64,000 bases of DNA, taken from positions 24,494 to 88,493 of the IMG/VR virus record IMGVR_UViG_3300048694_001042; one strand, written 5' to 3'. This DNA comes from a virus. The translations under genes and the position numbers were made by a program. This document shows positions 1 to 64,000 of the stretch, one piece after another. The first letter of the stretch is position 1, and each line of letters opens with the position of its first letter. The notes beneath the pieces were generated by a model. The model made no database searches and had not been told where the DNA came from. It worked only from the letters and a program-made list of their open reading frames with translations.

Positions 1-46
1 TGGTTTCAAACTAGCTGCTTCCTAATTCAAACCTAGGTCAAGCATC

Positions 47-79
47 AACCCCGGACATAAAAACTCCGGGGTTTTTCTT
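47..79 (+). terminator. Rho-independent terminator
   Basis: AACCCCGGA/TCCGGGGTT stem followed by a T-run. Confidence 0.7.
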
Positions 80-99
80 TGGCCTTAAATACCCGCACG

Positions 100-516
100 A
101 TGAAAATACTATGCAAAACCCTGTTTGATTGCACACGCACTGGTGTAACCGGGCATTTTCGCCCAGCACAGGTGCCTTTTGTTGACCAAGCGGAACAAAC
201 AATCAACAACCAGGAAGATTGGAATCGTGCAAGAAATCAACAGCGCAATTGGGAAACAATCATGCAAATTGCCAGTCTCCGAGCACAGATTATGTCTACT
301 AGCAAAACACGCAAGGTTGATGACACCTGGGAATTTTCATTCGAAGTAGAAACAGTGGGTGTTTACAGCAGCAACGGGGACCCAGAAGACCTTGACGGGC
401 TGCTGGCCGAATGCGAGGGCATACCCATGGTCGTTGGACTAAATGAAACTGTGAGTGAATCCACGCTGATCCCCGGAAAGAACATTTGGTTCGATGCCAT
501 AAATATTGAACCATGA
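100..516 (+). CDS. hypothetical phage protein
   Basis: ORF; ATG at 100 lies just after TAAATA (86-91); ATGA overlap with next gene. Confidence 0.65.
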   Translation: MKILCKTLFDCTRTGVTGHFRPAQVPFVDQAEQTINNQEDWNRARNQQRNWETIMQIASLRAQIMSTSKTRKVDDTWEFSFEVETVGVYSSNGDPEDLDGLLAECEGIPMVVGLNETVSESTLIPGKNIWFDAINIEP

Positions 517-776
517 GCGACACCACAGAAATCGAAAAAAAGAGTCTAGAAGCACACGTTGAACTGTGTGCCGAAAGATACAAACTTCTTGAAACCAAAC
601 TAGGAACAGTTGAGCAAGGAGTTAGGCACGCTAATTCGTTAATTGAAGATTTAGCAGAAACTGTGAGCAAATCCAGTGAAAAAAGCAATGATAGATTGAT
701 CGCCTGGGGCGTGGGAATCATTGTCACATTGTCTGGCGCTTGCGGTTGGTTATTGACCAATTATCTCAATAAATGA
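513..776 (+). CDS. coiled-coil protein with C-terminal transmembrane helix
   Basis: heptad-like N-terminus, hydrophobic LIAWGVGIIVTLSGACGWLL. Confidence 0.65.
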   Translation: MSDTTEIEKKSLEAHVELCAERYKLLETKLGTVEQGVRHANSLIEDLAETVSKSSEKSNDRLIAWGVGIIVTLSGACGWLLTNYLNK

Positions 777-1249
777 TCAAAGAACAAAAACTAGAACAGT
801 GGGCCGAGCGCGAACTCATTCGTCATATTCACACTATGATTATTGACGACAACGACGGTGGTTATGTAGTTTTTGGAAAATACCATCTCACACCCGAAAC
901 CCATGGATTTGCTGTAAAAACTTGGGATCGACACATACACTGTTTTGGCAGCAAACGATCTGCAATCAGTTGGTGTGTGGCCGACAGATCCAACAACATC
1001 AATCTAGCCAATCAAATTTTAGTACTAGACCGCAAACAACAAATGCTGTCTGCAGACATACACTGTCGTCGAGGCCAGGCCAATCGCGGACGTACAGAAG
1101 ATTTTTACGAAATAGTAAATACCAAAGTGCAGCCCAAAATTGAGCAGCATCTTTCGGTGACTGCTGAATTAGAGAAATGTATAAATTCGGCTAAATATAT
1201 TCAAATTAGAGGATTCAATAATGAAATTGCAAGAACTAGCGGCCAATAA
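773..1249 (+). CDS. hypothetical protein
   Basis: 158 aa ORF coupled to upstream gene. Confidence 0.65.
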   Translation: MIKEQKLEQWAERELIRHIHTMIIDDNDGGYVVFGKYHLTPETHGFAVKTWDRHIHCFGSKRSAISWCVADRSNNINLANQILVLDRKQQMLSADIHCRRGQANRGRTEDFYEIVNTKVQPKIEQHLSVTAELEKCINSAKYIQIRGFNNEIARTSGQ

Positions 1250-2192
1250 GCCAAGCAAGCAAATAGCCCAAGTATTCGAAAGTTACTTTGGGTCAAACCT
1301 GCACTTTGACCAGTTAAACGCTGGACAAACAAAAACACTGTTGGGTCGCGTACAAAAAATTCTAGGTGAAACCAGACGCACACCTGGCTTTTATCAAAGT
1401 CAAAACAATCCCACATATCTCAAGCTAGTTATGTTGGAACAGGCACTGACCAGCCGCCTGCGCGAAGCTGGAGTTCCTCCTATCCCTGGTACCACTCCTG
1501 CTGCCGCACCTGGCACCACTGGCACAACCACAGCTACACAGACTCCACAGGATGCTGCCAAGCAAGCTGCCGCCACAGTGGCTGCTACCAAGGATCCTGC
1601 ACTACGTGCTGCATTACAGAAAGCTGCCAAAGGCCAAAGCTTGAATCCTCAAGAACAAAAAATGGTAGCTGGCGCTGCACTAATGAAACAAGAAAGCCGT
1701 TTGCGTAATGCTTATCGCATGCTCAAAGAATCTGAAGTGCAACAAGCCCAAGTGGTGTTGGCCGCTCAAGACATGGTAGACAAAATGCAAGGCATGTTGG
1801 AAGACGTAAGCGAATTGCAATTCAAAGAATTGCCAGCTCTAGTTGACTCAATCAAGAACCAAGTGGGTATTGATCAAGCTCAACAGTTCAATACTGATGT
1901 GTCGGCTGCACTAACTGGCTTGATGCAGAATCTACAAGCTACCAAGCAACAGCTTGACTCTGCACTGGGTGTGGTAACTGGTCAAGCTCCTGCTGTTCCT
2001 GGCGTACCCGGTGCAGGCGACCTTGGCGCCGAACTAGGTGCTGACTTGGGTGCTGCTGCAGGCGGCGCTCCTGGCGCCGAAGCAGGTGCCGAACTAGGTG
2101 CTGACTTAGACAATGACCTGGCTGCTGCCGCTGCTGCCGGCAACGAAGCTGAACCAGCACCTGCTGCTAGCTTAGGCCGCGCACGTAGATAA
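1221..2192 (+). CDS. putative head-associated/scaffold-like protein (Ala/Gly/Pro-rich, coiled-coil)
   Basis: 323 aa; MKLQE start, internal GAELGADL repeats, GAGGA SD. Confidence 0.6.
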   Translation: MKLQELAANKPSKQIAQVFESYFGSNLHFDQLNAGQTKTLLGRVQKILGETRRTPGFYQSQNNPTYLKLVMLEQALTSRLREAGVPPIPGTTPAAAPGTTGTTTATQTPQDAAKQAAATVAATKDPALRAALQKAAKGQSLNPQEQKMVAGAALMKQESRLRNAYRMLKESEVQQAQVVLAAQDMVDKMQGMLEDVSELQFKELPALVDSIKNQVGIDQAQQFNTDVSAALTGLMQNLQATKQQLDSALGVVTGQAPAVPGVPGAGDLGAELGADLGAAAGGAPGAEAGAELGADLDNDLAAAAAAGNEAEPAPAASLGRARR

Positions 2193-2542
2193 TGAGAATC
2201 AACGAAGTTGCTGCTGACCAACCTGGAGCAGACCCAAATCAATTAGTGGGTCTGGTCCAATTTCTCAGTGGCCGCGCAACAGACACTGATGCTCAAAAAC
2301 AAATTAGCCAAGATGCATTTATTAAATTGGCACAAAGCTTGGGTGTCAATATCACACATCAAAACCTCGGCGACATAATTAGCCAACCTCCATTAAATGG
2401 CGTGCTAGAACCCTTGGATCCAAATTCCAATATGATCTCATTCAAAGGCGCCGACATAGGCCCTGCCAAAATGAGTGTGCCACAAGCTCAACAAGTTGTC
2501 AACAAAATGGCCAAAAGCGCAATGAAACGCGGTTTGAAGTAA
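2192..2542 (+). CDS. hypothetical protein
   Basis: 116 aa; TAATG overlap; MRINE start. Confidence 0.65.
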   Translation: MRINEVAADQPGADPNQLVGLVQFLSGRATDTDAQKQISQDAFIKLAQSLGVNITHQNLGDIISQPPLNGVLEPLDPNSNMISFKGADIGPAKMSVPQAQQVVNKMAKSAMKRGLK

Positions 2543-2597
2543 ACGTTTTGTTGACAACAGGCGTTGTATTAGTATACAATGCTACAAGGAGATTCCA

Positions 2598-2897
2598 ATG
2601 AAAAAAGCTCTTGCAATTTTAATGCTGATTGCCGGCACGTCGGCTTTGGCACACGGTCCGGTTTATCGTCCACATCCTCATTACAGCCATGGCTATGGCT
2701 GGGTAGTTCCGACAATCATTGGCGGCGTGGTGGGTTATGAAATTGCTCGACAGCAACAACCTGTGGTGGTACAACAGCAACCAGTGATTGTTCAGAATCC
2801 CCCGATAGTGTATCAGCCACAGTCAAATTGTGGACCTTGGATTGAAACACTAAACTCAGACGGAACTATCACTCGCTCACGAACTTGTATGCAATGA
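2598..2897 (+). CDS. secreted/membrane hypothetical protein
   Basis: signal peptide MKKALAILMLIAGTSALA; AAGGAG SD; TTGACA at 2551. Confidence 0.65.
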   Translation: MKKALAILMLIAGTSALAHGPVYRPHPHYSHGYGWVVPTIIGGVVGYEIARQQQPVVVQQQPVIVQNPPIVYQPQSNCGPWIETLNSDGTITRSRTCMQ

Positions 2898-2955
2898 AAT
2901 ACTGGAAAATACAGCTACACTATCATCCTGGGCTAGACATCGATTATAATATAGC

Positions 2956-3543
2956 ATGAAAATAAATCAAGCAACTGCGGCCGAATTGGCCAACTACTCA
3001 CAGCATCTAAAATCGCTGCCGCCACATGACAAATACACACGTTTTGGTTTCTCTGTCAGCAACGAAACCATTGATCAGTTGATATTGAATGTGCTGTATC
3101 ATCCCGAAGATCATTACATATTTGTAGCACAATACAATGACACTGTTGTGGGTTTTGGGCACCTGGCACGGGAAGGCGCAGACTGGGAATTGGCTGTCAG
3201 CGTCAACGAAGATTTGCAAGGCCAAGGCATCGGCAACGCACTAATGAGTCACATGATCGGCTGGAGTAAAACACACGGTATTCATTCTGTGTTCATGCAC
3301 TGCATCAGCGAAAATCAAAAAATACAGCACCTTGCTCGCAAGCATGGCTTGCGAACTGTAGAACGCTCGGGACCGGAAATAACTGCAAAAGTTGAATTGC
3401 CGGATCCAACAATGATAGATTATGTTAAAACTTATTTGGAAGAACAACAAAATCTAATCAAACAAATTACCGATTTACAAAAAAAGCTATTGGCTACATT
3501 TTCGCCTGTGGCTGTATTCAACCCACAAGACAAAGTAGAATAA
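2956..3543 (+). CDS. GNAT-family acetyltransferase
   Basis: acetyl-CoA motif V-x3-L-Q-G-Q-G-I-G-x2-L-M. Confidence 0.8.
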   Translation: MKINQATAAELANYSQHLKSLPPHDKYTRFGFSVSNETIDQLILNVLYHPEDHYIFVAQYNDTVVGFGHLAREGADWELAVSVNEDLQGQGIGNALMSHMIGWSKTHGIHSVFMHCISENQKIQHLARKHGLRTVERSGPEITAKVELPDPTMIDYVKTYLEEQQNLIKQITDLQKKLLATFSPVAVFNPQDKVE

Positions 3544-3544
3544 A

Positions 3545-4054
3545 TTGAAAGAAAAATTCAAACACGCATACATGGACACAGCACGTAGATTTGCTGAACT
3601 CAGTCCAGCAATTAGACGCAAGGTAGGAGCCATTGTTGTAAAAGACGATAGAATTATTTCAATCGGTTACAACGGCATGCCTGTGGGCTGGGACAATGAG
3701 TGTGAATATAAAGAATATCTAAATGCTGCTAAGGCAGGGTTCATGAACGACGCAGAAATCCAAGATAAATTTCCCTTTGAAGAATACGTAGAGGAATATC
3801 AAGCCATGCGTAGATACCGTCTAGTGACCAAAGACGAAGTACTCCACGCAGAGTCCAATGCAGTTTCAAAGTTGGCAAAAAGCAACGAGTCGGGGTTGGG
3901 TGCAGATTTGTTTGTGACCACAGCACCTTGCATTCATTGTGCCAAACTCATACACCAGACTGGTATTCGCCGAGTGTGGTACAGCGACAATTACAGAGAT
4001 TCGGCAGGCATTGATTTCTTGGTCAAGTCCGGCGTAACTGTAGAAAAAATTTAA
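3545..4054 (+). CDS. dCMP deaminase
   Basis: VGAIVVKD..IGYNG, HAE and PCxxC zinc motifs. Confidence 0.9.
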   Translation: MKEKFKHAYMDTARRFAELSPAIRRKVGAIVVKDDRIISIGYNGMPVGWDNECEYKEYLNAAKAGFMNDAEIQDKFPFEEYVEEYQAMRRYRLVTKDEVLHAESNAVSKLAKSNESGLGADLFVTTAPCIHCAKLIHQTGIRRVWYSDNYRDSAGIDFLVKSGVTVEKI

Positions 4055-4770
4055 TGTATAATCCAAAATTCAATTACCAACCTGTGCCCAGAGTAACCAT
4101 CGAGGGCAAACGTTTTTACGCCACTCCTGATGGAAACAAATTACCTAGTGTAACCACAATTCTAGACAAAACCAAAAGTGAAGAAAGCAAAGCAGCACTG
4201 AACCAATGGCGAGCAAGAGTAGGCACCGAGCGAGCACAGCAAATTACCACAGAAGCAGCCAATCGAGGCACAAGGATGCACACGTACTTGGAAAAGTACA
4301 TCAAAGAAGGCGCCATCCCTCCACGTGGAAGCAATCCTTTCTCATGGCCCAGTCATATTATGGCTGAAGAAGTTGTTAAAAAAGGCTTGGTCAATGTAAG
4401 CGAGTTTTGGGGTATTGAAGTCCCACTGTATTTCCCCCGAGTATATGCAGGTACTACAGACGGTGCGGGCATACACTTGAACGAAGAATCCATTTTAGAT
4501 TACAAGCAAACAAATAAGCCTAAAAAGCGTGAGTGGATTGAAGATTACTTCATGCAACTTGCTGCCTATGCAGAAGCACACAATGAATTGCATGGCACAC
4601 GAATCAAAAAAGGCGTAGTTTTGATGTGCGTCAAGCCCGATTTAGACGCCAATCACAATATCATTGGTCAGCCGCAATACCAGGAATTTGTGCTAGAAGG
4701 CACAGAATTTGAGAAGTATCGCGGACTGTGGTGGAAAAAGGTTGAACAGTATTATCTGCTAAATATGTGA
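4054..4770 (+). CDS. PD-(D/E)XK exonuclease
   Basis: LPSVTTIL, RGTRMH, YAGTTD, ILDYKQ, QLAAYA motifs. Confidence 0.8.
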   Translation: MYNPKFNYQPVPRVTIEGKRFYATPDGNKLPSVTTILDKTKSEESKAALNQWRARVGTERAQQITTEAANRGTRMHTYLEKYIKEGAIPPRGSNPFSWPSHIMAEEVVKKGLVNVSEFWGIEVPLYFPRVYAGTTDGAGIHLNEESILDYKQTNKPKKREWIEDYFMQLAAYAEAHNELHGTRIKKGVVLMCVKPDLDANHNIIGQPQYQEFVLEGTEFEKYRGLWWKKVEQYYLLNM

Positions 4771-4788
4771 TACCTCGAGGATATCACA

Positions 4789-6684
4789 GTGGCAATTTTA
4801 CAAATTTCAAGAATAACCAATCGCAAAGGATTAGCCGAAGACCTCCCACAACCATTGGCTGGTGCAGAGCTGGGTTGGGCAACGGACAGTCGTAGATTAT
4901 TCATTGGCAACGGAACTGTTGCCGAAGGCGCCCCTGTAGTGGGCAACACAGAAATTCTTACTGAATTTTCTGATTTGCTTTCCTTTGCTAACCAATACAC
5001 TTACAACGGTGTCAGCGCCACTGGATACACAGTACAAACAGGTCCTACTGTAGCTACCCCGGTTTCGCAAAGCATACAAGATAGATTAGATAGCATCGTA
5101 ATCGCTACAGATTTTGGAATCGTTGGCGATGGTGTTACTGATTGTACCGCAGCGATCAACCGTGCAATGTACCAATTGTATTGTGTCAATAATAATCCAG
5201 CAATTCGACGGGGATTGTTTTTTCCAGCCGGTGCATACCTCATTACAGGAACCTTGTACATTCCTACCTATGCCACACTGATCGGCGAAGGAAATGAAGG
5301 CACAACTATTTCATTAGTTACACAGACTTGGTTAGGAACAGTTGCCTGGCAGGCTGATACTATTGTGGTTCGCGAAGGCGTTTACTATCTTTCTTCGCAA
5401 GCTGTGCCCCCAAATACCAGTATTGGTGATACAACCTATTGGACTGAAGTACCAGCACCTGAACAGGTTTGGCAAACAGTAGACAGTCAATTCAATACAG
5501 GTACCAGCATTGGCCTAGGATCAGCAGTTGCTCCAACTGGTATCACTATTACAGGAATACAATTTACCACAGACAATCCTGGAATGCAAGGTGCATTGTT
5601 GGAAGATGCAAGTCATGTGGTATTAGACAGTGTAAGCATTTTAGGACCTCTCACTGAGCAAAATATCACTGACATTGTTATAGACAGTATTGTAGTTGCA
5701 GCGGACATCAATGCCGGCTACGAATACACAATTGTCACACTAGGCGACACAGATTTTACAGAGATTGGTGCTTCACAAAACGTAATAGGTACAAGATTCA
5801 CAGCCACAGGACCTGGAACAGGAACAGGTACTGCTGAAATCATGTATCCAACCACCACAGCTATTGCCTGGGCCAGTACGCCTGCATTGGTTTGCAGCAA
5901 TGTAAACATCACAAATTGCAAGTTCGGTGGTTTCTGGACCGGAACAAAAACAGATCAGCAAATCAAAGGCATAGTGATCGGCCAATCAAAATTTGACACA
6001 CTGTATCAAGGCATATATCTTGGCGGAGATGCACCAACTGATGGTGGCGCCAGCGGTGTGCGTATGGTTCAAAATACATTTGACAACATTTATTTGCAAG
6101 GCATCTCACTTGAAAATGTTGAAATGAACGTGTCAGCATACAACACATTTTATGATGTAGGCAACGAATTCAACGGCGTTGATTATCCACAAAGTTCAAT
6201 CATTGACTTTGATGCTGACAACAACGTCAGCATTGGAGACATGTTCCAAAGAACTGCTGATGTTGCAGAAACTTCTGGATTGGCTAGAATCAATCTGCAT
6301 CGCCGTGCGAACATTGCCATGGACGGCGCTTATGCTCTGGATCTAGGAACATATCACCGCCAGTCTGGACTTGAAGCAACTCTAGCAGATGGATCCGACG
6401 CTGCGGCATTGTTTACAGTTGATTCCGCTGTCACTCGAGCATTTGCTGTTGACTATACCATCGTCCGAGACACTGCTGTGGAAACAGGAAAATACACAGT
6501 GGTAGCAGGCACCGACGGAGAGGGCACTGGACTAAACTCAACATACACTGCCCAACTTCAGAACAGTGTCACAAATGTATTCTTTTCTGTTTCTGAATCC
6601 GGTGGTGTGGTATCTCTGCTATATACAGTTGTTCCCAGCGGAACAGACGCCTTACTTTCATACTCTGTAACAAAACTAGCTTGA
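4789..6684 (+). CDS. tail fibre/virion protein with Mtd-like N-terminus and beta-helix domain
   Basis: ELGWATDSRRLFIGNG N-terminal motif; DFGIVGDGVTDCTAAINRA pectate-lyase-like entry motif. Confidence 0.7.
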   Translation: MAILQISRITNRKGLAEDLPQPLAGAELGWATDSRRLFIGNGTVAEGAPVVGNTEILTEFSDLLSFANQYTYNGVSATGYTVQTGPTVATPVSQSIQDRLDSIVIATDFGIVGDGVTDCTAAINRAMYQLYCVNNNPAIRRGLFFPAGAYLITGTLYIPTYATLIGEGNEGTTISLVTQTWLGTVAWQADTIVVREGVYYLSSQAVPPNTSIGDTTYWTEVPAPEQVWQTVDSQFNTGTSIGLGSAVAPTGITITGIQFTTDNPGMQGALLEDASHVVLDSVSILGPLTEQNITDIVIDSIVVAADINAGYEYTIVTLGDTDFTEIGASQNVIGTRFTATGPGTGTGTAEIMYPTTTAIAWASTPALVCSNVNITNCKFGGFWTGTKTDQQIKGIVIGQSKFDTLYQGIYLGGDAPTDGGASGVRMVQNTFDNIYLQGISLENVEMNVSAYNTFYDVGNEFNGVDYPQSSIIDFDADNNVSIGDMFQRTADVAETSGLARINLHRRANIAMDGAYALDLGTYHRQSGLEATLADGSDAAALFTVDSAVTRAFAVDYTIVRDTAVETGKYTVVAGTDGEGTGLNSTYTAQLQNSVTNVFFSVSESGGVVSLLYTVVPSGTDALLSYSVTKLA

Positions 6685-6690
6685 CATTCG

Positions 6691-7116
6691 ATGTGGCATC
6701 GACAATTTTCTGATCGACTGAGTTCGTGGACCGAACTCAGAACAACTTGCGCTCAATTGCCTGTGGATCAAGCACTGGCAAATATCAATCGATGGTGGTT
6801 TGACGCCCCGTGGATTCCTTATCATTTGCACTGGGATGATCAGTTAACTTGGCCCGATCCATGGCAATTGCTAGACGATAATTTATTCTGTCCGCTTGCA
6901 CGAGGACTGGGAATCCTGTATACTATAGCTATACTTGATCGCAGTGACATGCAAAATGCTGTTTTAATCGAGGTTGGAAGTGACAATTTAGTCCAGATTG
7001 CTGGGGGGAAATATATATTGAATTGGGACCCAGATGACATCGTAAATATCAACCTAGACCGATTAAAAATTCGTCACAGCGTCAGTCAAGAGCAAATAAA
7101 AAAACAAATTAAGTAG
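6691..7116 (+). CDS. hypothetical protein
   Basis: 141 aa ORF between tail gene and nrdA. Confidence 0.65.
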   Translation: MWHRQFSDRLSSWTELRTTCAQLPVDQALANINRWWFDAPWIPYHLHWDDQLTWPDPWQLLDDNLFCPLARGLGILYTIAILDRSDMQNAVLIEVGSDNLVQIAGGKYILNWDPDDIVNINLDRLKIRHSVSQEQIKKQIK

Positions 7117-7121
7117 GTAAA

Positions 7122-9443
7122 ATGAAAAATATAACAGTTGTTAAGCGCAGCGGTAGCCGCGAGCCGTTGGCATTGGAAAAATGGCAAGCTCAAATTGCCA
7201 AAATATGTTCGGGTATAGCAGATGTTAGCCAGAGCATGATAGAGATCAGAACACAGTTACATTTTTATGATGGTATAACAACACAAGAAATTGATGGTAT
7301 TACATTACGTGCTATTGTGGATTTGATTGATATTGAATCCAACCCTGATGTTGGACACACCAACTATCAGTACGTGGCAGGAAAACAGCGACTGAGCATG
7401 TTGCGTAAAGATGTATACGGAACATATGATCCTCCACACTTGTTGGATATTGTCAAGCGAAATGTTGCAGTAGGTTTGTACACTCCTGAATTGCTGGAAT
7501 GGTACTCAGAAGATGATTGGAATCGAATGAATGAAATCATTGATCATTCAAAAGATGAGCAGTACAGTTATGCCGCAGTGGAGCAGATGATCGAAAAATA
7601 TTTGGTCAGAAATAGAGCAACGAAAGAAATTTATGAAACACCTCAAGTTAGATACATGGTTGCTGCTGCGACTGTATTCCACAAAGAAGAGCCTAACTCA
7701 GCTCGTTTACGCTATATCAAAGAATATTATGGCGCGGCTTCGGACGGCCTTTTCACACTGGCTACTCCAGTCCTCGCTGGTCTTGGTACTCCTACTAAGC
7801 AGTTTAGCAGTTGCGTTCTTATCAGGTCAGACGACGATCTGGACTCAATCTTTGCCTCTGGCGAGATGATGGCCAAGTATGCCAGCAAGCGAGCTGGCAT
7901 TGGCTTGGAAATTGGACGCTTGCGTCCGCTAGGATCGCCCATACGTGGTGGAGAGATCATGCACACCGGCATGATTCCTTTCTTGAAAAAATGGTTCGGT
8001 GATTTACGTTCATGTTCACAAGGTGGTATCCGTAATGCAAGTGCGACTGTGTTTTATCCCATCTGGCATCATCAGTTCGATGATCTCATTGTGCTCAAGA
8101 ACAACCAAGGTACCGAGGAGACACGGGTACGGCATATGGACTATGGGGTGGTACTGTCGGCTTTCTTTTGGCGTCGATTCAAGAACAAAGAAAATATCAC
8201 TTTCTTTGATCCCAACGAGGTGCCGGATCTATACGAGGCATTTTATCGGAACACTAAGTTATTTGAAGATCTATATGTCAAATATGAAGCTAGATCTGAC
8301 CTCCGGAAAAAGACTATGTCTGCTGAAGAAGTCTTTGCCTCAGGCATACTTAAGGAACGAACAGACACTGGTCGCATTTATCTAGTGTTCATTGACAATG
8401 TGATGAATCAAGGTCCATTTGACCCTGAGTATCACACCATTTACCAGAGTAACCTTTGCTGTGAAATTCTCCTCCCTACAAAGCCGTTTAAGCGTCTGGA
8501 TGACGCTGATGGGCGCATCGCGCTCTGTACGCTTGGAAGTATTAACTGGGGCGCCTTCCGGAATCCTGAAGACATGCGCCGTGCTTGCAGAATTCTGCAG
8601 AGATCCTTGTGTAATATCCTTGACTACCAAGACTTCCTTTCTATCCAAAGTCAACTATCGAACGATGAGATTCAGCCGCTGGGTATCGGTATTACTAACC
8701 TTGCTTACTGGCATGCCAAACGGGGTTTCCAATATGGCGACCGGGATGCTTTGGCCGAGGTTAAATCGTGGATGGAGCACCAGGCTTTCTACCTTACCGA
8801 AGCAACAGTTGAACTTGCGAAAGAGCGTGGCCGCTGCAAAGATTCGGACCGCACCTGGTACGGTAAGGGTGTGTTTCCTTGGGAGCGACGAGCCGCCGGG
8901 GTCAACGAACTCACGGACTTTTCACCTGAGTTAAACTGGGAAGGCTTGCGCGGACTGATGCGAGCATGGGGTGTGCGTAATGCCACACTGATGGCCATTG
9001 CTCCTGTAGAGTCAAGCAGTGTTGTGATCAACTCAACCAACGGCATTGAAATGCCCATGAGCTTGATCACTGTAAAAGAAAGCAAAGCTGGTTCACTCAC
9101 ACAAGTGGTTCCAGAATATCAAAAGCTGAAGAACCGTTATCAACTGATGTGGGCACAAAAAGATTGCGACGGTTATTTGAAGACAGCGGCTGTATTGGCA
9201 GCGTATGTTGACCAATCAATCAGCACAAACACCTTCTACAATCCGGCCCACTTTCCCGACCGCAAGGTTCCCACAACATTGATTGCTCGAAACTTAATGC
9301 TGGCTCATCACTGGGGATTGAAAACATTCTACTACAGTTTGATCAACAAGCAAGGTAGCAAACAAAAAGACGAAGATGTAGTTGCACCGTTAGAAGTGAT
9401 TGACTACGACATGGAAGAAGATTGTGAATCTTGTAAGCTATGA
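7122..9443 (+). CDS. nrdA: ribonucleoside-diphosphate reductase class Ia alpha subunit
   Basis: N-terminal ATP cone, QFSSC, SNLCCEI catalytic motif, LKTFYY, C-terminal CxxC. Confidence 0.97.
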   Translation: MKNITVVKRSGSREPLALEKWQAQIAKICSGIADVSQSMIEIRTQLHFYDGITTQEIDGITLRAIVDLIDIESNPDVGHTNYQYVAGKQRLSMLRKDVYGTYDPPHLLDIVKRNVAVGLYTPELLEWYSEDDWNRMNEIIDHSKDEQYSYAAVEQMIEKYLVRNRATKEIYETPQVRYMVAAATVFHKEEPNSARLRYIKEYYGAASDGLFTLATPVLAGLGTPTKQFSSCVLIRSDDDLDSIFASGEMMAKYASKRAGIGLEIGRLRPLGSPIRGGEIMHTGMIPFLKKWFGDLRSCSQGGIRNASATVFYPIWHHQFDDLIVLKNNQGTEETRVRHMDYGVVLSAFFWRRFKNKENITFFDPNEVPDLYEAFYRNTKLFEDLYVKYEARSDLRKKTMSAEEVFASGILKERTDTGRIYLVFIDNVMNQGPFDPEYHTIYQSNLCCEILLPTKPFKRLDDADGRIALCTLGSINWGAFRNPEDMRRACRILQRSLCNILDYQDFLSIQSQLSNDEIQPLGIGITNLAYWHAKRGFQYGDRDALAEVKSWMEHQAFYLTEATVELAKERGRCKDSDRTWYGKGVFPWERRAAGVNELTDFSPELNWEGLRGLMRAWGVRNATLMAIAPVESSSVVINSTNGIEMPMSLITVKESKAGSLTQVVPEYQKLKNRYQLMWAQKDCDGYLKTAAVLAAYVDQSISTNTFYNPAHFPDRKVPTTLIARNLMLAHHWGLKTFYYSLINKQGSKQKDEDVVAPLEVIDYDMEEDCESCKL

Positions 9444-9616
9444 TAGCTAACGCACAAGATCTGCCAGAAAAGAAAGCCAGCGTAGAGGTATCGGGCATCA
9501 AAGTTGTTGTTGACAAAAACGATAACTGGGAAACTGTAGGAATGATACTCGTACTTGTATTAGGAGTATACGCAGGAATCAAAGTTATAAACAAAATTTT
9601 TAAGGAAACTAAATGA
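9440..9616 (+). CDS. small membrane protein (58 aa, below ORF-track cutoff)
   Basis: MIANAQDL...[25 protein letters not shown]; ATGA overlaps at both ends. Confidence 0.6.
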
Positions 9617-10821
9617 AAAAGCGTAATTACACACAGGAACAAGTTCGTAAGTTACAAGGTAGCGTACAAATTGAACACACACTGGCCAAACGTGGAGCAT
9701 ACAAACTTCGCGAGCTATTGGCCAATGAACCATACATCAACACCTTGGGTGCATACAATGGTCAAATGGCAGTACAACATGCCAAAGCTGGACTCAAAGC
9801 AATTTACTTGAGCGGTTGGCAAGTGGCAGGTGCAAACAATACCTCAAACCAAACCTATCCCGACCAGTCATTGTATCCAGTTGACTCAGTACCTCGTGTG
9901 GTCAAAGGTATTAACAATGCTTTCCGTCGTGCTGATCAAATTGAAACACTGGAAGGCAATGTCACAACAGATTACTTCCTGCCTATTGTTGCAGATGCCG
10001 AAGCAGGCTTTGGTGGTGCGCTAAACGCTTACGAACTGATGGCAGCAATGATCGAAGCTGGCGCTGCTGGTGTACACTTTGAAGATCAATTGGCGTCGGA
10101 AAAGAAATGCGGCCACTTGGGCGGCAAAGTTCTTGTACCCACAAGTCAAATGATTCGCACACTGAATGCCGCACGACTGGCCGCGGACGTTGCAGGAGTT
10201 GACACAGTTATCATGGCCCGAACCGATGCAGAAAGTGCAACACTGATTACCAGCGACCACGACCCACTAGACAAGGATTTTATTATCAATGAGCGCACTG
10301 AAGAAGGCTTTTATAAATTTAAGAATGGTATTGATGCTTGTATTAGCAGAGGTCTTGCTTATGCCCCTTACGCTGATCTCCTTTGGTTTGAAACTTCGAC
10401 TCCTGATATTGCACAAGCTAAGAAGTTTGCTGATGCCATCCACGCTGAGTTTCCTGACCAAATGCTTGCTTACAATTGCAGTCCTAGTTTTAATTGGCGT
10501 AAGTTTTTGAGCGAAGACGAGTGCGAAACGTTCCAGCGTGAACTAGGCGAACTGGGCTACAAGTTCCAGTTCATTACACTTGCCGGCTTCCACTCAGTTA
10601 ACCTTGCTACCTTTGAATTGGCCGAAGCGTACCGTCAACGTGGTATGGCTGGCTATTCAGAAATGCAACAACGTGAGTTTGCCGCTCAAGAGCGTGGATT
10701 TACCACTGTCAAGCATCAACGTGAAGTTGGCGTTGGTTACTTTGATGCTATCAGCGAAGCAGTGGGTGCCACAAGCACTGTGGCCAACCGAACAAGTACA
10801 GAATCGGATCAGTTTCATTGA
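9613..10821 (+). CDS. aceA: isocitrate lyase
   Basis: [25 protein letters not shown], catalytic [15 protein letters not shown]. Confidence 0.95.
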
Positions 10822-11015
10822 ACTCACTGGAACGTATCTGGGCCAGAGCAACTGGGCATTTGATGGGCGAGACCGATGAGGATCGCCCTGATGTGCCTAT
10901 ACTCACGCTGAAAGAAGCTCGAATAGCATTGTTTTTCAAAACGTTTTGGGTTATAATACATGTGATAACTTGCTGTTTTATTATTGCCGGCGTTATTAGA
11001 CATTGGAACAATTGA
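10818..11015 (+). CDS. small membrane protein
   Basis: C-terminal hydrophobic helix; overlap with aceA stop. Confidence 0.6.
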
Positions 11016-11016
11016 T

Positions 11017-11217
11017 ATGATACATATTAGACGCGAAGGCGGGCTCCTTCACAATGGTTTTAATTTTTATTCGTTAACAGACAAAAACAGTTTTGGATTT
11101 TTGTTTAGGTATGGTCCTTACATGCCACAGACGAATTTGGGTTCTAAAGTTTACTGTTTTAGATACAGCAAACAAACAAAAAAATGGATAATCGGACATG
11201 TCGCAAGCTCAATATAA
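11017..11217 (+). CDS. hypothetical protein
   Basis: short ORF filling the gap before nrdB; start uncertain. Confidence 0.45.
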   Translation: MIHIRREGGLLHNGFNFYSLTDKNSFGFLFRYGPYMPQTNLGSKVYCFRYSKQTKKWIIGHVASSI

Positions 11218-12298
11218 CTTAAAAACAAAAACAGATTACTTGCAACGCAAGATGTTTCTGGACCCAGCCGGTCCGGTCACTATTCAACGCTTTGAAGAAG
11301 TCAAGTACAACAAGATTGTGAAGTTTGAACAAGAAGCACGTGGTTTCTTTTGGGTACCAGAAGAAATCTCATTGACCAAAGATGCTCAGGATTTCAAAGA
11401 CGCCAGCGAAACTGTGAAACATATTTTCACTAGTAACTTGTTGCGCCAAACAGCATTGGACAGTTTGCAAGGTCGTGGACCCAGTCAAATTTTTACACCT
11501 GTGGTGAGCTTGCCTGAACTGGAAGCCTTGGTCTACAACTGGACCTTTTTTGAAACAAACATCCACAGTCGTAGTTATTCGCACATCATTCGCAACATCT
11601 ACAACGTGCCCAAGGATGTGTTTAATACCATTCACGACACTGAAGAAATTGTGAACATGGCTTCAAGTGTGGGCCGGTATTATGATCACTTGCACATGGT
11701 CAACTGTGAAAAAGAACTAGAAGTTCCTGTTAAAGAACAACCACATGTCAAAGCCATTTGGCTGGCACTGAATGCCAGTTATGCACTGGAAGCGTTCCGC
11801 TTCATGGTTAGCTTTGCCACAAGCCTGGCCATGGTCGAAAACAAGATCTTCATTGGCAACGGCAACATCATCAGTTTGATTCTGCAAGATGAAATCCTGC
11901 ACAAAGAATGGACTGCTTGGATTATCAACCAAGTGGTCAAAGAAGATCCACGTTTTGCCGCTGCCAAGGCAGAATGCGAAGCAGAAGTCTATGCCATGTA
12001 CATGGACGTTATTAGAGAAGAAAAAGCATGGGCAGATTACCTGTTCAAGTTCGGTCCTGTTATTGGATTGAATGCCGCTATCCTGCGAGACTTTGTGGAC
12101 TATACTGCGGCCGCTGCGCTCAAGGAAATTGGTATCAAGTATCAAAGCCCTGCACCCAAGAGCACGCCCATTCCTTGGTTCAACAAACATGTGGATACAC
12201 ACAAGAAACAAACAGCACTGCAAGAAAATGAAAGCACCAACTATGTGATTGGTGTTCTTGACGGCAAAGTGGATTACGATTCATTACCAGATTTATAA
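11198..12298 (+). CDS. nrdB: ribonucleotide reductase class Ia beta subunit
   Basis: FWVPEEI, ETNIHSRSY, DEILH diiron motifs. Confidence 0.95.
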   Translation: MSQAQYNLKTKTDYLQRKMFLDPAGPVTIQRFEEVKYNKIVKFEQEARGFFWVPEEISLTKDAQDFKDASETVKHIFTSNLLRQTALDSLQGRGPSQIFTPVVSLPELEALVYNWTFFETNIHSRSYSHIIRNIYNVPKDVFNTIHDTEEIVNMASSVGRYYDHLHMVNCEKELEVPVKEQPHVKAIWLALNASYALEAFRFMVSFATSLAMVENKIFIGNGNIISLILQDEILHKEWTAWIINQVVKEDPRFAAAKAECEAEVYAMYMDVIREEKAWADYLFKFGPVIGLNAAILRDFVDYTAAAALKEIGIKYQSPAPKSTPIPWFNKHVDTHKKQTALQENESTNYVIGVLDGKVDYDSLPDL

Positions 12299-12308
12299 GG
12301 AGAATAAA

Positions 12309-12542
12309 ATGAAAGCAACAGTATGGAGTAAAAATGGATGCGGATTTTGCTCACAGGCAAAAGCACTGCTGGAAAGCAAGGGCATCGAATACGAAGAGCG
12401 AAATATTACCAACAGCAACTGGACCCGAGATGATTTGCTAACTGCGGTACCCACTGCCAAAACTCTGCCACAGATTTTTCTTGGCGAAGAATACATCGGT
12501 GGTTACACTGAATTGAGAAAAAAATTAACAGAAAGTGCATGA
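12309..12542 (+). CDS. glutaredoxin
   Basis: CGFC active site, TLPQIF, IGGY; AAGGAG SD before ATG 12309. Confidence 0.9.
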   Translation: MKATVWSKNGCGFCSQAKALLESKGIEYEERNITNSNWTRDDLLTAVPTAKTLPQIFLGEEYIGGYTELRKKLTESA

Positions 12543-12844
12543 TGACATTAGAAGTAGGAAAAGTATATACATTTAAGATGAACTCTGGCGAGGAAATGAT
12601 TGCCAAGTATCACAGCGAGGTAGTAGGAAACTATATTGCAGTCACTGATCCAGTGAGCGTGGCGCCTGGGCCAAAAGGCATGGGCCTGGTACCCAGCTTG
12701 TTTACTGGAAACCCCGATCAAAGTGTCACTATAAATACTAACTGTATTGCTATGTATGTGGAAACTGACGATGCTGTCAGGGGCAAATATACAGAAGCAA
12801 CCACTGGTATTCAAGTGCCAGACAAAAAAATTATAATGGGATAA
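12539..12844 (+). CDS. hypothetical protein (possible Sm-like fold)
   Basis: FKMNSGEEMIAK pattern. Confidence 0.6.
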   Translation: MMTLEVGKVYTFKMNSGEEMIAKYHSEVVGNYIAVTDPVSVAPGPKGMGLVPSLFTGNPDQSVTINTNCIAMYVETDDAVRGKYTEATTGIQVPDKKIIMG

Positions 12845-12845
12845 C

Positions 12846-13130
12846 ATGCCACCAGTGCAACGACAAGGCGATCCAAACACAGCAGGGGGAACAAACACCA
12901 GTGGTGTGAGTTCGGTGCGAGTGAACGGAAAGCCTATTGTTGTTGATGGCACAGTGGTCAGTAGCCATGCACCCTGGGGAAGACCTCATCCGCCGCATGA
13001 AGCTGCTACCACAACAGGCGGCGTGGGCTCTGTGCGTGCAGGCAATATTCCGGTCAATGTTGATGGCAATGCTGACACATGTGGTCACACTAGAACCGCA
13101 GGTTCGGGCGATGTAAGGGCAGGCGGATAA
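12846..13130 (+). CDS. PAAR-type tail spike tip protein
   Basis: RQGD, VRVNGKP, His-rich HAP..HPPH, CGH..GSGDV. Confidence 0.8.
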   Translation: MPPVQRQGDPNTAGGTNTSGVSSVRVNGKPIVVDGTVVSSHAPWGRPHPPHEAATTTGGVGSVRAGNIPVNVDGNADTCGHTRTAGSGDVRAGG

Positions 13131-15097
13131 TGGGTTTGCTTACTCCACTGCAACTTACTGCGGCTTCGGCATTATTGGATAATTCTGGCATTGCGTTAAA
13201 TTCAGAATGGCAAGATCAATTGCAGGCTTATCAATCTACAGAGTTGATTGCCAACTGGCAAAACGCTGTGAATTATTATAATTCTCGCAGTTGGAAAACC
13301 GACAACACTCTGGCTTTGTTATTGAGAATGGGCGCTTCAATTTTCCCGGCGCTGGGCAATAGCATTCCAACTGGTGCACCAACACCACGACCCATTGAAG
13401 GTCCAGTAACAACAGGATTTGTGGGCCTGATTGAAAATACTGGAAATTTATACCTAGGAGACGGTAACGTAGGTAAATTTGCTCTTTCCTTCATGGCAGC
13501 ACAAGGGTATATCAGTTCAACCAATGTGTTTATCAACAGCGCAGTAAATGCACAGACCTATCTAGGTCCAACATTTACCAACATGAGCAATCTAACAACC
13601 AACAATATCAGTGCATTGAATTCAAATCTAACTGGGTTTGGGGTGGACCTTGGCAATCAAGGCCAGCTTACTGACATGCAAAACCTCAACAACTATGGCA
13701 CACCTGCAGCACTGTTGAAACAAATTTCCAAAGTAGCTGGCTTACAAGGCGGCACATTGAAAATAATTGAAGTTGCGTTAATAGCTGTTGGACTAACCAA
13801 GGCCAACATACTAACATTGATCTCAGGGTCTAGAGACGCCAATCCCACACAGTTTGATCAATACCAACGATTGGCTTATACTGGCATGACCAATGTTGTT
13901 GGTGCTGACCTCCAGCAAGTGTTGAGTATTTTAGATGTTACAACTCCCAACATCGCAACACTAGCAGACTTATTGGATCAGAAAAAAATATTTCCTAACA
14001 GTTGGTCTACACTTACAACTCCCACTGTTAACGGACCCGTGCCGGTTTATCAAGACAACGGCAGTACTAATTTTGCACTGGCCACAGAAGTAGCTGCATA
14101 TTTGCCTACAGCCAGTGGTTGCGAAGAGCTTGGAAAAATAATTCCTCCCGGACAAGCTGTGGCAAATAAATCTGTCCAAGTCGGACTGCAACAAATCACT
14201 GGTATTGCGTCAACTACCTTGCCCAAGCTTGCACAAACAGTTTTGGGACAATGCAAAAACGTATGGTCAGTTAATAAAATTTATCTAGCCGATAGCTGTG
14301 TGGCCAATGGCCAACCCATACCCACTTATTATCGAGCACAGCAAGATGTTCCTGCTGGCATTGATATCAACAACACTGATTATTGGTTGCCCACATCGTT
14401 GGGTGGCATCAGTACCATGGCAGGATTACCAGACATTCAAGCACAAACTACAGCGTTGCCTGCTGAAGTTGTTGCATACTATGATACTCTTGCTACAGGT
14501 ACTGGACCCAACGGAACATTGACCACATGCGATTTATTTGGCACTGCTGCTGGCAGCGGATACATTGAAAAATTAGCTACAGTTACAGGAATAATCAATT
14601 CTTTGAATTCAATAGGTGAACTAAACACATTGAAAAATGTTTACATTAACATGTTGTCAGCAACCAACGATTCTCAAATGTTAAGCTACATCAGTGCTGC
14701 CAATACTAACATTCTTTCTATTAGTACAAATTATCCAGAAGCTGCCGGAATAGCAAATACTGCATGGATGTGGATGGCTACAAAACTTGCTACAGAAAAA
14801 AACAATCAAACCAAAGCTGGCATTGACTACGATAATTTGCCAGACAACAATCAAACCAGTGTTTATGGATTTGTGCAAAATCTACCGCAGTACGGACTTC
14901 AAGTTGATGCTTGCGGTGCAGGTGATTTCCTGGATCAGGTCGCTGACCTTTCTGTAATCGGTGGGCAAGCGATTGTTGGAACCATGCGCGAAGCCAGAAA
15001 CAATCAACGCCTTGGCGCCGCACAATTGGCGCAAAATACCACACCTTCCACAGGTTTTGCAGTAACGCCTGCGCCTGCAGTTGTTCCTGTAAACTAA
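13130..15097 (+). CDS. large putative virion structural protein
   Basis: 655 aa N/T/G/A-rich ORF directly after PAAR. Confidence 0.6.
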   Translation: MGLLTPLQLTAASALLDNSGIALNSEWQDQLQAYQSTELIANWQNAVNYYNSRSWKTDNTLALLLRMGASIFPALGNSIPTGAPTPRPIEGPVTTGFVGLIENTGNLYLGDGNVGKFALSFMAAQGYISSTNVFINSAVNAQTYLGPTFTNMSNLTTNNISALNSNLTGFGVDLGNQGQLTDMQNLNNYGTPAALLKQISKVAGLQGGTLKIIEVALIAVGLTKANILTLISGSRDANPTQFDQYQRLAYTGMTNVVGADLQQVLSILDVTTPNIATLADLLDQKKIFPNSWSTLTTPTVNGPVPVYQDNGSTNFALATEVAAYLPTASGCEELGKIIPPGQAVANKSVQVGLQQITGIASTTLPKLAQTVLGQCKNVWSVNKIYLADSCVANGQPIPTYYRAQQDVPAGIDINNTDYWLPTSLGGISTMAGLPDIQAQTTALPAEVVAYYDTLATGTGPNGTLTTCDLFGTAAGSGYIEKLATVTGIINSLNSIGELNTLKNVYINMLSATNDSQMLSYISAANTNILSISTNYPEAAGIANTAWMWMATKLATEKNNQTKAGIDYDNLPDNNQTSVYGFVQNLPQYGLQVDACGAGDFLDQVADLSVIGGQAIVGTMREARNNQRLGAAQLAQNTTPSTGFAVTPAPAVVPVN

Positions 15098-15138
15098 AGT
15101 ATACATTTTTAGGTTAGTACACACTTACCCGAAAACAG

Positions 15139-15167
15139 TTGACCAAAAATAGCTATTTTGCTATAAT
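15139..15167 (+). promoter_or_regulatory. sigma70-like early promoter
   Basis: TTGACC-17 nt-TATAAT with extended TG. Confidence 0.75.
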
Positions 15168-15173
15168 AACAAC

Positions 15174-15293
15174 ATGAACAACAAAACACCAGTCGAAACG
15201 CCCGAAGACGAGTACACCACAGGCATGGACATTGCTGACAGTGTCGGGCTCATTGCTTTGTGCGTGTTGATTGTGCTGGCACTGTCAATCTAA
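15174..15293 (+). CDS. 39 aa membrane peptide, probably leaderless
   Basis: MNNKTPVE...VGLIALCVLIVLALSI; ATG 6 nt after TATAAT. Confidence 0.5.
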   Translation: MNNKTPVETPEDEYTTGMDIADSVGLIALCVLIVLALSI

Positions 15294-15296
15294 CGG

Positions 15297-15325
15297 TTGA
15301 CCAATATTTCCCATTTTGCTATAAT
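15297..15325 (+). promoter_or_regulatory. sigma70-like early promoter
   Basis: TTGACC-17-TATAAT; leader nearly identical to that at 41928. Confidence 0.8.
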
Positions 15326-15357
15326 TGAAACATAGCGTAACAAAACAGGAGTTTGAG

Positions 15358-15630
15358 ATGAATATCAAAGACGTCAATTCTGCGATTATTTCTGGCATTT
15401 ACACCAACGACGATCTCAACAGCATTGCTGAAGCACTAAAATATGCTCGCGCTCAACTTGGAAAATTAAACCGTCGTGGCATGTTGCCCGGCGACACTGT
15501 GCGGTTTACCAGCAACCGCAACGGTATCACCTACACTGGTACAGTGACCAAAGTCAAAATTAAAAACGTTCTTGTTCGCACCAACGCTGGCATGTTCAAC
15601 GTTCCTGCTAACATGTTGGAGGCAGTTTGA
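15358..15630 (+). CDS. hypothetical protein (possible SH3/KOW-like C-terminus)
   Basis: AGGAG SD; PGDTVRF..GTVTKV pattern. Confidence 0.65.
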   Translation: MNIKDVNSAIISGIYTNDDLNSIAEALKYARAQLGKLNRRGMLPGDTVRFTSNRNGITYTGTVTKVKIKNVLVRTNAGMFNVPANMLEAV

Positions 15631-15745
15631 TGTTTTGGGTGATTGATAAAAAAGGCGCCAAGTTTGTGTTCAAACGCATCGACGATCTGTTTGACTTCAT
15701 TGCAGTTTGCGGTGCAAACAACATTGTTGAAGGGTGGGCAGGGAT

Positions 15746-15904
15746 ATGAACTTCCGGCAGTGGTGCCGCGAAAAGTGGTTTGAGCACAAAGACGAACTAG
15801 AAGCGTACGGCCAGAAATTGCCATATACTTCGCAAGAATACTTTGCCCGATACAAATTCTGGCTCAAGCGCGAATATCGTCATCAACACAATGCAAATCG
15901 ATAA
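15746..15904 (+). CDS. hypothetical protein (52 aa)
   Basis: MNFRQWCREKWFEH...; fills gap between neighbours. Confidence 0.5.
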   Translation: MNFRQWCREKWFEHKDELEAYGQKLPYTSQEYFARYKFWLKREYRHQHNANR

Positions 15905-15920
15905 AAGGTGGTATGTAACT

Positions 15921-16361
15921 ATGGGACTGGATCAATACGCATACGTGGCCGCAAAGGCCGGGCAACGAGAAGAATTTTACGAAACGTCAGAGTACAACGA
16001 AGAAACCAAGGAGTGGGTTAGCAAAACTGCCAAGCCCCGTGAAATTGCCTACTGGCGCAAGCATCCTAACCTGCAGGGATGGATGGAACGGTTGTGGGAA
16101 CACAAACTGGCCGCCCAAGGCCAAATTCCCGAAGCAGGACAATTTGGTAGCACATTCAATGGAGTTGAGCTAGAGCTTACATGGGAAGACCTTGACGCCT
16201 TGGAACGGGCTGTGACACACAACCAACTGCCCGAGACCACAGGTTTCTTCTTTGGCAATCCTTCTGATGAGCATTATCGCGAACAGGATCTTGCGTTTAT
16301 CCGCGAGGCCCGAGCAGAGTTGTTCTTGGGACTCAAAGTATTTTACAATTCCAGTTGGTAA
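15921..16361 (+). CDS. conserved phage protein (MGLDQY family)
   Basis: MGLDQY, YWRKHPNLQGWM, GFFFG, YNSSW motifs. Confidence 0.75.
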   Translation: MGLDQYAYVAAKAGQREEFYETSEYNEETKEWVSKTAKPREIAYWRKHPNLQGWMERLWEHKLAAQGQIPEAGQFGSTFNGVELELTWEDLDALERAVTHNQLPETTGFFFGNPSDEHYREQDLAFIREARAELFLGLKVFYNSSW

Positions 16362-16555
16362 TGCTCAAGCAAGACATCCTCGACTCAAAAGGCAACGTGT
16401 ACGCCACAGTTAAGTTTGATGGCACCATGTTGTCATTCTGCAACTTACAGCCATACAATCTGACCTTTGTCATGGATGCCCGAGTGGTCGAGCAACTGCT
16501 ACCAATTTTACAAAGCATCAAGTTAATTCAGTGGACCGGAGCCGTAAATAAATGA
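16361..16555 (+). CDS. hypothetical protein
   Basis: TAATG/ATGA overlaps. Confidence 0.55.
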   Translation: MLKQDILDSKGNVYATVKFDGTMLSFCNLQPYNLTFVMDARVVEQLLPILQSIKLIQWTGAVNK

Positions 16556-17928
16556 TAGATTACACAGAAGATAGGTTTATTGGAACTATGGCATCAGGTT
16601 GGATCCGCGACTTGGAAAGTTCTGACAGTCGTTTGCATAAAGAGGCAGTGATTGAAAAAGCTCTCATGGCTGCAAAGCTAGGATCAGCAGAAGCGCAGGC
16701 GTTCTTGTTCAACTGTTACCAAGCCTACAATCCGTACTATACATTCCATGTCAAACAAGTACCAGAAGTTAGCGACCACCGAGACCGTCCCAATGCATGG
16801 CCTAAGTTTTGGGCACTGCTAGAAGCACTTCGTACTCGTTCAACTACAGGTAACTCAGCTCGTGAAGCCATTGTGGAATGTGCTGAACTGTTCGATGATG
16901 CTGAGTGGAATACAGTTTGTCGGCGTGTTATTATCAAGGACCTGCGTTGCGGCATCTCAGAAAAGACCTTAAACAAAATTCTTAAAAACACCGATTGGGA
17001 GATTCCGGTATTCAGTTGCCAGCTGGCACAAGATTCAACTGATCAACCCCGGAAGCTCACAGGCTTCAAACGCCTTGAGCCCAAGCTGGATGGGGTGCGT
17101 GTGTTAGCTGTGGTGCAAGGCATGAACGTGAGCTTGTTCAGCCGCAATGGCAAAGAGTTTGCCAACTTCCCCCAGATTGCCAAGGATATTAACATCTACC
17201 GCAGAGCATTCCAAAACAATCTTGGCTCAGGTGGTCGTTTTGTGCTGGACGGCGAAGTAACTGGCGAGAGTTTCCAAAAGCTCATGAAGCAAGCACATCG
17301 AAAAAGTGATGCCCAAACCGATGGTATGGTGTACAACATCTTTGACGTTGTTCCTTTGGACGACTTCCAGCGCGGTTATTGGAACGCTCAACAATACAAG
17401 CGTTTTGAAATTCTAGATCGCGCCCGCGGCGCACTAGAAGATGCCACAGGCGGTCACAGCCTGAGAGTTGTAAGCGGACTGGAAGTAGATCTAGGCACAG
17501 CTGAGGGCCACGATATTATGAATCGCTATGCCCAAGATTGTGTGGCAGAAGGCTACGAAGGCATCATGATCAAAAGCATGGATGCTCCGTATGTGTGCAA
17601 ACGAGCAGACTACTGGATGAAATGGAAGCCTACTATTTCAGTAGATTTGACCATTGTGGGTTTTGAAGAAGGTACCGGTCGTAACGAAAACCGACTTGGT
17701 GCTATAATTTGTGAAGGAGTTGACAATGATCGTAACATACGAGTTAATGTTGGTAGCGGTTTTAGTGATAGCGATCGTGATGAGTATTGGTCCGGAAGGG
17801 ATAGCCTGCTTGGGCACTTGGTTGAAGTCCAAGCTGACGCAGTTACGCAAAACCAAGACGGATCATACAGTTTGAGGTTCCCCCGATTCCTACGTTTCCG
17901 TGATTTTGAAGCAGGCGAAAAGTTGTGA
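16552..17928 (+). CDS. ATP-dependent DNA ligase
   Basis: KLDGVR, LDGE, EGIMIK, VGSGF, SLRFPRF motifs. Confidence 0.95.
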   Translation: MIDYTEDRFIGTMASGWIRDLESSDSRLHKEAVIEKALMAAKLGSAEAQAFLFNCYQAYNPYYTFHVKQVPEVSDHRDRPNAWPKFWALLEALRTRSTTGNSAREAIVECAELFDDAEWNTVCRRVIIKDLRCGISEKTLNKILKNTDWEIPVFSCQLAQDSTDQPRKLTGFKRLEPKLDGVRVLAVVQGMNVSLFSRNGKEFANFPQIAKDINIYRRAFQNNLGSGGRFVLDGEVTGESFQKLMKQAHRKSDAQTDGMVYNIFDVVPLDDFQRGYWNAQQYKRFEILDRARGALEDATGGHSLRVVSGLEVDLGTAEGHDIMNRYAQDCVAEGYEGIMIKSMDAPYVCKRADYWMKWKPTISVDLTIVGFEEGTGRNENRLGAIICEGVDNDRNIRVNVGSGFSDSDRDEYWSGRDSLLGHLVEVQADAVTQNQDGSYSLRFPRFLRFRDFEAGEKL

Positions 17929-18152
17929 GACGCTGGGACGAGGATTCAGATCTGTGGCTGTTTACCATGTCAGAGTTTCAACAGCTTCCTGATGGTATTG
18001 TGCTAGAAAGCATCGATGGCAAAAAAGCAGTAAAAGGTCTGGATCGCATCGGCCACGATCAACGTGCTAGGTATATTGCTTGGGGAATACGAGATCCTTT
18101 CAATCATGAACTAGGGCCATTGTTTACAAAGTTTGTGTTAGAAACAAAATGA
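17925..18152 (+). CDS. hypothetical protein
   Basis: GTGA overlap with ligase stop. Confidence 0.55.
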   Translation: MRRWDEDSDLWLFTMSEFQQLPDGIVLESIDGKKAVKGLDRIGHDQRARYIAWGIRDPFNHELGPLFTKFVLETK

Positions 18153-18613
18153 AGAAAGTCTACTATGAAAAGATCGGGCGCAAATATGTGCCTGTTAGCG
18201 AGTACGATGGCGATTATCATCTGAGTTTTCCTAAAGGTAATCACCTTGTTATGTGTTATCCTGGTGGCTCCTCACGTAGGTTCAACGTCGAACCTGCCCT
18301 GGCTCCAATGATTGCTGCCGGCCGCTTTGCTGAAGACAAAATGTGTGAAGCTGTTTATGAGGCAGCTTCCATGCATCGCCAAGAGCACCAAGGCACAGAG
18401 CTAACCCCCGAGCAACTTTGCGCCTGGCGCAATTTTGAAAAAGTCATGGGCGAGCGTGGCAAGTATGTGCAATTCAAAAGCACACACGACATTGTAGGAG
18501 CTGGACTTCGGGTGTTGGAAAAAGAAGCCGCTGAACTCATGACACACCCAGCAGTTCGTGACGCCTACGAACAGTTCCAAGCAGTTTGCAAATTGGTTAA
18601 ACAAACCAGTTGA
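18149..18613 (+). CDS. hypothetical protein
   Basis: 154 aa, ATGA overlap. Confidence 0.65.
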   Translation: MKKVYYEKIGRKYVPVSEYDGDYHLSFPKGNHLVMCYPGGSSRRFNVEPALAPMIAAGRFAEDKMCEAVYEAASMHRQEHQGTELTPEQLCAWRNFEKVMGERGKYVQFKSTHDIVGAGLRVLEKEAAELMTHPAVRDAYEQFQAVCKLVKQTS

Positions 18614-18637
18614 CATCTACGCAATCTGTTGTATAAT
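18610..18637 (+). promoter_or_regulatory. sigma70-like promoter
   Basis: TTGACA-16-TATAAT. Confidence 0.65.
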
Positions 18638-18641
18638 CGCT

Positions 18642-18799
18642 AGGCATGGTCCAGGAGGTTGTGCTGCTCAATGGAGAAAGCGGAAACGATTGGTAACCTA
18701 GGTCCGCTAGAACCCGTGGCAAGTGAGCGTAAGTCACAGAGGTGAGACACTGTCTTGGAGAAATCCAAAACCCAGGCTGGTACCCTGGGGAGTATGCCT
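18642..18799 (+). ncRNA. candidate structured non-coding RNA
   Basis: gene-free gap after a promoter; ends pair (AGGCAT/ATGCCT, CCAGG/CCTGG); internal hairpins with GAAA and GTAA loops. Confidence 0.45.
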
Positions 18800-18829
18800 T
18801 AAAGAACTAAACAGTGAAAGGAATGAAAC

Positions 18830-19138
18830 ATGTCTGTTGAAATTGCGGTTTCTGCGTTGAGTATGCCGCAGTCCCTCGACTCTCTTAAATTGGAAACGCC
18901 CTTGACCATGCACCGTGTTGTTTTCGAAATCTCGTCAGTTGAAACATGGTACAAGATAATGGCCGAAGCAAGAGTGCAATTCGGCAAGAACTGGCGTGCT
19001 CAACCCAGAGTCAAGCGCAGACTCACCAGCTGGAGGAACACCACTCTAAAGGTTTGGTTTGAAGTGCCAGACTCGACTTTTGCAACCTGGTGTGCAGTTA
19101 AATTGGGTGTTCAAGCTGTGGGAGTAGTCAATAAATAA
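18830..19138 (+). CDS. hypothetical protein
   Basis: AAGGA SD; 102 aa. Confidence 0.6.
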   Translation: MSVEIAVSALSMPQSLDSLKLETPLTMHRVVFEISSVETWYKIMAEARVQFGKNWRAQPRVKRRLTSWRNTTLKVWFEVPDSTFATWCAVKLGVQAVGVVNK

Positions 19139-19142
19139 ATCT

Positions 19143-20579
19143 ATGTTTCTCTCATGGTTAATGATGGGCGTGGCACTGAGTCTCAGTGTTATCGCCGCTT
19201 TTTATAGTATAGCAGGTTTGGCTGCTATTTTTGCCGCGGCGGTGGTTCCTATTGTGGTAATGGGAACAATATTAGAAGTCGCCAAGCTCACTGTCACAGT
19301 TTGGTTACACGAGTACTGGCCACGGTGCCGATTCCTTATGAAGGCATACCTGGTACCTGCGGTGGCATTGCTTGCTTTTATTACCAGTATGGGTATATTT
19401 GGATTTCTAAGCAAAGCACACAGTGACCAGGGCATGGTGTCAGGTGACGTGCAAGCCAAGATTGCCATTTACGATGAAAAAATTCAAACCGAACGGGAGA
19501 ACATTGATGCAAATCGCAAGGCGCTTAAACAACTTGATGAGGCAGTGGACCAAGTTATGGCACGCTCAACAGATGAAAAAGGGGCCGATAAGGCCGTGGC
19601 AATACGGCGAGCCCAGCAAAAAGATCGCGCTCGTTTACTTGAAGAAATTAGCAAGAGCCAATTGCGGATTACCGCACTCAACGAAGAACGAGCTCCAATT
19701 GCGGCGGAAGTACGAAAAGTGGAGGCCGAAGTGGGCCCTATCAAGTATATCGCCGCCTTGGTGTATGGGGATAACACCGATGCAAACATTTTAGAACGGG
19801 CAGTGCGTTGGGTCATAATTATTCTAGTAATTGTATTTGACCCATTGGCAATTATGATGCTGTTGGCTGCAACCGAAAGCTTCAAGTGGGAGAAAGAGCC
19901 GCCTGTGGCAGAAACTGTAGTTGATGATGACAAGATTCGAGAAACTGCCAAAGAGCAAGAGCCCGAAATACCAGCGGAGCCTGTGCCCGAAGTTGAAAAG
20001 TCTTGGCAAGAAAAGTATCCATATCTCACTAAACCTTTTGTGCATTTCAGTAATACCAAACCGGTAGTCTATTCGGGCAATCCTGCAGAGTTTCAACAAC
20101 CTTGGCCGGAAGAGAAAAAACAAGAGTTGGTCAAGGTAATGAAGGATATTTTCCCGTCGGACGATTGGTTAGACGGCGAAGAGCATGGTTCAGATGAAGA
20201 AAAGCAAGCCATAAGAGAATGGAAAGCGGCTAATCCTGAACTCACAGTAAAAGCACAGCGAGAACTGCTGGCACGTGGTGAAATTACCGAACTACCTTGG
20301 GCAAGAAAACCCAATTCAACTTTTGGATTTGTGTTTCCTTGGAGCCCAGAAAAAGGCGACACATTTATCAAAACAGATGTGGTGCCCAATGCAATGTACA
20401 AGTTTAACGGAACTCAATGGATGGCCGTTGACAAATCTGTGTTAGACAGTTATACTCATGATACTGCATACATTGATTATCTTATCTCCAAAATATCATC
20501 AGGTGAATATGATCCTGAGCTATTGTCTGAAGACTTGCGTGATCAAGTAGCTGAACGTATCAAACAAACTGACGCATGA
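19143..20579 (+). CDS. multi-pass membrane protein with coiled-coil
   Basis: three N-terminal TM helices, coiled coil, further TM helix at WVIIILVIVFDPLA. Confidence 0.7.
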   Translation: MFLSWLMMGVALSLSVIAAFYSIAGLAAIFAAAVVPIVVMGTILEVAKLTVTVWLHEYWPRCRFLMKAYLVPAVALLAFITSMGIFGFLSKAHSDQGMVSGDVQAKIAIYDEKIQTERENIDANRKALKQLDEAVDQVMARSTDEKGADKAVAIRRAQQKDRARLLEEISKSQLRITALNEERAPIAAEVRKVEAEVGPIKYIAALVYGDNTDANILERAVRWVIIILVIVFDPLAIMMLLAATESFKWEKEPPVAETVVDDDKIRETAKEQEPEIPAEPVPEVEKSWQEKYPYLTKPFVHFSNTKPVVYSGNPAEFQQPWPEEKKQELVKVMKDIFPSDDWLDGEEHGSDEEKQAIREWKAANPELTVKAQRELLARGEITELPWARKPNSTFGFVFPWSPEKGDTFIKTDVVPNAMYKFNGTQWMAVDKSVLDSYTHDTAYIDYLISKISSGEYDPELLSEDLRDQVAERIKQTDA

Positions 20580-21811
20580 AAACAACTGAAAATTTAGATA
20601 ACTGTAGTTTTTGTGGAAAACACAAAGATCAAGTAGTTAAGCTCATTGTGGGCGCCGAAGTTGCAATTTGCAACGAGTGTGTGGACTTGTGCCAGACTTT
20701 GCTAGAAGATGCACCTGTTGCCAAAGCTGACAAAACGCCCGGTGCGCTTGATCCTAGAGAAATCAAACGTCACCTTGACGAGTATGTGATTGGGCAAGAC
20801 CAAGCAAAAATTGTTCTCAGTGTAGCAGTTACCAACCACTACAAACGAATCAACAACAAAGAAAAACAAACCGAAGTCGAAAAAGCCAACATCCTCATGC
20901 TTGGTCCCACAGGATCAGGAAAAACACTGCTGGCCAGAAGCGTGGCCAGATATTTGGATGTGCCGTTTGTTATTGCAGACGCCACCAGTTTGACTGAAGC
21001 AGGATATGTGGGTGATGATGTTGAGAGTTTGATCAGTCGGCTGTACGCAGCTTCTGGATTCGACGTTGAAAAAACACAGCGTGGTATTGTGTTTGTGGAC
21101 GAAATTGACAAAATCAGCAGAAAAAGCGAAAGCACAAGTATTACCCGAGACGTGTCGGGCGAAGGCGTGCAACAGGCCCTGCTCAAGTTGGTTGAAGGCA
21201 CCAAGTGCAGAATTCAACCAACTGGTGGTCGTAAACATCCAGGCGGGGACATGATCGAAATAGATACCACTGACATTCTGTTCATAGCAGGTGGTGCTTT
21301 TGTGGGCCTGGATAACATTGTTAAAAACCGTATCAAAGGCACCAGCATTGGATTCCAAGCTGAAGTCAACCAAGATACTCCTGGCAAATTAGACATGGTC
21401 ACGCCCGACGATTTGGTACGCTTTGGGTTGATTCCTGAGTTTGTGGGCAGATTCCCCAGTTGGGTAGCATTGCAAGAGTTAACGTTGGAAGATCTCATTT
21501 CCATTCTAACTGAAGTTAAAAACTGCTATGTTGATCAGTATCAATGGTTATTTGACCAAGATCAAGTTGCACTGACATTCGAAACTGACGCACTCAAACG
21601 CATAGCTGAAAATACCATCAAAAACAAAACTGGCGCCCGTGGGCTGCACAGTGAACTGGAGCGTGTGTTATTGCCGCACATGTTTAACTTGCCACGCTAT
21701 CGAGACAGCGAAATCAACAGCCTTACAATCACTCAAGACCTGGTAAATAATCCTGTAGAACTAAAGGGATTACATGAACAAGTTGCGAGGAAGGTCAGTA
21801 CTGGTCACTGA
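20576..21811 (+). CDS. clpX: ATP-dependent Clp protease ATP-binding subunit ClpX
   Basis: CSFCGK..CNEC zinc domain, [29 protein letters not shown] loop. Confidence 0.95.
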
Positions 21812-21998
21812 CGACAACATAGAAAAAGCTCTGCGTAAGTTCAAAAAGAAAATCCAAAACTCGGACATTCTTAACGAGCTACGCAAAAGAGAGCATTACG
21901 TTAAACCTACCACCAAGCGCAAACTCAAACGTAGCGCGGCTAAAAATCGCTGGCGTAAAAAGCTGGACGATCAAGCATTGCCCAAGAAGCTATACTAA
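21774..21998 (+). CDS. rpsU: 30S ribosomal protein bS21
   Basis: IEKALRKFKKK..ELRKREHYVKPT pattern. Confidence 0.88.
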   Translation: MNKLRGRSVLVTDDNIEKALRKFKKKIQNSDILNELRKREHYVKPTTKRKLKRSAAKNRWRKKLDDQALPKKLY

Positions 21999-22237
21999 TG
22001 TACGTGGAGTTCAAGCTACCCGAATCTATTGCTGGTGCGTCATTATTGTTGCTTCGTCGTAGCATACTTGATTGGTCCGAAAAATACCAAATTCCTTACA
22101 CTGAAAAAACCATAAAATACACTTACCGCGTGTGTTTTGATAAAGACGAGTCTTATAGTTTTTTTGCAATGACCTATCCACAGACCCGGCACTTTCTCCA
22201 ATATCGCATTGTGTCTGACCTAAATAATAAAATATAA
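21998..22237 (+). CDS. hypothetical protein
   Basis: TAATG overlap with rpsU. Confidence 0.55.
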   Translation: MYVEFKLPESIAGASLLLLRRSILDWSEKYQIPYTEKTIKYTYRVCFDKDESYSFFAMTYPQTRHFLQYRIVSDLNNKI

Positions 22238-22264
22238 TTTGATTTCGTGTATAATAAATAACAA

Positions 22265-22319
22265 TGTAGCGCCGATGGTCGGGCTACAAAATTAATCTTG
22301 CTTTTCGAAGGAGAACACA
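22265..22319 (+). promoter_or_regulatory. ROSE-like RNA thermometer, dnaK leader
   Basis: hairpin TGTAGC..GCTACA, then CTTGCT able to pair with AAGGAG SD. Confidence 0.55.
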
Positions 22320-24206
22320 ATGAGCAAAGTAATCGGTATCGATCTGGGTACCACAAATTCATGCGTAGCCGTGGTTGAAAACGGCAATTCCCGAGTAATT
22401 GAAAACAGCGAAGGTGCTAGAACAACTCCTAGTGTTGTTGCTTACACCAGCGACGATGTGCTGGTCGGTGCAAGCGCCAAGCGTCAAGCAATTACCAATC
22501 CCAAAAACACCATTTACGCAGCCAAGCGATTGATCGGACGCAAGTTCCGCGAAGATGCAGTGCAGAAGGACATCAACTTGATGCCGTATAGCATTGTGGA
22601 AAATGACAATGGTGATGCTTGGGTTCAAGCTGGCGATCGCCGACTGGCACCTCCACAAATCTCTGCAGAAGTTCTGCGTAAAATGAAAAAGACAGCAGAA
22701 GACTATCTTGGCACAGAAGTCACACAAGCTGTTATCACTGTCCCTGCTTACTTCAACGACAGCCAACGTCAAGCTACCAAAGATGCTGGACGTATCGCTG
22801 GACTAGAAGTATTGCGTATTATCAACGAGCCAACTGCGGCTGCACTAGCATACGGCGTTGACAAAGCCGATAAAAAGGATCGCAAGATTGCTGTGTACGA
22901 CTTGGGCGGCGGCACGTTTGACGTAAGCATCATTGAAATCGCCAACATTGACAATGAAAAGCAAATCGAAGTATTGAGCACCAACGGAGACACCTTCCTG
23001 GGCGGTGAAGACTTTGACCAGCGCATCATGGACTTCTTGGTCGACGAATTCAAGCGGGATACTGCTGTGGACTTGACCCGAGACGTACTGGCCTTGCAAC
23101 GCTTGAAAGAAGCTGCTGAAAAAGCCAAGATTGAACTGTCAAGCAGCACTGCTACAGACGTCAACTTGCCTTATGTCACTGCTGATGCTAGTGGTCCCAA
23201 GCACATGAACATCAAGCTCACTCGTGCCAAACTAGAGAGTTTGGTGGACGAGTTGATCCAACGCAGTATTGAACCTTGCCGCATTGCAATGAAAGATGCC
23301 GGTGTCACTGCTGATGAAATTGATGAAGTTATTCTTGTTGGTGGCCAAACTCGCATGCCCCGAGTACAAGAAGCTGTGGAAAAACTGTTTGGCAAAGCAC
23401 CGCGCCGGGATGTTAACCCTGACGAAGCAGTGGCTGCAGGCGCTGCTATTCAAGGAAGTGTGTTGGCCGGTGACCGCAAAGACGTGTTGCTGTTGGATGT
23501 TACACCGTTGAGCTTGGGCATTGAAACCATGGGTGGTGTGTTTACTAAAATCATCCAAAAGAACACAACCATTCCTACCAAGGGCACACAAACATTCAGT
23601 ACTGCTGAAGACAATCAGCCTGCTGTGACCATCAAGGTTGGACAAGGTGAGCGTGAGCTGTTCAAGTACAACAAAGAACTTGGTTTGTTTAATCTAGACG
23701 GTATTGCTCCTGCACCACGTGGCATGCCGCAAATTGAAGTTACCTTTGACATTGACGCCAATGGCATTATGCATATTTCGGCCAAAGACAAAGGCACCGG
23801 CAAAGAAAACAAAATCACTATCAAGAGTGACTCAGGCTTGAAAGAGGATGAAATTCAACGCATGGTTCGTGAAGCTGAAGACAATGCCGAAGCTGACAAG
23901 AAACAAGTTGAATTGATTCAAGCTCGCAACACCGCAGAAGGTACGTTGCATGGGTTCCGCAAGGACTTTGATGCCTACAAGGATCAGGTCACAGAAGAAG
24001 AACGCAACCGAGCTGAACAAGCACTTCAAGATCTTGACACTGCTATTGGCGGTGATGACGTTGAGGAAATCAACGCAAAAACAACAGAATTGTACCAAGC
24101 TATCGGTCCTATCACCGGTAAAAAGTACGAAGCCGAGCAAAAGGCCAAAGCGGAATCCGAGAAAAAGGATGATGATGTGGTCGATGCCGAAGTCAAGGCT
24201 GCTTGA
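22320..24206 (+). CDS. dnaK: molecular chaperone DnaK
   Basis: [35 protein letters not shown]. Confidence 0.97.
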
Positions 24207-24222
24207 TTTCGATAAGTAAAAA

Positions 24223-24283
24223 TACAGGTGCCGATGGTCGGGCCCGTATAACAAAGTCAACTTGCTTTATAAGGAGAAATGAC
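24223..24283 (+). promoter_or_regulatory. ROSE-like RNA thermometer, hsp20 leader
   Basis: GCCGATGGTCGGGC shared with dnaK leader; CTTGCT..AAGGAG. Confidence 0.65.
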
Positions 24284-24727
24284 ATGACTAAGACTTTAAC
24301 ACTACGCACATTCGATATCCCACAAATGCACAAGTTTGGGATTGGATTCGACAACATGTTTGATGAACTCATGCGTGTTACATCACAACAACAAACCAAT
24401 TATCCTCCACACAATGTGATCAAAACAGGTGAAAACACCTTGATCATTGAAGTGGCTGTGGCTGGCTTTGCCGAAGGCGAAATTGACATTCAGGTGGAGA
24501 AAAACTTGTTGACAATTCGTGGCGAGCAGGCACGTGAAACAGATGCCAGTTGGGAATTTTTGCATCGCGGAATTTCCAGCCGTGATTTTAGCCAAGCTTT
24601 TACTTTGGCCGATCACGTGGAAGTAAAAAGCGCCAGCATTACCAACGGCATTTTGAGTGTGTTTTTGGAACGCAAGATTCCAGAAGAAGCCAAGCCAAAG
24701 AGTATTGCTATTACCTACAATAAGTAA
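24284..24727 (+). CDS. small heat shock protein (Hsp20/IbpA family)
   Basis: IGFD, NYPPHN, AVAGF, LHRGIS, NGILSV, IPEEAKPKSI. Confidence 0.93.
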   Translation: MTKTLTLRTFDIPQMHKFGIGFDNMFDELMRVTSQQQTNYPPHNVIKTGENTLIIEVAVAGFAEGEIDIQVEKNLLTIRGEQARETDASWEFLHRGISSRDFSQAFTLADHVEVKSASITNGILSVFLERKIPEEAKPKSIAITYNK

Positions 24728-24782
24728 TATAATGTAAATACAGCAGTGGGAATGGTCCCACTGCTACAACAAGGATAATAAA

Positions 24783-25097
24783 ATGGCACAGTCAGATACA
24801 CGTACCAAAATCAAGCCTAACGAAGCTGTCAAAGAGCCACCGATGTTCAAGGTAGTTTATATCAATGACAATCAGACCAGCATGGAATTTGTGATTTCCA
24901 GCTTGGTTGATTATTTTGATTACCGCATTGAAACTGCTGAACAAATCACCATTGACATTCACGAAACCGGCTCTGCTGTGGTAGCTGTGTTGCCTTATGA
25001 AATTGCCGAGCAAAAAGGCATCGAAGTTACTCTCAATGCACGAGCACAAAGCTATCCGCTACAAATCAAACTTGAACCCGATGGCGTGGGTCAATAA
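24783..25097 (+). CDS. clpS: Clp protease adaptor ClpS
   Basis: PPMFKVVYINDNQTSMEFV, IHETG, EIAEQK, YPLQ. Confidence 0.9.
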   Translation: MAQSDTRTKIKPNEAVKEPPMFKVVYINDNQTSMEFVISSLVDYFDYRIETAEQITIDIHETGSAVVAVLPYEIAEQKGIEVTLNARAQSYPLQIKLEPDGVGQ

Positions 25098-25885
25098 TCA
25101 ATTGTAATGCGCTTGGGGTGATACACCCAAGTTGACCACGGCGAACCACTGCGACCACGACAGTTATTCACATAACGAATATTGTCGTGCGTCTGGTCTA
25201 CGCTGCCATGGTAGTGACCAAAGCACCAGGTGTGTATTTTCTTTTCAGAATCTGCTGCCAATACATGTTGCATATAACGATTGCCCATGGTATTGAATTT
25301 CAACGATCCCACTAGATTGACGTCGTGGTTGATCAGCACAGGGTTGGGCACAGTGTGAGTGGCAACCACAATCTTTTTAACGTCAATATGTGTTTGCAAG
25401 CGTTTGATTGAACCGATCATGTAGCTGGCATCGTTTGTACTCATCTTACGTATGTTTTCTATTTCGTTTAGGCCATAGAATTCTTTTTCTGCGTACCATT
25501 GGGCAGATTGATCGGGGTCTGTAACACCATCAAAGTCAAACCCCCACCAGCCGTTGGTTCCAATAATGGCCACACCGTCTACCACTACCACATTGTCTTG
25601 TAGATAAACAACATTGTGTACCGCAGTAACACGATCCACCAAGTCACGATAGCTGTGTCCTAGATCTTGCATGTGGTTGGAGTGTTCGTCGTTGCCGTCG
25701 ATATAAAACACAGCTTGATAGCATTTGCCCAAGTGTGTGAGTGCTTCGATCAGCCGGTCTCGGTCCTTGGCAACGTCTCCTACTACCAAACAGTGGGCGC
25801 TGGTGCTGCGGTCAGTCCAGTCAAACGTTTCTTGCCAAGTATCTATGTGTAAATCAGAAATTAAATCAAAAGTAAATTGCATCAT
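25091..25885 (-). CDS. calcineurin-like metallophosphoesterase
   Basis: SDLH, GD, GN-D-EH, HT, FGHYH motifs. Confidence 0.85.
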   Translation of the reverse strand: MMQFTFDLISDLHIDTWQETFDWTDRSTSAHCLVVGDVAKDRDRLIEALTHLGKCYQAVFYIDGNDEHSNHMQDLGHSYRDLVDRVTAVHNVVYLQDNVVVVDGVAIIGTNGWWGFDFDGVTDPDQSAQWYAEKEFYGLNEIENIRKMSTNDASYMIGSIKRLQTHIDVKKIVVATHTVPNPVLINHDVNLVGSLKFNTMGNRYMQHVLAADSEKKIHTWCFGHYHGSVDQTHDNIRYVNNCRGRSGSPWSTWVYHPKRITIDY

Positions 25886-25908
25886 ACATATTTAGAAGGA
25901 TTTTTATC

Positions 25909-26274
25909 ATGCATATAATTTTTGGCGATGCCATAAAACACATACCCAATAGTTATACAGTATTGGAGTTAGATACCATACGTATAGAACCTGACAACCA
26001 AGAATTCAAGACCTACTGTGTGATTGAAAAAATTCCTTTGGCTGAGTTTCCTGTTGCAGAAATAAATCAAAAAGTTCATGCAGATTTGATACAACACTAC
26101 AAGCAGCAGGACTGGCAATTTTGCGAAGATGCAATCTCTGTACTGTACGGAAAATGGGACGGAGAAATAGATAGTTTTTATGACGACTTGAGCCGACGAA
26201 TCAACGAGTATAAAAACGTCAAGTTAGAACCCAGCTGGGATGGCACACTGGTGCGTTCTATAAATACTCAATGA
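25909..26274 (+). CDS. hypothetical protein
   Basis: AAGGA SD; 121 aa. Confidence 0.65.
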   Translation: MHIIFGDAIKHIPNSYTVLELDTIRIEPDNQEFKTYCVIEKIPLAEFPVAEINQKVHADLIQHYKQQDWQFCEDAISVLYGKWDGEIDSFYDDLSRRINEYKNVKLEPSWDGTLVRSINTQ

Positions 26275-26981
26275 CAGAATTAATTGCAACCCTAGTAATG
26301 ACGCACATTACCATTGCTTGTGTTACCTTGTATTTGCATCGTAGCCAAGCTCATCGCAGCGTGACCTTTCACCCAGCGATAGCACATTTCATGCGTTTTT
26401 GGTTGTGGCTCACAACAGGCATGGTTACCAAACAGTGGGTGGCCATACATCGCAAACACCATAGATACAGTGATCGATCAGGCGACCCGCACAGTCCATT
26501 GGTGTATGGTATCCGCAGAGTTTTCTTTCAAGGAGCAGGTTTATATCATGAAGCAAGCAAAGATCGTGTTATGGTTGACGCATACGGTGCTGGTACTCCT
26601 GCTGATTGGATGGAGCGCAACGTATACAGTGCTCACTCCAGACTTGGCATTGGCCTTCTCTTTTTGTTCAACGTTGCCGTTTTCGGTTGGGTCGGCGCCT
26701 TAATATGGTTGGTACAAATGGCGTGGATTCCGTTTTGGGCAGCGGGAGTGATTAACGGCCTAGCACATTGGTGGGGATATAGAAATGGTGAAACTAGAGA
26801 CAACAGTAGAAATATTAGTCCCATTGGTATTATCATCGGTGGTGAATGCTTACATAATAATCACCATCTTGACCCTGCTAGTGCCAAACTGAGCCGACGT
26901 TGGTTTGAGTTTGATATTGGTTGGATGTATATTGTTATTTTGCGTTCAGCGGGGTTGGCAAAGGTTACCCAGGCAAAGTAA
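26271..26981 (+). CDS. membrane fatty acid (acyl-CoA) desaturase
   Basis: His boxes HRSQAH, HRKHH, HNNHH; TM segments. Confidence 0.92.
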   Translation: MTELIATLVMTHITIACVTLYLHRSQAHRSVTFHPAIAHFMRFWLWLTTGMVTKQWVAIHRKHHRYSDRSGDPHSPLVYGIRRVFFQGAGLYHEASKDRVMVDAYGAGTPADWMERNVYSAHSRLGIGLLFLFNVAVFGWVGALIWLVQMAWIPFWAAGVINGLAHWWGYRNGETRDNSRNISPIGIIIGGECLHNNHHLDPASAKLSRRWFEFDIGWMYIVILRSAGLAKVTQAK

Positions 26982-27161
26982 CTTGAACTGTTCCATTTGA
27001 TCCTGCGCTTCTACCACAGCACCCATCCAGAACCATTGATCCAGCATGGATTCCACAAACAGGTCCATGTACCAGTTAAACAATGGGCTGTTGAGCCAGG
27101 GCTCTGATTGTTGGACCAGCAGGCGGTTCCACGCCTGCCCTAGTTGATAAAACTCATACAT
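26946..27161 (-). CDS. hypothetical protein
   Basis: TGATG-coupled to a 28 aa ORF (27161-27247, minus) that follows TATAAATA. Confidence 0.4.
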   Translation of the reverse strand: MYEFYQLGQAWNRLLVQQSEPWLNSPLFNWYMDLFVESMLDQWFWMGAVVEAQDQMEQFKLLCLGNLCQPR

Positions 27162-27330
27162 CAGCTTGATTTAGTAGGGGTAATAGGTGCGGGCTTGTTG
27201 CCATTGAATGGCGGGTTTTTGGGTGGATTATGTTTGAACCAACTCATGCTGGTATTTATATGTGACGTTGTGATTTTTTCAGGCCAGTGTAAAATAGCGA
27301 TAAATTATTCTATTACATTAAGGAACATTC

Positions 27331-28572
27331 ATGAAAAAAATCGGGTTTATTGGGATTGGCAAGCTAGGCTTAGACTGTGCTGAAGTAATGGCTGAAAAGC
27401 ATGAAGTTCGCGGATATGACATCTATCCACGAACCAGTGATTCAGTAAAAGTCTGTGACATCAGCGAGCTGGTCAATGAAAGCGAGTGGATTTTTATCGC
27501 AGTCCCAACACCACATGCCGAAGGCTATGATGGAAGTGTGCCAAGCTCGCACATGGAACCACGTGACTTCGGACACGACGCTGTGATTGACGCAATCAAG
27601 AACGTAAACAAGTATGCTACATCTCCTAAAAAGGTTGTGCTGATTTCTACAGTGCTACCGGGCACAACACGCAAGCACTTTTATCCTTTGCTGGACAAGC
27701 AACATCAGTTCTTGTACAATCCCTACTTGATTGCCATGGGATCAGTAAAATGGGACATGGCCAATCCTGAAATGGTCATGATTGGTACAGAAGATGGCAA
27801 CCCCAATGCTCTGGCCGGTGAGTTGATTGATTTGTACAAAACCATGATGCAAAACAATCCACGCTATGAAATTGGTACCTGGGACGAGTGCGAAGCAATC
27901 AAGATTTTCTACAATACCTTTATTTCAGCCAAGGTTGGTCTGGTCAACATGATTCAAGACTTTGCCATGCGTATTGGACACATCAACGTTGACGTTGTGA
28001 CCAATGCTCTAGCTCGAAGCACCATGCGTATCATGGGACCCAAGTACATGACCGCAGGCATGGGCGATGCAGGCGCTTGCCACCCACGTGACAACATTGC
28101 TCTGCGTTGGTTGGCCAAAGAGTACAATTTGGGCTATGACTTGTTTGACACAGTGATGCATGCCAGAGAAATCCAAGCCAAAAACTTGGCCATGTTCTTG
28201 GTGGACTTGAGTGTGATGAACGACAACTTGCCCATTGCCATTCACGGCAAAGCATACAAGCCCGACGTTCCCTACTGCATTGGTAGCTACAGCACCTTGG
28301 TTGGACACTATGTTGAACAAGAAGGTAAATCGGTTGTGTACGTCGATCCCTTGGCCGATGATCCAACCAACGTGGTTGAAAAGGTTGGTGGACCTGCAAT
28401 CTTTTTATGGGCACATGATCGCAAGATCACTTACGAATACACTGGTGACCAACCCGAAACTCAACCTTATTGTGAAATCCTCCCAGGATCCATTATTGTT
28501 GACCCTTGGCGCAAGCTGAAATCGGGCAACGGCATTGAAGTTATTCATTACGGTAACACCCGTCAACAATAA
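27331..28572 (+). CDS. UDP-glucose/GDP-mannose dehydrogenase family protein
   Basis: GIGKLG Rossmann, IAVPTP, STVLPG, EAIKIFYN, GACHPRD. Confidence 0.85.
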   Translation: MKKIGFIGIGKLGLDCAEVMAEKHEVRGYDIYPRTSDSVKVCDISELVNESEWIFIAVPTPHAEGYDGSVPSSHMEPRDFGHDAVIDAIKNVNKYATSPKKVVLISTVLPGTTRKHFYPLLDKQHQFLYNPYLIAMGSVKWDMANPEMVMIGTEDGNPNALAGELIDLYKTMMQNNPRYEIGTWDECEAIKIFYNTFISAKVGLVNMIQDFAMRIGHINVDVVTNALARSTMRIMGPKYMTAGMGDAGACHPRDNIALRWLAKEYNLGYDLFDTVMHAREIQAKNLAMFLVDLSVMNDNLPIAIHGKAYKPDVPYCIGSYSTLVGHYVEQEGKSVVYVDPLADDPTNVVEKVGGPAIFLWAHDRKITYEYTGDQPETQPYCEILPGSIIVDPWRKLKSGNGIEVIHYGNTRQQ

Positions 28573-28573
28573 C

Positions 28574-28602
28574 TTGACAAATAAACCCAATACGTGTATA
28601 AT
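28574..28602 (+). promoter_or_regulatory. sigma70-like promoter (leaderless uvsE)
   Basis: TTGACA-17-TATAAT, ATG 6 nt downstream. Confidence 0.75.
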
Positions 28603-28608
28603 TACACT

Positions 28609-29628
28609 ATGACTACACGTATTGGCTTTTGCTGCAAATGGCTCGATGACCCTGCTGAAACTGCAGGCCGTAAACCCACGTCTGAGAGCCGTGACCTAAA
28701 TGGACGTTCCACTACCATGCGTTGGCTCCGTGAACATGCGGACGAAGCCGAACAACGCCAGTGGGACATTATGAACCACAATGCCCGTGCGGCTCTGCTT
28801 ATGGTAGAACGTGTGGGCACACTGCCTCCTGAACGCAGAATGGTGCGTCTGGGTAGCGAAATGCTACAAGGCTACACAGAACCTTCATGGATAGATTGGT
28901 GGCAACGACGTGAAATACAAGATCACTGTGAACGAATCTTTGCGCCGGTTGGAGACGCTGCTCGGCGTCTTGGTGTACGGCTATCCTTCCATCCAGGGCA
29001 ATTTTGTGTACTGGCAAGCGAGTCGGATGAAATCGTGGAGAGATCCATACTCGAGTTTGAGTATCATACAGACATGGCGCGGTGGATGGGATTTGGCCAT
29101 GACTTTCATGATTCGGGATTCAAGATCAACGTACACTTATCGGGCAAAGGCGGTCCTGCTAAGTTTTTGCAGACGCTGAAACGTCTGTCACCTGAGGCTA
29201 GAAACCTTATCACTATCGAAAACGACGAGATGTCAAATGGGCTTGATACTACTTTACTTGTGGCTGAGCATTGTGCTCTTGTGCTGGATATTCATCACCA
29301 CTGGGTCAAAACAGGCGAATATATCGACCCCGCGGACGCTCGTGTTCAGCGGGTTCGTGAGTCTTGGCGTGGTGAGCGTCCTGTACTCCATTTTTCTACT
29401 AGCCGCGAAGATATTTTGGTTGACCATGATCCAAACGTTCGACCAGACCTTGCTGCTCTTATTGCTGGAGGTCATAAAAAACAGCAACTCCGGGCACACA
29501 GTGACTTCTATTGGAACCATGCTGTGAACGACTGGGCCTTGAGCTTTGCTGATCGCTTTGACATACAATGCGAGGCCAAGGGCAAGAACCTAGCAAGTGA
29601 ACAGATCTATGAACGACTTATTGGTTAA
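28609..29628 (+). CDS. uvsE: UV DNA damage endonuclease (UvsE/UVDE)
   Basis: RIGFCC, RLSFHPGQF, IENDE, LDIHHH, RAHSD, EAKGK. Confidence 0.9.
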   Translation: MTTRIGFCCKWLDDPAETAGRKPTSESRDLNGRSTTMRWLREHADEAEQRQWDIMNHNARAALLMVERVGTLPPERRMVRLGSEMLQGYTEPSWIDWWQRREIQDHCERIFAPVGDAARRLGVRLSFHPGQFCVLASESDEIVERSILEFEYHTDMARWMGFGHDFHDSGFKINVHLSGKGGPAKFLQTLKRLSPEARNLITIENDEMSNGLDTTLLVAEHCALVLDIHHHWVKTGEYIDPADARVQRVRESWRGERPVLHFSTSREDILVDHDPNVRPDLAALIAGGHKKQQLRAHSDFYWNHAVNDWALSFADRFDIQCEAKGKNLASEQIYERLIG

Positions 29629-29896
29629 TACCTTTAGTTGGATACGAGATGATTTCCGGTCTTATCCTACTAGGTTTGTTGTTGAGTTGCTTGCTTGGGC
29701 TATTAGCATTGGGTGCAGTATTACTATGGCTCTTACTGTCCCCAACCCACCCTTACTCACCTTATATCCTATTTGGATCTCTGGTTGCGCCATGTATGCT
29801 TGGGCTGCTTATACTAGGAAATCATTTGGCATGCTGGTTAACTACCTGCTTCTTGTGACCATTGATTCAGTTGGCCTATTTAGGATGCTTATGTAA
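29609..29896 (+). CDS. small multi-pass membrane protein
   Basis: three hydrophobic helices. Confidence 0.65.
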   Translation: MNDLLVNTFSWIRDDFRSYPTRFVVELLAWAISIGCSITMALTVPNPPLLTLYPIWISGCAMYAWAAYTRKSFGMLVNYLLLVTIDSVGLFRMLM

Positions 29897-29968
29897 GCAG
29901 ATATTTCTTTCGTTTAGTTACCATAAGTAATAGGTACTCAAGTACGCTATACTCTAAGGTGAACAATA

Positions 29969-31420
29969 ATGATAAGAACTATCACTGCGGGGTTACTTGC
30001 CGTTTCAATGGCCGGAGCCGTTTCCGCACAAACTCTAATTAATCAAAGCTCTATATCCAGTGGATATGGATCTGCTAGCTTAATAGATACCAACAGTACT
30101 TCTAACTCAGTTAGTACTGTTAATACCACAAATACCAGCACAGCTACGACTAACAGCACCGCTACCAGTACTGTTACGTCCACCAACGTAAACACCAACA
30201 ACAACGTAAACAGTGGTGCTGTGACTTATACCAACAACAACGTAAACAGTGGGTCGGTAACCTATACCAACAACAACGTTGCGTCGGGGGAAGTAACATA
30301 CAACAACGTAAACAGTGGCACAGTGAATTACAACAACACAAATACCAGCACTGCCACAAATACTAACAACAACACAAATACCAGCACAAGCACCAATACA
30401 AACACAAACAACAACACAAATACCAACACCAGTACCAGCACTGCTACAAACACCAACAATAACACAAATACCAGTACCAGTACCAATACAAACACAAACA
30501 ACAACACAAATACCAACACAAATACCAGCACATCAACCAACACCAACAACAACACAAATACCAACACTAGTACCAATACAAACACCAATACAAACATAAA
30601 CACCAATAACGGTACTATGAATTACAACAACACCAACACAAGCACAGCCACTAACACAAACAACAACACCAGTACCAGTACTGCAACTAACACAAACAAC
30701 AACACCAGTACTAGCACCAACACAAACACCAATAACAATACCAACACATCAACTAGTACCAACACAAACACCAATAACAATACAAGTACCAGTAACAACG
30801 TGAACACTAACACAAATACCAGTACTGCTACAAATACTAATACCAACAACAATACCAATACCAGTACAAGTAACAATGTGAATACAAACACCAATACGTC
30901 GACTAGCACCAGTACAAGTAGTAACAACAACGTCAACCAAAACGTACAAACTGGAGACATGACCAATCGTAATATTAACGATACTACAATTACACAAAAG
31001 ATTATTCAGCCTCCACCAACTGCTATTGCTCCAATGATGATGAGCGGCGGCAACCAAGACCTGTGTACAACTGGCACATCCAGTGCTGTACAAACACAAA
31101 TCTTTGGTGTGTCAACAGGCGGTACAGTACGTGACTTGAATTGTGAACGTTTGAAGTTGAGCAAGACATTGTTTGATATGGGTATGAAAGTTGCTGCCGT
31201 TGCTACAATGTGCCAAGACAAGCGTGTTTGGGATGCTATGATGGCTGCAGGAACACCTTGCCCATACGAAGGCAAGATTGGTGAACAGGCCAAGGCTGCA
31301 TGGGAAGCAAACCCAACCAAGGTACCACCTGAACCAGAAAAGGAAGTGAAAGATGACACTTATCAGAAAGTTGGCTTTGGTGCTCTTATTGGCATCTTGG
31401 TTAACAAGTGGTTCAACTAA
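29969..31420 (+). CDS. exported protein with Asn/Thr-rich repeats and Cys-containing C-terminal domain
   Basis: signal peptide; TNTNNN/TSTS repeats; CTTG..CERL..CQD..PCP. Confidence 0.75.
   Translation: MIRTITAGLLAVSMAGAVSAQTLINQSSISSGYGSASLIDTNSTSNSVSTVNTTNTSTATTNSTATSTVTSTNVNTNNNVNSGAVTYTNNNVNSGSVTYTNNNVASGEVTYNNVNSGTVNYNNTNTSTATNTNNNTNTSTSTNTNTNNNTNTNTSTSTATNTNNNTNTSTSTNTNTNNNTNTNTNTSTSTNTNNNTNTNTSTNTNTNTNINTNNGTMNYNNTNTSTATNTNNNTSTSTATNTNNNTSTSTNTNTNNNTNTSTSTNTNTNNNTSTSNNVNTNTNTSTATNTNTNNNTNTSTSNNVNTNTNTSTSTSTSSNNNVNQNVQTGDMTNRNINDTTITQKIIQPPPTAIAPMMMSGGNQDLCTTGTSSAVQTQIFGVSTGGTVRDLNCERLKLSKTLFDMGMKVAAVATMCQDKRVWDAMMAAGTPCPYEGKIGEQAKAAWEANPTKVPPEPEKEVKDDTYQKVGFGALIGILVNKWFN
30090..30945 (+). 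repeat. low-complexity coding tandem repeat (AAC/ACA/ACC/AGT codons)
   Basis: imperfect NTNTSTST/ATNTNNN units. Confidence 0.85.
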
Positions 31421-33341
31421 CAGCCAAGAACTAGTACCTGGTCAAGTTTATAACACACAAAACTTGACCAATAACTCTACTTCTGCCAGTTCTACTACTG
31501 GAACTTGGCAGAACGTTGGTTTGTGGAATCAGGGATTGCCATGCTGGGCACCAGGCGGGCCCACCTATTGCGGACCAAAACCTTATTTCAATAACGGTAG
31601 TGTGAACTTTTCCTATGGCACCACTGACTTGAATCAAGTAGTGAACATTGCTGCGGCATTGCCTACCAGCAGCACTGGATTGAGAGTTAATGGTTTCAAT
31701 TTTGGATTCACTGCTAAAAACGGCAATGGCTGGGACGATGGTCGCCAAGACTATCTTGCAGCCTATGTTAAATTCCGTGACACTAGTGGGGCTGTGGTTG
31801 CCAATTACGACTACTCCGGCAGTACCAATCGCCAATACAACTGGACCACATTTAATTTTAGTGAGACATTTACTACACCTTATGCTGCCAAAGATTTGAG
31901 CACAGCGCAATACGGGTTTGTTGGAAGAGACAACAACTTCTGGGCCGGACCATACGGACCTGAAATCCAAGGAATAAATTTCAGTTTGAAATATTCAGTA
32001 GACCCTTGTGTGAAAGATCCGCTGTCAAGCCCAACCTGTTCAGGCTTCTTGGACGCATTGAGTAAAACAACTGGTGCAACCTCCACTTCGGCAACAACTA
32101 CCACAGCTTCGCCTGCCACAGTGGCAGCAACTACAACAACTGAAACACCAGTTACAACAACTACCACAACAGTATCTGGACCACCACCTTCTGCGGTTTC
32201 TGCTGATTTGTTGTCTAAGATTGTGGAAAGCAATCGAACTGCTAATGCAGCCTCTGCGGCCAGCATTACAGCCGCCACAAATCTAAATGACAAATCTTCT
32301 GTGGCAGCATTTGCGCTGTCAGTGATTGCAAAAAATGCAGCCAATGACCGAGCAATACAAGAAAAAGCAGTAGGAGATGCAATAGCTTCTGCCAATGCGG
32401 CTGCAACAGCAGCAGTTGAGCAGGCACAAGCAATTGCATTGACTCAAAGTCTAGCCAGTGCAAACACTGCCAATAGACTTGCTGGAGCTGCGGTTGCAAG
32501 CAGTGGTCCAGCGCCTGGCGTTAATACTGCTGCATCAGTTCCAGCAGCTGGAGTCAATAATGCGGTGACAGGTCCAGCACCTGGTGCTACTATTGCAAAT
32601 AATGCCACTGTGGTGACCAATAACACAGGTGCAATACAAACTGGCAACAACAATAATATCACAGCACAGAACAGTTTACCATTGCTAGCCCCAGCACCTG
32701 CACCGGTTGTGGAAAACACTGCACCAACGCAATCAACTGCGCCAGTAGTTCAAACAGCAGTGGTGCAAAATAACAATGTTTCCTTGCCAAGTACTACGCC
32801 AGTTGTAGCCAGTTTTGAGCTGTTACCGCCATCGATCTCAACTGCAACACAACCTGTGACATCAAACCCTGCACAAGGATTAAACGTAGCAATAACATCT
32901 ACACCATTTACGCCTGCACCAGTTTTTGTTTCACCGGCGCCAGTTTTTGTTTCACCAGCGCCAGTAATTGAATTGCCAAAATTCAAAGAAGTCGAAAGCA
33001 GTCGTAACATAGACATGAGCTCACCCACTGACTTTGTTGCTGGATATGTAAACACCAAACACAACCTAAATGACATGCAAGCCACAACAAACGCACCAGC
33101 AGTGAACAGCAAAGCACAAGACAATGATGCTGCCGGTGGCGTTACTATTGCAGCCATTGCAAAAATGCCACCAGGATACGATCTATATACGTCACTGTCA
33201 ATTAGAGATGCAAACTTCTACAAGCCAGAAGAGTTGTATCGTGGACAAAAGACTGTGGACAATGTTAGATTACTAAGAGGTTTGACTGGAGCTAGTGATA
33301 GAGTCCATCAAGAAATGGTTGATAGCCAATATAACAAATAA
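31353..33341 (+). CDS. exported Ala/Thr/Pro-rich protein with N-terminal globular domain
   Basis: signal peptide; PAPVFVS repeats; 662 aa. Confidence 0.7.
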   Translation: MTLIRKLALVLLLASWLTSGSTNSQELVPGQVYNTQNLTNNSTSASSTTGTWQNVGLWNQGLPCWAPGGPTYCGPKPYFNNGSVNFSYGTTDLNQVVNIAAALPTSSTGLRVNGFNFGFTAKNGNGWDDGRQDYLAAYVKFRDTSGAVVANYDYSGSTNRQYNWTTFNFSETFTTPYAAKDLSTAQYGFVGRDNNFWAGPYGPEIQGINFSLKYSVDPCVKDPLSSPTCSGFLDALSKTTGATSTSATTTTASPATVAATTTTETPVTTTTTTVSGPPPSAVSADLLSKIVESNRTANAASAASITAATNLNDKSSVAAFALSVIAKNAANDRAIQEKAVGDAIASANAAATAAVEQAQAIALTQSLASANTANRLAGAAVASSGPAPGVNTAASVPAAGVNNAVTGPAPGATIANNATVVTNNTGAIQTGNNNNITAQNSLPLLAPAPAPVVENTAPTQSTAPVVQTAVVQNNNVSLPSTTPVVASFELLPPSISTATQPVTSNPAQGLNVAITSTPFTPAPVFVSPAPVFVSPAPVIELPKFKEVESSRNIDMSSPTDFVAGYVNTKHNLNDMQATTNAPAVNSKAQDNDAAGGVTIAAIAKMPPGYDLYTSLSIRDANFYKPEELYRGQKTVDNVRLLRGLTGASDRVHQEMVDSQYNK

Positions 33342-33356
33342 TAAAAGGAGCCAGAA

Positions 33357-33944
33357 ATGGGAGAGGAAATCAAAGACTTAAACAAGGAAGTCGACAAATT
33401 AGAAGAAGCAGCCAAAAAGTACGCTAGCAAGGACACAGTGATCAGCATTGGTGGGTATGAATTCACGCCGGCCAAGCTCATGGTAGCATTTACGTTAGCC
33501 AGTTCACTGCTAGGCGGTTTGTATGGTGCGTTTGAAGTGTACAAAGACTACATAGGCATGAAGAAAAAGATTGCTGAATACACAGCACCAGACCTGTCAG
33601 GATTTGACAAACGTCTGGCCGTGATTGAAGAAAACAGTCAAAAAGCGTCGGACTACACTCGTGATATCAAAACTGATTTGAAGAGTGACATTCGCCGCAA
33701 TGAGTCAGTCACAGAACAAGTGGAACGCAGTGTCAAACAAGCACAGCGCGAAACTGAACAAGAGATGCGTCAAGCACGCAAAGATGTGCGTGAAGACCTG
33801 GACAAGGCACGCAATGAAGTCAATGCTATCCGCAAGGAAATGGCAGAAGCACGTAGAGAAATTTCACGTGAAGTTGAGCAACTCAAACGTGAAGTAGATG
33901 GCAAGATTCAAAAGGCCATCGACAATCCCTTGGCTAACAAATAA
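33357..33944 (+). CDS. membrane-anchored coiled-coil protein
   Basis: AAGGAG SD; one TM helix then long heptads; ends in DNPLANK. Confidence 0.7.
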   Translation: MGEEIKDLNKEVDKLEEAAKKYASKDTVISIGGYEFTPAKLMVAFTLASSLLGGLYGAFEVYKDYIGMKKKIAEYTAPDLSGFDKRLAVIEENSQKASDYTRDIKTDLKSDIRRNESVTEQVERSVKQAQRETEQEMRQARKDVREDLDKARNEVNAIRKEMAEARREISREVEQLKREVDGKIQKAIDNPLANK

Positions 33945-34102
33945 TGTATACCACTTACTTCTTAATAGGGTTTGTTACATCGTTTGGATGGTGGTCAGCA
34001 GGCAAAGTACAAAAGTCAGTTGACAACACTGTTGTTGAAATAAGGGTTGAAACCAAGACAGTTGCACCTGCCAAACCAACGACCGATGCAAAGTAAAATG
34101 CC

Positions 34103-34654
34103 ATGGTCGATCCTATTTCCATTGGCGCAGCGTATCTAGTTGCCAAAACAGCAGTAGGTGGAATCAAGGAAGCTATTAGGCTTGGAAAAGACGCTGGTGA
34201 AATAGCCGGCGAAATTTCCAAGTTTTTTCATTCTGCAGTCACAGTAGAAAAGGCTGCTAAAAAAATTGACGCTGACCGCGTGGTCAAGATGAAGCAGGAT
34301 GTCAAGAAAGGCGACCTCAAAGGCTATTACGAACTCACAGCCGAAGCTATGGACATTGCCATCAAGGCCGAAGAAGTCAAACGATTTGAAGAAGAAATCA
34401 AAGATACGCTAATATGGTCCGGACGTGGACACATTTACTATACCATGGTAAGTGAACGCAATAGAATGGAAGCTGAACAGGCCCGAGCCATTGCTCTTGA
34501 AGAACTAGAGCAAGCTAGAATAGAACAAGAAAAGCAACATCAAAAAGAAATGACACGAGACTTGATGTGGTGCGCGGCTGCTATAACACTAACCGGCTTG
34601 TTTCTCTGGTGGGTGGTTGATTTTATGATAACCAAAAAAATGGGAGTTGTTTGA
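34103..34654 (+). CDS. hypothetical protein with C-terminal TM helix
   Basis: MVDPISIG start; coiled coil; hydrophobic tail. Confidence 0.7.
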   Translation: MVDPISIGAAYLVAKTAVGGIKEAIRLGKDAGEIAGEISKFFHSAVTVEKAAKKIDADRVVKMKQDVKKGDLKGYYELTAEAMDIAIKAEEVKRFEEEIKDTLIWSGRGHIYYTMVSERNRMEAEQARAIALEELEQARIEQEKQHQKEMTRDLMWCAAAITLTGLFLWWVVDFMITKKMGVV

Positions 34655-34672
34655 CAACCCCCATTGCGTAGA

Positions 34673-35020
34673 TTACTCTTTGGCTTTTTTAGCACGAGGC
34701 TTAGCCGGAGCTTTCATAGCTGCTGGCTTTTTTGCGGCTGCTTTTTTAGCTGCTGGCTTTTTAGCAGGTGTTTTTGTTTCTGTCTTGGCTTCTACTACCG
34801 GAGCAGGATTGGCAGGATGCTTGTTCCACTCTTCTGCAGTCAAACTGTGTAGTCCCACACAATAACCAGACGGGCTACGACCGCAGCCGCACTTGGTTGG
34901 TTCTACCTTTGTGGTAGGTGCTTCGGCAGCAGGTGTTTCTACTTTGTAAGGCGCAACAGAGTCATTCTGGGCCGGGTGACCTTTTCGGTTTAATATAAAA
35001 TCAAATAATGTTTTGAACAT
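34673..35020 (-). CDS. CDGSH-like iron-sulfur motif protein with histone-H1-like PAKK tail
   Basis: CGCGRSPSGYCVGLH; PAKKPAAKKAAAKKPAA; GGAG SD. Confidence 0.65.
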   Translation of the reverse strand: MFKTLFDFILNRKGHPAQNDSVAPYKVETPAAEAPTTKVEPTKCGCGRSPSGYCVGLHSLTAEEWNKHPANPAPVVEAKTETKTPAKKPAAKKAAAKKPAAMKAPAKPRAKKAKE

Positions 35021-35072
35021 TTGGTTCTCCTCGGGGGTATTTATTAGTGACCATTCACTACAAAAAACTTAT

Positions 35073-35084
35073 TGCACTGCACAA
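35073..35084 (+). promoter_or_regulatory. PhaR-like operator upstream of phasin
   Basis: TGCACTGCACAA fits recalled PhaR consensus TGCRNYGCASMA; overlaps the -35 region, TATAAT at 35095. Confidence 0.55.
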
Positions 35085-35105
35085 AAAAATCATATATAAT
35101 AGTAC

Positions 35106-35162
35106 ATAGGACGCTGAATAGGTCGGGTCCTATAGTAGACTTGCTTACTTAAGGAGAAAATT
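35106..35162 (+). promoter_or_regulatory. ROSE-like leader, phasin
   Basis: ATAGGAC/GTCCTAT hairpin then CTTGCT..AAGGAG. Confidence 0.5.
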
Positions 35163-35444
35163 ATGTTTACACTAGACGCAACCATCGACGCCGTACAAAA
35201 CGGTAAAAAACAATTCGTTAACACTTTCGTTCCAAACGAAAGCGTAAAAGAAACACTGAATAATTTCATTGACGCCCAAGCCGAATACACCAAGGCTGCG
35301 GTCAAAGTCGGACAAGACACAGCTACCAAGTTGGCTAGCGAAATGACCAAGGCCATTGGCGAAGCTGCCAAGTTTGACTACACCAAGTTTGGCGAAGGCG
35401 TAATGAAGGCCTATGACAACTTGGCCAAAGCCACTAAAAAGTAA
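35163..35444 (+). CDS. phasin-like protein
   Basis: amphipathic Ala/Lys helical 93 aa protein; PhaR-like box upstream. Confidence 0.6.
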   Translation: MFTLDATIDAVQNGKKQFVNTFVPNESVKETLNNFIDAQAEYTKAAVKVGQDTATKLASEMTKAIGEAAKFDYTKFGEGVMKAYDNLAKATKK

Positions 35445-35464
35445 TACCTAAGTATTATCCGTAC

Positions 35465-35491
35465 AAGCCCCTGTTTTAGGGGCTTTTTTTT
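35465..35491 (+). terminator. Rho-independent terminator
   Basis: AAGCCCCT/AGGGGCTT stem plus T-run. Confidence 0.8.
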
Positions 35492-35493
35492 GG

Positions 35494-35522
35494 TTGACCA
35501 GTAATTCCCGTTTTGTTATAAT
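35494..35522 (+). promoter_or_regulatory. sigma70-like early promoter
   Basis: TTGACC-17-TATAAT. Confidence 0.8.
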
Positions 35523-35528
35523 TTGAAC

Positions 35529-35738
35529 ATGGAAACACTAGCAAAACAAATTTTTCAAGAGAATCCCATCATTGCATCCGAGAGCATGTTGCTGAGTCTG
35601 GGGTTTGAACGTATGCGAAAAGAACAAGGATCCAAGGCTGCTCGTTATTACTTTTGGTATGACGAGGACTTCCCTGCAGACTATGTCAGTGAGTACTTTT
35701 GGCTGCAACGTCAGGTTCGAATCGGGGTTGACCAATAA
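35529..35738 (+). CDS. hypothetical protein, probably leaderless
   Basis: ATG 6 nt after TATAAT. Confidence 0.6.
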   Translation: METLAKQIFQENPIIASESMLLSLGFERMRKEQGSKAARYYFWYDEDFPADYVSEYFWLQRQVRIGVDQ

Positions 35739-35756
35739 TTCCCATTTTGCTATAAT
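35728..35756 (+). promoter_or_regulatory. sigma70-like early promoter
   Basis: TTGACC-17-TATAAT. Confidence 0.8.
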
Positions 35757-35765
35757 TACACTACT

Positions 35766-35924
35766 ATGAAGCCCATACAGTTTACACTGCCGCCTGTTAA
35801 GGAACGTCGACACCGTGCTCTATTCGATCGCGACTTGCCGTTCCGCGGACGTGTGGAAAAAAGCAAAACTGAGTATCAACGCAAACCCAAACATCGAGGC
35901 CGAGATGATAACCTTCACTCCTGA
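35766..35924 (+). CDS. ArfA-like (alternative ribosome rescue factor-like) basic peptide, 52 aa
   Basis: ALFDRDLPFRGRVEKSKTEYQRKPKH resembles the ArfA core; directly after a promoter. Confidence 0.55.
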   Translation: MKPIQFTLPPVKERRHRALFDRDLPFRGRVEKSKTEYQRKPKHRGRDDNLHS

Positions 35925-36123
35925 ACAAGAACAGTTCATGCAACTAACCCAAACTCGTTCGTACTATCAAGGTATGCGCGAAGGTGTTGAGTTATATGCA
36001 CACTGGCGGGACGGTGTACAGTATGTGGGTACCACTGGCCGCACTCTCAAGCAAGCTCTTGCTGATATCAACAGTGAAGAAGCACAGAGCATGGCTCGTT
36101 GCGATCGATTGAAGGTGATATGA
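35905..36123 (+). CDS. hypothetical protein
   Basis: GAGG SD before ATG 35905; AHWRDGVQYVGTTG. Confidence 0.6.
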   Translation: MITFTPEQEQFMQLTQTRSYYQGMREGVELYAHWRDGVQYVGTTGRTLKQALADINSEEAQSMARCDRLKVI

Positions 36124-36446
36124 GCAACTCTAAACGCAGAAGCCACTCTAAGCGCAAAACCACGCGAGTACGAGTTGCCCAGGCTGAGTCCGTCGATTGG
36201 TGGACCGAGCCCAACATTGAATTCAAAAAGCACGAGCTCATTCCACGGACCAAAGATGTTTTTGGTGAGCCCGGAATCCAAGCAGGCCGTCGTTGGTTCT
36301 ACAAAACCAATCGTGAATATTTCTACAATCGAACGCCAACACTCAACGGTGGCTGGGTGAGCGTTTCCAGAACGCGAATGTTTCTTGACTTCTATTTCAA
36401 ACGTCCAGAGGATGCCACATGGTTTCAACTAAAGTGTATGGGCTGA
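36120..36446 (+). CDS. dispersed member of the F-x-L-R/K-W small protein family
   Basis: ends FYFKRPEDATWFQLKCMG. Confidence 0.6.
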   Translation: MSNSKRRSHSKRKTTRVRVAQAESVDWWTEPNIEFKKHELIPRTKDVFGEPGIQAGRRWFYKTNREYFYNRTPTLNGGWVSVSRTRMFLDFYFKRPEDATWFQLKCMG

Positions 36447-36676
36447 TTGCAGCCTTGGTGTTGACCACAGCTGGTTGCACTACCAATCGTGCTCCGCCTG
36501 TTGATGTGAGACTCGTCCCTAATGATTGTGTTAACCGCCAACTGATAATAAACTATCTCAGTGAGCAAGCCGCACTGCCCCGCGGAACCCTTGAAAGCCA
36601 ACAAGACTATGAACGTACTCGCGCAGAAATTCGTCAACGTATTTGGACCATGCGTTATTATTGCCAGCCTGTGTAG
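36419..36676 (+). CDS. putative lipoprotein
   Basis: hydrophobic signal plus TAGC lipobox. Confidence 0.6.
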   Translation: MVSTKVYGLIAALVLTTAGCTTNRAPPVDVRLVPNDCVNRQLIINYLSEQAALPRGTLESQQDYERTRAEIRQRIWTMRYYCQPV

Positions 36677-36899
36677 TGGTTGTGCAACAGGAACACCCAG
36701 CCGCGTGGCCATTGATCCCTATGACTTGAATTACTTTCAACCTGATTGCAGTCAAAAGGCACAGCAAATTGCATTTTTACAAAGTCTCCGCCGCAGTCCT
36801 GAAGATCGAGCATTCACGCTCAGTGGCTGGTTTGGTGTGGACGATCAAGTAAACTGGACCATTAACTCTCACATACTGTATCTCAAACAATACTGCTAA
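36609..36899 (+). CDS. putative lipoprotein
   Basis: IIASLCSGC lipobox-like; start uncertain. Confidence 0.5.
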   Translation: MNVLAQKFVNVFGPCVIIASLCSGCATGTPSRVAIDPYDLNYFQPDCSQKAQQIAFLQSLRRSPEDRAFTLSGWFGVDDQVNWTINSHILYLKQYC

Positions 36900-37459
36900 T
36901 GAAAAAATTATTGTTATTGATTGCCTTGCCTGCTGTGGTTTCAGCGCAACAATGCGTGTTGCAAGACCGTACAGTGACTCGAGGTACTGTAGTCATCCAA
37001 GAGCGCAGTGAAATGCGAGCCGAAGTGGTACCAGCGTTTAACGGTGGCCGCAAGTGTATGGCCAGCTTTCGAGTACGAATTGGTGGCGAATGGCACAGCG
37101 CATTTGGTGAATACGAATGGCCTGGCGACCGACCCAGAGAAGAAGCCTGTGCTGTGGCTGTGAAACGTGCTGAAGATTCTGTGCGCGAGCGTGTGAGCCG
37201 GACTCAAGTTGTGACAGAAAAGACGTTGATTTGTTCAGACAATCCGGACCACCAAACCTTGCGGTCCATGAATCCTGGAACTATTGGCAAACTCAGCCAG
37301 TTCCGACCCCATCCTGATTTACCTCGTGAGTTTTGGCATAACGGTGCCCCATGCAGGTTCTTTTTGGATAGCACCTATACCGGATCCGATGTAAGGACTT
37401 GGCAAGGTGTGATTTGTAAGCTACAAGACTCAAATTGGGTAGTGGTTGACAAATTTTAA
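36899..37459 (+). CDS. secreted Cys-containing protein
   Basis: signal peptide MKKLLLLIALPAVVSA. Confidence 0.7.
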   Translation: MKKLLLLIALPAVVSAQQCVLQDRTVTRGTVVIQERSEMRAEVVPAFNGGRKCMASFRVRIGGEWHSAFGEYEWPGDRPREEACAVAVKRAEDSVRERVSRTQVVTEKTLICSDNPDHQTLRSMNPGTIGKLSQFRPHPDLPREFWHNGAPCRFFLDSTYTGSDVRTWQGVICKLQDSNWVVVDKF

Positions 37460-37506
37460 TTTTGGTGCTATACTACATTATCCTCAACTAACCTGAAAGG
37501 TTTGAA

Positions 37507-38331
37507 ATGAAAGTTTATCGTTTGTTACTTGTTGCAGTCACTGCCAATTTGGTTGCCTGCGCCAGCGCCCAAAAAGCTGAAACTGTGGTTGCTCCGCAAC
37601 CGGTTGCATCGGCACCGGCACCGGCACCGGCGGCGGCTGCTCCTGCTCCGCATCCTTATGCATTGCCCCCACAGGCCATGCGTACTGTGACCCCTGCTCC
37701 GGCGTGGTTCATTCAACTGCCTGAGAGTACTGCCGAAATGGTGTTTGCCGCGGCAACTGCTACCAGCGTAGACGAGCAAATGGCTTACAGCAAGGCTCGC
37801 ATGTTTGCAGAACAAAAGCTGGTTGAACAAACTCGATCAGTGATTCGCACTCAGACCAAGAGCTACCGCAACGACACAGGTGCCGCCATGGTAGAGAGTT
37901 TTGAAACTGTGGTTCGCAAAAACGCCAATGGTGAGCTGATTGGTGCCCAGCGTGTGGACAGCCAAGTCACGTTTGACGGACGTCAGTACAAGGTCTACGT
38001 GTTGTTGCGTTTGCCACTAGGCGATGCTAACGTACTGGCCAAAGAACGCGAATCTGCAAAACTGCGTCGAGAAGCTGAACTACGAAGTGGCCGTGCCCAG
38101 CAAGATCTTGACCGAGCAGTGGATGCTGAAAAGCAAGAGCAAGAAAAAGCTGACCAAAATCTACGCAAAGAAGTTGGTCCTCGAGCCGAAAGTGCCGTGC
38201 CCACTGTGTCTGTGCCAGTTTCGCAAGGTGAGCTCAAGCTTTTGGATGTAGAAAACGCTGAATACAAAGCTCGTCGGGCAGAAGCACTGGAAAAGCCCGG
38301 GGCAGTGATAGGACAAACTACCCTACGATAA
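37507..38331 (+). CDS. lipoprotein (LPP20-like)
   Basis: LVAC lipobox; PAWF; promoter TTGACA-17-TATACT at 37446. Confidence 0.7.
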   Translation: MKVYRLLLVAVTANLVACASAQKAETVVAPQPVASAPAPAPAAAAPAPHPYALPPQAMRTVTPAPAWFIQLPESTAEMVFAAATATSVDEQMAYSKARMFAEQKLVEQTRSVIRTQTKSYRNDTGAAMVESFETVVRKNANGELIGAQRVDSQVTFDGRQYKVYVLLRLPLGDANVLAKERESAKLRREAELRSGRAQQDLDRAVDAEKQEQEKADQNLRKEVGPRAESAVPTVSVPVSQGELKLLDVENAEYKARRAEALEKPGAVIGQTTLR

Positions 38332-38344
38332 ACGGCTTATAAAT

Positions 38345-38374
38345 AAAAGCGGCTCCCGGGCCGCTTTTATTTTT
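38345..38374 (+). terminator. Rho-independent terminator
   Basis: AAAAGCGGC/GCCGCTTTT stem. Confidence 0.7.
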
Positions 38375-38382
38375 GGCAAATC

Positions 38383-38955
38383 ATGGCAAACGACATCGAC
38401 ACATCAGATAAATCCCCAGGACAACTGCTACAAGAAAACGGAATGTATGTTTTCATGGGCGAAGTTGACCATGACAATATCAAGCCGATCATAGAGTGGA
38501 TCTTGCACGAAAACTACGTGGTCAAGAAAAAGAAAAAAGAACTGCTGTTGATGATTTGCAGTGATGGTGGCAGTGTGGAAAGTGCGTTTGCTCTAATCGA
38601 CGTGATGCGTAGCAGTAACATACATATCAAAACAGTGGGACTGGGGCAGATAGCAAGTGCAGGACTTCTGATATTCTTAGCAGGGTCTCCGGGACGCAGA
38701 GTGCTCACTCCCAACACATCAATATTGAGCCATCAGTTCAGTTGGGGCTCAGATGGCAAGGCACATGAACTGTTTGCCACAATCAAAGAGTTTGAGCTTA
38801 CTCACAAACGCATGGTCCAACACTATCGAGACACCACAGGCTTGGATGACGAGGAAATTAAAAAGACCTTGCTTCCCCCGCATGATGTGTGGCTCACAGC
38901 AGAAGAAGCGTTGGAATACAATATCTGCGACGCAATTTCAGAAATTCAACGCTGA
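38383..38955 (+). CDS. ClpP-like serine protease (divergent)
   Basis: ICSDGGSV, GQIASAG (Ser), SHQ (His), DVWLTAEEALEY. Confidence 0.85.
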   Translation: MANDIDTSDKSPGQLLQENGMYVFMGEVDHDNIKPIIEWILHENYVVKKKKKELLLMICSDGGSVESAFALIDVMRSSNIHIKTVGLGQIASAGLLIFLAGSPGRRVLTPNTSILSHQFSWGSDGKAHELFATIKEFELTHKRMVQHYRDTTGLDDEEIKKTLLPPHDVWLTAEEALEYNICDAISEIQR

Positions 38956-40517
38956 CGACGTTCTCTACCCAGTGTACCAGCATCGGTTTTAGGGCCGGCT
39001 GCGGAACGTGCAGTTTTTACTCCTGGACCTGTGAGTCTAGTAGGCTCTTCAGGTGCAACGCCGCCAGCACTGGCTTTTAAGTTTGGTCGGCGATCCATGG
39101 CTCGTTCCAGTGACTGTGCGCTGACAGGATCGTCCCACTTGGCTCTGCGATACTCAGTCAGTTTTTCCAGCAACGGTTCTTTTTCAATATAGTTACGAAC
39201 ATACAAACCACTGGGGCGATTTTCAATCTTCATTCTGACTGTGAGCAATTTGTTTTTGGGATTGCCACGCTCGTGAATCACAACTTCGGGCCAAGTTTTG
39301 CTGTCATTGTAGGTAGCACCCAAATCAACTGTTTGAAGTTTTCTCACCAGGTTGTTGAATCTCAAGACCTTGAACCCACCTTTGTCAAAGTCCACTAGTT
39401 CGACCTTGGGGTCTCCCAGTGTAGCAAAGTGTGTGATTCCTCTAGCAATGCTGTCAATCATGCCAGCTTCTTCTTTGGCGCTGGCATTTTTTAATTCTGT
39501 ATCAATTTTCTTGGCTGCGTATTCGTACACTTTCTTGAATGCTTCTCTTGGATCTTTTTTCACTGCGGATTCAAAGTCTTTGAGTGCAGGCGCAACATCA
39601 ACGTCAAAGTAGTTCCACAAGGACTGTTGAGTTTCTTCTGTGTCGCCACCAACTTGACCAAATTGTCCAATACCGCCAACCTTCAAACTGGTGTTGAGTC
39701 TCAGTTTGCGAGGCTGACCATTTTCGTCGGTAACATAGACCCATACATCAGTCTTTTGTGTTTTTTCGCCAGTGACGCCGTCGGCCATGACAACAATTTT
39801 ATCAGCGCGGCCGTTGATGTAAAAATAACGACTGTAACGTTCTGCGTCAGCAGTGTTGACATAAGCGGCTGCACTGGCAAACTCGTTGGCCAACAGTGGG
39901 CGCTTTGCAGGATCCATCAAGTCTTCGTATGGGCCTGTCTTGAGTCGCAACACAAAAGACACAACGTCGGCGTTTTTGTTATCGTAATCTTCTACTTCAA
40001 CTTCGTACTGATCTTCGCCAGTTTGTTTTAGGCTGTTCAGTACTTGGTTGATATCCTCGGGTGTTACTGTGCCAATTTCTTCATTGGGTTCACGTTTGGT
40101 AAACTTGGCAAACATGGCAGCACCAAGAATGCCTTCTGAAGTTTCTCCACGATTGGCAATTTTTCCTTGTGATGCGTCGGCACCAGCTCCTGTGTATGAG
40201 TTAAACATGGGCCCAATTGTGCTGGCGCTGCCTGTGATCAAAACATACTCGCCAGCATTGTTGGCAAACAAGTATCCGTCTGGTCCCGAACTCACAGCAA
40301 TGGTTGGGAGATTCAACAGGTCCTCATCCCCAAGTTCGCTGGTATCTTGCATGGTCAATGGCGGAGCAGGGTCAAAACCGTGCTGTTGCATCAGTGCCAT
40401 GAGTTTTTGGCCAGATTGACTGCCACTGACAGAAAATTGGGTACCAGGTCCATATTTGGATTTGGAAATGGTTACTTCGTTGATTACAGAATCGAGTTTA
40501 TCGAGCAGGTCTCTCAT
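38946..40517 (-). CDS. hypothetical protein (523 aa)
   Basis: long minus-strand ORF. Confidence 0.75.
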
Positions 40518-40568
40518 TGCTTTTTCCAGGGTTTAATGTTATACTTATGCTTTCAACAAGGAGAGCAC

Positions 40569-41159
40569 ATGCCAAATTTAGTCCCAATGGTCCTGGAAAA
40601 CACTTCAAAGGGCGAACGCAGTTACGATATTTACAGCAGATTGTTACGCGATCGAATTGTGATTTTGGACGGTGAAGTCAACAGCCACAGTTCCAGCTTG
40701 ATCACTGCTCAATTGCTGTTCTTGGAAAGTGACAACCCGGACAAAGCCATTTCGTTTTACATCAATTCACCTGGGGGCAGTGTAACAGCAGGCATGGCCA
40801 TACTGGACACTATGAATTTCATCAAGCCTGATATTCATACCATTGTGATGGGACAGGCTGCAAGCATGGGCAGTTTGTTGGCCAATGCAGGCACCAAGGG
40901 ACATCGTTATATTCTGCCCAATGCACGACACATGATCCACCAACCCTTGGGCGGTGCGTCAGGTCAGGCCACAGACGTTGAAATTCAAGCTAGAGAACTG
41001 TTGCGTTGGAAAAAGGTGTTGACCGATATCTACGTACAAAATACTGGCCGAGATTATGAAACACTACGCCAAGATATGGAACGTGATTTCTTCATGACAG
41101 CTGAAGAAGCTGTGGCATATGGTCTTGCTGACCGAGTGATTACCCGTCGAGAAGTTTAA
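40569..41159 (+). CDS. clpP: ATP-dependent Clp protease proteolytic subunit
   Basis: [35 protein letters not shown]; AAGGAG SD before ATG 40569. Confidence 0.95.
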
Positions 41160-41263
41160 TACCAGGTGCTGTTTCTGGTTTTGCGATGGTATTCGTTCAT
41201 GAACTCAGCCCATGCAACGATACCCTCGTGTAAACTTCTCAGTGATTTTCTAAGCCAGCTCAT
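41156..41263 (-). CDS. 35 aa hypothetical peptide
   Basis: ATGA-coupled to 41260-41424. Confidence 0.4.
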
Positions 41264-41424
41264 AGCCAAGAACTCACTTGACGTTGTTCAAACTCTCGCA
41301 TGAACAGTTCTACATCGGCAGCACTTTGCGGATAGCGGTTGCTGATGTAATTTTCCATTTGGGTTTGGTAGTTGGACTTGGAAAACAAATCCACGATTCT
41401 TTCTATTAAAGCAATAAACGACAT
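41260..41424 (-). CDS. 54 aa hypothetical protein (weak DUF3563-like resemblance)
   Basis: AAGGAGA SD; MSFIALIERIVDLF..ENYISNRYPQSAADVELFMREFE. Confidence 0.55.
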   Translation of the reverse strand: MSFIALIERIVDLFSKSNYQTQMENYISNRYPQSAADVELFMREFEQRQVSSWL

Positions 41425-41462
41425 GATGTGTCTCCTTCTCAGTATTTACCATGAGAAGATGT

Positions 41463-41474
41463 TGCACTGCACAA
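41463..41474. promoter_or_regulatory. second PhaR-like box
   Basis: TGCACTGCACAA identical to 35073-35084. Confidence 0.5.
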
Positions 41475-41566
41475 AAACTCATGGTTTCTACTGAGATTTT
41501 TTAGTTAGTGCTCACTAAATTTACCCAAGGTCAAAAAGTAGTACTTTTGTAGTATTACATTTTTGG

Positions 41567-41595
41567 TTGACCGATATTTCCCGTTTTGCTATAAT
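41567..41595 (+). promoter_or_regulatory. sigma70-like early promoter
   Basis: TTGACC-17-TATAAT; near-duplicate of 44027 module. Confidence 0.8.
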
Positions 41596-41625
41596 ATACA
41601 CATAGACACACAAAAGGAGCCCCAA

Positions 41626-41904
41626 ATGAGTTACGTAGTTGTCGCAAAAGGTACTGGTCTTATTGTTACTGACGGTCCCAACAAGACCCGTGCCTACAAG
41701 ACTTGGGCCGCCGCCCAAGCAACTCGCAGTCGTTTGATCAACAAAGCGGGCTGGACCATTGATCAACTGATGATCATGGACTATGCTTCCTACCGTGCGC
41801 CCAAAATCACTGTGAAGTCGTTGATGACAGGTGCGGCAGTGGAAATTGACGCAGATACGCCGTGGTGTTGCCGCCCGGATTCCGAAGCTTATTGGAGCAT
41901 GTAA
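41626..41904 (+). CDS. hypothetical protein
   Basis: AAGGAG SD; ends DTPWCCRPDSEAYWSM. Confidence 0.7.
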   Translation: MSYVVVAKGTGLIVTDGPNKTRAYKTWAAAQATRSRLINKAGWTIDQLMIMDYASYRAPKITVKSLMTGAAVEIDADTPWCCRPDSEAYWSM

Positions 41905-41927
41905 TACTCAAGTATTACAAAATTCGG

Positions 41928-41956
41928 TTGACCCGAAATTCCCAATTTGCTATAAT
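41928..41956 (+). promoter_or_regulatory. sigma70-like early promoter
   Basis: TTGACC-17-TATAAT. Confidence 0.8.
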
Positions 41957-41988
41957 AGAAACATAGCGCAACAAAACAGGAGCGGAAG

Positions 41989-42339
41989 ATGGCGTACATG
42001 AGTCAAGAGCACAAAGCAAAGCTGGCACCCACTATCAAGGCAATTTGCAAAAAGTATGGCATCAAGGCCACACTGAGTGTTCGCAATCACAGCTCGCTGG
42101 TGCTCACAGTCAAGCAAGGCTCAATCGACTTTGGCGGCGATCGTATCCAAGTCAATCCCTACTGGTATCACGAACACTTTGAAGGTCGTGCTAAAGAGTT
42201 CCTGAGCGAAGTGATTCCAGCCATGTACGGTCCGGACTACTTTGATCATTCGGACGCCCAAACTGACTACTTCCATTGCTCGCACTACATCGACGTCAAT
42301 ATTGGCAAGTGGAATGCTCCTTACGCCCTGGAAAAGTAA
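41989..42339 (+). CDS. hypothetical phage protein
   Basis: AGGAG SD; FDHSDAQTDYFH motif. Confidence 0.75.
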   Translation: MAYMSQEHKAKLAPTIKAICKKYGIKATLSVRNHSSLVLTVKQGSIDFGGDRIQVNPYWYHEHFEGRAKEFLSEVIPAMYGPDYFDHSDAQTDYFHCSHYIDVNIGKWNAPYALEK

Positions 42340-42340
42340 T

Positions 42341-42637
42341 ATGAACAAGCGAGCACGCCGACAACTCATAATGGCCAAACGCTATGCCAAAGTGGATCAG
42401 CGCAAGCAACAGTCCCGCCAGGCCAAAGAGGATAACAAACGGTTTGAAGCAGAGATGGATTTTATTATGTTTCAAAATCATCCCATGGCCAAGATTGCCC
42501 GAGAGCTGATTGGCAAGTGGAATCGTGGTCATCGCGGCCATATTGAAAAGTGGCAAGAGGAAAATCCTGAGTTGTCGGCCCAAATGAAAGCCTACGTAGA
42601 GCAAGCACAAAAAGACTTTCGAGAATCAAGAAAATGA
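42341..42637 (+). CDS. hypothetical protein
   Basis: ATG 1 nt after upstream stop. Confidence 0.6.
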   Translation: MNKRARRQLIMAKRYAKVDQRKQQSRQAKEDNKRFEAEMDFIMFQNHPMAKIARELIGKWNRGHRGHIEKWQEENPELSAQMKAYVEQAQKDFRESRK

Positions 42638-42849
42638 ACGAGCGAATTAAACAACTTGCTGAACAGGCTGCGATAAGTTGTGGTTATTTTATCGGACCCA
42701 GGTTATACATGACACACGAAGAAGAAATGGAAAAGTTTGCCGAGTTGATTGTTCGGGAATGTGTGGAGACACTGGGAACATATGAAAATACATGGACTCA
42801 TGAAGAACAAATGACTCTATTGAAGAAACATTTCGGAGTTGAATCGTGA
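42634..42849 (+). CDS. hypothetical protein
   Basis: MNERIKQLAEQA..EKFAELIVREC..HFGVE common phage pattern. Confidence 0.7.
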   Translation: MNERIKQLAEQAAISCGYFIGPRLYMTHEEEMEKFAELIVRECVETLGTYENTWTHEEQMTLLKKHFGVES

Positions 42850-43096
42850 CAAAATTTGAATATTCAAAAGATGGATTATGGTATACCAAAAGTCATAAAG
42901 GTGAGCAAGTAAACCATTTGTTCAGGCTTGGCACAACTACACTTGACGGCATGAAGATTTATGAAATCATTATTGGTAAATTCAGATTGGCTTGGAGTTG
43001 AATTGTGAAATCAGTGGCACTATTTTTTGTCTATGCCATGGCACTATTCAACTGCTATGTTTGGATAATCAATCCTGAATTCTTCTACGCCATGCT

Positions 43097-43357
43097 GTGG
43101 AAGTTGGACATTTTTCTAACGCTGTTATTTGCTCCGTTGATTTGGAGTTTGCGGGAACCAAAGGCACTGACATGACAATGATACCGCATACACCAACTGA
43201 GCGACTTATTCTGCTTGAAGAGATTGAACGAGGCGACAAAATTGTAATTCCAACAAGTATTGAACATGCCAAGTTTATGATCCAAGTAGCACAATTTTAC
43301 ATTGACCAACAACACGAAGCCACATTCAAGGCACTAGCAAAGGACTATACAAAATGA
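43097..43357 (+). CDS. hypothetical protein
   Basis: ORF; start uncertain. Confidence 0.45.
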   Translation: MEVGHFSNAVICSVDLEFAGTKGTDMTMIPHTPTERLILLEEIERGDKIVIPTSIEHAKFMIQVAQFYIDQQHEATFKALAKDYTK

Positions 43358-43581
43358 TGAAACTTTCAACTGGACAAGACAGCACACTTGCCTCTTACCT
43401 CCAATTGTGCCTTGCAATTTTTGGCACAGGCAGCCCGCAGGTAAAGTTTATCATGAGCAAGATTGCTGAAAGCCCCAACGGTGCCCACGAAGAAGTCATT
43501 GCGGCAGAAAGCCAAATGATGTACTTGCTGGTCAACTTGCCCCCAGAAGGACAAGAAGAAATGAAAGGTTTACTAGCATGA
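43354..43581 (+). CDS. hypothetical protein
   Basis: AAGGA SD, ATGA overlap. Confidence 0.6.
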   Translation: MMKLSTGQDSTLASYLQLCLAIFGTGSPQVKFIMSKIAESPNGAHEEVIAAESQMMYLLVNLPPEGQEEMKGLLA

Positions 43582-43970
43582 CTGGATACTCAACATACAC
43601 TCGCTGGCAACGTATTGAAGAATGGGCCAAGAAACTAGGATTTCGACTGGCCGACCCCAAGCATGGCTGGACCGGTGTCGGCGATACTGATACAGTGGCA
43701 CTATACCCCGATGGCGAAGCACTGCCCATCTATGCCCGCGATACTGACATCTTCACAGGCACCTTCAGCCAAGTGGAAACCTTTCTCACAGGTTGGGTTC
43801 GGTACCAGCAATACGCGGCTATCTTGGGTGCCGCAGATGACAAGCGAGTCAAGCGGTACGAGGACAAAGAACGTGCTCGTCAAGTAGAACAACGCAAGCG
43901 GGAAGAGCAGAAACAGATGATGGAAGTGCTACGAGCTTCAGATGCTGAAAATTCCAGCAAGAAAAAGTAG
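43578..43970 (+). CDS. hypothetical protein
   Basis: ATGA overlap; 130 aa. Confidence 0.65.
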   Translation: MTGYSTYTRWQRIEEWAKKLGFRLADPKHGWTGVGDTDTVALYPDGEALPIYARDTDIFTGTFSQVETFLTGWVRYQQYAAILGAADDKRVKRYEDKERARQVEQRKREEQKQMMEVLRASDAENSSKKK

Positions 43971-44026
43971 TACTTGAGTATTACCTTTTTACACATAGGT
44001 TAGTACCCACTAACCTATTGTTTTGG

Positions 44027-44055
44027 TTGACCAATATTTGCCGTTTTGCTATAAT
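44027..44055 (+). promoter_or_regulatory. sigma70-like early promoter upstream of cassette array 1
   Basis: TTGACC-17-TATAAT; 10 bp perfect stem at 43995-44018. Confidence 0.8.
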
Positions 44056-44084
44056 ATACACATAGACAGCAAAAAGGACGCAAC

Positions 44085-44312
44085 ATGTGGAACTTGGAAG
44101 GCAAGCGAGTGGTTGGCAAATACATGGGCACATTCGTCGTGCAAGGTGTTGTTGAACTCAGTCGTGTGCAATACGGCGGTGAAGTGGCACACCACATTCA
44201 ACTGGACCAGCCCATTGAGGTCTACGGTGCTATGCGTGAGCGTGTGATTCTCGAGCACAAATATGTTGAGCGTGTGATGGACGTTCGTAACCAAAGCATT
44301 GAGGTTGAATAA
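44085..44312 (+). CDS. hypothetical protein
   Basis: AAGGA SD; first gene after promoter. Confidence 0.7.
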   Translation: MWNLEGKRVVGKYMGTFVVQGVVELSRVQYGGEVAHHIQLDQPIEVYGAMRERVILEHKYVERVMDVRNQSIEVE

Positions 44313-44498
44313 TGCGAGAAGAAAAACTCTACACTGTGCGCTGGACGCAAGAATACACCCTGTGGCCCACTATGGACTTGACCGAGGCTCGTGCTGTGTT
44401 GGCAAGGATCATGGCGCTATGAAATACATTCATCACATCCATTGCTTTGTGCTAGGTGTGTTTGTTGGGGTCAACATTGTGTTTTTTATGGTGATCAA

Positions 44499-44861
44499 AT
44501 GAAATGGTTTGCTGAAACAACTGAATGGTCGGATGCTACTATTCCCAACGGGGTGTATTTGTTGGACGACTCAAAGAGCAAGATGTATGCATTCCGTCCG
44601 TTTGGGGGCGCAGGCAAAGTCAAAGTGTTCAAGAATCCAATCAAACTTGACACCCGTGGCCGCAAGTTCAAGATCAATGATGTGCAATACAAGACGCAAG
44701 TGAATGAGGAAGTGCCAGAAGGCCGCGTGTGGACAGTGAAAGGATCAAAAGGCGATGAGTACCGAGTATCAGAACTCAATGGAGAATATTCATGCACCTG
44801 CTCAGGATTTAAGTTTCGAGCCAAATGTAAGCACACGGAAAGTATTCGTCAAACGGTTTGA
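44499..44861 (+). CDS. SWIM zinc-finger protein
   Basis: VKGSKGDEYRV..CTCSGFKFRAKCKH. Confidence 0.75.
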   Translation: MKWFAETTEWSDATIPNGVYLLDDSKSKMYAFRPFGGAGKVKVFKNPIKLDTRGRKFKINDVQYKTQVNEEVPEGRVWTVKGSKGDEYRVSELNGEYSCTCSGFKFRAKCKHTESIRQTV

Positions 44862-45033
44862 TGTAGATAGCGTGGGCATGTTTCGAGATGGCCGTTGGGC
44901 TGAAATGATTGACTGGTGCCAACACAATCTATACCATGGTGGCTACTATGAGCCTAACTGGTATGCTGACTACCCTACGTTCTACTTCTACGACGAGAAG
45001 GAATACACTGCATTTTTGTTGAGGTGGTCATAA
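44755..45033 (+). CDS. LRW-family protein A1
   Basis: ends AFLLRWS; start uncertain (possibly 44878). Confidence 0.65.
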   Translation: MSTEYQNSMENIHAPAQDLSFEPNVSTRKVFVKRFDVDSVGMFRDGRWAEMIDWCQHNLYHGGYYEPNWYADYPTFYFYDEKEYTAFLLRWS

Positions 45034-45293
45034 TGGAAGCATTGGAACGCTACGAAATCGAGCAACGTCGCCCACTGATGGACTGTGTCACGTATAGTGA
45101 CAAGTCGTGGACTACGGTGGAACTCCAGGACTGTCATTCTGGTGCATGGCAGTGGGGAGAAGGTGAGTATTACAACTGGTGTGATGCTAACTGTACCGAC
45201 AAATACAACATCGTAAAATACAAACATCAAACTATCGTTGGGCGTTTCAAGAGTGCCGCAGATGCTACTGCGTTTGTGTTGAGGTGGTCATGA
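45033..45293 (+). CDS. LRW-family protein A2
   Basis: TAATG overlap; ends AFVLRWS. Confidence 0.75.
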   Translation: MEALERYEIEQRRPLMDCVTYSDKSWTTVELQDCHSGAWQWGEGEYYNWCDANCTDKYNIVKYKHQTIVGRFKSAADATAFVLRWS

Positions 45294-45496
45294 TCAAAGA
45301 TATGGTACTTCACCATGATTGGACTGTGGTTGAGTTTGACGTGCCCAAATGGGTCATGGACAGAGTGGCCAAGGAACGCGAGATTCGCACTTGGTGCGAC
45401 ACACATTTCCCCCATGGTCGTTGGCAAGTGTTTTCCAATAGGGCGTATTTCCAAAAAGCCAGTGACGCTGTATTTTTCAAAATGGTGTGGTCGTGA
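45290..45496 (+). CDS. LRW-family protein A3
   Basis: ATGA overlap; ends FFKMVWS. Confidence 0.75.
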   Translation: MIKDMVLHHDWTVVEFDVPKWVMDRVAKEREIRTWCDTHFPHGRWQVFSNRAYFQKASDAVFFKMVWS

Positions 45497-45693
45497 AAAT
45501 AGAAAAGACTGGATACGCCGGGTGGAACAACTATCCTGTTTATCGTGTGAGAAGTTTTCAGGATTGGGAAGAACTCACTAGATGGATGCGAGCCAATGGT
45601 GTAGAACATTTCTTGTTGAGCAGTAGTAGTAGCATGGGATATACTTTTCAAGTAACACATAACCATGAGTGGTTTGCGTTGAGGTGGGCATGA
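45493..45693 (+). CDS. LRW-family protein A4
   Basis: GTGA overlap; ends WFALRWA. Confidence 0.75.
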   Translation: MKIEKTGYAGWNNYPVYRVRSFQDWEELTRWMRANGVEHFLLSSSSSMGYTFQVTHNHEWFALRWA

Positions 45694-45896
45694 AAATCAA
45701 AGTAAAAGATCTCTACTTCAAATTATCACAGCAATACCCCTACAATTACAGAGTGGAGGTCAGTGCCGATGCTCTTGCGGCTGACAAAGTAAGTGCGTGG
45801 TTGAAAGAAAATTCAATTCCGCATACACAAACCGGTTGGGGTGTGTATTATATGAACAAGCCCGGTGTTGAGTGGTTGTTGATGAGGTGGTCATGA
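45690..45896 (+). CDS. LRW-family protein A5
   Basis: ATGA overlap; ends WLLMRWS. Confidence 0.75.
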   Translation: MKIKVKDLYFKLSQQYPYNYRVEVSADALAADKVSAWLKENSIPHTQTGWGVYYMNKPGVEWLLMRWS

Positions 45897-46177
45897 GTCA
45901 CGGACCTTTGACGCCAGTGGAGAGAATTTTGGCAACTATTCGTCGCAAACATACCAAAGGTGAGTGGCGGTTTGATTACAATCCCGACAAAGAACGCTGG
46001 GAAACTTATCGCACGCCAATAGACTGGCCGTTTGGTTTGTATGGCTGGCTGTGGGAGCTTGGTAATCCACTCAGTGATCTAGCAGGCAATGAATCTAGTG
46101 GCTGGGACTATCATGGTGGCCATATTTACTTCTACGATGAGAAGTTGGTCACTGCGTTTATGTTGAGGTGGTCATGA
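45893..46177 (+). CDS. LRW-family protein A6
   Basis: ATGA overlap; ends AFMLRWS. Confidence 0.75.
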   Translation: MSHGPLTPVERILATIRRKHTKGEWRFDYNPDKERWETYRTPIDWPFGLYGWLWELGNPLSDLAGNESSGWDYHGGHIYFYDEKLVTAFMLRWS

Positions 46178-46386
46178 AATTTACACCTGTTGACTTGCCA
46201 ATTCAGTATGGCAAAATAGAAGCAGTAAAATGGCTAAGAGAAACCATTGGTTATTCCAGGCTGGACGCGATGGCACGGTGGGACCAACTGATTTGGTATC
46301 ACGATTGGGTGTCCAGTAAAGAATGTTTTAGATTCTACTTTCGTAATCCCGAACACGCAACACTATTCGCATTGAGGTGGCTATAA
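46174..46386 (+). CDS. LRW-family protein A7
   Basis: ATGA overlap; ends LFALRWL. Confidence 0.75.
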   Translation: MKFTPVDLPIQYGKIEAVKWLRETIGYSRLDAMARWDQLIWYHDWVSSKECFRFYFRNPEHATLFALRWL

Positions 46387-46637
46387 TGACTGAAGTGTAT
46401 CTTATAATCGACGGCCAAAAGGTTCGTGTGCCTACTCGCCCCTATGAGGCTTCGGACTTGGGTTGGCACAGAGGTGCAGATTATGGGTCTGCATTAAACT
46501 GGAAAGAACACGATTTTGTATCGATACGGGAGTGGTGTGAGGCAACATTTGATCCGCATGTTTACAAAATGTTTATGCGAAGCGTTTGGTTCTTATATGA
46601 GCACGATGCTGTGCTGTGTAGGTTGAAGTGGTCATGA
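46386..46637 (+). CDS. LRW-family protein A8
   Basis: TAATG overlap; ends LCRLKWS. Confidence 0.75.
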   Translation: MTEVYLIIDGQKVRVPTRPYEASDLGWHRGADYGSALNWKEHDFVSIREWCEATFDPHVYKMFMRSVWFLYEHDAVLCRLKWS

Positions 46638-46819
46638 CCAAAATACCTGTAAAATTCGATGACAGATTCAGCCGACACGAAGTATTTTACTGGGCCATTG
46701 CGGCGTTTGGCGCACCAGAAAGATGGCGCTCAAATGAGCGTTGGTCGTGGGACACCATCGATACTTTTTATTTCCGTGATCAAGAGGATGCTATTTACTT
46801 TGCATTGAGGTGGCGATGA
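46634..46819 (+). CDS. LRW-family protein A9
   Basis: ATGA overlap; ends YFALRWR. Confidence 0.75.
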   Translation: MTKIPVKFDDRFSRHEVFYWAIAAFGAPERWRSNERWSWDTIDTFYFRDQEDAIYFALRWR

Positions 46820-47049
46820 ATTCAGCACAAAGACGTCGAGCACGACGTGAATTTCCGCATGTGGTGTTGTTGAACCCAGCAGAATCAGAACGGTACTTTC
46901 AGCATGACAACCGAGTAATCAAAGCCCGTGGGTGGTGTCGGCGTCAATTTGTCGAAGGTACCTGGACCAGCAAAGAACTTTGGGACCACGCAGAGTTTAA
47001 GTTTAGTAAACAAAAGGATGCAGTGTATTTTGCACTCAAATGGTCATGA
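46816..47049 (+). CDS. LRW-family protein A10
   Basis: ATGA overlap; ends YFALKWS. Confidence 0.75.
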   Translation: MNSAQRRRARREFPHVVLLNPAESERYFQHDNRVIKARGWCRRQFVEGTWTSKELWDHAEFKFSKQKDAVYFALKWS

Positions 47050-47237
47050 AGGTTTATCAAGTTGTGGGCTACCCACGCAATCATTATTTTGTTAAAACTT
47101 TTTCAGAGTTATTGGAAATTATGAGTTGGATGCAAAAGAACAATGTAGGTCATTTGCACGAATCCAGCGGCCTACACGGATATGGATTTAGCGTTCGTAA
47201 GAACATCGAGTGGTTTGCATTGAAGTGGTTGACATGA
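47046..47237 (+). CDS. LRW-family protein A11
   Basis: ATGA overlap; ends WFALKWLT. Confidence 0.75.
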   Translation: MKVYQVVGYPRNHYFVKTFSELLEIMSWMQKNNVGHLHESSGLHGYGFSVRKNIEWFALKWLT

Positions 47238-47506
47238 CGCACATCAAAACTTGGCGTTTAACTTGGAGTTACGATAGCTTGCCCGGTGCCCACGACATCG
47301 AGTACGCAGAAAGTCTTGGCTGCACGGTTGTGGTCCACGACAACATAAAGACGGCAGAAATTACAGGTCCAGATGGCAGAGCCTATTATTATGCCCGGCC
47401 CAGTTTCTACGGATTGGAATTTATTACTACAACCGATAGACAAGAAATGGCTTTGCTGTTAAAATATGGAGACTTACTAGAGCTTCGGCGCACCAAAGCA
47501 ATATGA
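47234..47506 (+). CDS. LRW-family variant A12
   Basis: ATGA overlap; ALLLKYG plus short extension. Confidence 0.65.
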   Translation: MTHIKTWRLTWSYDSLPGAHDIEYAESLGCTVVVHDNIKTAEITGPDGRAYYYARPSFYGLEFITTTDRQEMALLLKYGDLLELRRTKAI

Positions 47507-47787
47507 TGATGACTAATGTTCAGAATTGGATTCGTAGTAAGCGACCGCATGTTCGTGATATGGTCTATGGCGATAAACTTTTTTACTTTGCACCATACGA
47601 AGAGCCCGGTTGGCTTAGAGATGATGGGTACCGATGGTATCGCATAAGTTGCAGTTATTGGTTCGCGGACTGGATCGAAGCAAACGGAATCAAAAATGTG
47701 CAGTGGGAAGCTTACGGTGAACGGCATCGTGCCATTTACATGGTGCGTGATGACTTGTTTGCGTTTATAAAGTTGAAGTGGCTGTGA
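47503..47787 (+). CDS. LRW-family protein A13
   Basis: ATGA overlap; ends FIKLKWL. Confidence 0.75.
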   Translation: MMMTNVQNWIRSKRPHVRDMVYGDKLFYFAPYEEPGWLRDDGYRWYRISCSYWFADWIEANGIKNVQWEAYGERHRAIYMVRDDLFAFIKLKWL

Positions 47788-47802
47788 AAACGTGTTGCAC
47801 AA

Positions 47803-48018
47803 ATGAGTTATTTGAAGCATGAGGTGAAAATTCACAAAGACCAATATTGGGACGCCACTCACTGGTGTTTTGACCAGTTTGGTAGCAGATGGAGTCCGGT
47901 CAGCAACAGATCGGGTGCGTGGGCAGTATTTTGGTGTGGTACTGATCAGCGAAACCTATATAGGTTTTCTTTTGCTCAGGAGCAGGACATGGTTTGGTTT
48001 GCATTGAGGTTTGCATGA
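47803..48018 (+). CDS. LRW-family protein A14
   Basis: 15 nt gap upstream; ends WFALRFA. Confidence 0.75.
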   Translation: MSYLKHEVKIHKDQYWDATHWCFDQFGSRWSPVSNRSGAWAVFWCGTDQRNLYRFSFAQEQDMVWFALRFA

Positions 48019-48242
48019 AAGTCAATCTATTTAATCATTGGTTCAAATATAAAGTCCCTGTTGATACGCATATTGATAGGGTTAAGGATGCTGTATTAAA
48101 AGATAAACAACATTACTTGCGTTTTTGGGGCTGGCTCAATGATGTACATGATGTGGGGCAATACTACAAAGTCAGTGAAGGTCGCAACTACATGGTATTT
48201 CACAATCGAGCTCACTATATGATGTTTCTGTTAAAATTATGA
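48015..48242 (+). CDS. LRW-family protein A15
   Basis: ATGA overlap; ends MFLLKL. Confidence 0.7.
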   Translation: MKVNLFNHWFKYKVPVDTHIDRVKDAVLKDKQHYLRFWGWLNDVHDVGQYYKVSEGRNYMVFHNRAHYMMFLLKL

Positions 48243-48505
48243 TACTTCGAGACATAGACAAACTTTGGTATACCTTGCCGGACAAGATGGAGAACTTCAC
48301 CGGTCAGCGAGTAGACGACGATCCGGAGTGTCGCCGTTTTATTCGCAAAAACTTCAGTCATTGGCAATTCAGCGGTCTGGACAAGTTTGACGAAATTTTG
48401 ATTTGGTGCGAACAACACCTGGGCAATAATTTTATTTGGGACTGGGAAACCATTTATTTCAAGACTGAGCAAGACCGGGCGTTCTTTTTGTTGAGGTGGG
48501 CATGA
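48239..48505 (+). CDS. LRW-family protein A16
   Basis: ATGA overlap; ends FFLLRWA. Confidence 0.75.
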   Translation: MILRDIDKLWYTLPDKMENFTGQRVDDDPECRRFIRKNFSHWQFSGLDKFDEILIWCEQHLGNNFIWDWETIYFKTEQDRAFFLLRWA

Positions 48506-48708
48506 AATACTGGAACAAAGATAAAAACACTAGACAGAAACATTGGTTTCGTGTTGAGCTGCCCAACAAAGGGTGGAACTACGCTCAATCCAAGCGTGAG
48601 TTACAACTGCAAGACAGCCCGGGTAAGTTTTATCTCTACTACGGTAGCAATAGTATTTGGTTTGAGCGCGAGCAGGATGCTATGTGGTTTAGGTTGAAAT
48701 GTGTATGA
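48502..48708 (+). CDS. LRW-family protein A17
   Basis: ATGA overlap; ends WFRLKCV. Confidence 0.75.
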   Translation: MKYWNKDKNTRQKHWFRVELPNKGWNYAQSKRELQLQDSPGKFYLYYGSNSIWFEREQDAMWFRLKCV

Positions 48709-48935
48709 GAGTAGATATTGAACCGCAGTGGAAGCGACTGGCCAACTGGTATTGGGACAATGCTGGCGGCTACGAAGGTGTGGGCATGAGCATTTGGGCA
48801 ATGCTGGAGCGTGACTACGGTGCTATCAAAGTTTACCATGGTGTCCGCGGCGGCAAACTCGGAGCAAAGCACCAGTCCTTGGTGGAATTTCCTGACGAAA
48901 AAACTTATACAATGTTCTTATTGAGGTTTGGATGA
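48705..48935 (+). CDS. LRW-family protein A18
   Basis: ATGA overlap; ends MFLLRFG. Confidence 0.75.
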   Translation: MRVDIEPQWKRLANWYWDNAGGYEGVGMSIWAMLERDYGAIKVYHGVRGGKLGAKHQSLVEFPDEKTYTMFLLRFG

Positions 48936-49165
48936 TTAGAATAAAGATATTTGAAGAAGATCGCCATCCATTAGAAATCCCACAATGGTGGTATAACTTT
49001 TGTCCAGATAGTTTCGGCGAAGAAGAACTCAATCATGCTCTCATGGACTGGTCAGCAAACTTTTGGATAGCAAAACCCATAAATCCGTTAAACGGTTACG
49101 GGGACAGATATCTTGATTTTTACGATGAAAAAGCGTATACTTGGTTTATGCTGAGGTGGACATAG
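48932..49165 (+). CDS. LRW-family protein A19
   Basis: ATGA overlap; ends WFMLRWT. Confidence 0.75.
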   Translation: MIRIKIFEEDRHPLEIPQWWYNFCPDSFGEEELNHALMDWSANFWIAKPINPLNGYGDRYLDFYDEKAYTWFMLRWT

Positions 49166-49407
49166 TGTTTATCCATACATACGAGCTGATGAAAGATGCA
49201 GATGGTTCCGGTGGCGGACCATGGCACGTTGCGGCATTTACTGCTCCAAGAAGCTATCGTGAGATTGTTGAGTGGTGCTTAAAAACATTTGGACCAGCAG
49301 GCTACCATGATACACCGCAGGCCAGATGGAAAAATGATATTTTCTACGGTGAAGTATATTTTAGTCGTCAAGAAGACCTTGAGTGGTTTGTATTGAGGTG
49401 GTCATGA
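49165..49407 (+). CDS. LRW-family protein A20
   Basis: TAGTG overlap; ends WFVLRWS. Confidence 0.7.
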   Translation: MFIHTYELMKDADGSGGGPWHVAAFTAPRSYREIVEWCLKTFGPAGYHDTPQARWKNDIFYGEVYFSRQEDLEWFVLRWS

Positions 49408-49619
49408 AAACTATCCCACAGCATCCTTACCTACAAAATATTGTGGCAGAATACCGTCGTCAGCATGGAATGGGACCCACGCACTTATGGGATTCCAATC
49501 ACTATGTCAAATGGCTAAAACAATTTGGATTTCGAGTTCCCATGGACTTTCACAAAATAGAATTTCCTGACGATTTTTCTGACCAAGATTTGCTGTTGTT
49601 TGTATTGAGGTGGCGGTAA
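49404..49619 (+). CDS. LRW-family protein A21
   Basis: ATGA overlap; ends LFVLRWR. Confidence 0.75.
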   Translation: MKTIPQHPYLQNIVAEYRRQHGMGPTHLWDSNHYVKWLKQFGFRVPMDFHKIEFPDDFSDQDLLLFVLRWR

Positions 49620-49822
49620 TGTACTATCTACCAATCAGCCCCTACCATAAACATTTATGTGACTATTGGGATGCTACTGGTCGTGGCCAAACACCTACTA
49701 GCAACTTTTGGGCTTGGGTCGAAAAAGAATACGGTGCTGAACTCACGCTATGGGAACGACCCGAGCGATGGCGATTTAAGGATGAACAAGATATGATTTG
49801 GTTTGCGTTGAGGTGGCGATGA
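49619..49822 (+). CDS. LRW-family protein A22
   Basis: TAATG overlap; ends WFALRWR. Confidence 0.75.
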   Translation: MYYLPISPYHKHLCDYWDATGRGQTPTSNFWAWVEKEYGAELTLWERPERWRFKDEQDMIWFALRWR

Positions 49823-50109
49823 AAATAAACTTCAAGAGTGTAGATGATGTAGCACATGATGTGTTGGTTGACCATTTTCGTGGCTTGCTAGAAATCGTGC
49901 CGGCATACGTTCCTGACGGGTTTGTCAATGAAGGGCGAAAACCGCCTGAAGGTTATGAGAGCTATGTTTGCGTGGATGTGTTAGGTGAAGAACTGTTGTG
50001 GATGAACGAACAGTTCCCCCAAGAACAATACACTTGGTATATTTGGTTTGAGTCAATATTTTTAGTTACTCCGGAAATGGCTTCGTACTTGAAGTTGAAG
50101 TGGTCATGA
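49819..50109 (+). CDS. LRW-family protein A23
   Basis: ATGA overlap; ends YLKLKWS. Confidence 0.75.
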   Translation: MKINFKSVDDVAHDVLVDHFRGLLEIVPAYVPDGFVNEGRKPPEGYESYVCVDVLGEELLWMNEQFPQEQYTWYIWFESIFLVTPEMASYLKLKWS

Positions 50110-50351
50110 AACCCTGCGAACTACAAACCATGCTGGCACGAGCCATACGTGATTCGGTACAGGACAAGCCATGGACTCCTCCTCCAGAAGCACGAGTTAT
50201 TACAGGCAATCCCAAACATGACGCACAACTGCACCATGTGCTGGTTGAATATGGCATAGAGGTAGAGTTGGGAAAATACCATGACCTTGTGGATTACCGT
50301 GTTGTCGATGAACAAAAGTTCATGATGTTTTTGTTGAAGTGGGCACGATGA
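50106..50351 (+). CDS. LRW-family protein A24
   Basis: ATGA overlap; ends MFLLKWAR. Confidence 0.75.
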   Translation: MKPCELQTMLARAIRDSVQDKPWTPPPEARVITGNPKHDAQLHHVLVEYGIEVELGKYHDLVDYRVVDEQKFMMFLLKWAR

Positions 50352-50533
50352 CCAAATTTCGAATCGATCATCGATACAACCATATTGGCGTCAACGTCTT
50401 TCTCTGTGCCAACGAGTTTGACCAAATATACAATTGGTGCTATAATAAACCCGAAGCATACGATTGTTATTCCACTGGATTCGTATATCGAACCAAAAAT
50501 GATTTAACAATGTTTTTGTTGAGGTGGTCATGA
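50348..50533 (+). CDS. LRW-family protein A25
   Basis: ATGA overlap; ends MFLLRWS. Confidence 0.75.
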   Translation: MTKFRIDHRYNHIGVNVFLCANEFDQIYNWCYNKPEAYDCYSTGFVYRTKNDLTMFLLRWS

Positions 50534-50730
50534 AAGTAGTAGAAAGCTCAAGTTATTCTGGATGGAACGACTATCCTGTTTATAGAGTCAGATCGTTTCA
50601 AGATTGGCTTGACCTTATTGGGTGGATGAAAGAAAACCACGTAGAACATTTTTTACTGTCATCGGGTTATGGTGGATATGTATTTCAAGTTAAAACTAAT
50701 GCCGAATGGTTTGCACTGAGGTGGTCATGA
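50530..50730 (+). CDS. LRW-family protein A26 (close paralog of A4)
   Basis: ATGA overlap; shares YPVYRVRSFQDW and VEHFLLSS; ends WFALRWS. Confidence 0.78.
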   Translation: MKVVESSSYSGWNDYPVYRVRSFQDWLDLIGWMKENHVEHFLLSSGYGGYVFQVKTNAEWFALRWS

Positions 50731-51002
50731 AAGTGCATGAAATGCAAGACGGGCAAGTGTTTGGACATCGCTATACTGTGATTCCCTGTGAGTTTTTTGA
50801 CTACGATCGTCAAGCCGATTCGGATGAACTCTGGCGTAGTGAAGAACTCAAAGCCCTGAATCTATGGTGTTGGGAAGCGTTTGGCGAACAAGGTGAACCC
50901 TATGACTATATGGGTGCGCCTCACCGTTGGTATCAGCAAAAAGGACAGTTTTGGTTTCGTGATGCGGCAGATGTCGCTTGGTTTAAGTTGAAATGGGCAT
51001 GA
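50727..51002 (+). CDS. LRW-family protein A27
   Basis: ATGA overlap; ends WFKLKWA. Confidence 0.75.
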   Translation: MKVHEMQDGQVFGHRYTVIPCEFFDYDRQADSDELWRSEELKALNLWCWEAFGEQGEPYDYMGAPHRWYQQKGQFWFRDAADVAWFKLKWA

Positions 51003-51340
51003 ACTACAATCCTACTACAGCAGCCAGTGTAGCTGCCAATGGACAAAAGATATTACTTCCTATGATTAGGAAGGTTATGCCTACCATTATGGCACAGCAG
51101 ATTGTGGGGGTGCAACCTATGACAAATAATCTAGGTATCTTTAATCGGTTACTCTACAAAAATTTCAATAAGAAATATTGGCCCTATCAATATTTTATCG
51201 ATGATAAAACATATCGAATTAGCGATGTTGAGCGTTGGTGTTGGGATCAGTTCAAAGGTCGCTACTGGAACAATTACGGCAGGAACTTTGTATTCAAGCG
51301 TGAGAAGGATGCTGTGATGTTTGCCTTGAGGTGGCTATGA
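50999..51340 (+). CDS. LRW-family protein A28 with N-terminal major-capsid (Gol-like) peptide
   Basis: ILLPMIRKVMPTIMAQQIVGVQPMT; ends MFALRWL. Confidence 0.75.
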   Translation: MNYNPTTAASVAANGQKILLPMIRKVMPTIMAQQIVGVQPMTNNLGIFNRLLYKNFNKKYWPYQYFIDDKTYRISDVERWCWDQFKGRYWNNYGRNFVFKREKDAVMFALRWL

Positions 51341-51597
51341 TGGCAGTTACAATGATTGAACGCATGGTTGGGGACGGTAAGCCTTATAAGGTGCCAAAGT
51401 TACACAGGATCGTGTGGAAGACACGCACTTGGGCAGGTAGTCCATCATATTTGGATGAAAACTTCCTGGAAATGGACGCATGGTGTGAAAAAAACTGTCG
51501 GCATCCTTACTACCACGGCCCTGCTTGGCAACATGACTGTTTTATTGAGTTTGAATGTGATCAAGATGCCACAATGTTTGCCTTGAGGTGGCTATGA
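51337..51597 (+). CDS. LRW-family protein A29
   Basis: ATGA overlap; ends MFALRWL; bracketed by identical 24 bp repeats. Confidence 0.75.
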   Translation: MMAVTMIERMVGDGKPYKVPKLHRIVWKTRTWAGSPSYLDENFLEMDAWCEKNCRHPYYHGPAWQHDCFIEFECDQDATMFALRWL

Positions 51598-51767
51598 GTT
51601 ATTTGTATACTACACCGGATGATGTTAAACCTGAATTTGGCGCGTGGACTAATCGCAAAGAATGGTGTGAAAAGAATTGCCAAGGAGCATGGAAATACAT
51701 GCTCCAAGGTAAGTTTGTTTTCTATGACGAAAAAGATTATGTGTTGTTCATGTTGAGGTGGTCATGA
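51594..51767 (+). CDS. LRW-family protein A30 (57 aa, missing from ORF track)
   Basis: MSYLYTTPDD...EWCEKNCQGAW...FVFYDEKDYVLFMLRWS. Confidence 0.75.
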   Translation: MSYLYTTPDDVKPEFGAWTNRKEWCEKNCQGAWKYMLQGKFVFYDEKDYVLFMLRWS

Positions 51768-52027
51768 TTCATCCAAATGATCCGCTTGCTAAGGATCTTT
51801 TTGAAAAAGAACCTAACATTCTTATGTTGGCCAAGAGCTCGGTGGACGGTGAGCAGTGGTACACAATCAGTTGTTTGCGAGATGTGTCAATGTGGATACA
51901 CAACGAGCACAGCGAACAAGAAAACAAGCTGTGGTTTGAAAATACTGACAGCCGTTGGCGGCGGAATTTCAACGTGTTTGATGTTCACGAAAAGTTTTAC
52001 TCCATACTGGCACTGAGGTGGTTATGA
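51764..52027 (+). CDS. LRW-family protein A31
   Basis: ATGA overlap; ends ILALRWL. Confidence 0.75.
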   Translation: MIHPNDPLAKDLFEKEPNILMLAKSSVDGEQWYTISCLRDVSMWIHNEHSEQENKLWFENTDSRWRRNFNVFDVHEKFYSILALRWL

Positions 52028-52245
52028 CTTACTGGAGCACACATCAATTTTTTCCTGTGGCAAAAACGTACAATTCATCATGGCTTTGTCAAGAAGCAGA
52101 GTTTTGCAAGCAATATTTTGGGGACAACGATCCTTACCAATTGCTACAGCACCGTGCTTGGTTTACTGGTCCTGACGGTGTTTGGATTCGACTTGACTGT
52201 GTGGACTCCACTATTGCCACGTGGTTTGCCCTAAAGCGATCATAA
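52024..52245 (+). CDS. LRW-family protein A32 (last in array 1)
   Basis: ATGA overlap; ends WFALKRS. Confidence 0.7.
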   Translation: MTYWSTHQFFPVAKTYNSSWLCQEAEFCKQYFGDNDPYQLLQHRAWFTGPDGVWIRLDCVDSTIATWFALKRS

Positions 52246-52246
52246 C

Positions 52247-52266
52247 AAAGCCCCTTGCGGGGCTTT
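52247..52266. terminator. bidirectional terminator closing array 1
   Basis: AAAGCCCC-TTGC-GGGGCTTT between convergent genes. Confidence 0.8.
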
Positions 52267-52271
52267 GATTT

Positions 52272-52499
52272 TTACGATTGGTCTACAAACTTTTTAAGTT
52301 CTTCGGCCTTGGCAATAATGTCAGTGCTGGACGGAAAGTCTGGCAGCGTTGGAAATGCAAGTGTTTCTCGATTGGCTTCGGTTATCTTGGAATGATATTC
52401 CTGTAATCGAGCATCGCGAGTTTGGTATATTGGCGTTACGAGAATTTCGTTGGCCATTTTGAGAAGTTCGAGACGGATCTCGTACGGTGTTTTGCTCAT
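52272..52499 (-). CDS. hypothetical protein
   Basis: AGGAG SD; PYEIRLELLKMA..IIAKAEELKKFV. Confidence 0.7.
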   Translation of the reverse strand: MSKTPYEIRLELLKMANEILVTPIYQTRDARLQEYHSKITEANRETLAFPTLPDFPSSTDIIAKAEELKKFVDQS

Positions 52500-52571
52500 G
52501 TTTTTCTCCTGTGTAATGTGTGTGTAATATTGCCCTGCCCCTTGCAGGACAAGATTGCTACACGAGCATGT

Positions 52572-53003
52572 TTACTTATAGATGTAATTGATGGTGTCAG
52601 GATTTTCGCGCAGTTCGCGGGCACCATTCTTCAAGTGAAAGCGACGAGCCATCTCGGTCTTGGGACTTAGGGTCACGTAGGTCTGTATGCCCGGAAATTC
52701 GCTTTCGATGCTTCGCTGTGCTTCCACAATCAAATCACGTCCAGCACCAGCGGCGTAACTCCAAATGGTGTAAAATACCGCAGTTGTGGCACTGCCGACA
52801 CCATCCACCAAGTCGTCCACTGACGCCGGAACAGCCTCCAAAAACTTAACACAGGTCACAGCACGTGGTTTATCCCCGTCTTGTAACATGTAAATTCTTG
52901 AGTTGGAATTGATTCTGCGTTCGGCAGGAATCTCGGGACGCACAGGGTCGTCCTTGAGCAGTCGAACAATTTCTTCGGTGATGGTGGTGATGGTTTGTAA
53001 CAT
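52572..53003 (-). CDS. GNAT-fold protein resembling the malonyl-CoA decarboxylase catalytic domain
   Basis: TAVFYTIWSY..GAGRDLI..EFPGIQTYVTLSP. Confidence 0.55.
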   Translation of the reverse strand: MLQTITTITEEIVRLLKDDPVRPEIPAERRINSNSRIYMLQDGDKPRAVTCVKFLEAVPASVDDLVDGVGSATTAVFYTIWSYAAGAGRDLIVEAQRSIESEFPGIQTYVTLSPKTEMARRFHLKNGARELRENPDTINYIYK

Positions 53004-53061
53004 ATCTACGCTCTTGTATGCTTGTAAACCTATTTATCAAATGTGCGTAGAAAACGAAAAA

Positions 53062-53451
53062 TCAGCTCCAATTTTCTCGATAGCGTTGTAGTGCTCGCAT
53101 TCGGGCTATGAACAAACGTGTCTTGACCAGATCAGACACATCGTCAGTCTCGGGCTCATGCACCACTCGAGGTCTGCTGACTGCACTGCATAGATACTCG
53201 TCGTCTGGTGCGTCCAAGGGATCAACATCCTGGAACCGGATGGCAGTGAGTCTATGTGGATTACTTCTCAGCAGTTTTGGCTTGCGTGGGATTCTTGGGG
53301 CGGCATGGGCCCACTCGCTTTTCGTCACAGTTGGAATCCAAGTATGAGAAGGTCTGTGGTAGCCATCTGGGCTGGAATTCAACGCCGGGTTTGCCAGGCT
53401 TGTGTTCGCTATCAAAAGCGTAGATATAATGGGAATTACAAAGCGGTTCAT
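53062..53451 (-). CDS. hypothetical protein with signal peptide
   Basis: N-terminal hydrophobic stretch. Confidence 0.5.
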   Translation of the reverse strand: MNRFVIPIISTLLIANTSLANPALNSSPDGYHRPSHTWIPTVTKSEWAHAAPRIPRKPKLLRSNPHRLTAIRFQDVDPLDAPDDEYLCSAVSRPRVVHEPETDDVSDLVKTRLFIARMRALQRYRENWS

Positions 53452-53625
53452 GATTGGCTAGTTTTAACATATACCTCAACCTCGTTGGGATAATATAATA
53501 ACGCCTGGCTGTTTGGTTTGGTTGACAAGTTTTGGTAATTTTGCCATTCTGCTTGTTTTTATTTTGTGAGATCCGTACAATAGTGAAATGCTGAAGCAAC
53601 AGCATCTTATATAGGAGATTATCAA

Positions 53626-53895
53626 ATGCGTATCAATGAAAACACCAAGACCGCCCGTGTCCTTTCTGCTCTCCAAAGTGGTGAGCGTATCACTGCTAGC
53701 CAAGCCAAAAAGCGTTTTGGCGTAGGTAACTTGAGTGCCGAAGTTTCCAGAATCCGCCAAGCTGGTTTTGCGGTATATGCCAACAAGCGTACCGCCGGCA
53801 ACCATGTTGAAGTGACCGAGTATCGTTTGGGAACCCCCAGCCGCAAGTTGATTGCTGCTGGTTACCTTGCTATGAGCTTGGGTTTGGTCAACTAA
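53626..53895 (+). CDS. winged helix-turn-helix protein
   Basis: AGGAG SD; ITASQAKKRFGVGNLSAEVSRIRQAGF. Confidence 0.7.
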   Translation: MRINENTKTARVLSALQSGERITASQAKKRFGVGNLSAEVSRIRQAGFAVYANKRTAGNHVEVTEYRLGTPSRKLIAAGYLAMSLGLVN

Positions 53896-53915
53896 AAGGA
53901 CCTGGTAGGACGTGG

Positions 53916-53942
53916 AAAAACCCGCCATTTAGGCGGGTTTTT
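53916..53942 (+). terminator. Rho-independent terminator
   Basis: AAAAACCCGCC/GGCGGGTTTTT. Confidence 0.8.
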
Positions 53943-53978
53943 CTTGACTATTTAATGGGTTTTGTTGTATAATACAGT

Positions 53979-54254
53979 ATGGATTCAAACAAACAACCTG
54001 AAGTTTTTTGCAAAGATTGCCGCCACAATCGTGCAGGTCCCATAGCACGTTTTTTGAATTTTACTCCTTTATGGACCTGTGCTATTGACCCTAGACCTCC
54101 CAAAACTGATCTTGTTACAGGCGGGAAAGAACCAGCGGGCTTTTACTATTGTTCCAGCACAAGACTTGACTCCACAGTGTGTGGTCGAGAAGGTCATGCC
54201 TGGCAACCGCGAAACAAAAAAGACCTGTTCAAATACATCAAACACGTGAGGTAA
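53979..54254 (+). CDS. Cys-rich hypothetical protein, probably leaderless
   Basis: FCKDCRH; TTGACT-18-TATAAT ending 5 nt before ATG. Confidence 0.65.
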   Translation: MDSNKQPEVFCKDCRHNRAGPIARFLNFTPLWTCAIDPRPPKTDLVTGGKEPAGFYYCSSTRLDSTVCGREGHAWQPRNKKDLFKYIKHVR

Positions 54255-54255
54255 T

Positions 54256-54711
54256 ATGTTACTCAAACTTCTTGAACGACTGGGCCGTAAGCGTATTGTT
54301 TATGATCGTGTGGACAATGAACCTTACTTGGAACGCTACTACCTGTTCCTTCGAGATCGAGACCGTTTCCCGTTTAACATTTTCCTGCACAAGTTTTTGA
54401 AGTCAGATACCGACGACTTGCATGATCATCCCTGGCCCTTTGCTACACTTATCCTTCGAGGTGGCTACTGGGAATGGCGCCCGCAGTTTAACTCAAAAGG
54501 CGAGAAGGTTGGTGAGATTGCCAAGTGGTGTGGTCCTGGCAGCTTTCGCATAGCAGGTGCAAAAAGCTATCACCGCATTGAAATCGACCCAACTGTAACT
54601 TGCTGGACCTTGTTCATGCCCGGACCCAAACAACGTGACTGGGGCTTCTTGGTCAAGAACCGTTGGGTGCAATGGGAACAGTATTTGAAAAATCGAAAGG
54701 CAACTGTATGA
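54256..54711 (+). CDS. cupin-like protein
   Basis: LHKF..SD..DLHDHPW..LRGGYWE..YHRI. Confidence 0.75.
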   Translation: MLLKLLERLGRKRIVYDRVDNEPYLERYYLFLRDRDRFPFNIFLHKFLKSDTDDLHDHPWPFATLILRGGYWEWRPQFNSKGEKVGEIAKWCGPGSFRIAGAKSYHRIEIDPTVTCWTLFMPGPKQRDWGFLVKNRWVQWEQYLKNRKATV

Positions 54712-54992
54712 AATTTATCTGGCGTTATGTATGGAATAAACTAAGGGACATTGGCAACGAACCTGAGATGCCCAAATTGGCCACTGTGAGTAGAAGTTCG
54801 GGTTCCTTCGAAGGAGATGACCAAGGATTAAATATCACGGTGCGGCAGGCCCTGGGCGGCAAGATTGTGAGTTTCAGGCATCACGATGTCAAGACAGATC
54901 GTTACTTTTACAAGACCTATGTTGTACCCGAGGACTTGGATTTTGAGCGTGAACTGGGTAAAATGATCACTATGGAAAGCATGAGGATGTGA
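54708..54992 (+). CDS. hypothetical protein
   Basis: ATGA overlap. Confidence 0.6.
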   Translation: MKFIWRYVWNKLRDIGNEPEMPKLATVSRSSGSFEGDDQGLNITVRQALGGKIVSFRHHDVKTDRYFYKTYVVPEDLDFERELGKMITMESMRM

Positions 54993-55348
54993 TGGAATTT
55001 GACTTTTTGAGTTTTTTGATTGGTATTGTGGCAGGTCTATCCATGGCCTACTGCGTTGTGCATTGGGTAGGCCAGCGACTGATTCGCCAACTGGAAGCTG
55101 CTGTAGTGGAAGAAGAAGCCAAATCACAAATCCCACGCATCGAAATGAAAGTAGAACGGCACGGTGATGTGTGGTATGCATTTGACGCTACCAATGATGA
55201 TTTTGTGTGCCAAGGCGTGGACTTGAAAGAACTCAAAGCAAATTTCATCAAGCGATTCCCGGGCCACGATGGCGCCATTGTAGATGCAGCCAAAGACCTG
55301 CAGGAAGAACTGGTCCGACAGAAAAAAGAACTGTCAAAAGCCAGTTGA
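54989..55348 (+). CDS. membrane-anchored hypothetical protein
   Basis: N-terminal TM helix; FVCQG. Confidence 0.65.
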   Translation: MMEFDFLSFLIGIVAGLSMAYCVVHWVGQRLIRQLEAAVVEEEAKSQIPRIEMKVERHGDVWYAFDATNDDFVCQGVDLKELKANFIKRFPGHDGAIVDAAKDLQEELVRQKKELSKAS

Positions 55349-55373
55349 CCAATATAGGCTTTTGTGCTATAAT
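55345..55373 (+). promoter_or_regulatory. sigma70-like promoter
   Basis: TTGACC-17-TATAAT, ATG 6 nt downstream. Confidence 0.75.
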
Positions 55374-55379
55374 TGCTGT

Positions 55380-56192
55380 ATGAAAATATCTATTACCAGC
55401 GATAACCACTTGGAGTTCGCAGACCATGACTTTGAAAACACAGACAATGCTGAAGTGTTGATTCTGGGTGGCGATATTCTTGTGGTCAACGATTTGCGTG
55501 ATCACGACGCTGCCAACGTCATGGGCGAAAACACCAAGAGCCAGCGGTGGCATGCGTTTATGCAACGCTGTGCCCAACGTTTCCCGCACGTGGTAATGAT
55601 CATGGGCAACCACGAACACTATCATGGAAACTTTTCCAGTTCAGCTCGCAAGCTCAAAGCGGCCTTTGCATACCTGCCCAATGTGCATGTGCTGGACAAT
55701 GAAACATGGACACACCAAGATGTCACGTTTGTTGGCGGCACCATGTGGACCAACATGAACAACAGTGATGCATTGACCTTGTATCACATGCAAACCATGA
55801 TGAATGACTTCAGGGTTATTTGGTACGAAGGCAAGGGACGCAAGTTTCGCCCTGTGGATGCGTTTGAAGAACATGTTAAATTTCTGCGGTACGTTGACAC
55901 AGTCACACAAGGTCGCGCTGATCAAAAGTTTGTTGTGGCGGGTCACCATGCGCCCAGCAAGCTCAGCACCAAGCCCCGGTACCAAGATGATACTATCATG
56001 AATGGCGGTTACAGCAGTGACTTGAGTGAGTTTATTTTGAATCATCCACAGATTCGTCTGTGGACACACGGACACACTCATGACAGTTTTGACTACACAA
56101 TTGGCGAAACTCGAATTGTGTGTAACCCCCGAGGGTACGCAGGACATGAACAAAGGGCCGACGAATGGCAACTGGTAACAGTGGAGATTTAA
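55380..56192 (+). CDS. calcineurin-like metallophosphoesterase
   Basis: SDNH, GGD, GNHEHY, HHAP, HGHTH, CNPRGY. Confidence 0.9.
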   Translation: MKISITSDNHLEFADHDFENTDNAEVLILGGDILVVNDLRDHDAANVMGENTKSQRWHAFMQRCAQRFPHVVMIMGNHEHYHGNFSSSARKLKAAFAYLPNVHVLDNETWTHQDVTFVGGTMWTNMNNSDALTLYHMQTMMNDFRVIWYEGKGRKFRPVDAFEEHVKFLRYVDTVTQGRADQKFVVAGHHAPSKLSTKPRYQDDTIMNGGYSSDLSEFILNHPQIRLWTHGHTHDSFDYTIGETRIVCNPRGYAGHEQRADEWQLVTVEI

Positions 56193-56407
56193 CTGAAACT
56201 CGAGCAATTGGTGTTCGCGGGTTCCTAATCAGAACTGGCGACACCATCTTGTTTCGTGTGTATGATCATGAACACAACTTTGTGGATTATGAAATAACCA
56301 ACTACGATTGCGAAATTGTGATCATTGACCCCGACGCTGCCTTGATTCGACATGAAGCCGGGGATTTTTTAGACTACACCGAACAAAGCATGTGCCCAAT
56401 AACATGA
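56165..56407 (+). CDS. hypothetical protein
   Basis: 80 aa ORF in operon. Confidence 0.55.
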   Translation: MATGNSGDLTETRAIGVRGFLIRTGDTILFRVYDHEHNFVDYEITNYDCEIVIIDPDAALIRHEAGDFLDYTEQSMCPIT

Positions 56408-56598
56408 AAACAGTAACATTGACCAGAGGACAGGTATTGAAGTTGGCAACTTTTCTCACCCTTGACCAAGGTATTGAAAGTGTCGAGATTGAGGAAAACC
56501 ACAGCTCAGGCATTGGGCCAGGTCATCGAGTTTGGTTTAACAAGAGTCAAATTGAAAAAAGTTTTGAAGAAGACATAACAGACGTGAGCAACTGGTAA
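56404..56598 (+). CDS. hypothetical protein
   Basis: ATGA/TAATG overlaps. Confidence 0.6.
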   Translation: MKTVTLTRGQVLKLATFLTLDQGIESVEIEENHSSGIGPGHRVWFNKSQIEKSFEEDITDVSNW

Positions 56599-57338
56599 TG
56601 AAAGTATACATCAGCAACTATCGAGATCACTGGATCTCACCGTACACCATGTTAGACTGGGTGTTCTTTTGGACTGACTGGTCAAAGTGCAGTCGCAACT
56701 GGACATTGACCGACACACTGGAAGATGATGCTAACACAACAAAAGGTGGCCGGAGCCGTTATGTGGAGCGCCCGGAATGGTGCGAAAAGTGGGCGGATCG
56801 CTTGACCCCCGTCAGTCAAGCAATCCAGTGGGTTGGCCAAAAGATTTGGCCCCGAGTGGAATATGTCAAAATTGACCGTTGGGACACTTGGAGCATGGAT
56901 CATACTTTGGGCATGATTGCTTTGCCCATGCTCAAGCAACTGCAAGCAACCAAGCACGGCGCCCCACTGGTGGACGACGAGGATGTGCCTGACGAACTGC
57001 GTAGCACCAGCGCACCACCTCGAGAAAATGAATACGACACAGATGACAACCACTTCCGGCGTTGGGACTGGGTCATAAGCGAAATGATCTTTGCGTTTGA
57101 ACACCGGTTAGATGACTCGTGGCAAGATGCTTACCGTTCAGGCAAGATTGATCATGTGATGGTGCCTGTGGATGCTGGCGGTAACACTGTACCAAAGGGC
57201 AAGCACAAATACTATAAAATGGGACATGGTCCCAACCACACTTATGTCTGTGACTATGATGGCATTCGTCGAGTGGAAGAGCGTATTCAAAACGGCTTCC
57301 GACTGTGGGGAAAATATTTCCAGGCGTTGTGGGATTGA
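56598..57338 (+). CDS. conserved phage hypothetical protein
   Basis: IDRWDTWSMDHTL..KHGAP..GKYFQALWD. Confidence 0.75.
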   Translation: MKVYISNYRDHWISPYTMLDWVFFWTDWSKCSRNWTLTDTLEDDANTTKGGRSRYVERPEWCEKWADRLTPVSQAIQWVGQKIWPRVEYVKIDRWDTWSMDHTLGMIALPMLKQLQATKHGAPLVDDEDVPDELRSTSAPPRENEYDTDDNHFRRWDWVISEMIFAFEHRLDDSWQDAYRSGKIDHVMVPVDAGGNTVPKGKHKYYKMGHGPNHTYVCDYDGIRRVEERIQNGFRLWGKYFQALWD

Positions 57339-57340
57339 TA

Positions 57341-58060
57341 ATGAACATTGTAGATTTGACATTTGACGTTGACAACGATTTAGATGTTTTTGAAAAGTTG
57401 CTGGAGACACCGCCAAGCCCACCGCTGAGCTTTGCAGATGATCCAATTGCCATGGCCTGGAGTGCTTATCGCTCCAGAACTGGGCGCTACATGGGTGATA
57501 TTCAACAAGCTGTGGTCACTGATGAAGATCGAGCGCAAGCACAACAAATTCGCAATCACTATCATCGTCGCATTACTTTTCAACTGCTGACCAATGCTGG
57601 GCGCCCACTTAGTCCGTTTCAACGCAAACTCATGGGCATTGTTGCTGGCACACACGAAATAACCAAAGACGACTTGGGTATTTTGCATCGCATACCTTTC
57701 TTTTACGTGGAAGATTGCGACGTGGATCGTATGATTGAAAACTCACCCAAGCATGAATTTGACTTTCAAACGTTTGTTGATCGAACTGATCAGTTTGAAT
57801 TGATGCACAAGATTTCAGTTGAACGAAAGTCTCGCAGTGCTACACATTTTTGGTTGCGAGCCTCGTCCTCACCGTCGCTGTGTAAAATCGCTGTGTTAAA
57901 AGACAACCCGCTGTCAGACCTGTTAGAAAGTGTGTTGAGTCAGCCTGCAGTTAAACTCACTGCCAACTGGCACCCAAGGGAAAGAACATCCAACTATCAA
58001 AAATATTTTCACTATCAATTGGCCGCAGTGAAATTGTCAACAGGAGCGCACTTTGGGTGA
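57341..58060 (+). CDS. hypothetical protein
   Basis: 239 aa ORF. Confidence 0.65.
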   Translation: MNIVDLTFDVDNDLDVFEKLLETPPSPPLSFADDPIAMAWSAYRSRTGRYMGDIQQAVVTDEDRAQAQQIRNHYHRRITFQLLTNAGRPLSPFQRKLMGIVAGTHEITKDDLGILHRIPFFYVEDCDVDRMIENSPKHEFDFQTFVDRTDQFELMHKISVERKSRSATHFWLRASSSPSLCKIAVLKDNPLSDLLESVLSQPAVKLTANWHPRERTSNYQKYFHYQLAAVKLSTGAHFG

Positions 58061-58304
58061 ATCAGTATTTGGCAACATGGCATATGACTTGGTCACTGAC
58101 CATGCAGGACAAATTGTTGAGTCAATAGAGGAAAATCAGTACAATCAGTGGCAACGTGAATTTGTGTGGGATGCTTTGCAAAATCAAAGGTTCGGTCAAA
58201 GTTTTTGCAAAGCATTTGACATAAAGGACGCTATCCTGTATTATGAACGTGACTGGGTGCGAGCCGATGCTTACATTAGAAGAAACTATATTGCACGACC
58301 GTGA
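58053..58304 (+). CDS. hypothetical protein
   Basis: AGGAG SD, TTG start; RFGQSFC. Confidence 0.6.
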   Translation: MGESVFGNMAYDLVTDHAGQIVESIEENQYNQWQREFVWDALQNQRFGQSFCKAFDIKDAILYYERDWVRADAYIRRNYIARP

Positions 58305-58521
58305 ATCGTGGTCCACAATTGTGTTGCTCGGCTGTTTGCCAATGGATGCTGTGGTAAAAAAACATGATTTGATATCAGACGGCTTGGTACTAGATGAAGA
58401 TTTTTGTTGGGGCTATCGTTCATCAGAGTATGACGGTTTTACGATGAATCGTGATCGTCATGCTGTGTTTGCGTTTAGAGATCCTGTGGTGGCTGGATTT
58501 TATAGATTAAAATGGTTATGA
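58267..58521 (+). CDS. LRW-family protein B1
   Basis: ends FYRLKWL; start uncertain. Confidence 0.6.
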   Translation: MLTLEETILHDRESWSTIVLLGCLPMDAVVKKHDLISDGLVLDEDFCWGYRSSEYDGFTMNRDRHAVFAFRDPVVAGFYRLKWL

Positions 58522-58874
58522 TCGAACGCTTTGTATTGAACGACTTGCCTGATGGCTGGTCAGTGTCGTGGCCTGGCTTTGAGTGGGTAGTATGCGACAA
58601 CGAGCTCAAGGCCACTAACTTGCTAAAGATCTTGTTTGATGAAGTCAACGTGGATGAAGCTATTGTGGCGGTAAAATACAGTGACAAAGATTTTATAGTA
58701 AACATTCCTTGGTACACTTATCATCAGAATCCCGACGCTTCGGGCAGATTTTTAGTACGCAACCATGTAGTAACAGGTGTGAAATTTGTTACACTAGAGC
58801 AAGCACAAAAGTTCAAAGGCATCATGGACAAGCGACTGGCTTGGCGCCAACTGAGTGGCAGGAACTGGCAGTGA
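58518..58874 (+). CDS. hypothetical protein
   Basis: ATGA overlap; no LRW tail. Confidence 0.65.
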   Translation: MIERFVLNDLPDGWSVSWPGFEWVVCDNELKATNLLKILFDEVNVDEAIVAVKYSDKDFIVNIPWYTYHQNPDASGRFLVRNHVVTGVKFVTLEQAQKFKGIMDKRLAWRQLSGRNWQ

Positions 58875-59083
58875 TTAAAATTACTCTCAAAACGCAACTA
58901 ACAGGTCATCAACAACAATGGCTGACGCAAAACGTTGGACCCAGAATGTTTTATTTGCACAATCAAATAGGCGGAACTGGTTGGGTGGCCAAGCAAGAAA
59001 CTGTGCTGGGGAGTTACCGACAGTGGACACTGACGTTCGAAGATGATCGACTGGCAACTGCGTTTTTGCTAAAATGGAAATAA
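58871..59083 (+). CDS. LRW-family protein B2
   Basis: GTGA overlap; ends AFLLKWK. Confidence 0.7.
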   Translation: MIKITLKTQLTGHQQQWLTQNVGPRMFYLHNQIGGTGWVAKQETVLGSYRQWTLTFEDDRLATAFLLKWK

Positions 59084-59292
59084 CACAGCGAATCTATGAT
59101 GGATGCGATTGCTATCCCTGGCGCAAAACCTTTGTGATTTGGCCTAGACGTAGCATAACTGGGCAACGTGTTTGGATGACCGTTGCCTACAAACGACGAT
59201 ATTGGGCGGTGTGGGGCACCGGATTCCATATGGAACCTGAGGTAGAGTATGCTACAATATTTGAAATACTAGCAGATAATCATGGACGTTGA
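59074..59292 (+). CDS. hypothetical protein
   Basis: WRKTFVIWPRRSITGQRVWM. Confidence 0.6.
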   Translation: MEITQRIYDGCDCYPWRKTFVIWPRRSITGQRVWMTVAYKRRYWAVWGTGFHMEPEVEYATIFEILADNHGR

Positions 59293-59488
59293 AGCAGAAA
59301 ATACATTCAGAATCCTAAAGAATGAGCCGCCGTTGACTACCAGTTGGTTGTGTAGATTTGGTTGGCATCGCTGGACACAATGGTCAGAAGTGTACTTGCC
59401 TAAGAATGGACAAAACAATATTCAGCACAGTCACTGTGATCACTGCAACCGAATGCGAGTACATAAAGTAACAGGACCCGGAATATGA
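59282..59488 (+). CDS. Cys/His small protein
   Basis: LCRFGWHRW..CDHC. Confidence 0.6.
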   Translation: MDVEAENTFRILKNEPPLTTSWLCRFGWHRWTQWSEVYLPKNGQNNIQHSHCDHCNRMRVHKVTGPGI

Positions 59489-59706
59489 TACTAAAAGCAG
59501 AGCAAATCGAAAAGTGGTTGTATTATGAAACTGGGTTTGAACAACTGCATCCGCGCCCGCCTATTCTTAAGTGGATGGCAGAGCAAGGTTACAAGTATAA
59601 TCAAGATTGGCGTTGCACTCGAATGGTTACGCCCACGGGGCTGATCTATGGCTTGATGTTTCCCAGTGAGGAAGTAAAAATTATGTTTATGTTGAGGTGG
59701 TCATGA
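59485..59706 (+). CDS. LRW-family protein B3
   Basis: ATGA overlap; ends MFMLRWS. Confidence 0.75.
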   Translation: MILKAEQIEKWLYYETGFEQLHPRPPILKWMAEQGYKYNQDWRCTRMVTPTGLIYGLMFPSEEVKIMFMLRWS

Positions 59707-60050
59707 AACCTTGTGTTTGGTATGATACAGATGAAAAGTTGCCGCCTACCAAAGGCTACTACCTTGCGTTCAAAGGCATGAGCATGGGAGACGACGAAAC
59801 TGAGACAGCCTATTACTACTGGGACCCAAAGTATGCAGAGTGGCGAGACTACGAAAGCCGAAGCATTGGCGGCTATGCTAACGTGGTGTACTGGACTGAC
59901 GCCGACCCTGCTACCTGGTACGAAAATTACAGTATGCCACCACGAAGCAAAACCAAACGCAAAGTATCAGAGGCAGAAATAGATGCTTGGCGTGCTGTAG
60001 AACAAGCAATTGAACGATATGAAGTTGTAAGGGCATTAGCAAAGAAATGA
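59703..60050 (+). CDS. hypothetical protein (DUF551-like pattern)
   Basis: W....EKLP....YL..VVYW. Confidence 0.6.
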   Translation: MKPCVWYDTDEKLPPTKGYYLAFKGMSMGDDETETAYYYWDPKYAEWRDYESRSIGGYANVVYWTDADPATWYENYSMPPRSKTKRKVSEAEIDAWRAVEQAIERYEVVRALAKK

Positions 60051-60523
60051 ACTACTCAATAATGACAGACTCAGAGCTGCTACACTATCTAGACTTGTAT
60101 TCCAACGATCCACTGATTCGCAGGCTGGTTGACTTGATGCAAAACACTCGTGGCGAGGTTATCCGAGACTTAGTTGACGCAGGTATGGATTCAAAGACTT
60201 GGACATTTAGCACCGACTATGAAACAATGTATCCAGGTGAGTACATTGAATCACTGCGTAGTGAGCTTCGATGCAACGAACAAGACATGGATGACATGCG
60301 ATATGAATTGGAAAAAGCCTCCGATGAACGGGACGAATTAAAAACTCGCAACATCATGCAGTTCATCGAAGAAGTTCAGCAAGAAAAGCGAGCTGCTGCT
60401 GCCAAAGCCCAAGCGGCATACGCAGACGTTGCTAGCATTCGTGAGGAATCAAGCAAAGTAAAAAAAGAAAACGAAAAACTGCGAGAGCAAATCAACATGT
60501 GGGGGCGAATGAACACAGTATGA
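60047..60523 (+). CDS. coiled-coil protein
   Basis: ATGA overlap; heptads. Confidence 0.65.
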   Translation: MNYSIMTDSELLHYLDLYSNDPLIRRLVDLMQNTRGEVIRDLVDAGMDSKTWTFSTDYETMYPGEYIESLRSELRCNEQDMDDMRYELEKASDERDELKTRNIMQFIEEVQQEKRAAAAKAQAAYADVASIREESSKVKKENEKLREQINMWGRMNTV

Positions 60524-60738
60524 TTACCTACGTACAACCATGGGAAGAACTGCCCAGTTTGAGAGTACCACGCCTGCACCGAGTAAACTACAATCCCAAA
60601 TACAACTGGGGCGAAGTGCAATACTGGTGCAAGGAAAATTGTCGTGCTCCTTCCTACATGGGCGGTAGTTGGTCTGGAAACTTTGCGGAGTTTGAAGATG
60701 ATCAAGACGCTGTGCTGTTTGCATTGAAATGGGCATGA
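60520..60738 (+). CDS. LRW-family protein B4 (paralog of A29)
   Basis: VPRLHRV..WCKENCR..EFEDDQDAVLFALKWA. Confidence 0.75.
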   Translation: MITYVQPWEELPSLRVPRLHRVNYNPKYNWGEVQYWCKENCRAPSYMGGSWSGNFAEFEDDQDAVLFALKWA

Positions 60739-60959
60739 TCACCGCCAGTGTTAGATTAAAAGAGCCAGAAAATCAGTATAAGTTTATTGATGAGGGCCCT
60801 ATTAACGTCTGGTTGCTGGCCAATGTTGGTGTTCATGCAAGATTCAAAGATCTAGTGGATGAGGATCGTCCTTGGCATGTTGAACATAATTTTCGAGAAC
60901 TTGTGTATCATTTTGCTCGCGAGCAGGATGCCACTGCATTTGCATTGAGATGGTCATGA
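60735..60959 (+). CDS. LRW-family protein B5
   Basis: ATGA overlap; ends AFALRWS. Confidence 0.75.
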   Translation: MITASVRLKEPENQYKFIDEGPINVWLLANVGVHARFKDLVDEDRPWHVEHNFRELVYHFAREQDATAFALRWS

Positions 60960-61183
60960 ATAATAGAACATTACCCGGAACTTCGGAATCACTACACAAT
61001 GCTGGAGTTTGGTTGCGAGAGTATCTTAATGTACCTCCCCGGCATACAATTTTTGACCAGTTTGAAGAATACTTCAACTGTCAACTGGTTGTGGAGCACA
61101 GAGAAGATCCGTGGTACTGTCCGGACCGGGCTGTGTTCAACACCGAACAAGATTTAACAGCATTTTTATTGAGGTGGGCATGA
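60956..61183 (+). CDS. LRW-family protein B6
   Basis: ATGA overlap; ends AFLLRWA. Confidence 0.75.
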   Translation: MNNRTLPGTSESLHNAGVWLREYLNVPPRHTIFDQFEEYFNCQLVVEHREDPWYCPDRAVFNTEQDLTAFLLRWA

Positions 61184-61401
61184 TGTTTGATCACCCTGCA
61201 GTCATAAAACTGCAAACAACCAACATCTGGGACATTGAATCTCGGGTAAGCGAAATACATGAAATACGACGTTGGTTGGATGAACTAACACTGTGGCAAG
61301 ATGATATGTATCGTATGGAAACAATCACACCAAAGAACTCATTAAGGGTTTGGTTCAAGGATCCCCAGCATGCAGTGTTTTGCAAGCTGAGGTGGCCTTG
61401 A
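61180..61401 (+). CDS. LRW-family protein B7
   Basis: ATGA overlap; ends FCKLRWP. Confidence 0.75.
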   Translation: MMFDHPAVIKLQTTNIWDIESRVSEIHEIRRWLDELTLWQDDMYRMETITPKNSLRVWFKDPQHAVFCKLRWP

Positions 61402-61790
61402 TGTTTGGATTTAATCCAGCACCCGGCACGCCAGGTGGAAGACCTTGGTCAAAGGAACGTATGGCAAAGTGGGAAATAGATTTTAGATTTGGTCCGATTA
61501 GGGGATTGTGGTGGCGGTTCATGCCCGGTGTGCAAATTGAAGTGCCCTGGCCCACGGGCTGGACCGAACCCGAACCCGCGCCCGGTGGCGGATTTATACA
61601 GTTTGAGTCTGCGGACCCAAACGATCACTATCGTCCATGGCTTGAAAAGAACGTGGGCCGCCAAGGTTGGGATTGGGAATGGCGAATTGGGAAGGTGGCT
61701 GCTCAAACCAACGTACAAGATACTTTGGTAATCAAGTTTCGTCGAGGTCGAGAAAAGTATGCTACAATAGCAGCATTGAGGTGGGCGTGA
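61401..61790 (+). CDS. LRW-family protein B8
   Basis: TGATG overlap; ends IAALRWA. Confidence 0.75.
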   Translation: MFGFNPAPGTPGGRPWSKERMAKWEIDFRFGPIRGLWWRFMPGVQIEVPWPTGWTEPEPAPGGGFIQFESADPNDHYRPWLEKNVGRQGWDWEWRIGKVAAQTNVQDTLVIKFRRGREKYATIAALRWA

Positions 61791-62024
61791 GTGAAATACT
61801 TTTGGACCGATGGTGGCAATAATAGGCCTTATTTTAGATACAGAATCAAAGTGCCTAGATGTACCGCAGAAATGTATCGCTGGTGTGAACAGTATGACGA
61901 TGAAGGTGAGTACTTCAGACGATTTCATGTTGAGTGGAAATCAATACACATTGATAAAGAATATGAAATTGTGCAATTTGAATGGGAGCAGGCTGCTATC
62001 ATGTTTGCCTTGAGGTGGTTATGA
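61791..62024 (+). CDS. LRW-family protein B9
   Basis: GTG abutting upstream stop; ends MFALRWL. Confidence 0.75.
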   Translation: MKYFWTDGGNNRPYFRYRIKVPRCTAEMYRWCEQYDDEGEYFRRFHVEWKSIHIDKEYEIVQFEWEQAAIMFALRWL

Positions 62025-62251
62025 ATTCAAAACAACGCAGAAAAGATCGAAGAAAATGGCGGTACAGTGTTAGACTGACCACATCGGATGTAATGATCAA
62101 AGAATATAACCAAATATGGGATTGGTGCCGAAACACATATGGCAACGGACGCAGGTGTGCTGGATGGAGAGAAAAATTTGGACACTTTGGAACTTGCTGG
62201 CAGTTTACCAGCGACAAGAAAGCTGCTCTGTTTGCGCTGAGGTGGTGCTGA
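62021..62251 (+). CDS. LRW-family protein B10 (paralog of A10)
   Basis: MNSKQRRKDRR start; ends LFALRWC. Confidence 0.75.
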   Translation: MNSKQRRKDRRKWRYSVRLTTSDVMIKEYNQIWDWCRNTYGNGRRCAGWREKFGHFGTCWQFTSDKKAALFALRWC

Positions 62252-62496
62252 TGCCTGATCGGTTTCGTGTTAAACTTCCTGGCCTGTCTTGGCAACAACC
62301 GTGGCCCAAGTATTTTGATAACTTTTGGAAACACTGCGACGATGTTGCCAGAAAGAATCAGTGGTTCACCATCACCGTTGCCAATACTGAACTCAAGCCC
62401 ATGGGTGGCCGATTGATTCAAACCAAAACACAGGGCTGGTACCTACGTTGGGATAGTGAAGCCAGTCATACAGCATTTGTGTTAAAGTGGGCTTGA
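62251..62496 (+). CDS. LRW-family protein B11
   Basis: TGATG overlap; ends AFVLKWA. Confidence 0.75.
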   Translation: MPDRFRVKLPGLSWQQPWPKYFDNFWKHCDDVARKNQWFTITVANTELKPMGGRLIQTKTQGWYLRWDSEASHTAFVLKWA

Positions 62497-62738
62497 TGTC
62501 TAGGTCATTGAGTAAACCTTATGTTGCTACCAATCCGCGTTCAGTGCGCGGGGCAAAGAAACGTGGCTGGCACGTAGTCAAACCAAACCCCAACTATGTG
62601 GAGAGAGCAAGTTGGGTGGGACTGAACATTTGGTGTGAGCGTATGGCAGGGGGATATTGGGTAGCCAGTTTCCACCACCGTGAGTTTGCATTTGAATCCG
62701 GTGCTGATGCCATGATGTTCAAATTAAAGTGGGGATAA
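62496..62738 (+). CDS. LRW-family protein B12
   Basis: TGATG overlap; ends MFKLKWG. Confidence 0.75.
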   Translation: MSRSLSKPYVATNPRSVRGAKKRGWHVVKPNPNYVERASWVGLNIWCERMAGGYWVASFHHREFAFESGADAMMFKLKWG

Positions 62739-62748
62739 AAATCACTCA

Positions 62749-63039
62749 ATGATCCTGACCAGAAGTGAATTCAAACAATACTGGGACAACCTCGATCCAA
62801 GACTAACAGTGGATGATGGGCCGCTGTGGATACCCGACGAAGATACGCCCTCCAAATGGTTTGTGTGCGTCAAGCCCGTTGGCGTTCACAAGTTCAAGTG
62901 GAACTATTATGACTGGTGCAACCAAGCACTGAAAGGTCGAGTTCGTTGCTACAGTAGCAGCATCGACAATGAACAAGAGTGGTGGGGGTTTACTGAACAA
63001 CAGGACATAGCCTTTTGGCTATTGAAGTGGGCACAATGA
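62749..63039 (+). CDS. LRW-family protein B13
   Basis: ends FWLLKWAQ. Confidence 0.75.
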   Translation: MILTRSEFKQYWDNLDPRLTVDDGPLWIPDEDTPSKWFVCVKPVGVHKFKWNYYDWCNQALKGRVRCYSSSIDNEQEWWGFTEQQDIAFWLLKWAQ

Positions 63040-63278
63040 CTGACATAATGGAAGACTTTCGGCGCGGTAGATTCATAGTTGCGCCCAGCTACATCAGCCG
63101 TGGACTGTCCAATCCTCGTTATGGGCACATGATTGTGCTCACCGACATAGGTTTTTGGGCAGACAACATAGATGCGCTGGTACAGTGGTGCCAGGATCAC
63201 GGCTGTGAAACTCGAGGCATGACAGTGGACATACCTGATGATCACACCCTAACTCTTTTTTGCCTGCGGTGGAAATAG
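63036..63278 (+). CDS. LRW-family protein B14
   Basis: ATGA overlap; ends LFCLRWK. Confidence 0.75.
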   Translation: MTDIMEDFRRGRFIVAPSYISRGLSNPRYGHMIVLTDIGFWADNIDALVQWCQDHGCETRGMTVDIPDDHTLTLFCLRWK

Positions 63279-63293
63279 TCATACATAGTACTA

Positions 63294-63530
63294 ATGCAAA
63301 TCGCCAGCTCAGCAAAACAATTACGCGAAGAGAGCAGTTTCGCTTACTCCAAAGAGATAGCCAAACCTTTTGGCCAATTGGACGGCATTTTGGATTGGTG
63401 CCGTTCAGAACTCAATGGGGAATGGCGTTGGAAATTGATAACTGTAAGTTCGGACATAAGCCCGGGCCGATATCTTTTTTTCTTTGATTCTGAACGCGAT
63501 GCTTGTGCATTTACCATGCAGTGGGCTTGA
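63294..63530 (+). CDS. LRW-family protein B15
   Basis: WC..W..YLFFFDSERDACAFTMQWA. Confidence 0.7.
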   Translation: MQIASSAKQLREESSFAYSKEIAKPFGQLDGILDWCRSELNGEWRWKLITVSSDISPGRYLFFFDSERDACAFTMQWA

Positions 63531-63574
63531 AAACTAATATTTGAGCAGCGGCTGACCAAAAGTAATGCAAGCAA

Positions 63575-64000
63575 TCAAGCAAGTGTTGCGGTGGTGCTGC
63601 TGTAGTATAGATAATATCTATACGAACCCACAGTGGCTGTTGCACTGGCATTGTTAAAGCTGTTTGATGAAGAAGCAAGAACCCCCAAGATCACAACGCC
63701 AGCACCACCATTGCCTACTATCAAGCCACCGTAGCCACCACCACCACCACCCCCTGTATTGGCAGTACCGGACGCTCCTGTAGAACTACCCCAGCCGTTG
63801 CCGCCACCGTTGACTCCTGTGCCGCCAACCCAACTCGAGCCACCAGCGCCACCGCCACCGCCGCCGGCGTAGGTAGTGCCATTTCCACCTGCAGCCGAGG
63901 GCCATTGTAAACCTGCGCCACCCGAGCCGCCATTCGAGCCGCCAGGGCCTGTGGGAGCACCACCACCAGCACCTGCACCCGCACCTCCGCCCCCAGCAAC
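63575..64000 (-). CDS. glycine-rich domain protein, C-terminal part (runs off the window edge)
   Basis: open frame TYAGGGGGG..ANTGGGGGG..GNGGAGVVIL ending TGA at 63575-63577. Confidence 0.75.
   Translation of the reverse strand, partial: VAGGGGAGAGAGGGAPTGPGGSNGGSGGAGLQWPSAAGGNGTTYAGGGGGGAGGSSWVGGTGVNGGGNGWGSSTGASGTANTGGGGGGGYGGLIVGNGGAGVVILGVLASSSNSFNNASATATVGSYRYYLYYSSTTATLA

Follow-up and report, generated by a model that had tools for sequence, protein, structure and literature searches.

We analyzed a window of 64,000 nucleotides from the virus contig IMGVR_UViG_3300048694_001042, which represents 25% of the ~350-kb genome of an uncultured freshwater jumbo phage related to T4. Within a hyperplastic region of this phage lie 32 consecutive small open reading frames (ORFs) on the plus strand (array 1, genes A1 to A32; 44755-52245), as the original prediction had claimed and the ORF listing confirmed; with the starts chosen here, they encode 51 to 113 aa. 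The features of the locus are compiled in Table 1. The sigma70-like promoter that had been proposed at 44027 scores 11/12 and is TG extended, and the terminator said to end the array was recovered as a hairpin with a 9-bp stem (6 GC pairs) and a T run. The promoter cassette is present in 4 copies with at most 3 mismatches in the window, versus 0 expected, and the extended motif recurs about 10 times on the contig, with inverted repeats preceding several of the copies. The array had also been described as early expressed; what stands of this is the type of promoter, which, being one of the repeated extended sigma70-like cassettes, is by its sequence probably early-type. Among 24 listed sequencing runs, 0 are recorded as RNA. 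The first ORF behind this promoter has only a subthreshold match to Pfam (Glyoxalase_8), and the second, the upstream anchor, has 109 relatives in IMG/VR at 40 to 72% identity. The 143-aa protein of the downstream anchor has a weak MCD/acyltransferase-like Pfam match. None of the neighbors at the locus has a known function.

Table 1. Features of array 1 and its surroundings (window positions; profile, match to the family profile)
Feature	Position (strand)	Length (aa)	Tail	Remarks
Stem-loop	43995..44018 (+)			10-bp stem, T-rich tail, directly 5' of promoter; predicted terminator-like site
Promoter	44027..44055 (+)			Strong sigma70-type, TTGACC-17-(TG)CTATAAT; one copy of extended, putatively early-type cassette
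First operon ORF	44085..44312 (+)	75		ATG with SD; no family assigned
Upstream anchor	44499..44861 (+)	120		SWIM-zinc-finger-like CxC...CxH end; SWIM E 0.0039, below cut-off
A1	44755..45033 (+)	92 (from 44755)	LLRWS	First family gene; profile, 44884-45030
A2	45033..45293 (+)	86	VLRWS	AlphaFold2 model; orthologues P0152-P0154, 58-72% identity
A3	45290..45496 (+)	68	KMVWS	GTG TGG replaces AGG TGG; profile; external match P0016, 56%
A4	45493..45693 (+)	66	ALRWA	GTG start; recent paralogue of A26, 65.6% identity
A5	45690..45896 (+)	68	LMRWS	Profile
A6	45893..46177 (+)	94	MLRWS	Profile
A7	46174..46386 (+)	70	ALRWL	Profile
A8	46386..46637 (+)	83	RLKWS	Profile; orthologue in L075, 52%
A9	46634..46819 (+)	61	ALRWR	Minimal module; AlphaFold2 model
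A10	46816..47049 (+)	77	ALKWS	Profile; orthologue in L022, 61%
A11	47046..47237 (+)	63	LKWLT	Orthologue in L019, 75%
A12	47234..47506 (+)	90		Ends RTKAI
A13	47503..47787 (+)	94	KLKWL	Profile; followed by the array's sole spacer
A14	47803..48018 (+)	71	ALRFA	Profile
A15	48015..48242 (+)	75	FLLKL	No W; profile; orthologue P0155, 60%
A16	48239..48505 (+)	88	LLRWA	Profile
A17	48502..48708 (+)	68	RLKCV	Profile; orthologue in L019, 63%
A18	48705..48935 (+)	76	LLRFG	Orthologue in L034, 75%
A19	48932..49165 (+)	77	MLRWT	Profile
A20	49165..49407 (+)	80	VLRWS	GTG start; profile
A21	49404..49619 (+)	71	VLRWR	Weak profile match
A22	49619..49822 (+)	67	ALRWR	Profile
A23	49819..50109 (+)	96	KLKWS	Profile
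A24	50106..50351 (+)	81	LKWAR	Profile
A25	50348..50533 (+)	61	LLRWS	Profile; internal promoter-like site 50418-50446 (11/12, TG-extended)
A26	50530..50730 (+)	66	ALRWS	Paralogue of A4
A27	50727..51002 (+)	91	KLKWA	External match P0091, 77%
A28	50999..51340 (+)	113	ALRWL	Capsid-like N-terminus and family module
A29	51337..51597 (+)	86	ALRWL	Contig's best profile match, E 1.6e-16
A30	51594..51767 (+)	57	MLRWS	Shortest member; profile
A31	51764..52027 (+)	87	ALRWL	Profile
A32	52024..52245 (+)	73	ALKRS	Last gene; AAG CGA; profile
Terminator	52246..52267 (+)			Hairpin with T run, resembling an intrinsic terminator; closes operon
Downstream anchor	52272..53003 (-)	75 and 143		Two genes; 76-82% identity in relatives
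Array 2	58267..63530 (+)			20 coupled genes: 15 family members and 5 unrelated, beginning at 58518, 59074, 59282, 59703, and 60047

Stop and start overlap at 30 of the 31 array 1 junctions, of which 26 are 4-nt overlaps (NTGA) and 4 are 1-nt overlaps; the remaining junction is a 15-nt spacer. Because of these overlaps, the real starts are the ATG or GTG inside the overlap and not the upstream GTGs of the ORF list. The start of A1 is uncertain (44755, 44779, or 44878); its long forms overlap the 3' end of the SWIM gene and would add the first beta-strand. All 17 occurrences of the motif AGGTGG-N1-4-ATGA lie on the plus strand and within the two arrays; the minus strand has none.

The family profile has 46 matches on the contig (E <= 0.01), close to the roughly 47 copies initially counted, and among the matches listed none is on the minus strand. 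A local hmmsearch (E <= 1e-3) matched 30 of the 32 array 1 ORFs; A21 fell below its cut-off and was matched only in the contig-wide profile search (E 1.6e-4), so that 31 of 32 match one profile. The loose core that had been noted in most ORFs was recovered in an alignment of 149 sequences, with the consensus WC..G...W...F..E.DA..F.LRW and with W20, F47, F56, L58, and W60 each conserved to at least 90%. AlphaFold2 models of two divergent members, A2 and A9 (pLDDT of 78.6 and 88.8, respectively), have a common beta-alpha-beta-beta-alpha core, which agrees with the single small alpha/beta scaffold proposed before; the variable surface proposed with it is in line with the hydrophobic nature of the conserved residues and with pI values of 4.4 to 10.4. 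These data suggest a domain of 50 to 60 residues with a beta-alpha-beta-beta-alpha fold: its aromatic core is conserved, its surface is free to vary, and its N-terminal extension differs between members. At E <= 1e-3, 3,264 metagenomic cluster representatives match the profile; among 20 metagenomic sequences read, the domain is C-terminal in the single-domain matches, and 7 are two-domain forms. As the original prediction had anticipated, no corresponding family was found in Pfam and PHROGs, and the comparison with PDB folds returned no informative match (none above Z 5.5). The family appears to be uncharacterized and virus-only. Its exception within array 1 is A12, which matches neither the family profile nor a Pfam family and lacks the shared tail; at best it would be a family member in decay, or else foreign cargo.

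The only fusion to a known domain that was found is a capsid fragment. Residues 13 to 55 of A28 match PF07068 Gp23 (E 5.8e-9, 36.3 bits versus a cut-off of 24.4), the A28 N-terminus matches capsid genes of 116 phage records in tblastn, and 16 of 49 residues are identical to T4 gp23 residues 74 to 122. In A28, the family module is fused to an N-terminal copy of the stretch that T4-type major capsid proteins conserve best in their N-terminal region. One may ask whether the family serves in head assembly or as small virion-associated proteins (decoration, scaffold-interacting, or packaged internal proteins), all the more as similar capsid fusions occur in the metagenomic members P0002, P0010, and P0007 and as Gp23 is found on 13% of the 113 members of an Atlas cluster. 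We consider such a role very unlikely, since (i) only 1 of the 47 members here has the capsid segment, (ii) the promoter of the array is the repeated sigma70-type cassette that also serves other small-gene regions, and the array does not lie among structural genes, and (iii) relatives that share the capsid type differ 10-fold in copy number.

The tail had been regarded as a constant module. It is not a separate protein module: L-(R/K)-W-x-stop closes the core C-terminal helix as its final turn, and the same codons have a second role, in that TTG AGG TGG xxA TGA specifies L-R-W-x-stop and also contains the Shine-Dalgarno (SD) site and the overlapping start for the following gene. AGG fills 26 of the 28 tail Arg positions in the window, versus 11 of 399 Arg codons in long ORFs and 12 of 219 in array bodies (about 3 to 5%). 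In the loci of relatives, the tail has AGG in 75 of 83 cases where the stop overlaps a start versus 2 of 14 without a following gene (Fisher p 1.3e-8, a value that overstates independence because the loci include near-identical records), and the tail W persists in both situations. This suggests that the W reflects a protein constraint and the AGG codon an RNA constraint. The tail of A32, which no gene follows, reads ALKRS and hence has neither W nor SD. We propose that the tail codons were recruited as an SD (GAGGTGG, with a spacing of about 5 nt to the ATG) and an overlapping start, so that one mRNA could feed ribosomes along the whole chain without intergenic DNA. Coupling by a 4-nt (ATGA) overlap with an SD in the upstream gene is a general bacterial and phage feature, as stated in excerpts of PMC3887535. 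The arrays share with it the ATGA or TAATG overlaps and the SD encoded in the last codons of the upstream ORF, but here the SD is built from a protein motif conserved throughout the family, R-W, with about 40 repeats in 17 kb, and a single residue is encoded almost invariably by the rare codon AGG. It is highly probable that the operon extends between the promoter (44027) and the terminator (52246), with two leader genes preceding 32 translationally coupled small genes, a grade that applies jointly to this anatomy, the dual coding, the shared fold, the family size, and the turnover among relatives.

From the 109 relatives of the upstream anchor, 80 loci were fetched. A family match is present in 52 of these 80 loci, with a maximum of 16 per locus, and five relatives that are 92 to 100% complete contain 2, 3, 34, 3, and 38 family copies. 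The flanks are syntenic at 64 to 84% identity between relatives, the number of cassettes at the site ranges from 1 (L007) and 4 (L046) to at least 13 (L022), at least 15 (L017), and at least 16 (L075), and the orthogroup order is shuffled; orthogroup 1, to which A1 belongs, is directly 3' of the SWIM gene in 17 loci. Array content and order, whose comparison across relatives had been suggested at the outset, are thus not invariant. Relatives appear to differ by gain, loss, and reordering of whole cassettes between fixed flanks, and large arrays would be dispensable because three complete relatives hold 2 or 3 copies. At a threshold of 45% identity or higher, 30 of 43 window family ORFs have no orthologue in the 80 loci; the orthologues kept across phages are 50 to 78% identical, and for 47 of 52 array genes the best match lies outside their own genome. 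The DNA similarity of A18 to its L034 orthologue is confined to 48705-48927, with other neighbors in L034, and that of A11 to its orthologue is confined to 47041-47230, with unrelated neighbors beyond; in both cases, the similarity breaks off where the cassette ends. The description of the array as hypervariable is misleading in this light: the paralogs form old subfamilies whose orthologues occur in other phages, and the population variants sampled are mostly synonymous (18, versus 12 nonsynonymous). The external orthologues and these variants rule against diversification in situ.

A RecA/UvsX-family recombinase is present, and a RecA-family protein was found in 5 of 5 genomes. Cassettes would be exchanged in a PeSL-like manner through homologous recombination by the phage's RecA/UvsX-type enzyme in the 15 to 50 bp of junction homology, which we regard as the most likely cause of cassette turnover. 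The chances that the junction is the recombination site are about even: junction breakpoints are in part a built-in outcome of the comparison, since no other DNA is as conserved as the junction and alignments end there, and all joints across junctions have short sides (20 to 24 nt) and may be repeat artifacts. Contigs covering the array from four metagenome studies (up to 2,179 nt, 0 or 1 differences) keep the gene order of the window, and recent rearrangement was therefore not seen in them. Like integron cassettes, the array genes are promoterless, lie behind one upstream promoter, and have a short repeat at each boundary, but a site-specific (integron-like) cassette system or targeted (DGR-like) hypermutation is a highly improbable source of the diversity. 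Tyrosine integrase and reverse transcriptase were each detected in 0 of 3 genomes, including two relatives that are 92 to 100% complete (34 and 38 copies), whereas the positive controls were detected; template/variable repeat pairs were not found, DNA self-similarity being limited to junction ends and one old duplicate; and the paralogues are ancient and not recently diversified. Exchange here, in contrast to integrons, is presumably general homologous recombination.

According to excerpts of Arbiol et al. 2010 (PMC2839356) and Comeau et al. 2014 (PMC4122927), recombination between promoter-early stem-loop repeats (PeSLs) swaps, deletes, and inserts whole genes in T4-type phages. As described there, hyperplastic regions resemble our locus in having short conserved repeats in plastic regions of small nonessential genes between conserved blocks, and the stem-loop and promoter 5' of array 1, repeated on the contig, look like a PeSL-like composite. 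Three differences can be noted. (i) The internal repeat of array 1 consists of 15 to 50 bp of C-terminal helix, SD, and stop/start overlap, with no promoter or terminator. (ii) The genes between the repeats are paralogues of one family, whereas the PeSL regions in these excerpts hold unrelated ORFans. (iii) Minicircles and recombination events were not observed at array 1.

Tandem diverged paralogues in variable genome regions, with copy numbers that vary among strains, are also seen in the MGF110/360/505 arrays of ASFV and the host-range families of poxviruses, which are linked to host interaction; these differ from array 1 in belonging to eukaryotic viruses, in their unrelated proteins, in having a promoter for each gene, and in that the function of some members is known. 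For the array 1 proteins, we tentatively suggest that they may be early, dispensable binders, each with a different host or competitor target, in host takeover or counter-defense. The original prediction had likewise conjectured an anti-defense, host-takeover, or adaptor repertoire. A special case of this idea is an immunity or antitoxin repertoire, in which each member would neutralize one variant of a polymorphic toxin, an abortive-infection effector, or a competing-phage weapon. Its model is the T7SS EsaG/TsaI immunity genes, which according to PMC9484751 form tandem non-identical strings of small diverged paralogues, shaped by homologous recombination between copies, as a repertoire against polymorphic partners. 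Surfaces that vary on one scaffold would suit such a role. The T7SS strings, however, are bacterial, belong to another protein family, and adjoin a toxin gene, whereas no cognate toxin gene was found at array 1, and the 149 members gave no match to Pfam immunity families beyond a chance-level hit to Tis1_ImmP (E 0.064); we therefore judge this special case unlikely.

The copy numbers of 2 and 3 that suffice in three complete relatives also fit neutral or selfish expansion, in which cassettes would persist and multiply because a junction complete in itself (SD, start, and homology) lets any copy be expressed and easily duplicated or exchanged, and most members would be useless to the phage. The window members without an orthologue in the related loci point the same way, as do the five unrelated array 2 genes that ride behind the same junctions. 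This expansion is nevertheless unlikely, given (i) orthologues kept at the identities cited above across phages whose flanks are themselves diverged, (ii) the excess of synonymous population variants, (iii) a hydrophobic core conserved in 149 sequences, and (iv) the intact frames of 31 of the 32 array 1 genes, with no pseudogenes seen. Taken as a whole, the locus is probably best explained as a coupled operon of paralogs in which a dual-coding tail links the genes, recombination at junctions exchanges them, and the products would provide the phage with a repertoire of binders.

The window (bases 24494 to 88493) is part of a single IMG/VR virus record of 88,493 bp that is classed as linear and has an estimated completeness of 25% according to CheckV. 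The record encodes a ribonucleotide reductase, an ATP-dependent DNA ligase, a DnaK-type chaperone, and a tail-spike-like protein. Its relatives, found via a neighboring gene, are records of 320 to 364 kb that are 92 to 100% complete, and near-identical DNA is present in freshwater and aquatic metagenome runs, with no RNA run among the 24 listed; the record is thus a piece of a freshwater jumbo phage of ~350 kb. As judged from sequence, the capsid-type links of this phage point to T4-related phages. The DnaK (Hsp70) is full length (22320 to 24206) and 66 to 69% identical to proteobacterial DnaK, and genes comparable to the phage DnaK were found in Lak megaphages and other huge uncultured phages. 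ORF calling listed the 32 consecutive plus-strand ORFs of array 1 as the original prediction had described them. The GC skew is +0.16 to +0.18 across this array versus about 0.0 to 0.08 in most of the window.

The promoter and the terminator claimed for the array were both retrieved as sequence-predicted elements, namely, a TTGACC-17-TATAAT promoter (11/12, with a TG extension) and a 9-bp GC-rich hairpin followed by a T run. The coordinates of these and other features are compiled in the table. The promoter 29-mer is present in 4 copies in the window at ≤3 mismatches, compared to 0 expected, and about 10 contig sites have an extended motif in common, of which the spacer and ~25 nt of leader are part. 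Inverted repeats precede several copies of this promoter cassette, including the copy upstream of array 1. In all four metagenome runs, the read depth at 43817 to 44133 is 1.4 to 3 times that of neighboring bins, which fits the repeat status of the cassette. PeSLs are described, in PMC2839356 and PMC4122927, as composite sigma70-like early promoters and stem-loop terminators that populate hyperplastic regions of T4-type genomes. The predicted stem-loop and promoter upstream of the array, being repeated on the contig, resemble PeSLs. In contrast, the junctions inside the array are not promoter/terminator cassettes but 15 nt of coding sequence with a Shine-Dalgarno (SD) sequence and a start codon, without a -35/-10 pair or a hairpin. 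Only one promoter-like site (11/12, TG extended) was found inside array 1, in gene A25. Like the repeated cassette, it contains TTGACCAA and TGCTATAAT, and transcription of the last seven genes may start internally from this site.

Coordinates of the features described in the text. Positions are those of the window unless marked as contig positions (window position = contig position minus 24493)
Feature	Position	Strand	Description
Lone family member, third site	36078-36446		Profile match at 36282-36437
Hairpin preceding the promoter	43995-44018		10-bp stem
Predicted promoter	44027-44055	+	
First ORF of the operon	44085-44312		75 aa; precedes array
SWIM-like gene	44499-44861	+	120 aa; Cys/His end SWIM-like, score under Pfam cut-off
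Array 1 (A1 to A32)	44755-52245	+	32 genes
A11	47046-47237	+	DNA similarity to orthologue in L019 at 47041-47230
A18	48705-48935	+	DNA similarity to orthologue in L034 at 48705-48927
Promoter-like site in A25	50418-50446		
A28	50999-51340	+	Family module with capsid-like segment
Predicted terminator	52246-52267		
Minus-strand gene	52272-52499	-	75 aa
Minus-strand gene	52572-53003	-	
Array 2	58267-63530	+	20 genes, 15 of the family
Unrelated genes in array 2	58518-60523	+	Five genes (118, 72, 68, 115, and 158 aa; last coiled-coil-like)
Extended promoter cassette copies	Contig 9921, 10198, 10407, 39632, 39790, 59987, 60221, 66060, 66421, 68520, 79838	+ (always)	TTGACCAATAATTCCCATTTTGCTATAAT and shared leader ending in SD; often after hairpin

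Both edges of the operon showed particular features. With a start at 44755 or 44779, A1 overlaps, in a different frame, the final 83 to 107 nt of the SWIM-like gene, and the overlapped part (44755 to 44861) would encode the first beta-strand (KVFVKRF) of the module, i.e., of the C-terminal domain common to the family. At the downstream edge, contigs of metagenome runs X5 and X6 carry a structural variant in which the terminator and the adjoining 75-aa minus-strand gene are swapped for 16 other letters (52229 to 52572).

The members of the array were predicted to share one core on a small alpha/beta scaffold, which agrees with both the alignments and the structural models. Alignments of 47 and 149 sequences had the consensus WC..G...W...F..E.DA..F.LRW; in the latter, conservation is at least 90% at each of W20, F47, F56, L58, and W60, and the conserved family residues are aromatic and aliphatic ones. 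Two AlphaFold2 models were concordant: that of A9 (61 aa, pLDDT 88.8) is a clean beta-alpha-beta-beta-alpha fold, and that of A2 (86 aa, pLDDT 78.6) is a beta-hairpin followed by alpha-beta-beta-alpha. The N-terminal extensions range from about 0 to 60 residues and the pI from 4.4 to 10.4, and Trp accounts for 6.2% of residues. A uniform role as DNA mimics or nucleic acid-binding proteins was ruled out by this pI range, with 17 acidic and 16 basic proteins of 47.

The absence of a described family, which had also been proposed, was borne out by several searches. (i) No Pfam-A family was common to the members at an E value of ≤0.1 (0 of 149), and PHROGs gave no match for the module at ≤1e-3 (0 of 149), the sole hit being to the capsid fragment of A28. 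(ii) Foldseek returned 0 matches at ≤1e-3 for the family models in PDB or BFVD, and the best BFVD match was an uncharacterized protein of phage Atu_ph07 (E value, 3.4e-3). (iii) A VIA structural scan gave top Z scores of 5.3 for model 1 and 5.5 for model 2, and many unrelated folds scored equally; these matches (Z of ≤5.5) were generic small two-layer alpha/beta folds, namely, RRM, ACT, KH, secretin N-domains, and designed ferredoxins. (iv) The family profile matched none of 5 cultured phages (T4, Vibrio 2.275.O, XaC1, fHe-Yen9-04, and RHph_Y68) and had 4 weak matches in Atu_ph07 (E value, about 1e-3). Among GenBank phages, neither a close DNA relative was found by megablast with an 8.4-kb stretch nor any relative by tblastn with two family members. 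(v) No paper describing the family or its array architecture was found in a full-text literature search.

When 1.84 billion representatives at 50% identity were searched exhaustively with the family profile, 3264 proteins were retrieved at an E value of ≤1e-3, of which the best 150 are mostly 59 to 140 aa long. In the 20 sequences that were read, the domain is C terminal in single-domain hits, which end in (R/K)W followed by a single residue; two-domain proteins make up 7 of the 20. The named members seen are annotated only as "hypothetical protein," and the ESM Atlas neighbors are viral clusters without a Pfam family. This search was the useful one, since a word-indexed protein search (5, 0, and 3 hits) was too insensitive for the family; the latter, a weak test, revealed no fusion of the module to longer proteins. 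The top hit of the exhaustive search, P0001 (1176 aa), was treated as nonhomologous, since only the first helix (WC..NFG) matches, in a repeat protein. P0001 is a helicase-like metagenomic protein with at least 7 repeats of a segment containing LEIQNWCNQNFGDKEIW, and its likeness to the profile is probably convergent or a separate mini-motif.

We then analyzed the junctions between genes. Of the 31 stop/start junctions of array 1, 26 overlap by 4 nt (NTGA) and 4 by 1 nt, and the remaining junction contains a spacer of 15 nt. The protein end L-R-W-S-stop is encoded by TTG AGG TGG TCA TGA, with the TGA overlapping the start codon (ATG) of the following gene. GAGGTGG, which from the 3' end of 16S rRNA we take to be a strong SD sequence, is located ~5 nt upstream of each start, inside the coding sequence of the preceding gene, and AGGTGG-N1-4-ATGA occurs 14 times in array 1. 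The last tail residue is free because its codon need only end in A. With overlaps and an SD sequence in the upstream gene, array 1 has the predicted features of a translationally coupled, overlapping operon. The five unrelated genes of array 2 are joined by similar ATGA overlaps, and a perfect TTGAGGTGGTCATGA junction provides the start of the gene at 59703.

A protein versus an RNA origin of the tail was tested through codon usage. AGG is used less here than any other Arg codon, with 11 of 399 in 20 long plus-strand ORFs and 12 of 219 in array gene bodies (3 to 5%), whereas the tail Arg is AGG in 20 of 20 positions of array 1 and 6 of 8 of array 2 (26/28, 93%). Among the family genes of related phages, AGG occurs in 75 of 83 cases in which the stop overlaps a downstream start versus 2 of 14 without overlap (Fisher P, 1.3e-8), counts whose independence is inflated by near-identical loci. 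The uncoupled copies in relatives keep the W (tails VLHWA, TLYWQ, and ALFWS). A32, the last gene of array 1, has no successor and ends in ALKRS, with neither the W nor the SD sequence. In our reading, the protein structure requires W and L, and ribosome binding dictates the AGG codon and, in part, that the residue is R. The original prediction of a constant tail thus holds for the shared protein end L-R-W-x-stop but not for a separate module, since the tail is the end of the last helix in the A9 model and its codons double as SD sequence and start.

The members had been termed hypervariable. In the 52 genes of both arrays, only 56 of 1,326 pairs were detectable by BLASTP at an E value of ≤1e-3, and only one pair, A4/A26, reached 66% identity, which rules out recent in situ amplification. 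In a comparison with a limited set of 379 outside sequences, 47 of the 52 genes had a closer match outside the genome than inside, and for 19 of these 47 the outside match had 52 to 98% identity. Divergent paralogues with closer matches elsewhere indicate that array 1 is a collection of old subfamilies, so that the variability reflects neither recent amplification nor hypermutation. Of 30 single-base population variants placed in reading frames, 18 were synonymous and 12 nonsynonymous (30 of 40 listed variants, leaving out 10 at 48299 to 48339, where the contig is riddled with indels; 82 further variants are not included). These counts fit purifying selection on real genes; according to a rival explanation, the members are a largely neutral or selfish expansion.

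To compare the array among relatives, we used the SWIM-like gene, which has 109 relatives in IMG/VR, and fetched 80 loci. The flanks are syntenic at 64 to 84% protein identity, with the SWIM-like gene on one side and, on the other, the two minus-strand genes and the block that follows. Between these flanks, the content is not invariant but ranges from 1 family gene in L007 and 4 in L046 to at least 13, 15, and 16 in L022, L017, and L075, respectively. At least one family hit within 10 kb was found in 52 of the 80 loci, and five nearly complete genomes contain 2, 3, 34, 3, and 38 copies. Orthogroups were defined at ≥45% identity from plus-strand hits, using stop-to-stop ORFs cut to the last 120 residues. 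The edge members are conserved, with 17 loci containing A1 and 38 containing B20 (the gene at the end of array 2), and 30 of the 43 family ORFs of the window have no orthologue at this threshold in the 80 loci. The order of shared groups also differs between phages, and some groups that belong to array 1 in one phage are found elsewhere in another, either in array 2 or upstream of the SWIM-like gene. The DNA similarity of A18 and A11 to their orthologues in L034 and L019 is restricted to about the gene, with 400 nt on each side unrelated. The varying copy number and order, along with similarity that ends at gene edges, indicate that whole cassettes, i.e., one family gene plus its junction, are the unit of change. 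The window has a lone family member at a third site, and in L046 this site carries an orthologue (68%) of the array 2 gene B17; cassettes thus also move between distant sites.

As to how cassettes are exchanged, a self-comparison revealed that the DNA common to different cassettes is only the last 35 to 51 nt, at 82 to 89% identity, plus one 176-bp old duplicate. A RecA/UvsX-family recombinase is encoded in 5 of 5 genomes searched. A tyrosine integrase (PF00589) was found in 0 of 3 genomes (G000, 25% complete; G003, 100%; G005, 92%), with a positive control in 14 of 14; a reverse transcriptase (PF00078) was found in 0 of 3, with positive controls positive; and Pfam revealed no recombinase among the neighbors of the array. 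The array differs from an integron in that no IntI tyrosine recombinase adjoins it and the junctions are 15-nt direct repeats. It differs from a diversity-generating retroelement in that the 3 genomes contain no reverse transcriptase and the repeats are limited to the 35- to 51-bp junction ends and the 176-bp duplicate. Cassettes would instead be exchanged by homologous recombination in the junction, similar to PeSL-mediated shuffling. The shared protein motif doubles as SD sequence plus start and probably serves as recombination homology. Contigs of four metagenome studies keep the order of the window, with 0 to 1 differences over up to 2179 nt. Many contigs depart from the window exactly at junctions, and the 24 of 259 loose contig ends listed include such sites (51767 in all four runs; 49401 to 49410, 51599, and 50707 to 50709). 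Such divergence is only suggestive of recombination, since alignments naturally stop at the best-conserved spot and the joints are short sided. Joints across junctions were not counted as rearrangements in the population, since all sides were 20 to 24 nt; these joints were set aside as probable repeat mapping artifacts.

One member, A28, has a segment of roughly 45 residues ahead of its family module; this segment copies the most conserved part of the N-terminal region of T4-type major capsid proteins. Residues 13 to 55 match positions 2 to 44 of the 376 of the PF07068 (Gp23) model (E value, 5.8e-9; 36.3 bits versus a cut-off of 24.4), and residues 3 to 46 align with residues 74 to 122 of T4 gp23 (16/49 identical; E value, 2e-6). 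This part is a fragment and not a capsid protein. The same fusion is present in the metagenomic members P0002, P0010, and P0007, indicating that the A28 type is a subfamily and not an accident. We take the Gol region to be gp23 residues 93 to 122, and its exact coverage by A28 rests on this assumption. A head-assembly role of the members is a rival explanation. A population variant of A28, present in a contig of run X3, lacks 114 nt (51121 to 51236; shorter joint side, 81 nt), an in-frame loss of 38 codons that leaves the capsid-like segment nearly adjacent to the first helix of the module. According to the review PMC3014915, Gol is a 29-residue region in the most conserved part of gp23 that binds EF-Tu.

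Several observations constrain the function: (i) the promoter is of an early type by sequence, (ii) the array is dispensable in some relatives, (iii) the core is conserved and the surfaces are free, (iv) the subfamilies are old and under purifying selection, and (v) A28 has a capsid-like N terminus. We tentatively propose, as a possibility well short of an even chance, that the members are early accessory proteins that each bind a different host or competitor target, in host takeover or counter-defense; an immunity-type repertoire is a rival explanation. An unlikely extension of the takeover or counter-defense proposal, for which we would claim distinctly less, is that the dual-coded junction is a selected, enzyme-free exchange site. 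Coinfecting freshwater jumbo phages would then trade and stack cassettes in frame, forming an integron-like pan-library of early binders that comprises >3000 clusters at 50% identity. Each binder would be directed at a different host defense or takeover target, and some would display captured peptides (capsid Gol-like) on the scaffold as decoys.

Translational coupling at ATGA overlaps, repeat-mediated shuffling in T4-type hyperplastic regions, and multigene families of large viruses are known. New are their combination, with a family-wide protein motif that doubles as SD sequence and start and probably also as recombination homology, and the size of an entirely unannotated family. The map would gain a virus-only family of 3264 representatives without a Pfam, PHROGs, or PDB counterpart, of which a quarter of a single genome carries up to 46 or more copies. 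In an unusually clean example, one short DNA stretch is under three constraints, namely, the protein core, ribosome binding with the start codon, and probably recombination homology, and codon-level selection is directly measurable at the tail, where AGG rises from the 3 to 5% background to 93% at one site. The architecture is testable with simple reporters and long-read lake metagenomes. Should the cassettes prove to act in counter-defense or takeover, the arrays would offer a rich, presorted source of small inhibitors, and the junction would explain how such repertoires are assembled in jumbo phages without dedicated recombinases.

Follow-up and report, generated by a model that had tools for sequence, protein, structure and literature searches.

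A Dual-Coded Junction as a Probable Link between Translational Coupling and Gene Shuffling in Small-Paralogue Arrays of an Uncultured Jumbo Phage

Two Arrays of Small Paralogous Genes

The window analyzed here, a stretch of 64,000 nucleotides, belongs to an 88.5 kb contig (~25% complete) from an uncultured jumbo phage of fresh water, a member of the T4 superfamily. The capsid region is absent from the contig itself, and the placement is made through two relatives, G001 (97% complete) and G006 (92% complete), whose Gp23-type capsid proteins match PF07068 at 329 and 327 bits. The relatives used here were all assembled from metagenomes, a process that can mis-join at short repeats.

We curated 67 plus-strand genes between 43172 and 63530, 46 of which end in a tail of the [LM]-[RK]-W-x type. 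These 46 old, diverged paralogues form two operon-like arrays, the first with 31 and the second with 15 of them, each behind a predicted sigma-70-type promoter. A preliminary description of the sequence had placed the system at 45019–62251; the arrays reach further, over 44755–52245 and 58243–63530. The features of the locus are as follows.

43995..44055, plus strand: stem-loop followed by a sigma-70-like promoter, operon head of array 1 (consensus scan, 11/12 matches)
44391..44861, plus strand: conserved backbone gene just 5' of array 1 (62–72% amino acid identity, same position in G002–G005)
44755..52245, plus strand: array 1, 31 family genes and one non-family gene (47234–47506)
45279..45293, plus strand: junction TTGAGGTGGTCATGA (T form)
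45679..45693, plus strand: junction TTGAGGTGGGCATGA (G form)
46163..46177, plus strand: junction TTGAGGTGGTCATGA
48491..48505, plus strand: junction TTGAGGTGGGCATGA
49393..49407, plus strand: junction TTGAGGTGGTCATGA
50519..50533, plus strand: junction TTGAGGTGGTCATGA
50993..51340, plus strand: family member with a putative capsid-fragment N-terminal part (Pfam Gp23 match)
51753..51767, plus strand: junction TTGAGGTGGTCATGA
52231..52267, plus strand: decayed tail of the last gene of array 1, with an intrinsic-terminator-like hairpin
58216..58244, plus strand: sigma-70-like promoter, TTGACA-17-TATTAT, 5' of array 2 (consensus scan)
58243..63530, plus strand: array 2, 15 family genes and 5 non-family cargo genes
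58512–58874, 59074–59292, 59282–59488, 59703–60050 and 60047–60523, plus strand: cargo genes of array 2
59692..59706, plus strand: junction TTGAGGTGGTCATGA, the next gene being the non-family cargo gene 59703–60050
61169..61183, plus strand: junction TTGAGGTGGGCATGA
63264..63278, plus strand: decayed junction CTG-CGG-TGG-AAA-TAG, next ATG 15 nt downstream

The head of array 1 comprises a stem-loop (43995–44018) and a predicted promoter (TTGACC-17-TATAAT with TG, 44027–44055). About 50 nt of this element recur at six further places in the contig with 88–96% identity, and G002, G003 and G005 contain many copies (query positions 415–487); we regard it as a candidate repeated regulatory element resembling the promoter-early stem-loops (PeSLs) of T4-type phages. 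The strong consensus promoters are those at 44027 and 58216; a terminator lies at 52246. Weaker internal matches were returned as well, and the scan's total of 43 was not above expectation (34.9 ± 7.9 in shuffled sequence). Most junctions in array 1 have no intergenic space. A Pfam search with the backbone gene gave no match, and an Rfam scan of 43000–64000 gave none either.

An Unnamed Viral Protein Family with a Conserved C-Terminal Tail

The family consists of unnamed, virus-only small proteins, 57–129 residues long as curated in the window, and 3,730 of 1.84 billion cluster representatives belong to it at E ≤ 1e-3. When 10 members were compared with named families, Pfam returned only DUF6193 at E 0.12, below the cut-off, and PHROGs returned nothing. 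For the conserved C-terminal module, the predicted fold is a helix, two strands and a final helix ending in ...D-A-x-x-F-x-L-[R/K]-W. In the AlphaFold2 model (pLDDT 80), the C-terminal helix spans residues 75–85, and W49, L83 and W85 are near-invariant.

Agrobacterium phage Atu_ph07 (MF403008) encodes distant homologues, listed there as hypothetical proteins, that match the family profile at E 1e-4 to 3.5e-3. They share the same small domain, including the ...D-A-L-x-F-x-L-R-Y/W helix (...DALQFVLRY...). Unlike the window family, however, these proteins extend past the motif, and their genes are not chained by a junction. Since the homologous domain exists there without any junction, the tail is best read, on the predicted fold, as primarily a structural part of the protein.

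One member departs from the others in its N-terminal part. The product of 50993..51340 matches Pfam Gp23 over positions 2–44 (36.2 bits against a cut-off of 24.4) and is 52% identical to residues 43–84 of the G001 capsid protein (E 1e-12); this part is a putative fragment of a T4-type major capsid protein. From the type of promoter, the hypervariability of the N-terminal parts and this capsid-fragment member, we speculate that the family comprises diversified early host-interaction or counter-defence proteins.

The Junction Carries a Putative Ribosome-Binding Site for the Next Gene

The 15-mer TTGAGGTGGKCATGA has nine exact matches in the window, all on the plus strand and all exactly where the preliminary description had put them; 100 dinucleotide-preserving shuffles gave none. 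The corresponding tail, TTG-AGG-TGG-NNA-TGA, appears to serve three roles at once: it closes the C-terminal helix, supplies a GAGGTGG Shine–Dalgarno (SD) site and overlaps stop with start. Its GAGG is inside the upstream gene, 5 nt ahead of the ATG that overlaps the stop. Against an SD role, many long genes of the contig have no clear SD. After hand correction, the 46 tails comprise 31 ATGA (−4) overlaps, 6 TAATG/TGATG (−1) overlaps, 1 GTGA and 1 abutting GTG, so that 39 of the 46 overlap or abut the next start and seven do not. These are sequence features of translational coupling: −4/−1 overlaps of co-directed genes with the SD within the upstream gene.

Codon usage at the tail is highly skewed. 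A recount reproduced the earlier figure of 26 AGG among 28 arginine codons, the other two being AGA and CGG; the remaining codons at the R/K position are 9 AAG, 7 AAA, 1 GTG and 1 CAG. The preceding codon is TTG in 30 of 43 leucines, and the tryptophan position is TGG in 41 of 46 tails. By comparison, AGG makes up 31 of 728 arginine codons (4.3%) in the contig's 38 plus-strand ORFs of at least 200 residues and, within the bodies of the family genes themselves, 11 of 205 (5.4%), giving binomial p values of 8e-34 and 3e-31, respectively, which ignore the shared ancestry of the paralogues. Around the Trp codon, the nucleotide sequence has a conserved core from −12 to +8, and downstream of it this conservation is lost.

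The skew follows the coupling. In a set of 486 unique family tails from 106 related loci, fetched by exact 15-mer, AGG accounts for 282 of 354 arginine codons in tails with an overlapping or abutting start and 11 of 37 in tails with no such start (Fisher p 1e-9). With the tails that contain the exact fetching 15-mer dropped, the coupled count becomes 167 of 239, against an unchanged 11 of 37 (p 4.5e-6). Leucine codons end in G in 342 of 401 coupled and 26 of 64 uncoupled tails, and arginine is used instead of lysine or another residue in 354 of 417 and 37 of 69, respectively. All 12 of the commonest last codons listed for the ATGA class are NNA, as the overlap requires. Within the window alone, AGG occurs in 25 of 39 coupled and 1 of 7 uncoupled tails (p 0.033, with classes assigned by hand); with automatic classification the test was not significant (p 0.15). 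The earlier proposal that each family gene carries the predicted ribosome-binding site of its neighbor is thus borne out by the statistics, AGG and G-ending leucine codons being strongly enriched only at overlapping or abutting starts.

Two decayed tails named in the preliminary description are real. One is the junction ending at 63278; the other, CTA-AAG-CGA-TCA-TAA, ends at 52245, with a 9-bp-stem terminator (52246–52267) directly 3'. Because the motif decays where translational coupling is not needed, the constraint looks translational and not recombinational.

Whole Genes Are Gained, Lost and Reordered between Related Phages

Between conserved flanks, array 1 holds 4 family genes in G003, 6 in G002, 14 in G004, 15 in G005 and 31 in the window. 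Orthologues in G001 (62–95% amino acid identity) are permuted, in the order 45690, 45893, x, 49404, 50530, x, 48699, 49189, 48502, ..., 46386, and nucleotide homology begins and ends at junctions. The preliminary description had likened the genes to cassettes and had named breakpoints away from the junctions as evidence against this. Among the internal ends of homology blocks (≥85% identity, ≤150 nt from a junction), 57 of 73 fall within 25 nt of a junction, compared with 19% of 4,539 random positions. Likewise, three indels were found between contigs whose flanks share at least 90% identity, and all three extend from junction to junction and leave exact chimeric junctions; these recent events sit in related contigs, not in the window (two and three cassettes in L082 versus L077, one in L085 versus L094). 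That check favored the proposal, and gain, loss and reordering of units at junctions are supported. Of the 73 block ends, 16 are nonetheless over 25 nt away from the junction, and in two orthologue pairs the mosaicism falls within the gene.

Such a pattern might arise by selection only, with the junction kept as helix end, SD and stop/start, illegitimate recombination striking anywhere without a preferred site, and gene-border events surviving. Phages in general show mosaic borders at gene boundaries, and breakpoints there are also expected if intact genes are selected for; some breaks do lie inside genes, and the SD and ATG constraints account for all of the extra nucleotide conservation (e.g., the tail Phe codon is TTT in 34 of 40 cases versus 131 of 178 in gene bodies). 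However, with 4-nt gene overlaps a random join would almost never be seamless, whereas all junctions seen, including the three recent chimeras, are exact and in register. Two of the three recent crossovers also fall inside 22–35 nt of identity; for L085/L094 the unambiguous identity is only a few bases. We consider selection only an unlikely explanation, and from the comparison of related contigs, in which the shuffling itself is seen, we infer that crossover at the junction is its cause rather than survivorship of intact genes.

It is far less likely that the indels and permutations are mis-joins made by metagenome assemblers at the short shared junction. Logan contigs from four runs often break in array 1, many of their joints have only 20–27 nt on one side, no longer than the junction motif, and a single contig underlies the L082 arrangement. 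However, L066 independently has part of the L077 arrangement, and the window and G001–G005 differ by whole unrelated cassette sets (20–95% identity), not by the same sequence re-joined. The largest k-mers in common assembler use exceed repeats of 22–35 nt.

A true site-specific, integron-like system, with a dedicated recombinase that recognizes the junction, is hardly credible: the repeat is uniform and common to many phages (TTGAGGTGGTCATGA ends 115 of the 486 family genes), but neither a tyrosine recombinase (Phage_integrase, PF00589; positive in 14/14 control genomes) nor a serine recombinase (Resolvase, PF00239) was found in any of three records, namely the ~25% complete own contig, G001 and G006, where the preliminary description had suggested looking for a recombinase elsewhere in the genome, the junction lacks attC-like length or symmetry, and the motif decays exactly where coupling is not needed. 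A RecA-family (RecA/UvsX-like) gene is present in G000, G001 and G006, and a shared junction of 15–35 nt is little for RecA-type recombination.

A Model for the Dual-Coded Junction

We think it probable that the dual-coded junction couples translation along the arrays and that recombination between its copies shuffles whole genes. The G of the leucine codon, AGG and TGG together give GAGGTGG, and the remaining codon has to be NNA, such that NNA-TGA contains the next ATG, 5 nt after GAGG and overlapping the stop. Judging from the sequence statistics, ribosomes may pass from gene to gene by termination–reinitiation or SD-assisted coupling, so intergenic space would not be needed. Since every unit ends in the same 15–35 nt, recombination there could remove, insert or reorder whole genes seamlessly, and every surviving gene would stay translated. 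The recombination may be homologous or microhomology-mediated, and the enzyme we infer is probably the phage's RecA/UvsX-type machinery.

A broader idea is doubtful, and we offer it tentatively. The junction may be an evolved linker that allows T4-type jumbo phages to maintain and trade small early proteins as a combinatorial library, in which every protein joins a variable "bait" to the constant C-terminal module. One member would be a decoy made from the phage's own major capsid protein, namely from its N-terminal, Gol-like region. Exchange would occur at co-infection, via recombination or mini-circles, at a 15–35-nt site that guarantees translation, forming a recombinase-free, translation-level analogue of integrons for counter-defence.

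Fifteen nucleotides here pack three layers of information (protein helix end, ribosome-binding site and stop/start overlap) and coincide with the shuffling borders of a very large, unnamed, virus-only gene family. If the junction drives recombination, the PeSL idea of mobile regulatory cassettes would extend from transcription signals to a coding, translational one; this would also account for the continued expression, in jumbo phages, of 30 or more accessory genes in a row despite quick turnover. The arrays offer a clean natural test bed for the SD contribution to termination–reinitiation, and the uncharacterized family, including its capsid-fragment member, is worth a functional screen.

Comparison with Known Systems

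The preliminary description had compared the arrays with integrons. In both, an array of small genes varies in content while its flanks are conserved, and the genes here may, like integron cassettes, lack promoters of their own and depend on a single one ahead of the array. Integrons, however, have IntI, attC/attI sites and site-specific chemistry, whereas the cassettes here are mostly paralogues of one family and the neighbor would supply translation, not transcription alone. We rejected an integron identity, and the analogy as first drawn is not supported: there is no match to an integron integrase (IntI) or serine recombinase in the contig, G001 or G006, the overlapping genes leave no non-coding space for attC, and we saw no sign of site-specific recombination.

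Termination–reinitiation at ATGA and TGATG overlaps, with the SD inside the upstream gene, has been described (Huber et al. 2019, PMC6728339). The pairs reported there resemble our junctions in their −4 and −1 overlaps and in an SD 5 nt upstream in the preceding ORF. As far as that account goes, the examples known are confined to pairs of genes and short operons, and the sequence is particular to each, whereas here one junction, with a conserved protein C-terminus, runs through chains of up to 32 genes in many phages.

By analogy, the closest known mechanism appears to be PeSL-mediated modular shuffling in the hyperplastic regions of T4-type phages (Arbiol et al. 2010, PMC2839356; Comeau et al. 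2014, PMC4122927). According to these accounts, PeSLs are ~100-bp non-coding (intergenic) promoter/terminator units with a stem-loop, and excised mini-circles have been demonstrated. Both systems belong to the T4 superfamily and place a short repeated expression signal between small, non-essential-looking genes; in both, the repeat coincides with indel or replacement borders, and a moved gene brings or keeps a working signal. The PeSL-like stem-loop and promoter, present in at least seven copies in the contig, heads array 1 and among array parts occurs only there. Unlike PeSLs as so described, the junction is 15–35 nt long, lies inside the upstream coding sequence, doubles as a conserved protein motif and would act on translation, through SD and stop/start overlap, rather than on transcription.

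Anatomy of the junction

We curated the plus-strand gene chain at 43172-63530, which comprises 67 genes. A tail of the type [LM]-[RK]-W-x ends 46 of them; array 1 (44755-52245) contributes 31 of these genes and array 2 (58243-63530) the other 15. A family HMM found all 46 members and, outside the arrays, two isolated copies in the contig; the recovery is circular for the 44 members used to build the model. The preliminary description had proposed that the junction between neighboring genes is at once protein tail, ribosome-binding site, stop/start overlap and direct repeat, and its observations were right in every particular that we checked. All nine 15-mers lie where it placed them, with zero occurrences in shuffled sequences, and the two decayed tails that it named are both real.

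A position-by-position count over the 46 tails placed the conserved core, TTT nnn TTG AGG TGG nCA TGA, at positions -12 to +8 relative to the Trp codon, with no conservation past the stop codon. GAGGTGG consists of the final base of the Leu codon followed by the AGG and TGG codons. GAGGTG complements CACCUC near the 3' end of 16S rRNA (textbook sequence, which may not be that of the host), and the spacing from the end of GAGG to the A of the next ATG is 5 nt. Since that ATG consists of the final base of the last sense codon and the TG of the TGA stop, the last codon must be NNA. In a listing of the 12 most frequent last codons of 336 ATGA-type tails from related loci, every one was NNA (TCA 182, GCA 37, TTA 26, ACA 20 and so on). 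The last residue is therefore free to vary (S, A, L, T, Q and others). After correction by hand, the junctions of the window fell into 31 ATGA, 6 TAATG/TGATG, 1 GTGA, 1 abutting GTG and 7 that lack a start of this kind.

Because a slippery heptamer is absent and every gene has an ATG of its own, we rejected programmed frameshifting and a polyprotein across the junctions. Concerted evolution was rejected as the main cause, given that the last codon differs freely among junctions and the motif decays where coupling is absent.

Codon choice follows coupling

As first reported, 26 of the 28 Arg codons in the tails are AGG, the others being 1 AGA and 1 CGG; the remaining tails have 9 AAG, 7 AAA, 1 GTG and 1 CAG at this position. 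The claimed enrichment over general Arg usage was also upheld, with AGG making up only 31/728 Arg codons in 38 long ORFs and 11/205 in the bodies of the family genes. Paralogues share no more than 10-31% identity with the first member, and Tandem Repeats Finder, like Rfam, found nothing in 43000-64000. Synonymous identity by inheritance is thus unlikely.

We call a tail coupled when its stop overlaps or abuts the next start. Within the window, AGG was present at 25/39 coupled tails versus 1/7 others (Fisher p = 0.033 with classes set by hand; p = 0.15 with cruder automatic classes). The exact 15-mer was found in at least 120 IMG/VR stretches, and 87 of 120 had at least three ORFs with the tail. 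On the related loci, the family HMM matched 616 ORFs in 110 of 128 loci. These gave 545 unique tails, of which the 486 ending in W-x(0-3) were counted and the other 59 left out of the codon counts. AGG accounted for 282/354 Arg codons at coupled tails and 11/37 at uncoupled ones (p = 1e-9). Because the loci had been fetched by a 15-mer that itself contains AGG, we reran the test minus all tails bearing that 15-mer, and the difference persisted (167/239 versus 11/37, p = 4.5e-6). The Leu codon ended in G at 342/401 coupled versus 26/64 uncoupled tails, and the residue was Arg at 354/417 versus 37/69. Uncoupled tails shift from Arg to Lys, from AGG to other Arg codons, and from TTG/CTG to TTA/CTA.

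Codon and residue choice that depends on coupling reads as the signature of selection on the Shine-Dalgarno sequence and not on the protein, and the junction is very likely a dual-coded coupling junction. Translational coupling itself we infer from this arrangement. In other genes, termination-reinitiation at ATGA/TGATG overlaps, with a variable Shine-Dalgarno contribution, is established (Huber et al. 2019, PMC6728339).

The phage and its relatives

The window covers bases 24494-88493 of a viral contig from IMG/VR that is 88,493 bp long and 25% complete by CheckV, so the genome should be roughly 350 kb. The window also encodes ribonucleotide reductase, an ATP-dependent DNA ligase and Hsp70. 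Two near-complete viral contigs, G001 (338.5 kb, 97%) and G006 (333 kb, 92%), share the gene family. Both carry a T4-type major capsid protein (Pfam Gp23, 329 and 327 bits, respectively), which assigns the phage to the large myoviruses of the T4 superfamily. Nearly identical DNA was present in 24 runs from 15 studies labeled freshwater or aquatic metagenome. Part of array 1 was present in each, at least half of the sampled array 1 words were present in 9 of the 24, and two of the runs may be the source. Among 50,697 cultured phage records, neither the whole window (megablast) nor two family members (tblastn) had a match.

Cassettes are gained, lost and permuted

The backbone genes at 44391-44861, 52272-53003 (minus strand) and 54256-58060 are conserved in collinear order in four related contigs (G002-G005), as are the first and last members of the array. 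Inside array 1 there are 4 (G003), 6 (G002), 14 (G004), 15 (G005) or, in the window, 31 family genes, mostly without orthologues. G001 has a single array of about 14 genes that includes orthologues of window cassettes (single array genes, named here by their start) at 62-95% amino acid identity, compared with about 20% for paralogues. Their order in G001 is 45690, 45893, x, 49404, 50530, x, 48699, 49189, 48502, two cargo genes swapped, 46386, 52024. Differential loss cannot account for such a permutation.

Eight pairs aligned by their junctions show nucleotide identity of up to about 95% that starts and stops at the junction, with unrelated flanks. Comparing 120 viral loci with the window gave 104 homology blocks with a length of 150 nt or more and an identity of 85% or more. 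A family junction was within 150 nt of 73 internal block ends, and for 57 of these the distance was no more than 25 nt, versus 19% of 4,539 random positions (p = 1.5e-27, inflated since reciprocal matches were counted from both sides).

We also sought recent indels between contigs with flanks at least 90% identical. Three were found, and all three ran from junction to junction, in keeping with the earlier proposal that genes are inserted, deleted and reordered by crossover within the junction; none of these breakpoints fell elsewhere. Relative to locus L077, L082 lacks two cassettes (478 nt; flanks 98.4% identical) and, in a second event, three cassettes (585 nt; flanks 98.4% and 90.3%). Both hybrid junctions in L082 are exact chimeras of the left and right L077 junctions, with crossovers within 35 and 22 nt of common sequence, the second changing ...FVLRWS to ...FILRWS. 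Locus L085 lacks one cassette (206 nt) present in L094, and the crossover lies in the CATGA of the overlap.

Is the junction a recombination substrate?

The preliminary description likened the arrays to an integron without attC sites. This likeness was not borne out. No tyrosine or serine recombinase was detected in the contig, G001 or G006, with positive controls, and there is no space for attC, which together exclude integron membership. All three contigs encode a RecA-family protein, UvsX-like by context (in the window's own contig at G000:C1:2857-3615).

A stronger alternative is that selection for intact genes alone would leave the surviving borders at junctions, wherever the exchanges occurred. 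The repeats are short, and all comparators are metagenome assemblies. The remaining 16 of the 73 block ends lie away from junctions, and two orthologue pairs are mosaic within the gene (48699-48935 and 49404-49619, each versus G001). Through recombination, the variable part of the protein is also reshuffled against its constant module. For strain-level joints we used Logan contigs of four runs. In most joints (e.g., 48505>60911, 50732>51308, 44861>50511) the shorter side was 20-27 nt, a length that the junction motif of other arrays already accounts for, and we did not count these joints as evidence. Two joints in metagenome run X10, 46380>48705 and 51768>45904 (side lengths not given), ran junction to junction. 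The four runs yielded no usable independent joints. Overall, we regard the junction as a likely but unproven recombination substrate.

Operon context

Elements flanking the arrays are as follows.

43995-44018, stem-loop before array 1
44027-44055, near-consensus promoter before array 1 (consensus match)
43995-44078, repeated promoter element of ~50 nt (TTGACC-17-TATAAT, upstream T-run), with a stem-loop ahead at this copy
41561-41608, 15295-15325, 35488-35522 and 35726-35756 in the window, and 9919-9972 and 10198-10249 in contig coordinates, other copies of the promoter element
52246-52267, terminator-like hairpin with a 9-bp stem, directly 3' of the last array 1 gene
58216-58244, promoter before array 2 (consensus match)

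Taken together, promoter consensus matches did not exceed the number expected from shuffled sequences. The first promoter element has six further copies of about 50 nt in the contig and many in G002, G003 and G005. With at least seven copies in the contig, this element resembles the promoter-early stem-loops (PeSLs), the regulatory cassettes found in T4-type phages. At 44021-44078, breaks or loose ends occur in the Logan contigs of several runs.

Just past the array 1 terminator, the small gene at 52272-52499 (minus strand) is replaced by 16 other letters in the contigs of two runs. The joint, 52229>52572, has a shorter side of 70 nt in X10 and 26 nt in metagenome run X6; it is a strain-level indel outside the family and involves no cassette. 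For 10 backbone and cargo genes, Pfam gave only coiled-coil noise and a weak MCD-domain match at 52572-53003 (minus strand). At 63575-64000 (minus strand), an open frame with a high content of Gly, Ala and Ser (GGGGAGAGAGG...) runs off the window end. The G+C content of the surrounding stretch is 58%, versus about 45% elsewhere, and the product of the frame may be a fiber or other structural protein.

The protein family

Ten members matched nothing in Pfam or PHROGs, and a word-indexed protein search with the family alignment returned 5 close relatives only, all without names. A profile of 44 window members matched 3,730 cluster representatives (E ≤ 1e-3) out of 1.84 billion; among the 150 matches listed, nearly all were 54-172 aa long, with the match reaching the last residues. 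Neighbors of the family in the ESM Atlas are virus-only 'hypothetical protein' clusters.

AlphaFold2 with the paralogue alignment predicted the order strand-strand-helix-strand-strand-helix (pLDDT 80, pTM 0.68). In this model the conserved module is the final helix-strand-strand-helix, and the tail forms the end of the helix at 75-85. Fold searches of PDB (Foldseek, best E 0.09), BFVD (best E 5e-3, matches being uncharacterised phage proteins) and VIA-align wide (best Z 6.6) returned only the common two-layer alpha/beta fold (ferredoxin/ACT/RRM-like) and no informative relative. Homodimer prediction for the first member with alignment A1 gave no answer (score 0.01, mark 0.42), which speaks neither for nor against a dimer.

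Profile search alone gave four weak matches in the cultured jumbo phage Atu_ph07, which keep the ...DALQFVLRY... helix. Unlike in the window family, the Atu_ph07 proteins continue past the helix motif and their genes are unchained, so the protein motif predates the junction and is more widespread. The junction represents a specialised form, with the protein trimmed to stop one codon past Trp. Six database relatives (P0003, P0013, P0027, P0045, P0078, P0094) are two-domain fusions. They carry module after module in one polypeptide, joined where the junction would sit (e.g., ...FKLTWHMQF...), which indicates that junction decay can fuse neighboring cassettes. The profile scored highest against P0001, a long helicase-like protein of 1176 aa in which '...ALEIQNWCNQNFGDKEIW...' occurs as seven repeats; their match is confined to the first half of the module (the W-C-x3-F-G helix).

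The family member at 50993-51340 has a fragment of T4-type major capsid protein ahead of the constant module (Pfam Gp23 positions 2-44, 36.2 bits, cut-off 24.4). This fragment shares 52% identity with residues 43-84 of the G001 capsid protein, IVGVQPM included, and also occurs in the database relatives P0004, P0015 (23.1 bits, just below cut-off) and P0143. The member could be a decoy for capsid-sensing defence.

Comparison with known systems

All the ingredients are already known singly, namely intragenic Shine-Dalgarno sequences, ATGA coupling, shuffling at short conserved signals and hyperplastic regions. Our literature search, thin on subscription journals, returned no paper on this family or junction. 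Within the literature searched, what appears new is the combination: up to 32 chained genes of an unnamed family, in hundreds of uncultured phage contigs.

Of the mechanisms described, PeSL-mediated modular shuffling in the hyperplastic regions of T4-type phages comes nearest. PeSLs are described as promoter and terminator cassettes of roughly 100 bp that flank ORFans; they mark the borders of indels between sister phages and give rise to mini-circles (PMC2839356; PMC4122927). Compared with PeSLs as described there, the junction of the window is coding, acts on translation, spans 15-35 nt and is part of the fold of a protein family.

Follow-up and report, generated by a model that had tools for sequence, protein, structure and literature searches.

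The 20 genes that fill positions 58243–63530 of the window (the whole 64,000-nucleotide stretch of viral DNA that was analyzed, to which all coordinates refer) probably make up the distal part of a long early operon of a freshwater jumbo phage, shaped by insertion into a variable hotspot and by short-homology shuffling of genes whose C-terminal tails would encode the ribosome-binding sites of their neighbors; this account extends to a guess at the role of the proteins (see below). The observations on which it is built are the anatomy of the gene junctions, a codon bias in the tails, a link between the AGG codon and an abutting downstream start, and synteny with relatives.

All 20 genes of this array (array 2) lie on the + strand. 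Fifteen of them end in the tail h-x-L-[R/K]-W of one protein family (LRW family), which bears out the first-pass annotation of 15 further family members, and five are unrelated (c1–c5, starting at 58518, 59074, 59282, 59703, and 60047). As that annotation had also described, the first three LRW genes are interleaved with the five unrelated genes, and the last 12 (60520–63530) are contiguous. LRW member 1 (58243–58521; tail FYRLKWL) is divergent and is the conserved left bracket of the array; its start is uncertain, as it overlaps an upstream ORF ending at 58304 and in-frame alternative starts are present. The unrelated gene c1 (58518–58874; 118 aa) starts at the ATGA of this LKWL tail. LRW member 2 (58871–59083; GTG start, tail LLKWK) ends in the codons AAA-TGG-AAA-TAA, which hold the ATG of c2 (59074–59292; 72 aa), and c2 is followed by the Cys/His-rich c3 (59282–59488; 68 aa). 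LRW member 3 (59485–59706; tail MFMLRWS) occupies precisely the interval between two ATGAs, one ending c3 and the other starting c4 (59703–60050; 115 aa), after which come the coiled-coil-like c5 (60047–60523; 158 aa) and 11 contiguous LRW genes (60520–63278; starts at 60520, 60735, 60956, 61183, 61401, 61791, 62021, 62251, 62496, 62749, and 63036). LRW member 15 (63294–63530; tail FTMQWA) is the conserved right bracket and has no abutting downstream start. The tails are, in order, LKWL, LKWK, LRWS, LKWA, LRWS, LRWA, LRWP, LRWA, LRWL, LRWC, LKWA, LKWG, LKWAQ, LRWK, and MQWA. One 4,917-nt contig from freshwater sequencing runs is collinear with 58547–63463, and no structural variants of array 2 were seen in contigs from four such runs; the joints listed in these contigs were set aside, as their sides measure only 21–25 nt and can be read as other family genes matching at their junctions.

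The window holds 46 LRW family members, and the family makes up about 14% of the 88-kb phage fragment. Recovery of all 15 array-2 genes by a profile of the 46 members is uninformative because it follows by construction. A profile of the members of the other array in the window (array 1) finds 12 of the 15 at E ≤ 0.001 and misses those at 58243–58521 (no match), 62251–62496 (E 1.9), and 62749–63039 (E 0.54), whose membership is assigned by the tail motif and the in-sample profile only (E 1e-4 for 58243). The family is large and virus-restricted: 4,012 representatives (clusters) match at E ≤ 0.001 among 1.84 billion proteins, thousands of relatives occur in freshwater viromes, the nearest Atlas clusters are 94–100% viral, and the domain ends within three residues of the C-terminus in 145 of the 149 top matches. 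The 15 array-2 members have no match in PHROGs or NCBIfam, and in Pfam only one Glyoxalase_4 row, which at 17.7 bits falls short of the cut-off of 27. When 150 family proteins were searched, no Pfam family matched more than two members (E ≤ 0.1), and the only PHROGs found (E ≤ 0.001) were two major-head-protein families, with one member each. Among 50,697 phage records, there is no DNA nearly identical to 55000–63600, and tblastn of two family proteins (P0159 and P0016) gives no match even at E 1.

LRW proteins are soluble and Trp-rich, with 60–130 aa, a variable N-terminus, and a shared C-terminal α/β domain of about 50 aa with a hydrophobic core; no membrane segments were found (top 19-residue hydropathy 1.21). 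The AlphaFold model of the 60520 member has a pLDDT of 88.8. A Foldseek search of PDB folds gives nothing at E ≤ 0.001 (best E 0.08), and the family profile finds nothing usable among sequences of solved structures (best E 0.17). The best Z in the VIA wide fold search is 5.9, and its RRM/KH rows (Z 4.4–5.4) are within the tool’s stated background. Matches in BFVD are uncharacterized proteins of uncultured Caudovirales and of the Agrobacterium jumbo phage Atu_ph07, which share the small α/β domain (Foldseek probability 0.9–1.0, TM about 0.5–0.65) and the F..L[RK][WFY] end. The Atu_ph07 genome (MF403008) contains five LRW profile matches; unlike those of the arrays, its copies are dispersed, several extend C-terminally past the motif, and the tight AGG-TGG-NNA-TGA junction is missing from them. 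With low confidence, the LRW proteins may be guessed to be a diversified early host-interaction set serving host takeover or anti-defense. The open-access literature yielded nothing relevant on LRW tail motifs, tandem paralogous small phage proteins, or jumbo-phage paralog expansions.

The LRW paralogs are old. Paralogs are about 25% identical (about 17–40% to the reference member), whereas orthologs in other phages are 55–89% identical, and for each of the 15 array-2 members the best paralog belongs to array 1, never to array 2. In the phylogeny of the two arrays, which the first-pass annotation had proposed as a check on a spread of the family, there are no array-specific clades and the array label changes 13 times, compared with 12.9 times when labels are shuffled, an interspersion that, in a tree of only 61 columns, may partly reflect lack of signal. 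Repeated duplication of one LRW gene in place in the recent past (a “gene accordion”) would be expected to leave genes of much the same size arranged head to tail, with a recurring junction, as are present here, and three array-1 members are indeed 44–66% alike. The location of the best paralogs, the low identity between paralogs, the absence of array-specific clades, and the five interleaved unrelated genes all argue against it, and such an origin of array 2 is hardly credible.

The 15-nt TTGAGGTGGTCATGA at 59692–59706 (+ strand) encodes Leu-Arg-Trp-Ser-stop and encloses the ATG of c4, which thus begins at an exact junction, as had been noticed before. The window contains six exact copies of this 15-mer, and 22 if up to two mismatches are allowed, against 0.12 expected from shuffles; five of the 22 fall in array 2. 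The junction consists of the Leu-Arg-Trp-Ser codons and the ATGA stop/start overlap, and is not a separate site. Among the 19 junctions of array 2, 17 overlap or abut (10 overlap by 4 nt, as ATGA; four by 1 nt, as TGATG; two by 10–11 nt; and one abuts), and two have gaps (10 and 15 nt). The 4-nt and 1-nt overlaps would allow a ribosome ending one gene to restart on the next, and non-LRW junctions of the same operon also use ATGA. Translational coupling by ATGA or TGATG overlaps, with a Shine–Dalgarno sequence inside the upstream gene, is an operon feature. The LRW junctions resemble this arrangement in having a stop/start overlap and a purine-rich motif 5–8 nt upstream within the preceding coding sequence; they differ in that the motif is fixed in a conserved structural motif of one protein family, and in that an otherwise rare codon is kept across more than 100 genes of many phages and is dropped when no gene follows.

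This codon is AGG. The tail Arg is encoded by AGG in 26 of 28 cases, compared with 4.0–5.6% of Arg codons elsewhere (p about 1e-30), and the tail Leu by TTG in 30 of 43, compared with 26–35% elsewhere. Among AGR codons alone, AGG outnumbers AGA 26:1 in the tail but stands at about 1:4 to AGA in the background, which a simple Lys/Arg toggle does not explain. AGG depends on what follows: it is present in 26 of 39 tails of the window with an abutting downstream start and in none of six without (p 0.003), in 40 of 63 and none of 11 when loci L001, L002, L003, and L005 are included (p 7e-5), and in 39 of 63 and two of 50 at 80 other loci (p 3e-11), with the reservation that tails at different loci are not independent because orthologs are shared. 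In each of the latter two data sets, 23–24 coupled tails do not have AGG. AAGGAG-type sites are present at 26 of 86 rough gene starts of the phage, compared with 12% of random positions. As AGG is almost confined to tails with an abutting start, G-AGG-TGG is most likely the Shine–Dalgarno sequence of the next gene. The last helix of LRW proteins ends in Leu-Arg-Trp, whose codons TTG-AGG-TGG place the Shine–Dalgarno-like G-AGG-TGG 5–8 nt upstream of the following start; where the overlap is ATGA, the GAGG core has a spacing of 5 nt, which is short by usual standards though within the range. Coupling does not require the motif, since the junctions c4–c5 and c5–60520 are coupled without a Shine–Dalgarno-like motif. 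If ribosomes use G-AGG-TGG as predicted, each LRW gene would supply the ribosome-binding site of its downstream neighbor, whether or not this belongs to the family.

AGG-TGG might instead be conserved for the sake of the protein or mRNA, for example as a rare-codon pause before termination or for a structural Arg, irrespective of the next start. Leu-Arg-Trp lies in a confidently modeled terminal helix with a near-invariant Trp, and the presence of both Arg and Lys is as expected at a surface position. This alternative leaves unexplained both the 26:1:1 preference for AGG over AGA and CGG and the near-absence of AGG from tails without an abutting start in all three comparisons, and is considered unlikely.

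The first-pass annotation proposed that the junction also serves non-family cargo. This holds in that c1 and c4 start from LRW tails and c2 starts via a 10-nt overlap, but not in the sense of a dedicated plug-in junction, since the junction consists of the family’s C-terminal codons and ATGA, and ATGA also occurs where no LRW gene is involved. None of the five interleaved genes matches the family profile (best 59047–59289, at E 2.1). The ends of c1 and c2 look by eye like those of family members, and both were considered as decayed LRW genes; hhalign against the family gives each a probability of 0.1%, and this reading was abandoned. The c2 ortholog starts from ATGAGGTGGCAATGA in L002 and from AAATGGTCATGA in L003, and c1 has orthologs in L002 and L005. 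Cargo genes were not found fixed in relatives that lack LRW genes: their orthologs occur only in or beside LRW arrays (L002–L005, L013, L017, and L054) and change position between relatives, and none was found at the conserved site in any of the 28 relatives in which this site is kept. In L005, the five cargo genes run on without LRW genes between them (one unassigned 84-aa ORF separates the fourth and fifth), and in L004 three cargo genes are adjacent, which indicates that LRW genes come and go between cargo genes no less than cargo genes do between LRW genes. The 59485 gene is absent from its position in L004 and L005, where its two flanking ATGAs are one junction.

Synteny indicates how array 2 may have arisen. 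In 28 of the 29 loci with the gene g5, the 63294 ortholog lies a median of 712 bp (217–3,983 bp) past g5, compared with 5,226 bp here, and these 28 relatives have one to three LRW genes at the site. Orthologs of 63294 are present in 32 of 80 loci, and those of 58243 in 14, directly after g5; 10 of the 29 relatives that keep the upstream block also keep the 58243 ortholog. Inner array-2 genes have orthologs in only 0–4 of the 80 loci. The bracketing genes 58243 and 63294 would therefore be LRW residents of the site, and the 18 genes between them (58518–63278; 13 LRW and five unrelated) look like an insertion into a variable hotspot, a reading based on the 28 of 29 relatives in which the site is short, although deletions in those relatives would leave the same pattern. 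The inserted genes probably share their source, a pool of small genes, with the LRW arrays at other sites. Among relatives, LRW arrays occur in at least four different contexts, consistent with the earlier proposal that the family was seeded at more than one locus. Gene order is scrambled in L001, L002, and L005, and some breakpoints fall where genes meet with no LRW junction, such as the one that follows the c2 ortholog in L002. Because every LRW gene ends in the same 15–28 nt, short-homology recombination could add, delete, and reorder whole genes, and such shuffling would leave a working junction each time.

Integron cassette arrays consist of promoterless genes in the same orientation that are read from one upstream promoter; unrelated genes share an array, whose content differs from relative to relative. 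An integron-like system, in which the 15-nt junction is a recombination site and a dedicated recombinase moves single genes, unrelated cargo included, would fit several features of array 2: its co-oriented genes have no promoters of their own and lie behind a shared promoter (55345), relatives differ by insertion, deletion, and reordering of whole genes, and the junction is the best-conserved DNA of the arrays. Other features argue against it. No match to the tyrosine recombinase family PF00589 was found in the fragmentary 88.5-kb contig (about 25% complete), whereas control genomes all matched. The LRW repeat is direct and coding (15–28 nt), and most “cassettes” belong to one protein family; junctions show direct repeats only (16–28 nt), with no inverted repeats or attC-like structures, and the nine inverted-repeat pairs found are scattered, none at junctions. 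Protein codons and the link between AGG and the next start account for the conservation of the junction, and breakpoints also occur where there is none. In addition, the irregular 10-nt overlap at the 58871/59074 joint cost c2 its N-terminal extension of about 23 codons, which is present in the L002, L003, and L005 orthologs, and this joint looks like illegitimate rather than site-specific recombination. Site-specific cassette movement is thus highly unlikely, and short-homology shuffling is preferred.

The putative shared promoter is sigma-70-like (TTGACC-17-TATAAT with TG; 55345–55373, + strand) and belongs to a phage motif of eight copies in which the spacer is conserved. The phosphoesterase gene (55380) has its ATG 7 nt after the −10 box of this promoter, and a promoter of the strict pattern is present at the same place in seven of 29 relatives. 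No per-gene promoter or terminator was found in 58243–63530 (21 terminator-like sites against 19.0 expected), and no strong terminator was found before 63530. The repeated promoter suggests early expression of array 2, and transcription from 55345 had been thought probable in the first-pass annotation. A promoter-like site at 58216 (11 of 12) was rejected, because its spacer is not the conserved one of the phage motif and the ATG of 58243 overlaps its −10 box.

In the hyperplastic regions of T4-type phages, PeSL elements combine a non-coding promoter with a stem-loop terminator, making each gene its own transcription unit, and insertion, deletion, and replacement of whole genes are ascribed to recombination between the repeated motifs (Arbiol et al. 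2010, PMC2839356; Comeau et al. 2014, PMC4122927). PeSL regions and LRW arrays are alike in being variable parts of large phage genomes filled with runs of small genes, most of them uncharacterized and seemingly non-essential, with a short repeated motif at gene boundaries and differences of whole genes between relatives. Changes of whole genes at the repeated motif are seen here (presence or absence of 59485, scrambled gene orders, and the variable insert between g5 and 63294); a promoter and a stem-loop terminator around individual genes are not found in array 2. The LRW repeat is instead a coding tail with a predicted ribosome-binding site, within one putatively coupled operon.

A further reading, which is tentative and somewhat doubtful, is that the LRW tail works as a portable adaptor in two ways, providing both a ribosome-binding site with a start overlap and a dispersed homology that moves genes without a recombinase. 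Genes and array segments would be copied between distant jumbo-phage sites via tail homology, and array 2 would have formed by recombination of part of another LRW array into the pair of LRW genes resident at the site. The family would then be both cargo and vehicle of an early-gene arsenal, including copies with a major-capsid-protein fragment, and PeSL cassettes would have in the LRW tail a counterpart made of coding sequence.

Uncharacterized host-takeover and anti-defense functions are found mainly among the small early genes of large phages, and how large phages acquire these genes and keep them expressed is only partly understood. The LRW family is large and merits both an entry as a domain and a functional screen. 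The last three codons of its genes are apparently held at the nucleotide level so that any following gene is translated, and, if the predicted ribosome-binding site is used, this would provide a concrete, testable rule by which phage operons can accept foreign genes with no need for new regulatory DNA.

The region at 58243–63530 contains 20 genes, all on the + strand, 15 of which carry the family tail (h-x-L-[R/K]-W) of the LRW proteins. As described in the first-pass annotation, the final 12 members of this array (array 2) are unbroken (60520–63530), and five unrelated genes (58518, 59074, 59282, 59703, and 60047; hereafter cargo genes c1 to c5) are interspersed with the first three members. 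The other array in the window, array 1 (44755–52245), contains 31 family members and one non-member. At E ≤ 0.001, a profile built from array 1 only recovers 12 of the 15 members in array 2, missing 58243, 62251, and 62749, whose membership is defined by the tail and the in-sample profile only. The family profile does not match any of the five interleaved genes, and hhalign of the two that are most family-like by eye gives a probability of 0.1%. Outside the arrays there are two lone weak matches, one at window 36078–36446 (E 1e-4), which has the tail FQLKCMG and orthologs within the arrays of the related loci L001 and L002, and one upstream of the window at contig 11479–11730 (E 0.008).

Synteny was compared in 80 loci fetched with the conserved gene 56598–57338 as anchor. 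The block u2–u3–u4–phosphoesterase–g1–g2–anchor–g4–g5 is kept in many of them, and in 28 of the 29 g5-bearing loci the last array member (63294–63530) has an ortholog downstream of g5, the conserved gene upstream of array 2; the first member (58243) also has one in 10 of these. From where g5 ends to where the 63294 ortholog ends, the span is 5,226 bp in the window versus a median of 712 bp (range 217–3,983) in the relatives, in which the family profile detects 1–3 LRW genes at this site. Orthologs of the 18 genes between the end members (58518–63278) occur in only 0–4 of the 80 loci, every one array-bearing, and different unrelated genes occupy the same gap in L064, L074, and L027. The short spacing, the rarity of inner orthologs, and these other fills therefore identify the site as a variable hotspot between g5 and a conserved LRW gene, with an unusually large fill in the window; only the two end genes (58243 and 63294) are probably native to it, which the first-pass annotation missed. 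A similar set of larger genes, sharing ends such as TPDSVEDNYRVGKGDSQ, is present at the g5 hotspot in L064 (9807–12926) and L074 (11020–14792) and after the LRW array in L003 (5971–7455), and thus the same hotspots also accept non-LRW modules. We read the inner genes of the window as an insertion into the hotspot, the alternative on an unrooted comparison being repeated deletion in the relatives.

Orthologs of the inner LRW and cargo genes sit in LRW arrays elsewhere. In L005, nine LRW genes are followed by c1–c2–c3–c4, one unassigned 84-aa ORF, and c5, with no LRW gene among the cargo; c3–c4–c5 are side by side in L004, the gene order in L002 is c2, LRW, c1, and c2 and a c5-like gene lie within the array of L003. 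Arrays immediately upstream of the anchor gene comprise 26 LRW genes with c2, c4, and c5 embedded in L013, and 28 with c2 and c4 (no c5) in L017. In L054, c4 lies within an array upstream of u2, where the window has array 1, and the array of L003 is flanked by orthologs of contig genes 15360–16052 and 16353–16997, where the contig has one 122-aa gene. LRW arrays are therefore found in at least four contexts, with the cargo genes moving along with them, which bears out the proposal that the family has seeded more than one locus. Local amplification as the origin of array 2 is ruled out by low paralog identity (17–40% to the reference member; up to 55–89% for orthologs in other phages), by the location of the best paralog in array 1 for all 15 members, and by intermixed labels on a 61-column tree (13 array changes versus 12.9 with shuffled labels).

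Member 59485–59706 spans exactly the segment from the ATGA ending c3 to the ATGA starting c4, and in L004 and L005 both correspond to a single junction. Orthologs of c2 in L002, L003, and L005 start about 23 codons further upstream, at an ATGA that comes after an LRW tail in L002 and L003. The 58871/59074 joint of the window is irregular, its tail codons (AAA-TGG-AAA-TAA) overrunning an internal ATG of c2, and looks like a product of short-homology, illegitimate recombination. A site-specific cassette system is rejected because of this joint, because some rearrangement breakpoints lie at boundaries without an LRW junction, and because neither an integrase (in the contig, a fragment) nor attC-like inverted repeats were found. 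Shuffling assisted by tail homology is a possible reading. In five outside homologs (P0003, P0004, P0011, P0023, and P0038), two LRW domains are fused, the first tail reading through into the next gene (e.g., ...LTWH-M...), as expected if the stop within an ATGA-type junction had been lost.

Gene 59703 does start from a perfect junction, the exact TTGAGGTGGTCATGA at 59692–59706 including its ATG. This 15-mer has six exact copies, and 22 at ≤2 mismatches versus 0.12 expected; in frame it reads Leu-Arg-Trp-Ser-stop, and the following ATG overlaps the TGA. The 19 junctions of array 2 comprise overlaps of 4 nt (10), 1 nt (4), and 10–11 nt (2), one abutting pair, and two gaps (10 and 15 nt). ATGA is also present at junctions without a family tail upstream (c4 to c5 and c5 to 60520), and the overlap is therefore an operon style rather than a family property. 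The suggestion that the junction serves non-family cargo holds insofar as the tail probably serves any downstream gene, but the junction is tail codons plus ATGA, not a dedicated plug-in site.

The family-specific feature is tail codon choice, not the stop/start overlap. Of 28 tail Arg codons, 26 are AGG (AGA 1, CGG 1), against a background AGG share of Arg codons of 4.0% in long ORFs and 5.6% in family gene bodies, and the tail Leu codon is TTG in 30 of 43 versus 26–35% elsewhere. If the tail simply toggled between Lys and Arg (AAG to AGG), its Arg would be confined to AGR codons, but the AGA:AGG ratio is about 4:1 in the background versus 1:26 in tails. AGG is associated with an abutting start in the window (26/39 abutting versus 0/6 non-abutting; p 0.003), in the window with L001, L002, L003, and L005 (40/63 versus 0/11; p 7e-5), and in the 80 separately fetched loci (39/63 versus 2/50; p 3e-11). 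TTG-AGG-TGG contains G-AGG-TGG, which is complementary to the usual 16S rRNA 3′ end and is located 5 nt upstream of the next start in the ATGA form and 8 nt upstream in the TGATG form; AAGGAG-type sites precede 26 of 86 rough starts of other genes of this phage versus 12% of random positions. From these sequence statistics we conclude that the LRW tail codons probably also provide the next gene with its Shine-Dalgarno sequence.

The promoter at 55345 (TTGACC-17-TATAAT with TG) fits a conserved-spacer motif (TTGACCAATATTtCCCnTTTTGCTATAAT) present eight times on the + strand (window 15139, 15297, 35494, 35728, 41567, 41928, 44027, and 55345). The 44027 copy precedes array 1, similar copies are present in L002 and L005, and a promoter-like site at 58216 is without the conserved spacer. 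The phosphoesterase ATG (55380) starts 7 nt past the −10 box of 55345, and the spacing of 6–7 nt to the next ATG at both 55345 and 53944 suggests that the first genes after these promoters may be leaderless. Because a strong terminator-like hairpin (52246–52267; 9-bp stem, six G-C pairs, T run) directly follows its last gene, array 1 looks like a unit extending from the 44027 promoter to this hairpin. No comparable terminator is present between 55345 and 63530, and array 2 is plausibly the tail of the 55345 operon. Of 29 relatives, 7 have a strict-pattern promoter at the position corresponding to 55345.

The window is the final 64 kb of one 88,493-bp virus contig (linear in IMG/VR; CheckV completeness estimate, 25%). 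Freshwater metagenomes hold near-identical DNA and relatives of a conserved neighbour gene are located on 300–374 kb contigs; the contig is therefore a piece of a freshwater jumbo phage genome. No close relative was found among 50,697 deposited phage genomes. Contig genes include those for ribonucleotide reductase, isocitrate lyase, DNA ligase, ClpX, Hsp70, and UvdE; the isocitrate lyase (9613–10821), ClpX-type ATPase (20576–21811), and full-length Hsp70 (22320–24206) are host-like and unusual in phage. GC skew is strongly positive (0.15–0.18) in both arrays (44001–52000 and 58001–62000) versus about 0.03 elsewhere, probably reflecting the family's Trp/Gly-rich codons. The contig end (63575–64000) is G+C-rich, its − strand reading as Gly-rich and its + strand as Pro-rich, and has no Pfam match; downstream of the 63294 ortholog, relatives carry ordinary + strand genes.

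At E ≤ 0.001, the family profile matches 4,012 cluster representatives. Among the best 150 matches, the domain is present in 149, ending ≤3 residues from the C-terminus in 145 of these, and eight are tandem fusions; RW tails number 114 and KW tails 24. The domain has no matching model in Pfam, PHROGs, or NCBIfam, and the nearest Atlas clusters are annotated "hypothetical protein" and are 94–100% viral. The AlphaFold model of the 60520 member (pLDDT 88.8) has three strands, a helix, two strands, and a helix, and the near-invariant residues (W36, W51, F58, F67, L69, and W71) are all hydrophobic. Structure searches return weak, generic alpha/beta-sandwich matches and uncharacterized proteins of uncultured phages and Agrobacterium phage Atu_ph07. 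Family proteins contain about 6% Trp and no membrane-like segments. The array-1 member 50999–51340 bears an N-terminal fragment of a major capsid protein (Pfam Gp23, positions 2–44 of 376; E 5.8e-9), which tblastn aligns to capsid genes from 116 phage records, at about residues 46–93 in the capsid protein of a Vibrio phage. This fusion is also seen in the outside homolog P0002 and in a 113-member Atlas cluster, P0007 and P0020 having weaker Gp23 matches below threshold, and such a protein could be a capsid-mimic decoy. Going by early-type promoters, small size, paralog number, and variable N-termini, our guess is that LRW proteins are diversified early host-interaction proteins.

By the features tested, array 2 is not an integron. 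Atu_ph07 has five family copies that are dispersed, without the tight junction of the arrays. In the part of the literature consulted, the PeSL cassettes of T4-type phages come closest among described shuffling systems; their repeat is, as described there, a non-coding promoter-terminator, unlike that of LRW arrays (PMC2839356). Array 2 would work most like a translationally coupled operon within a hyperplastic region.
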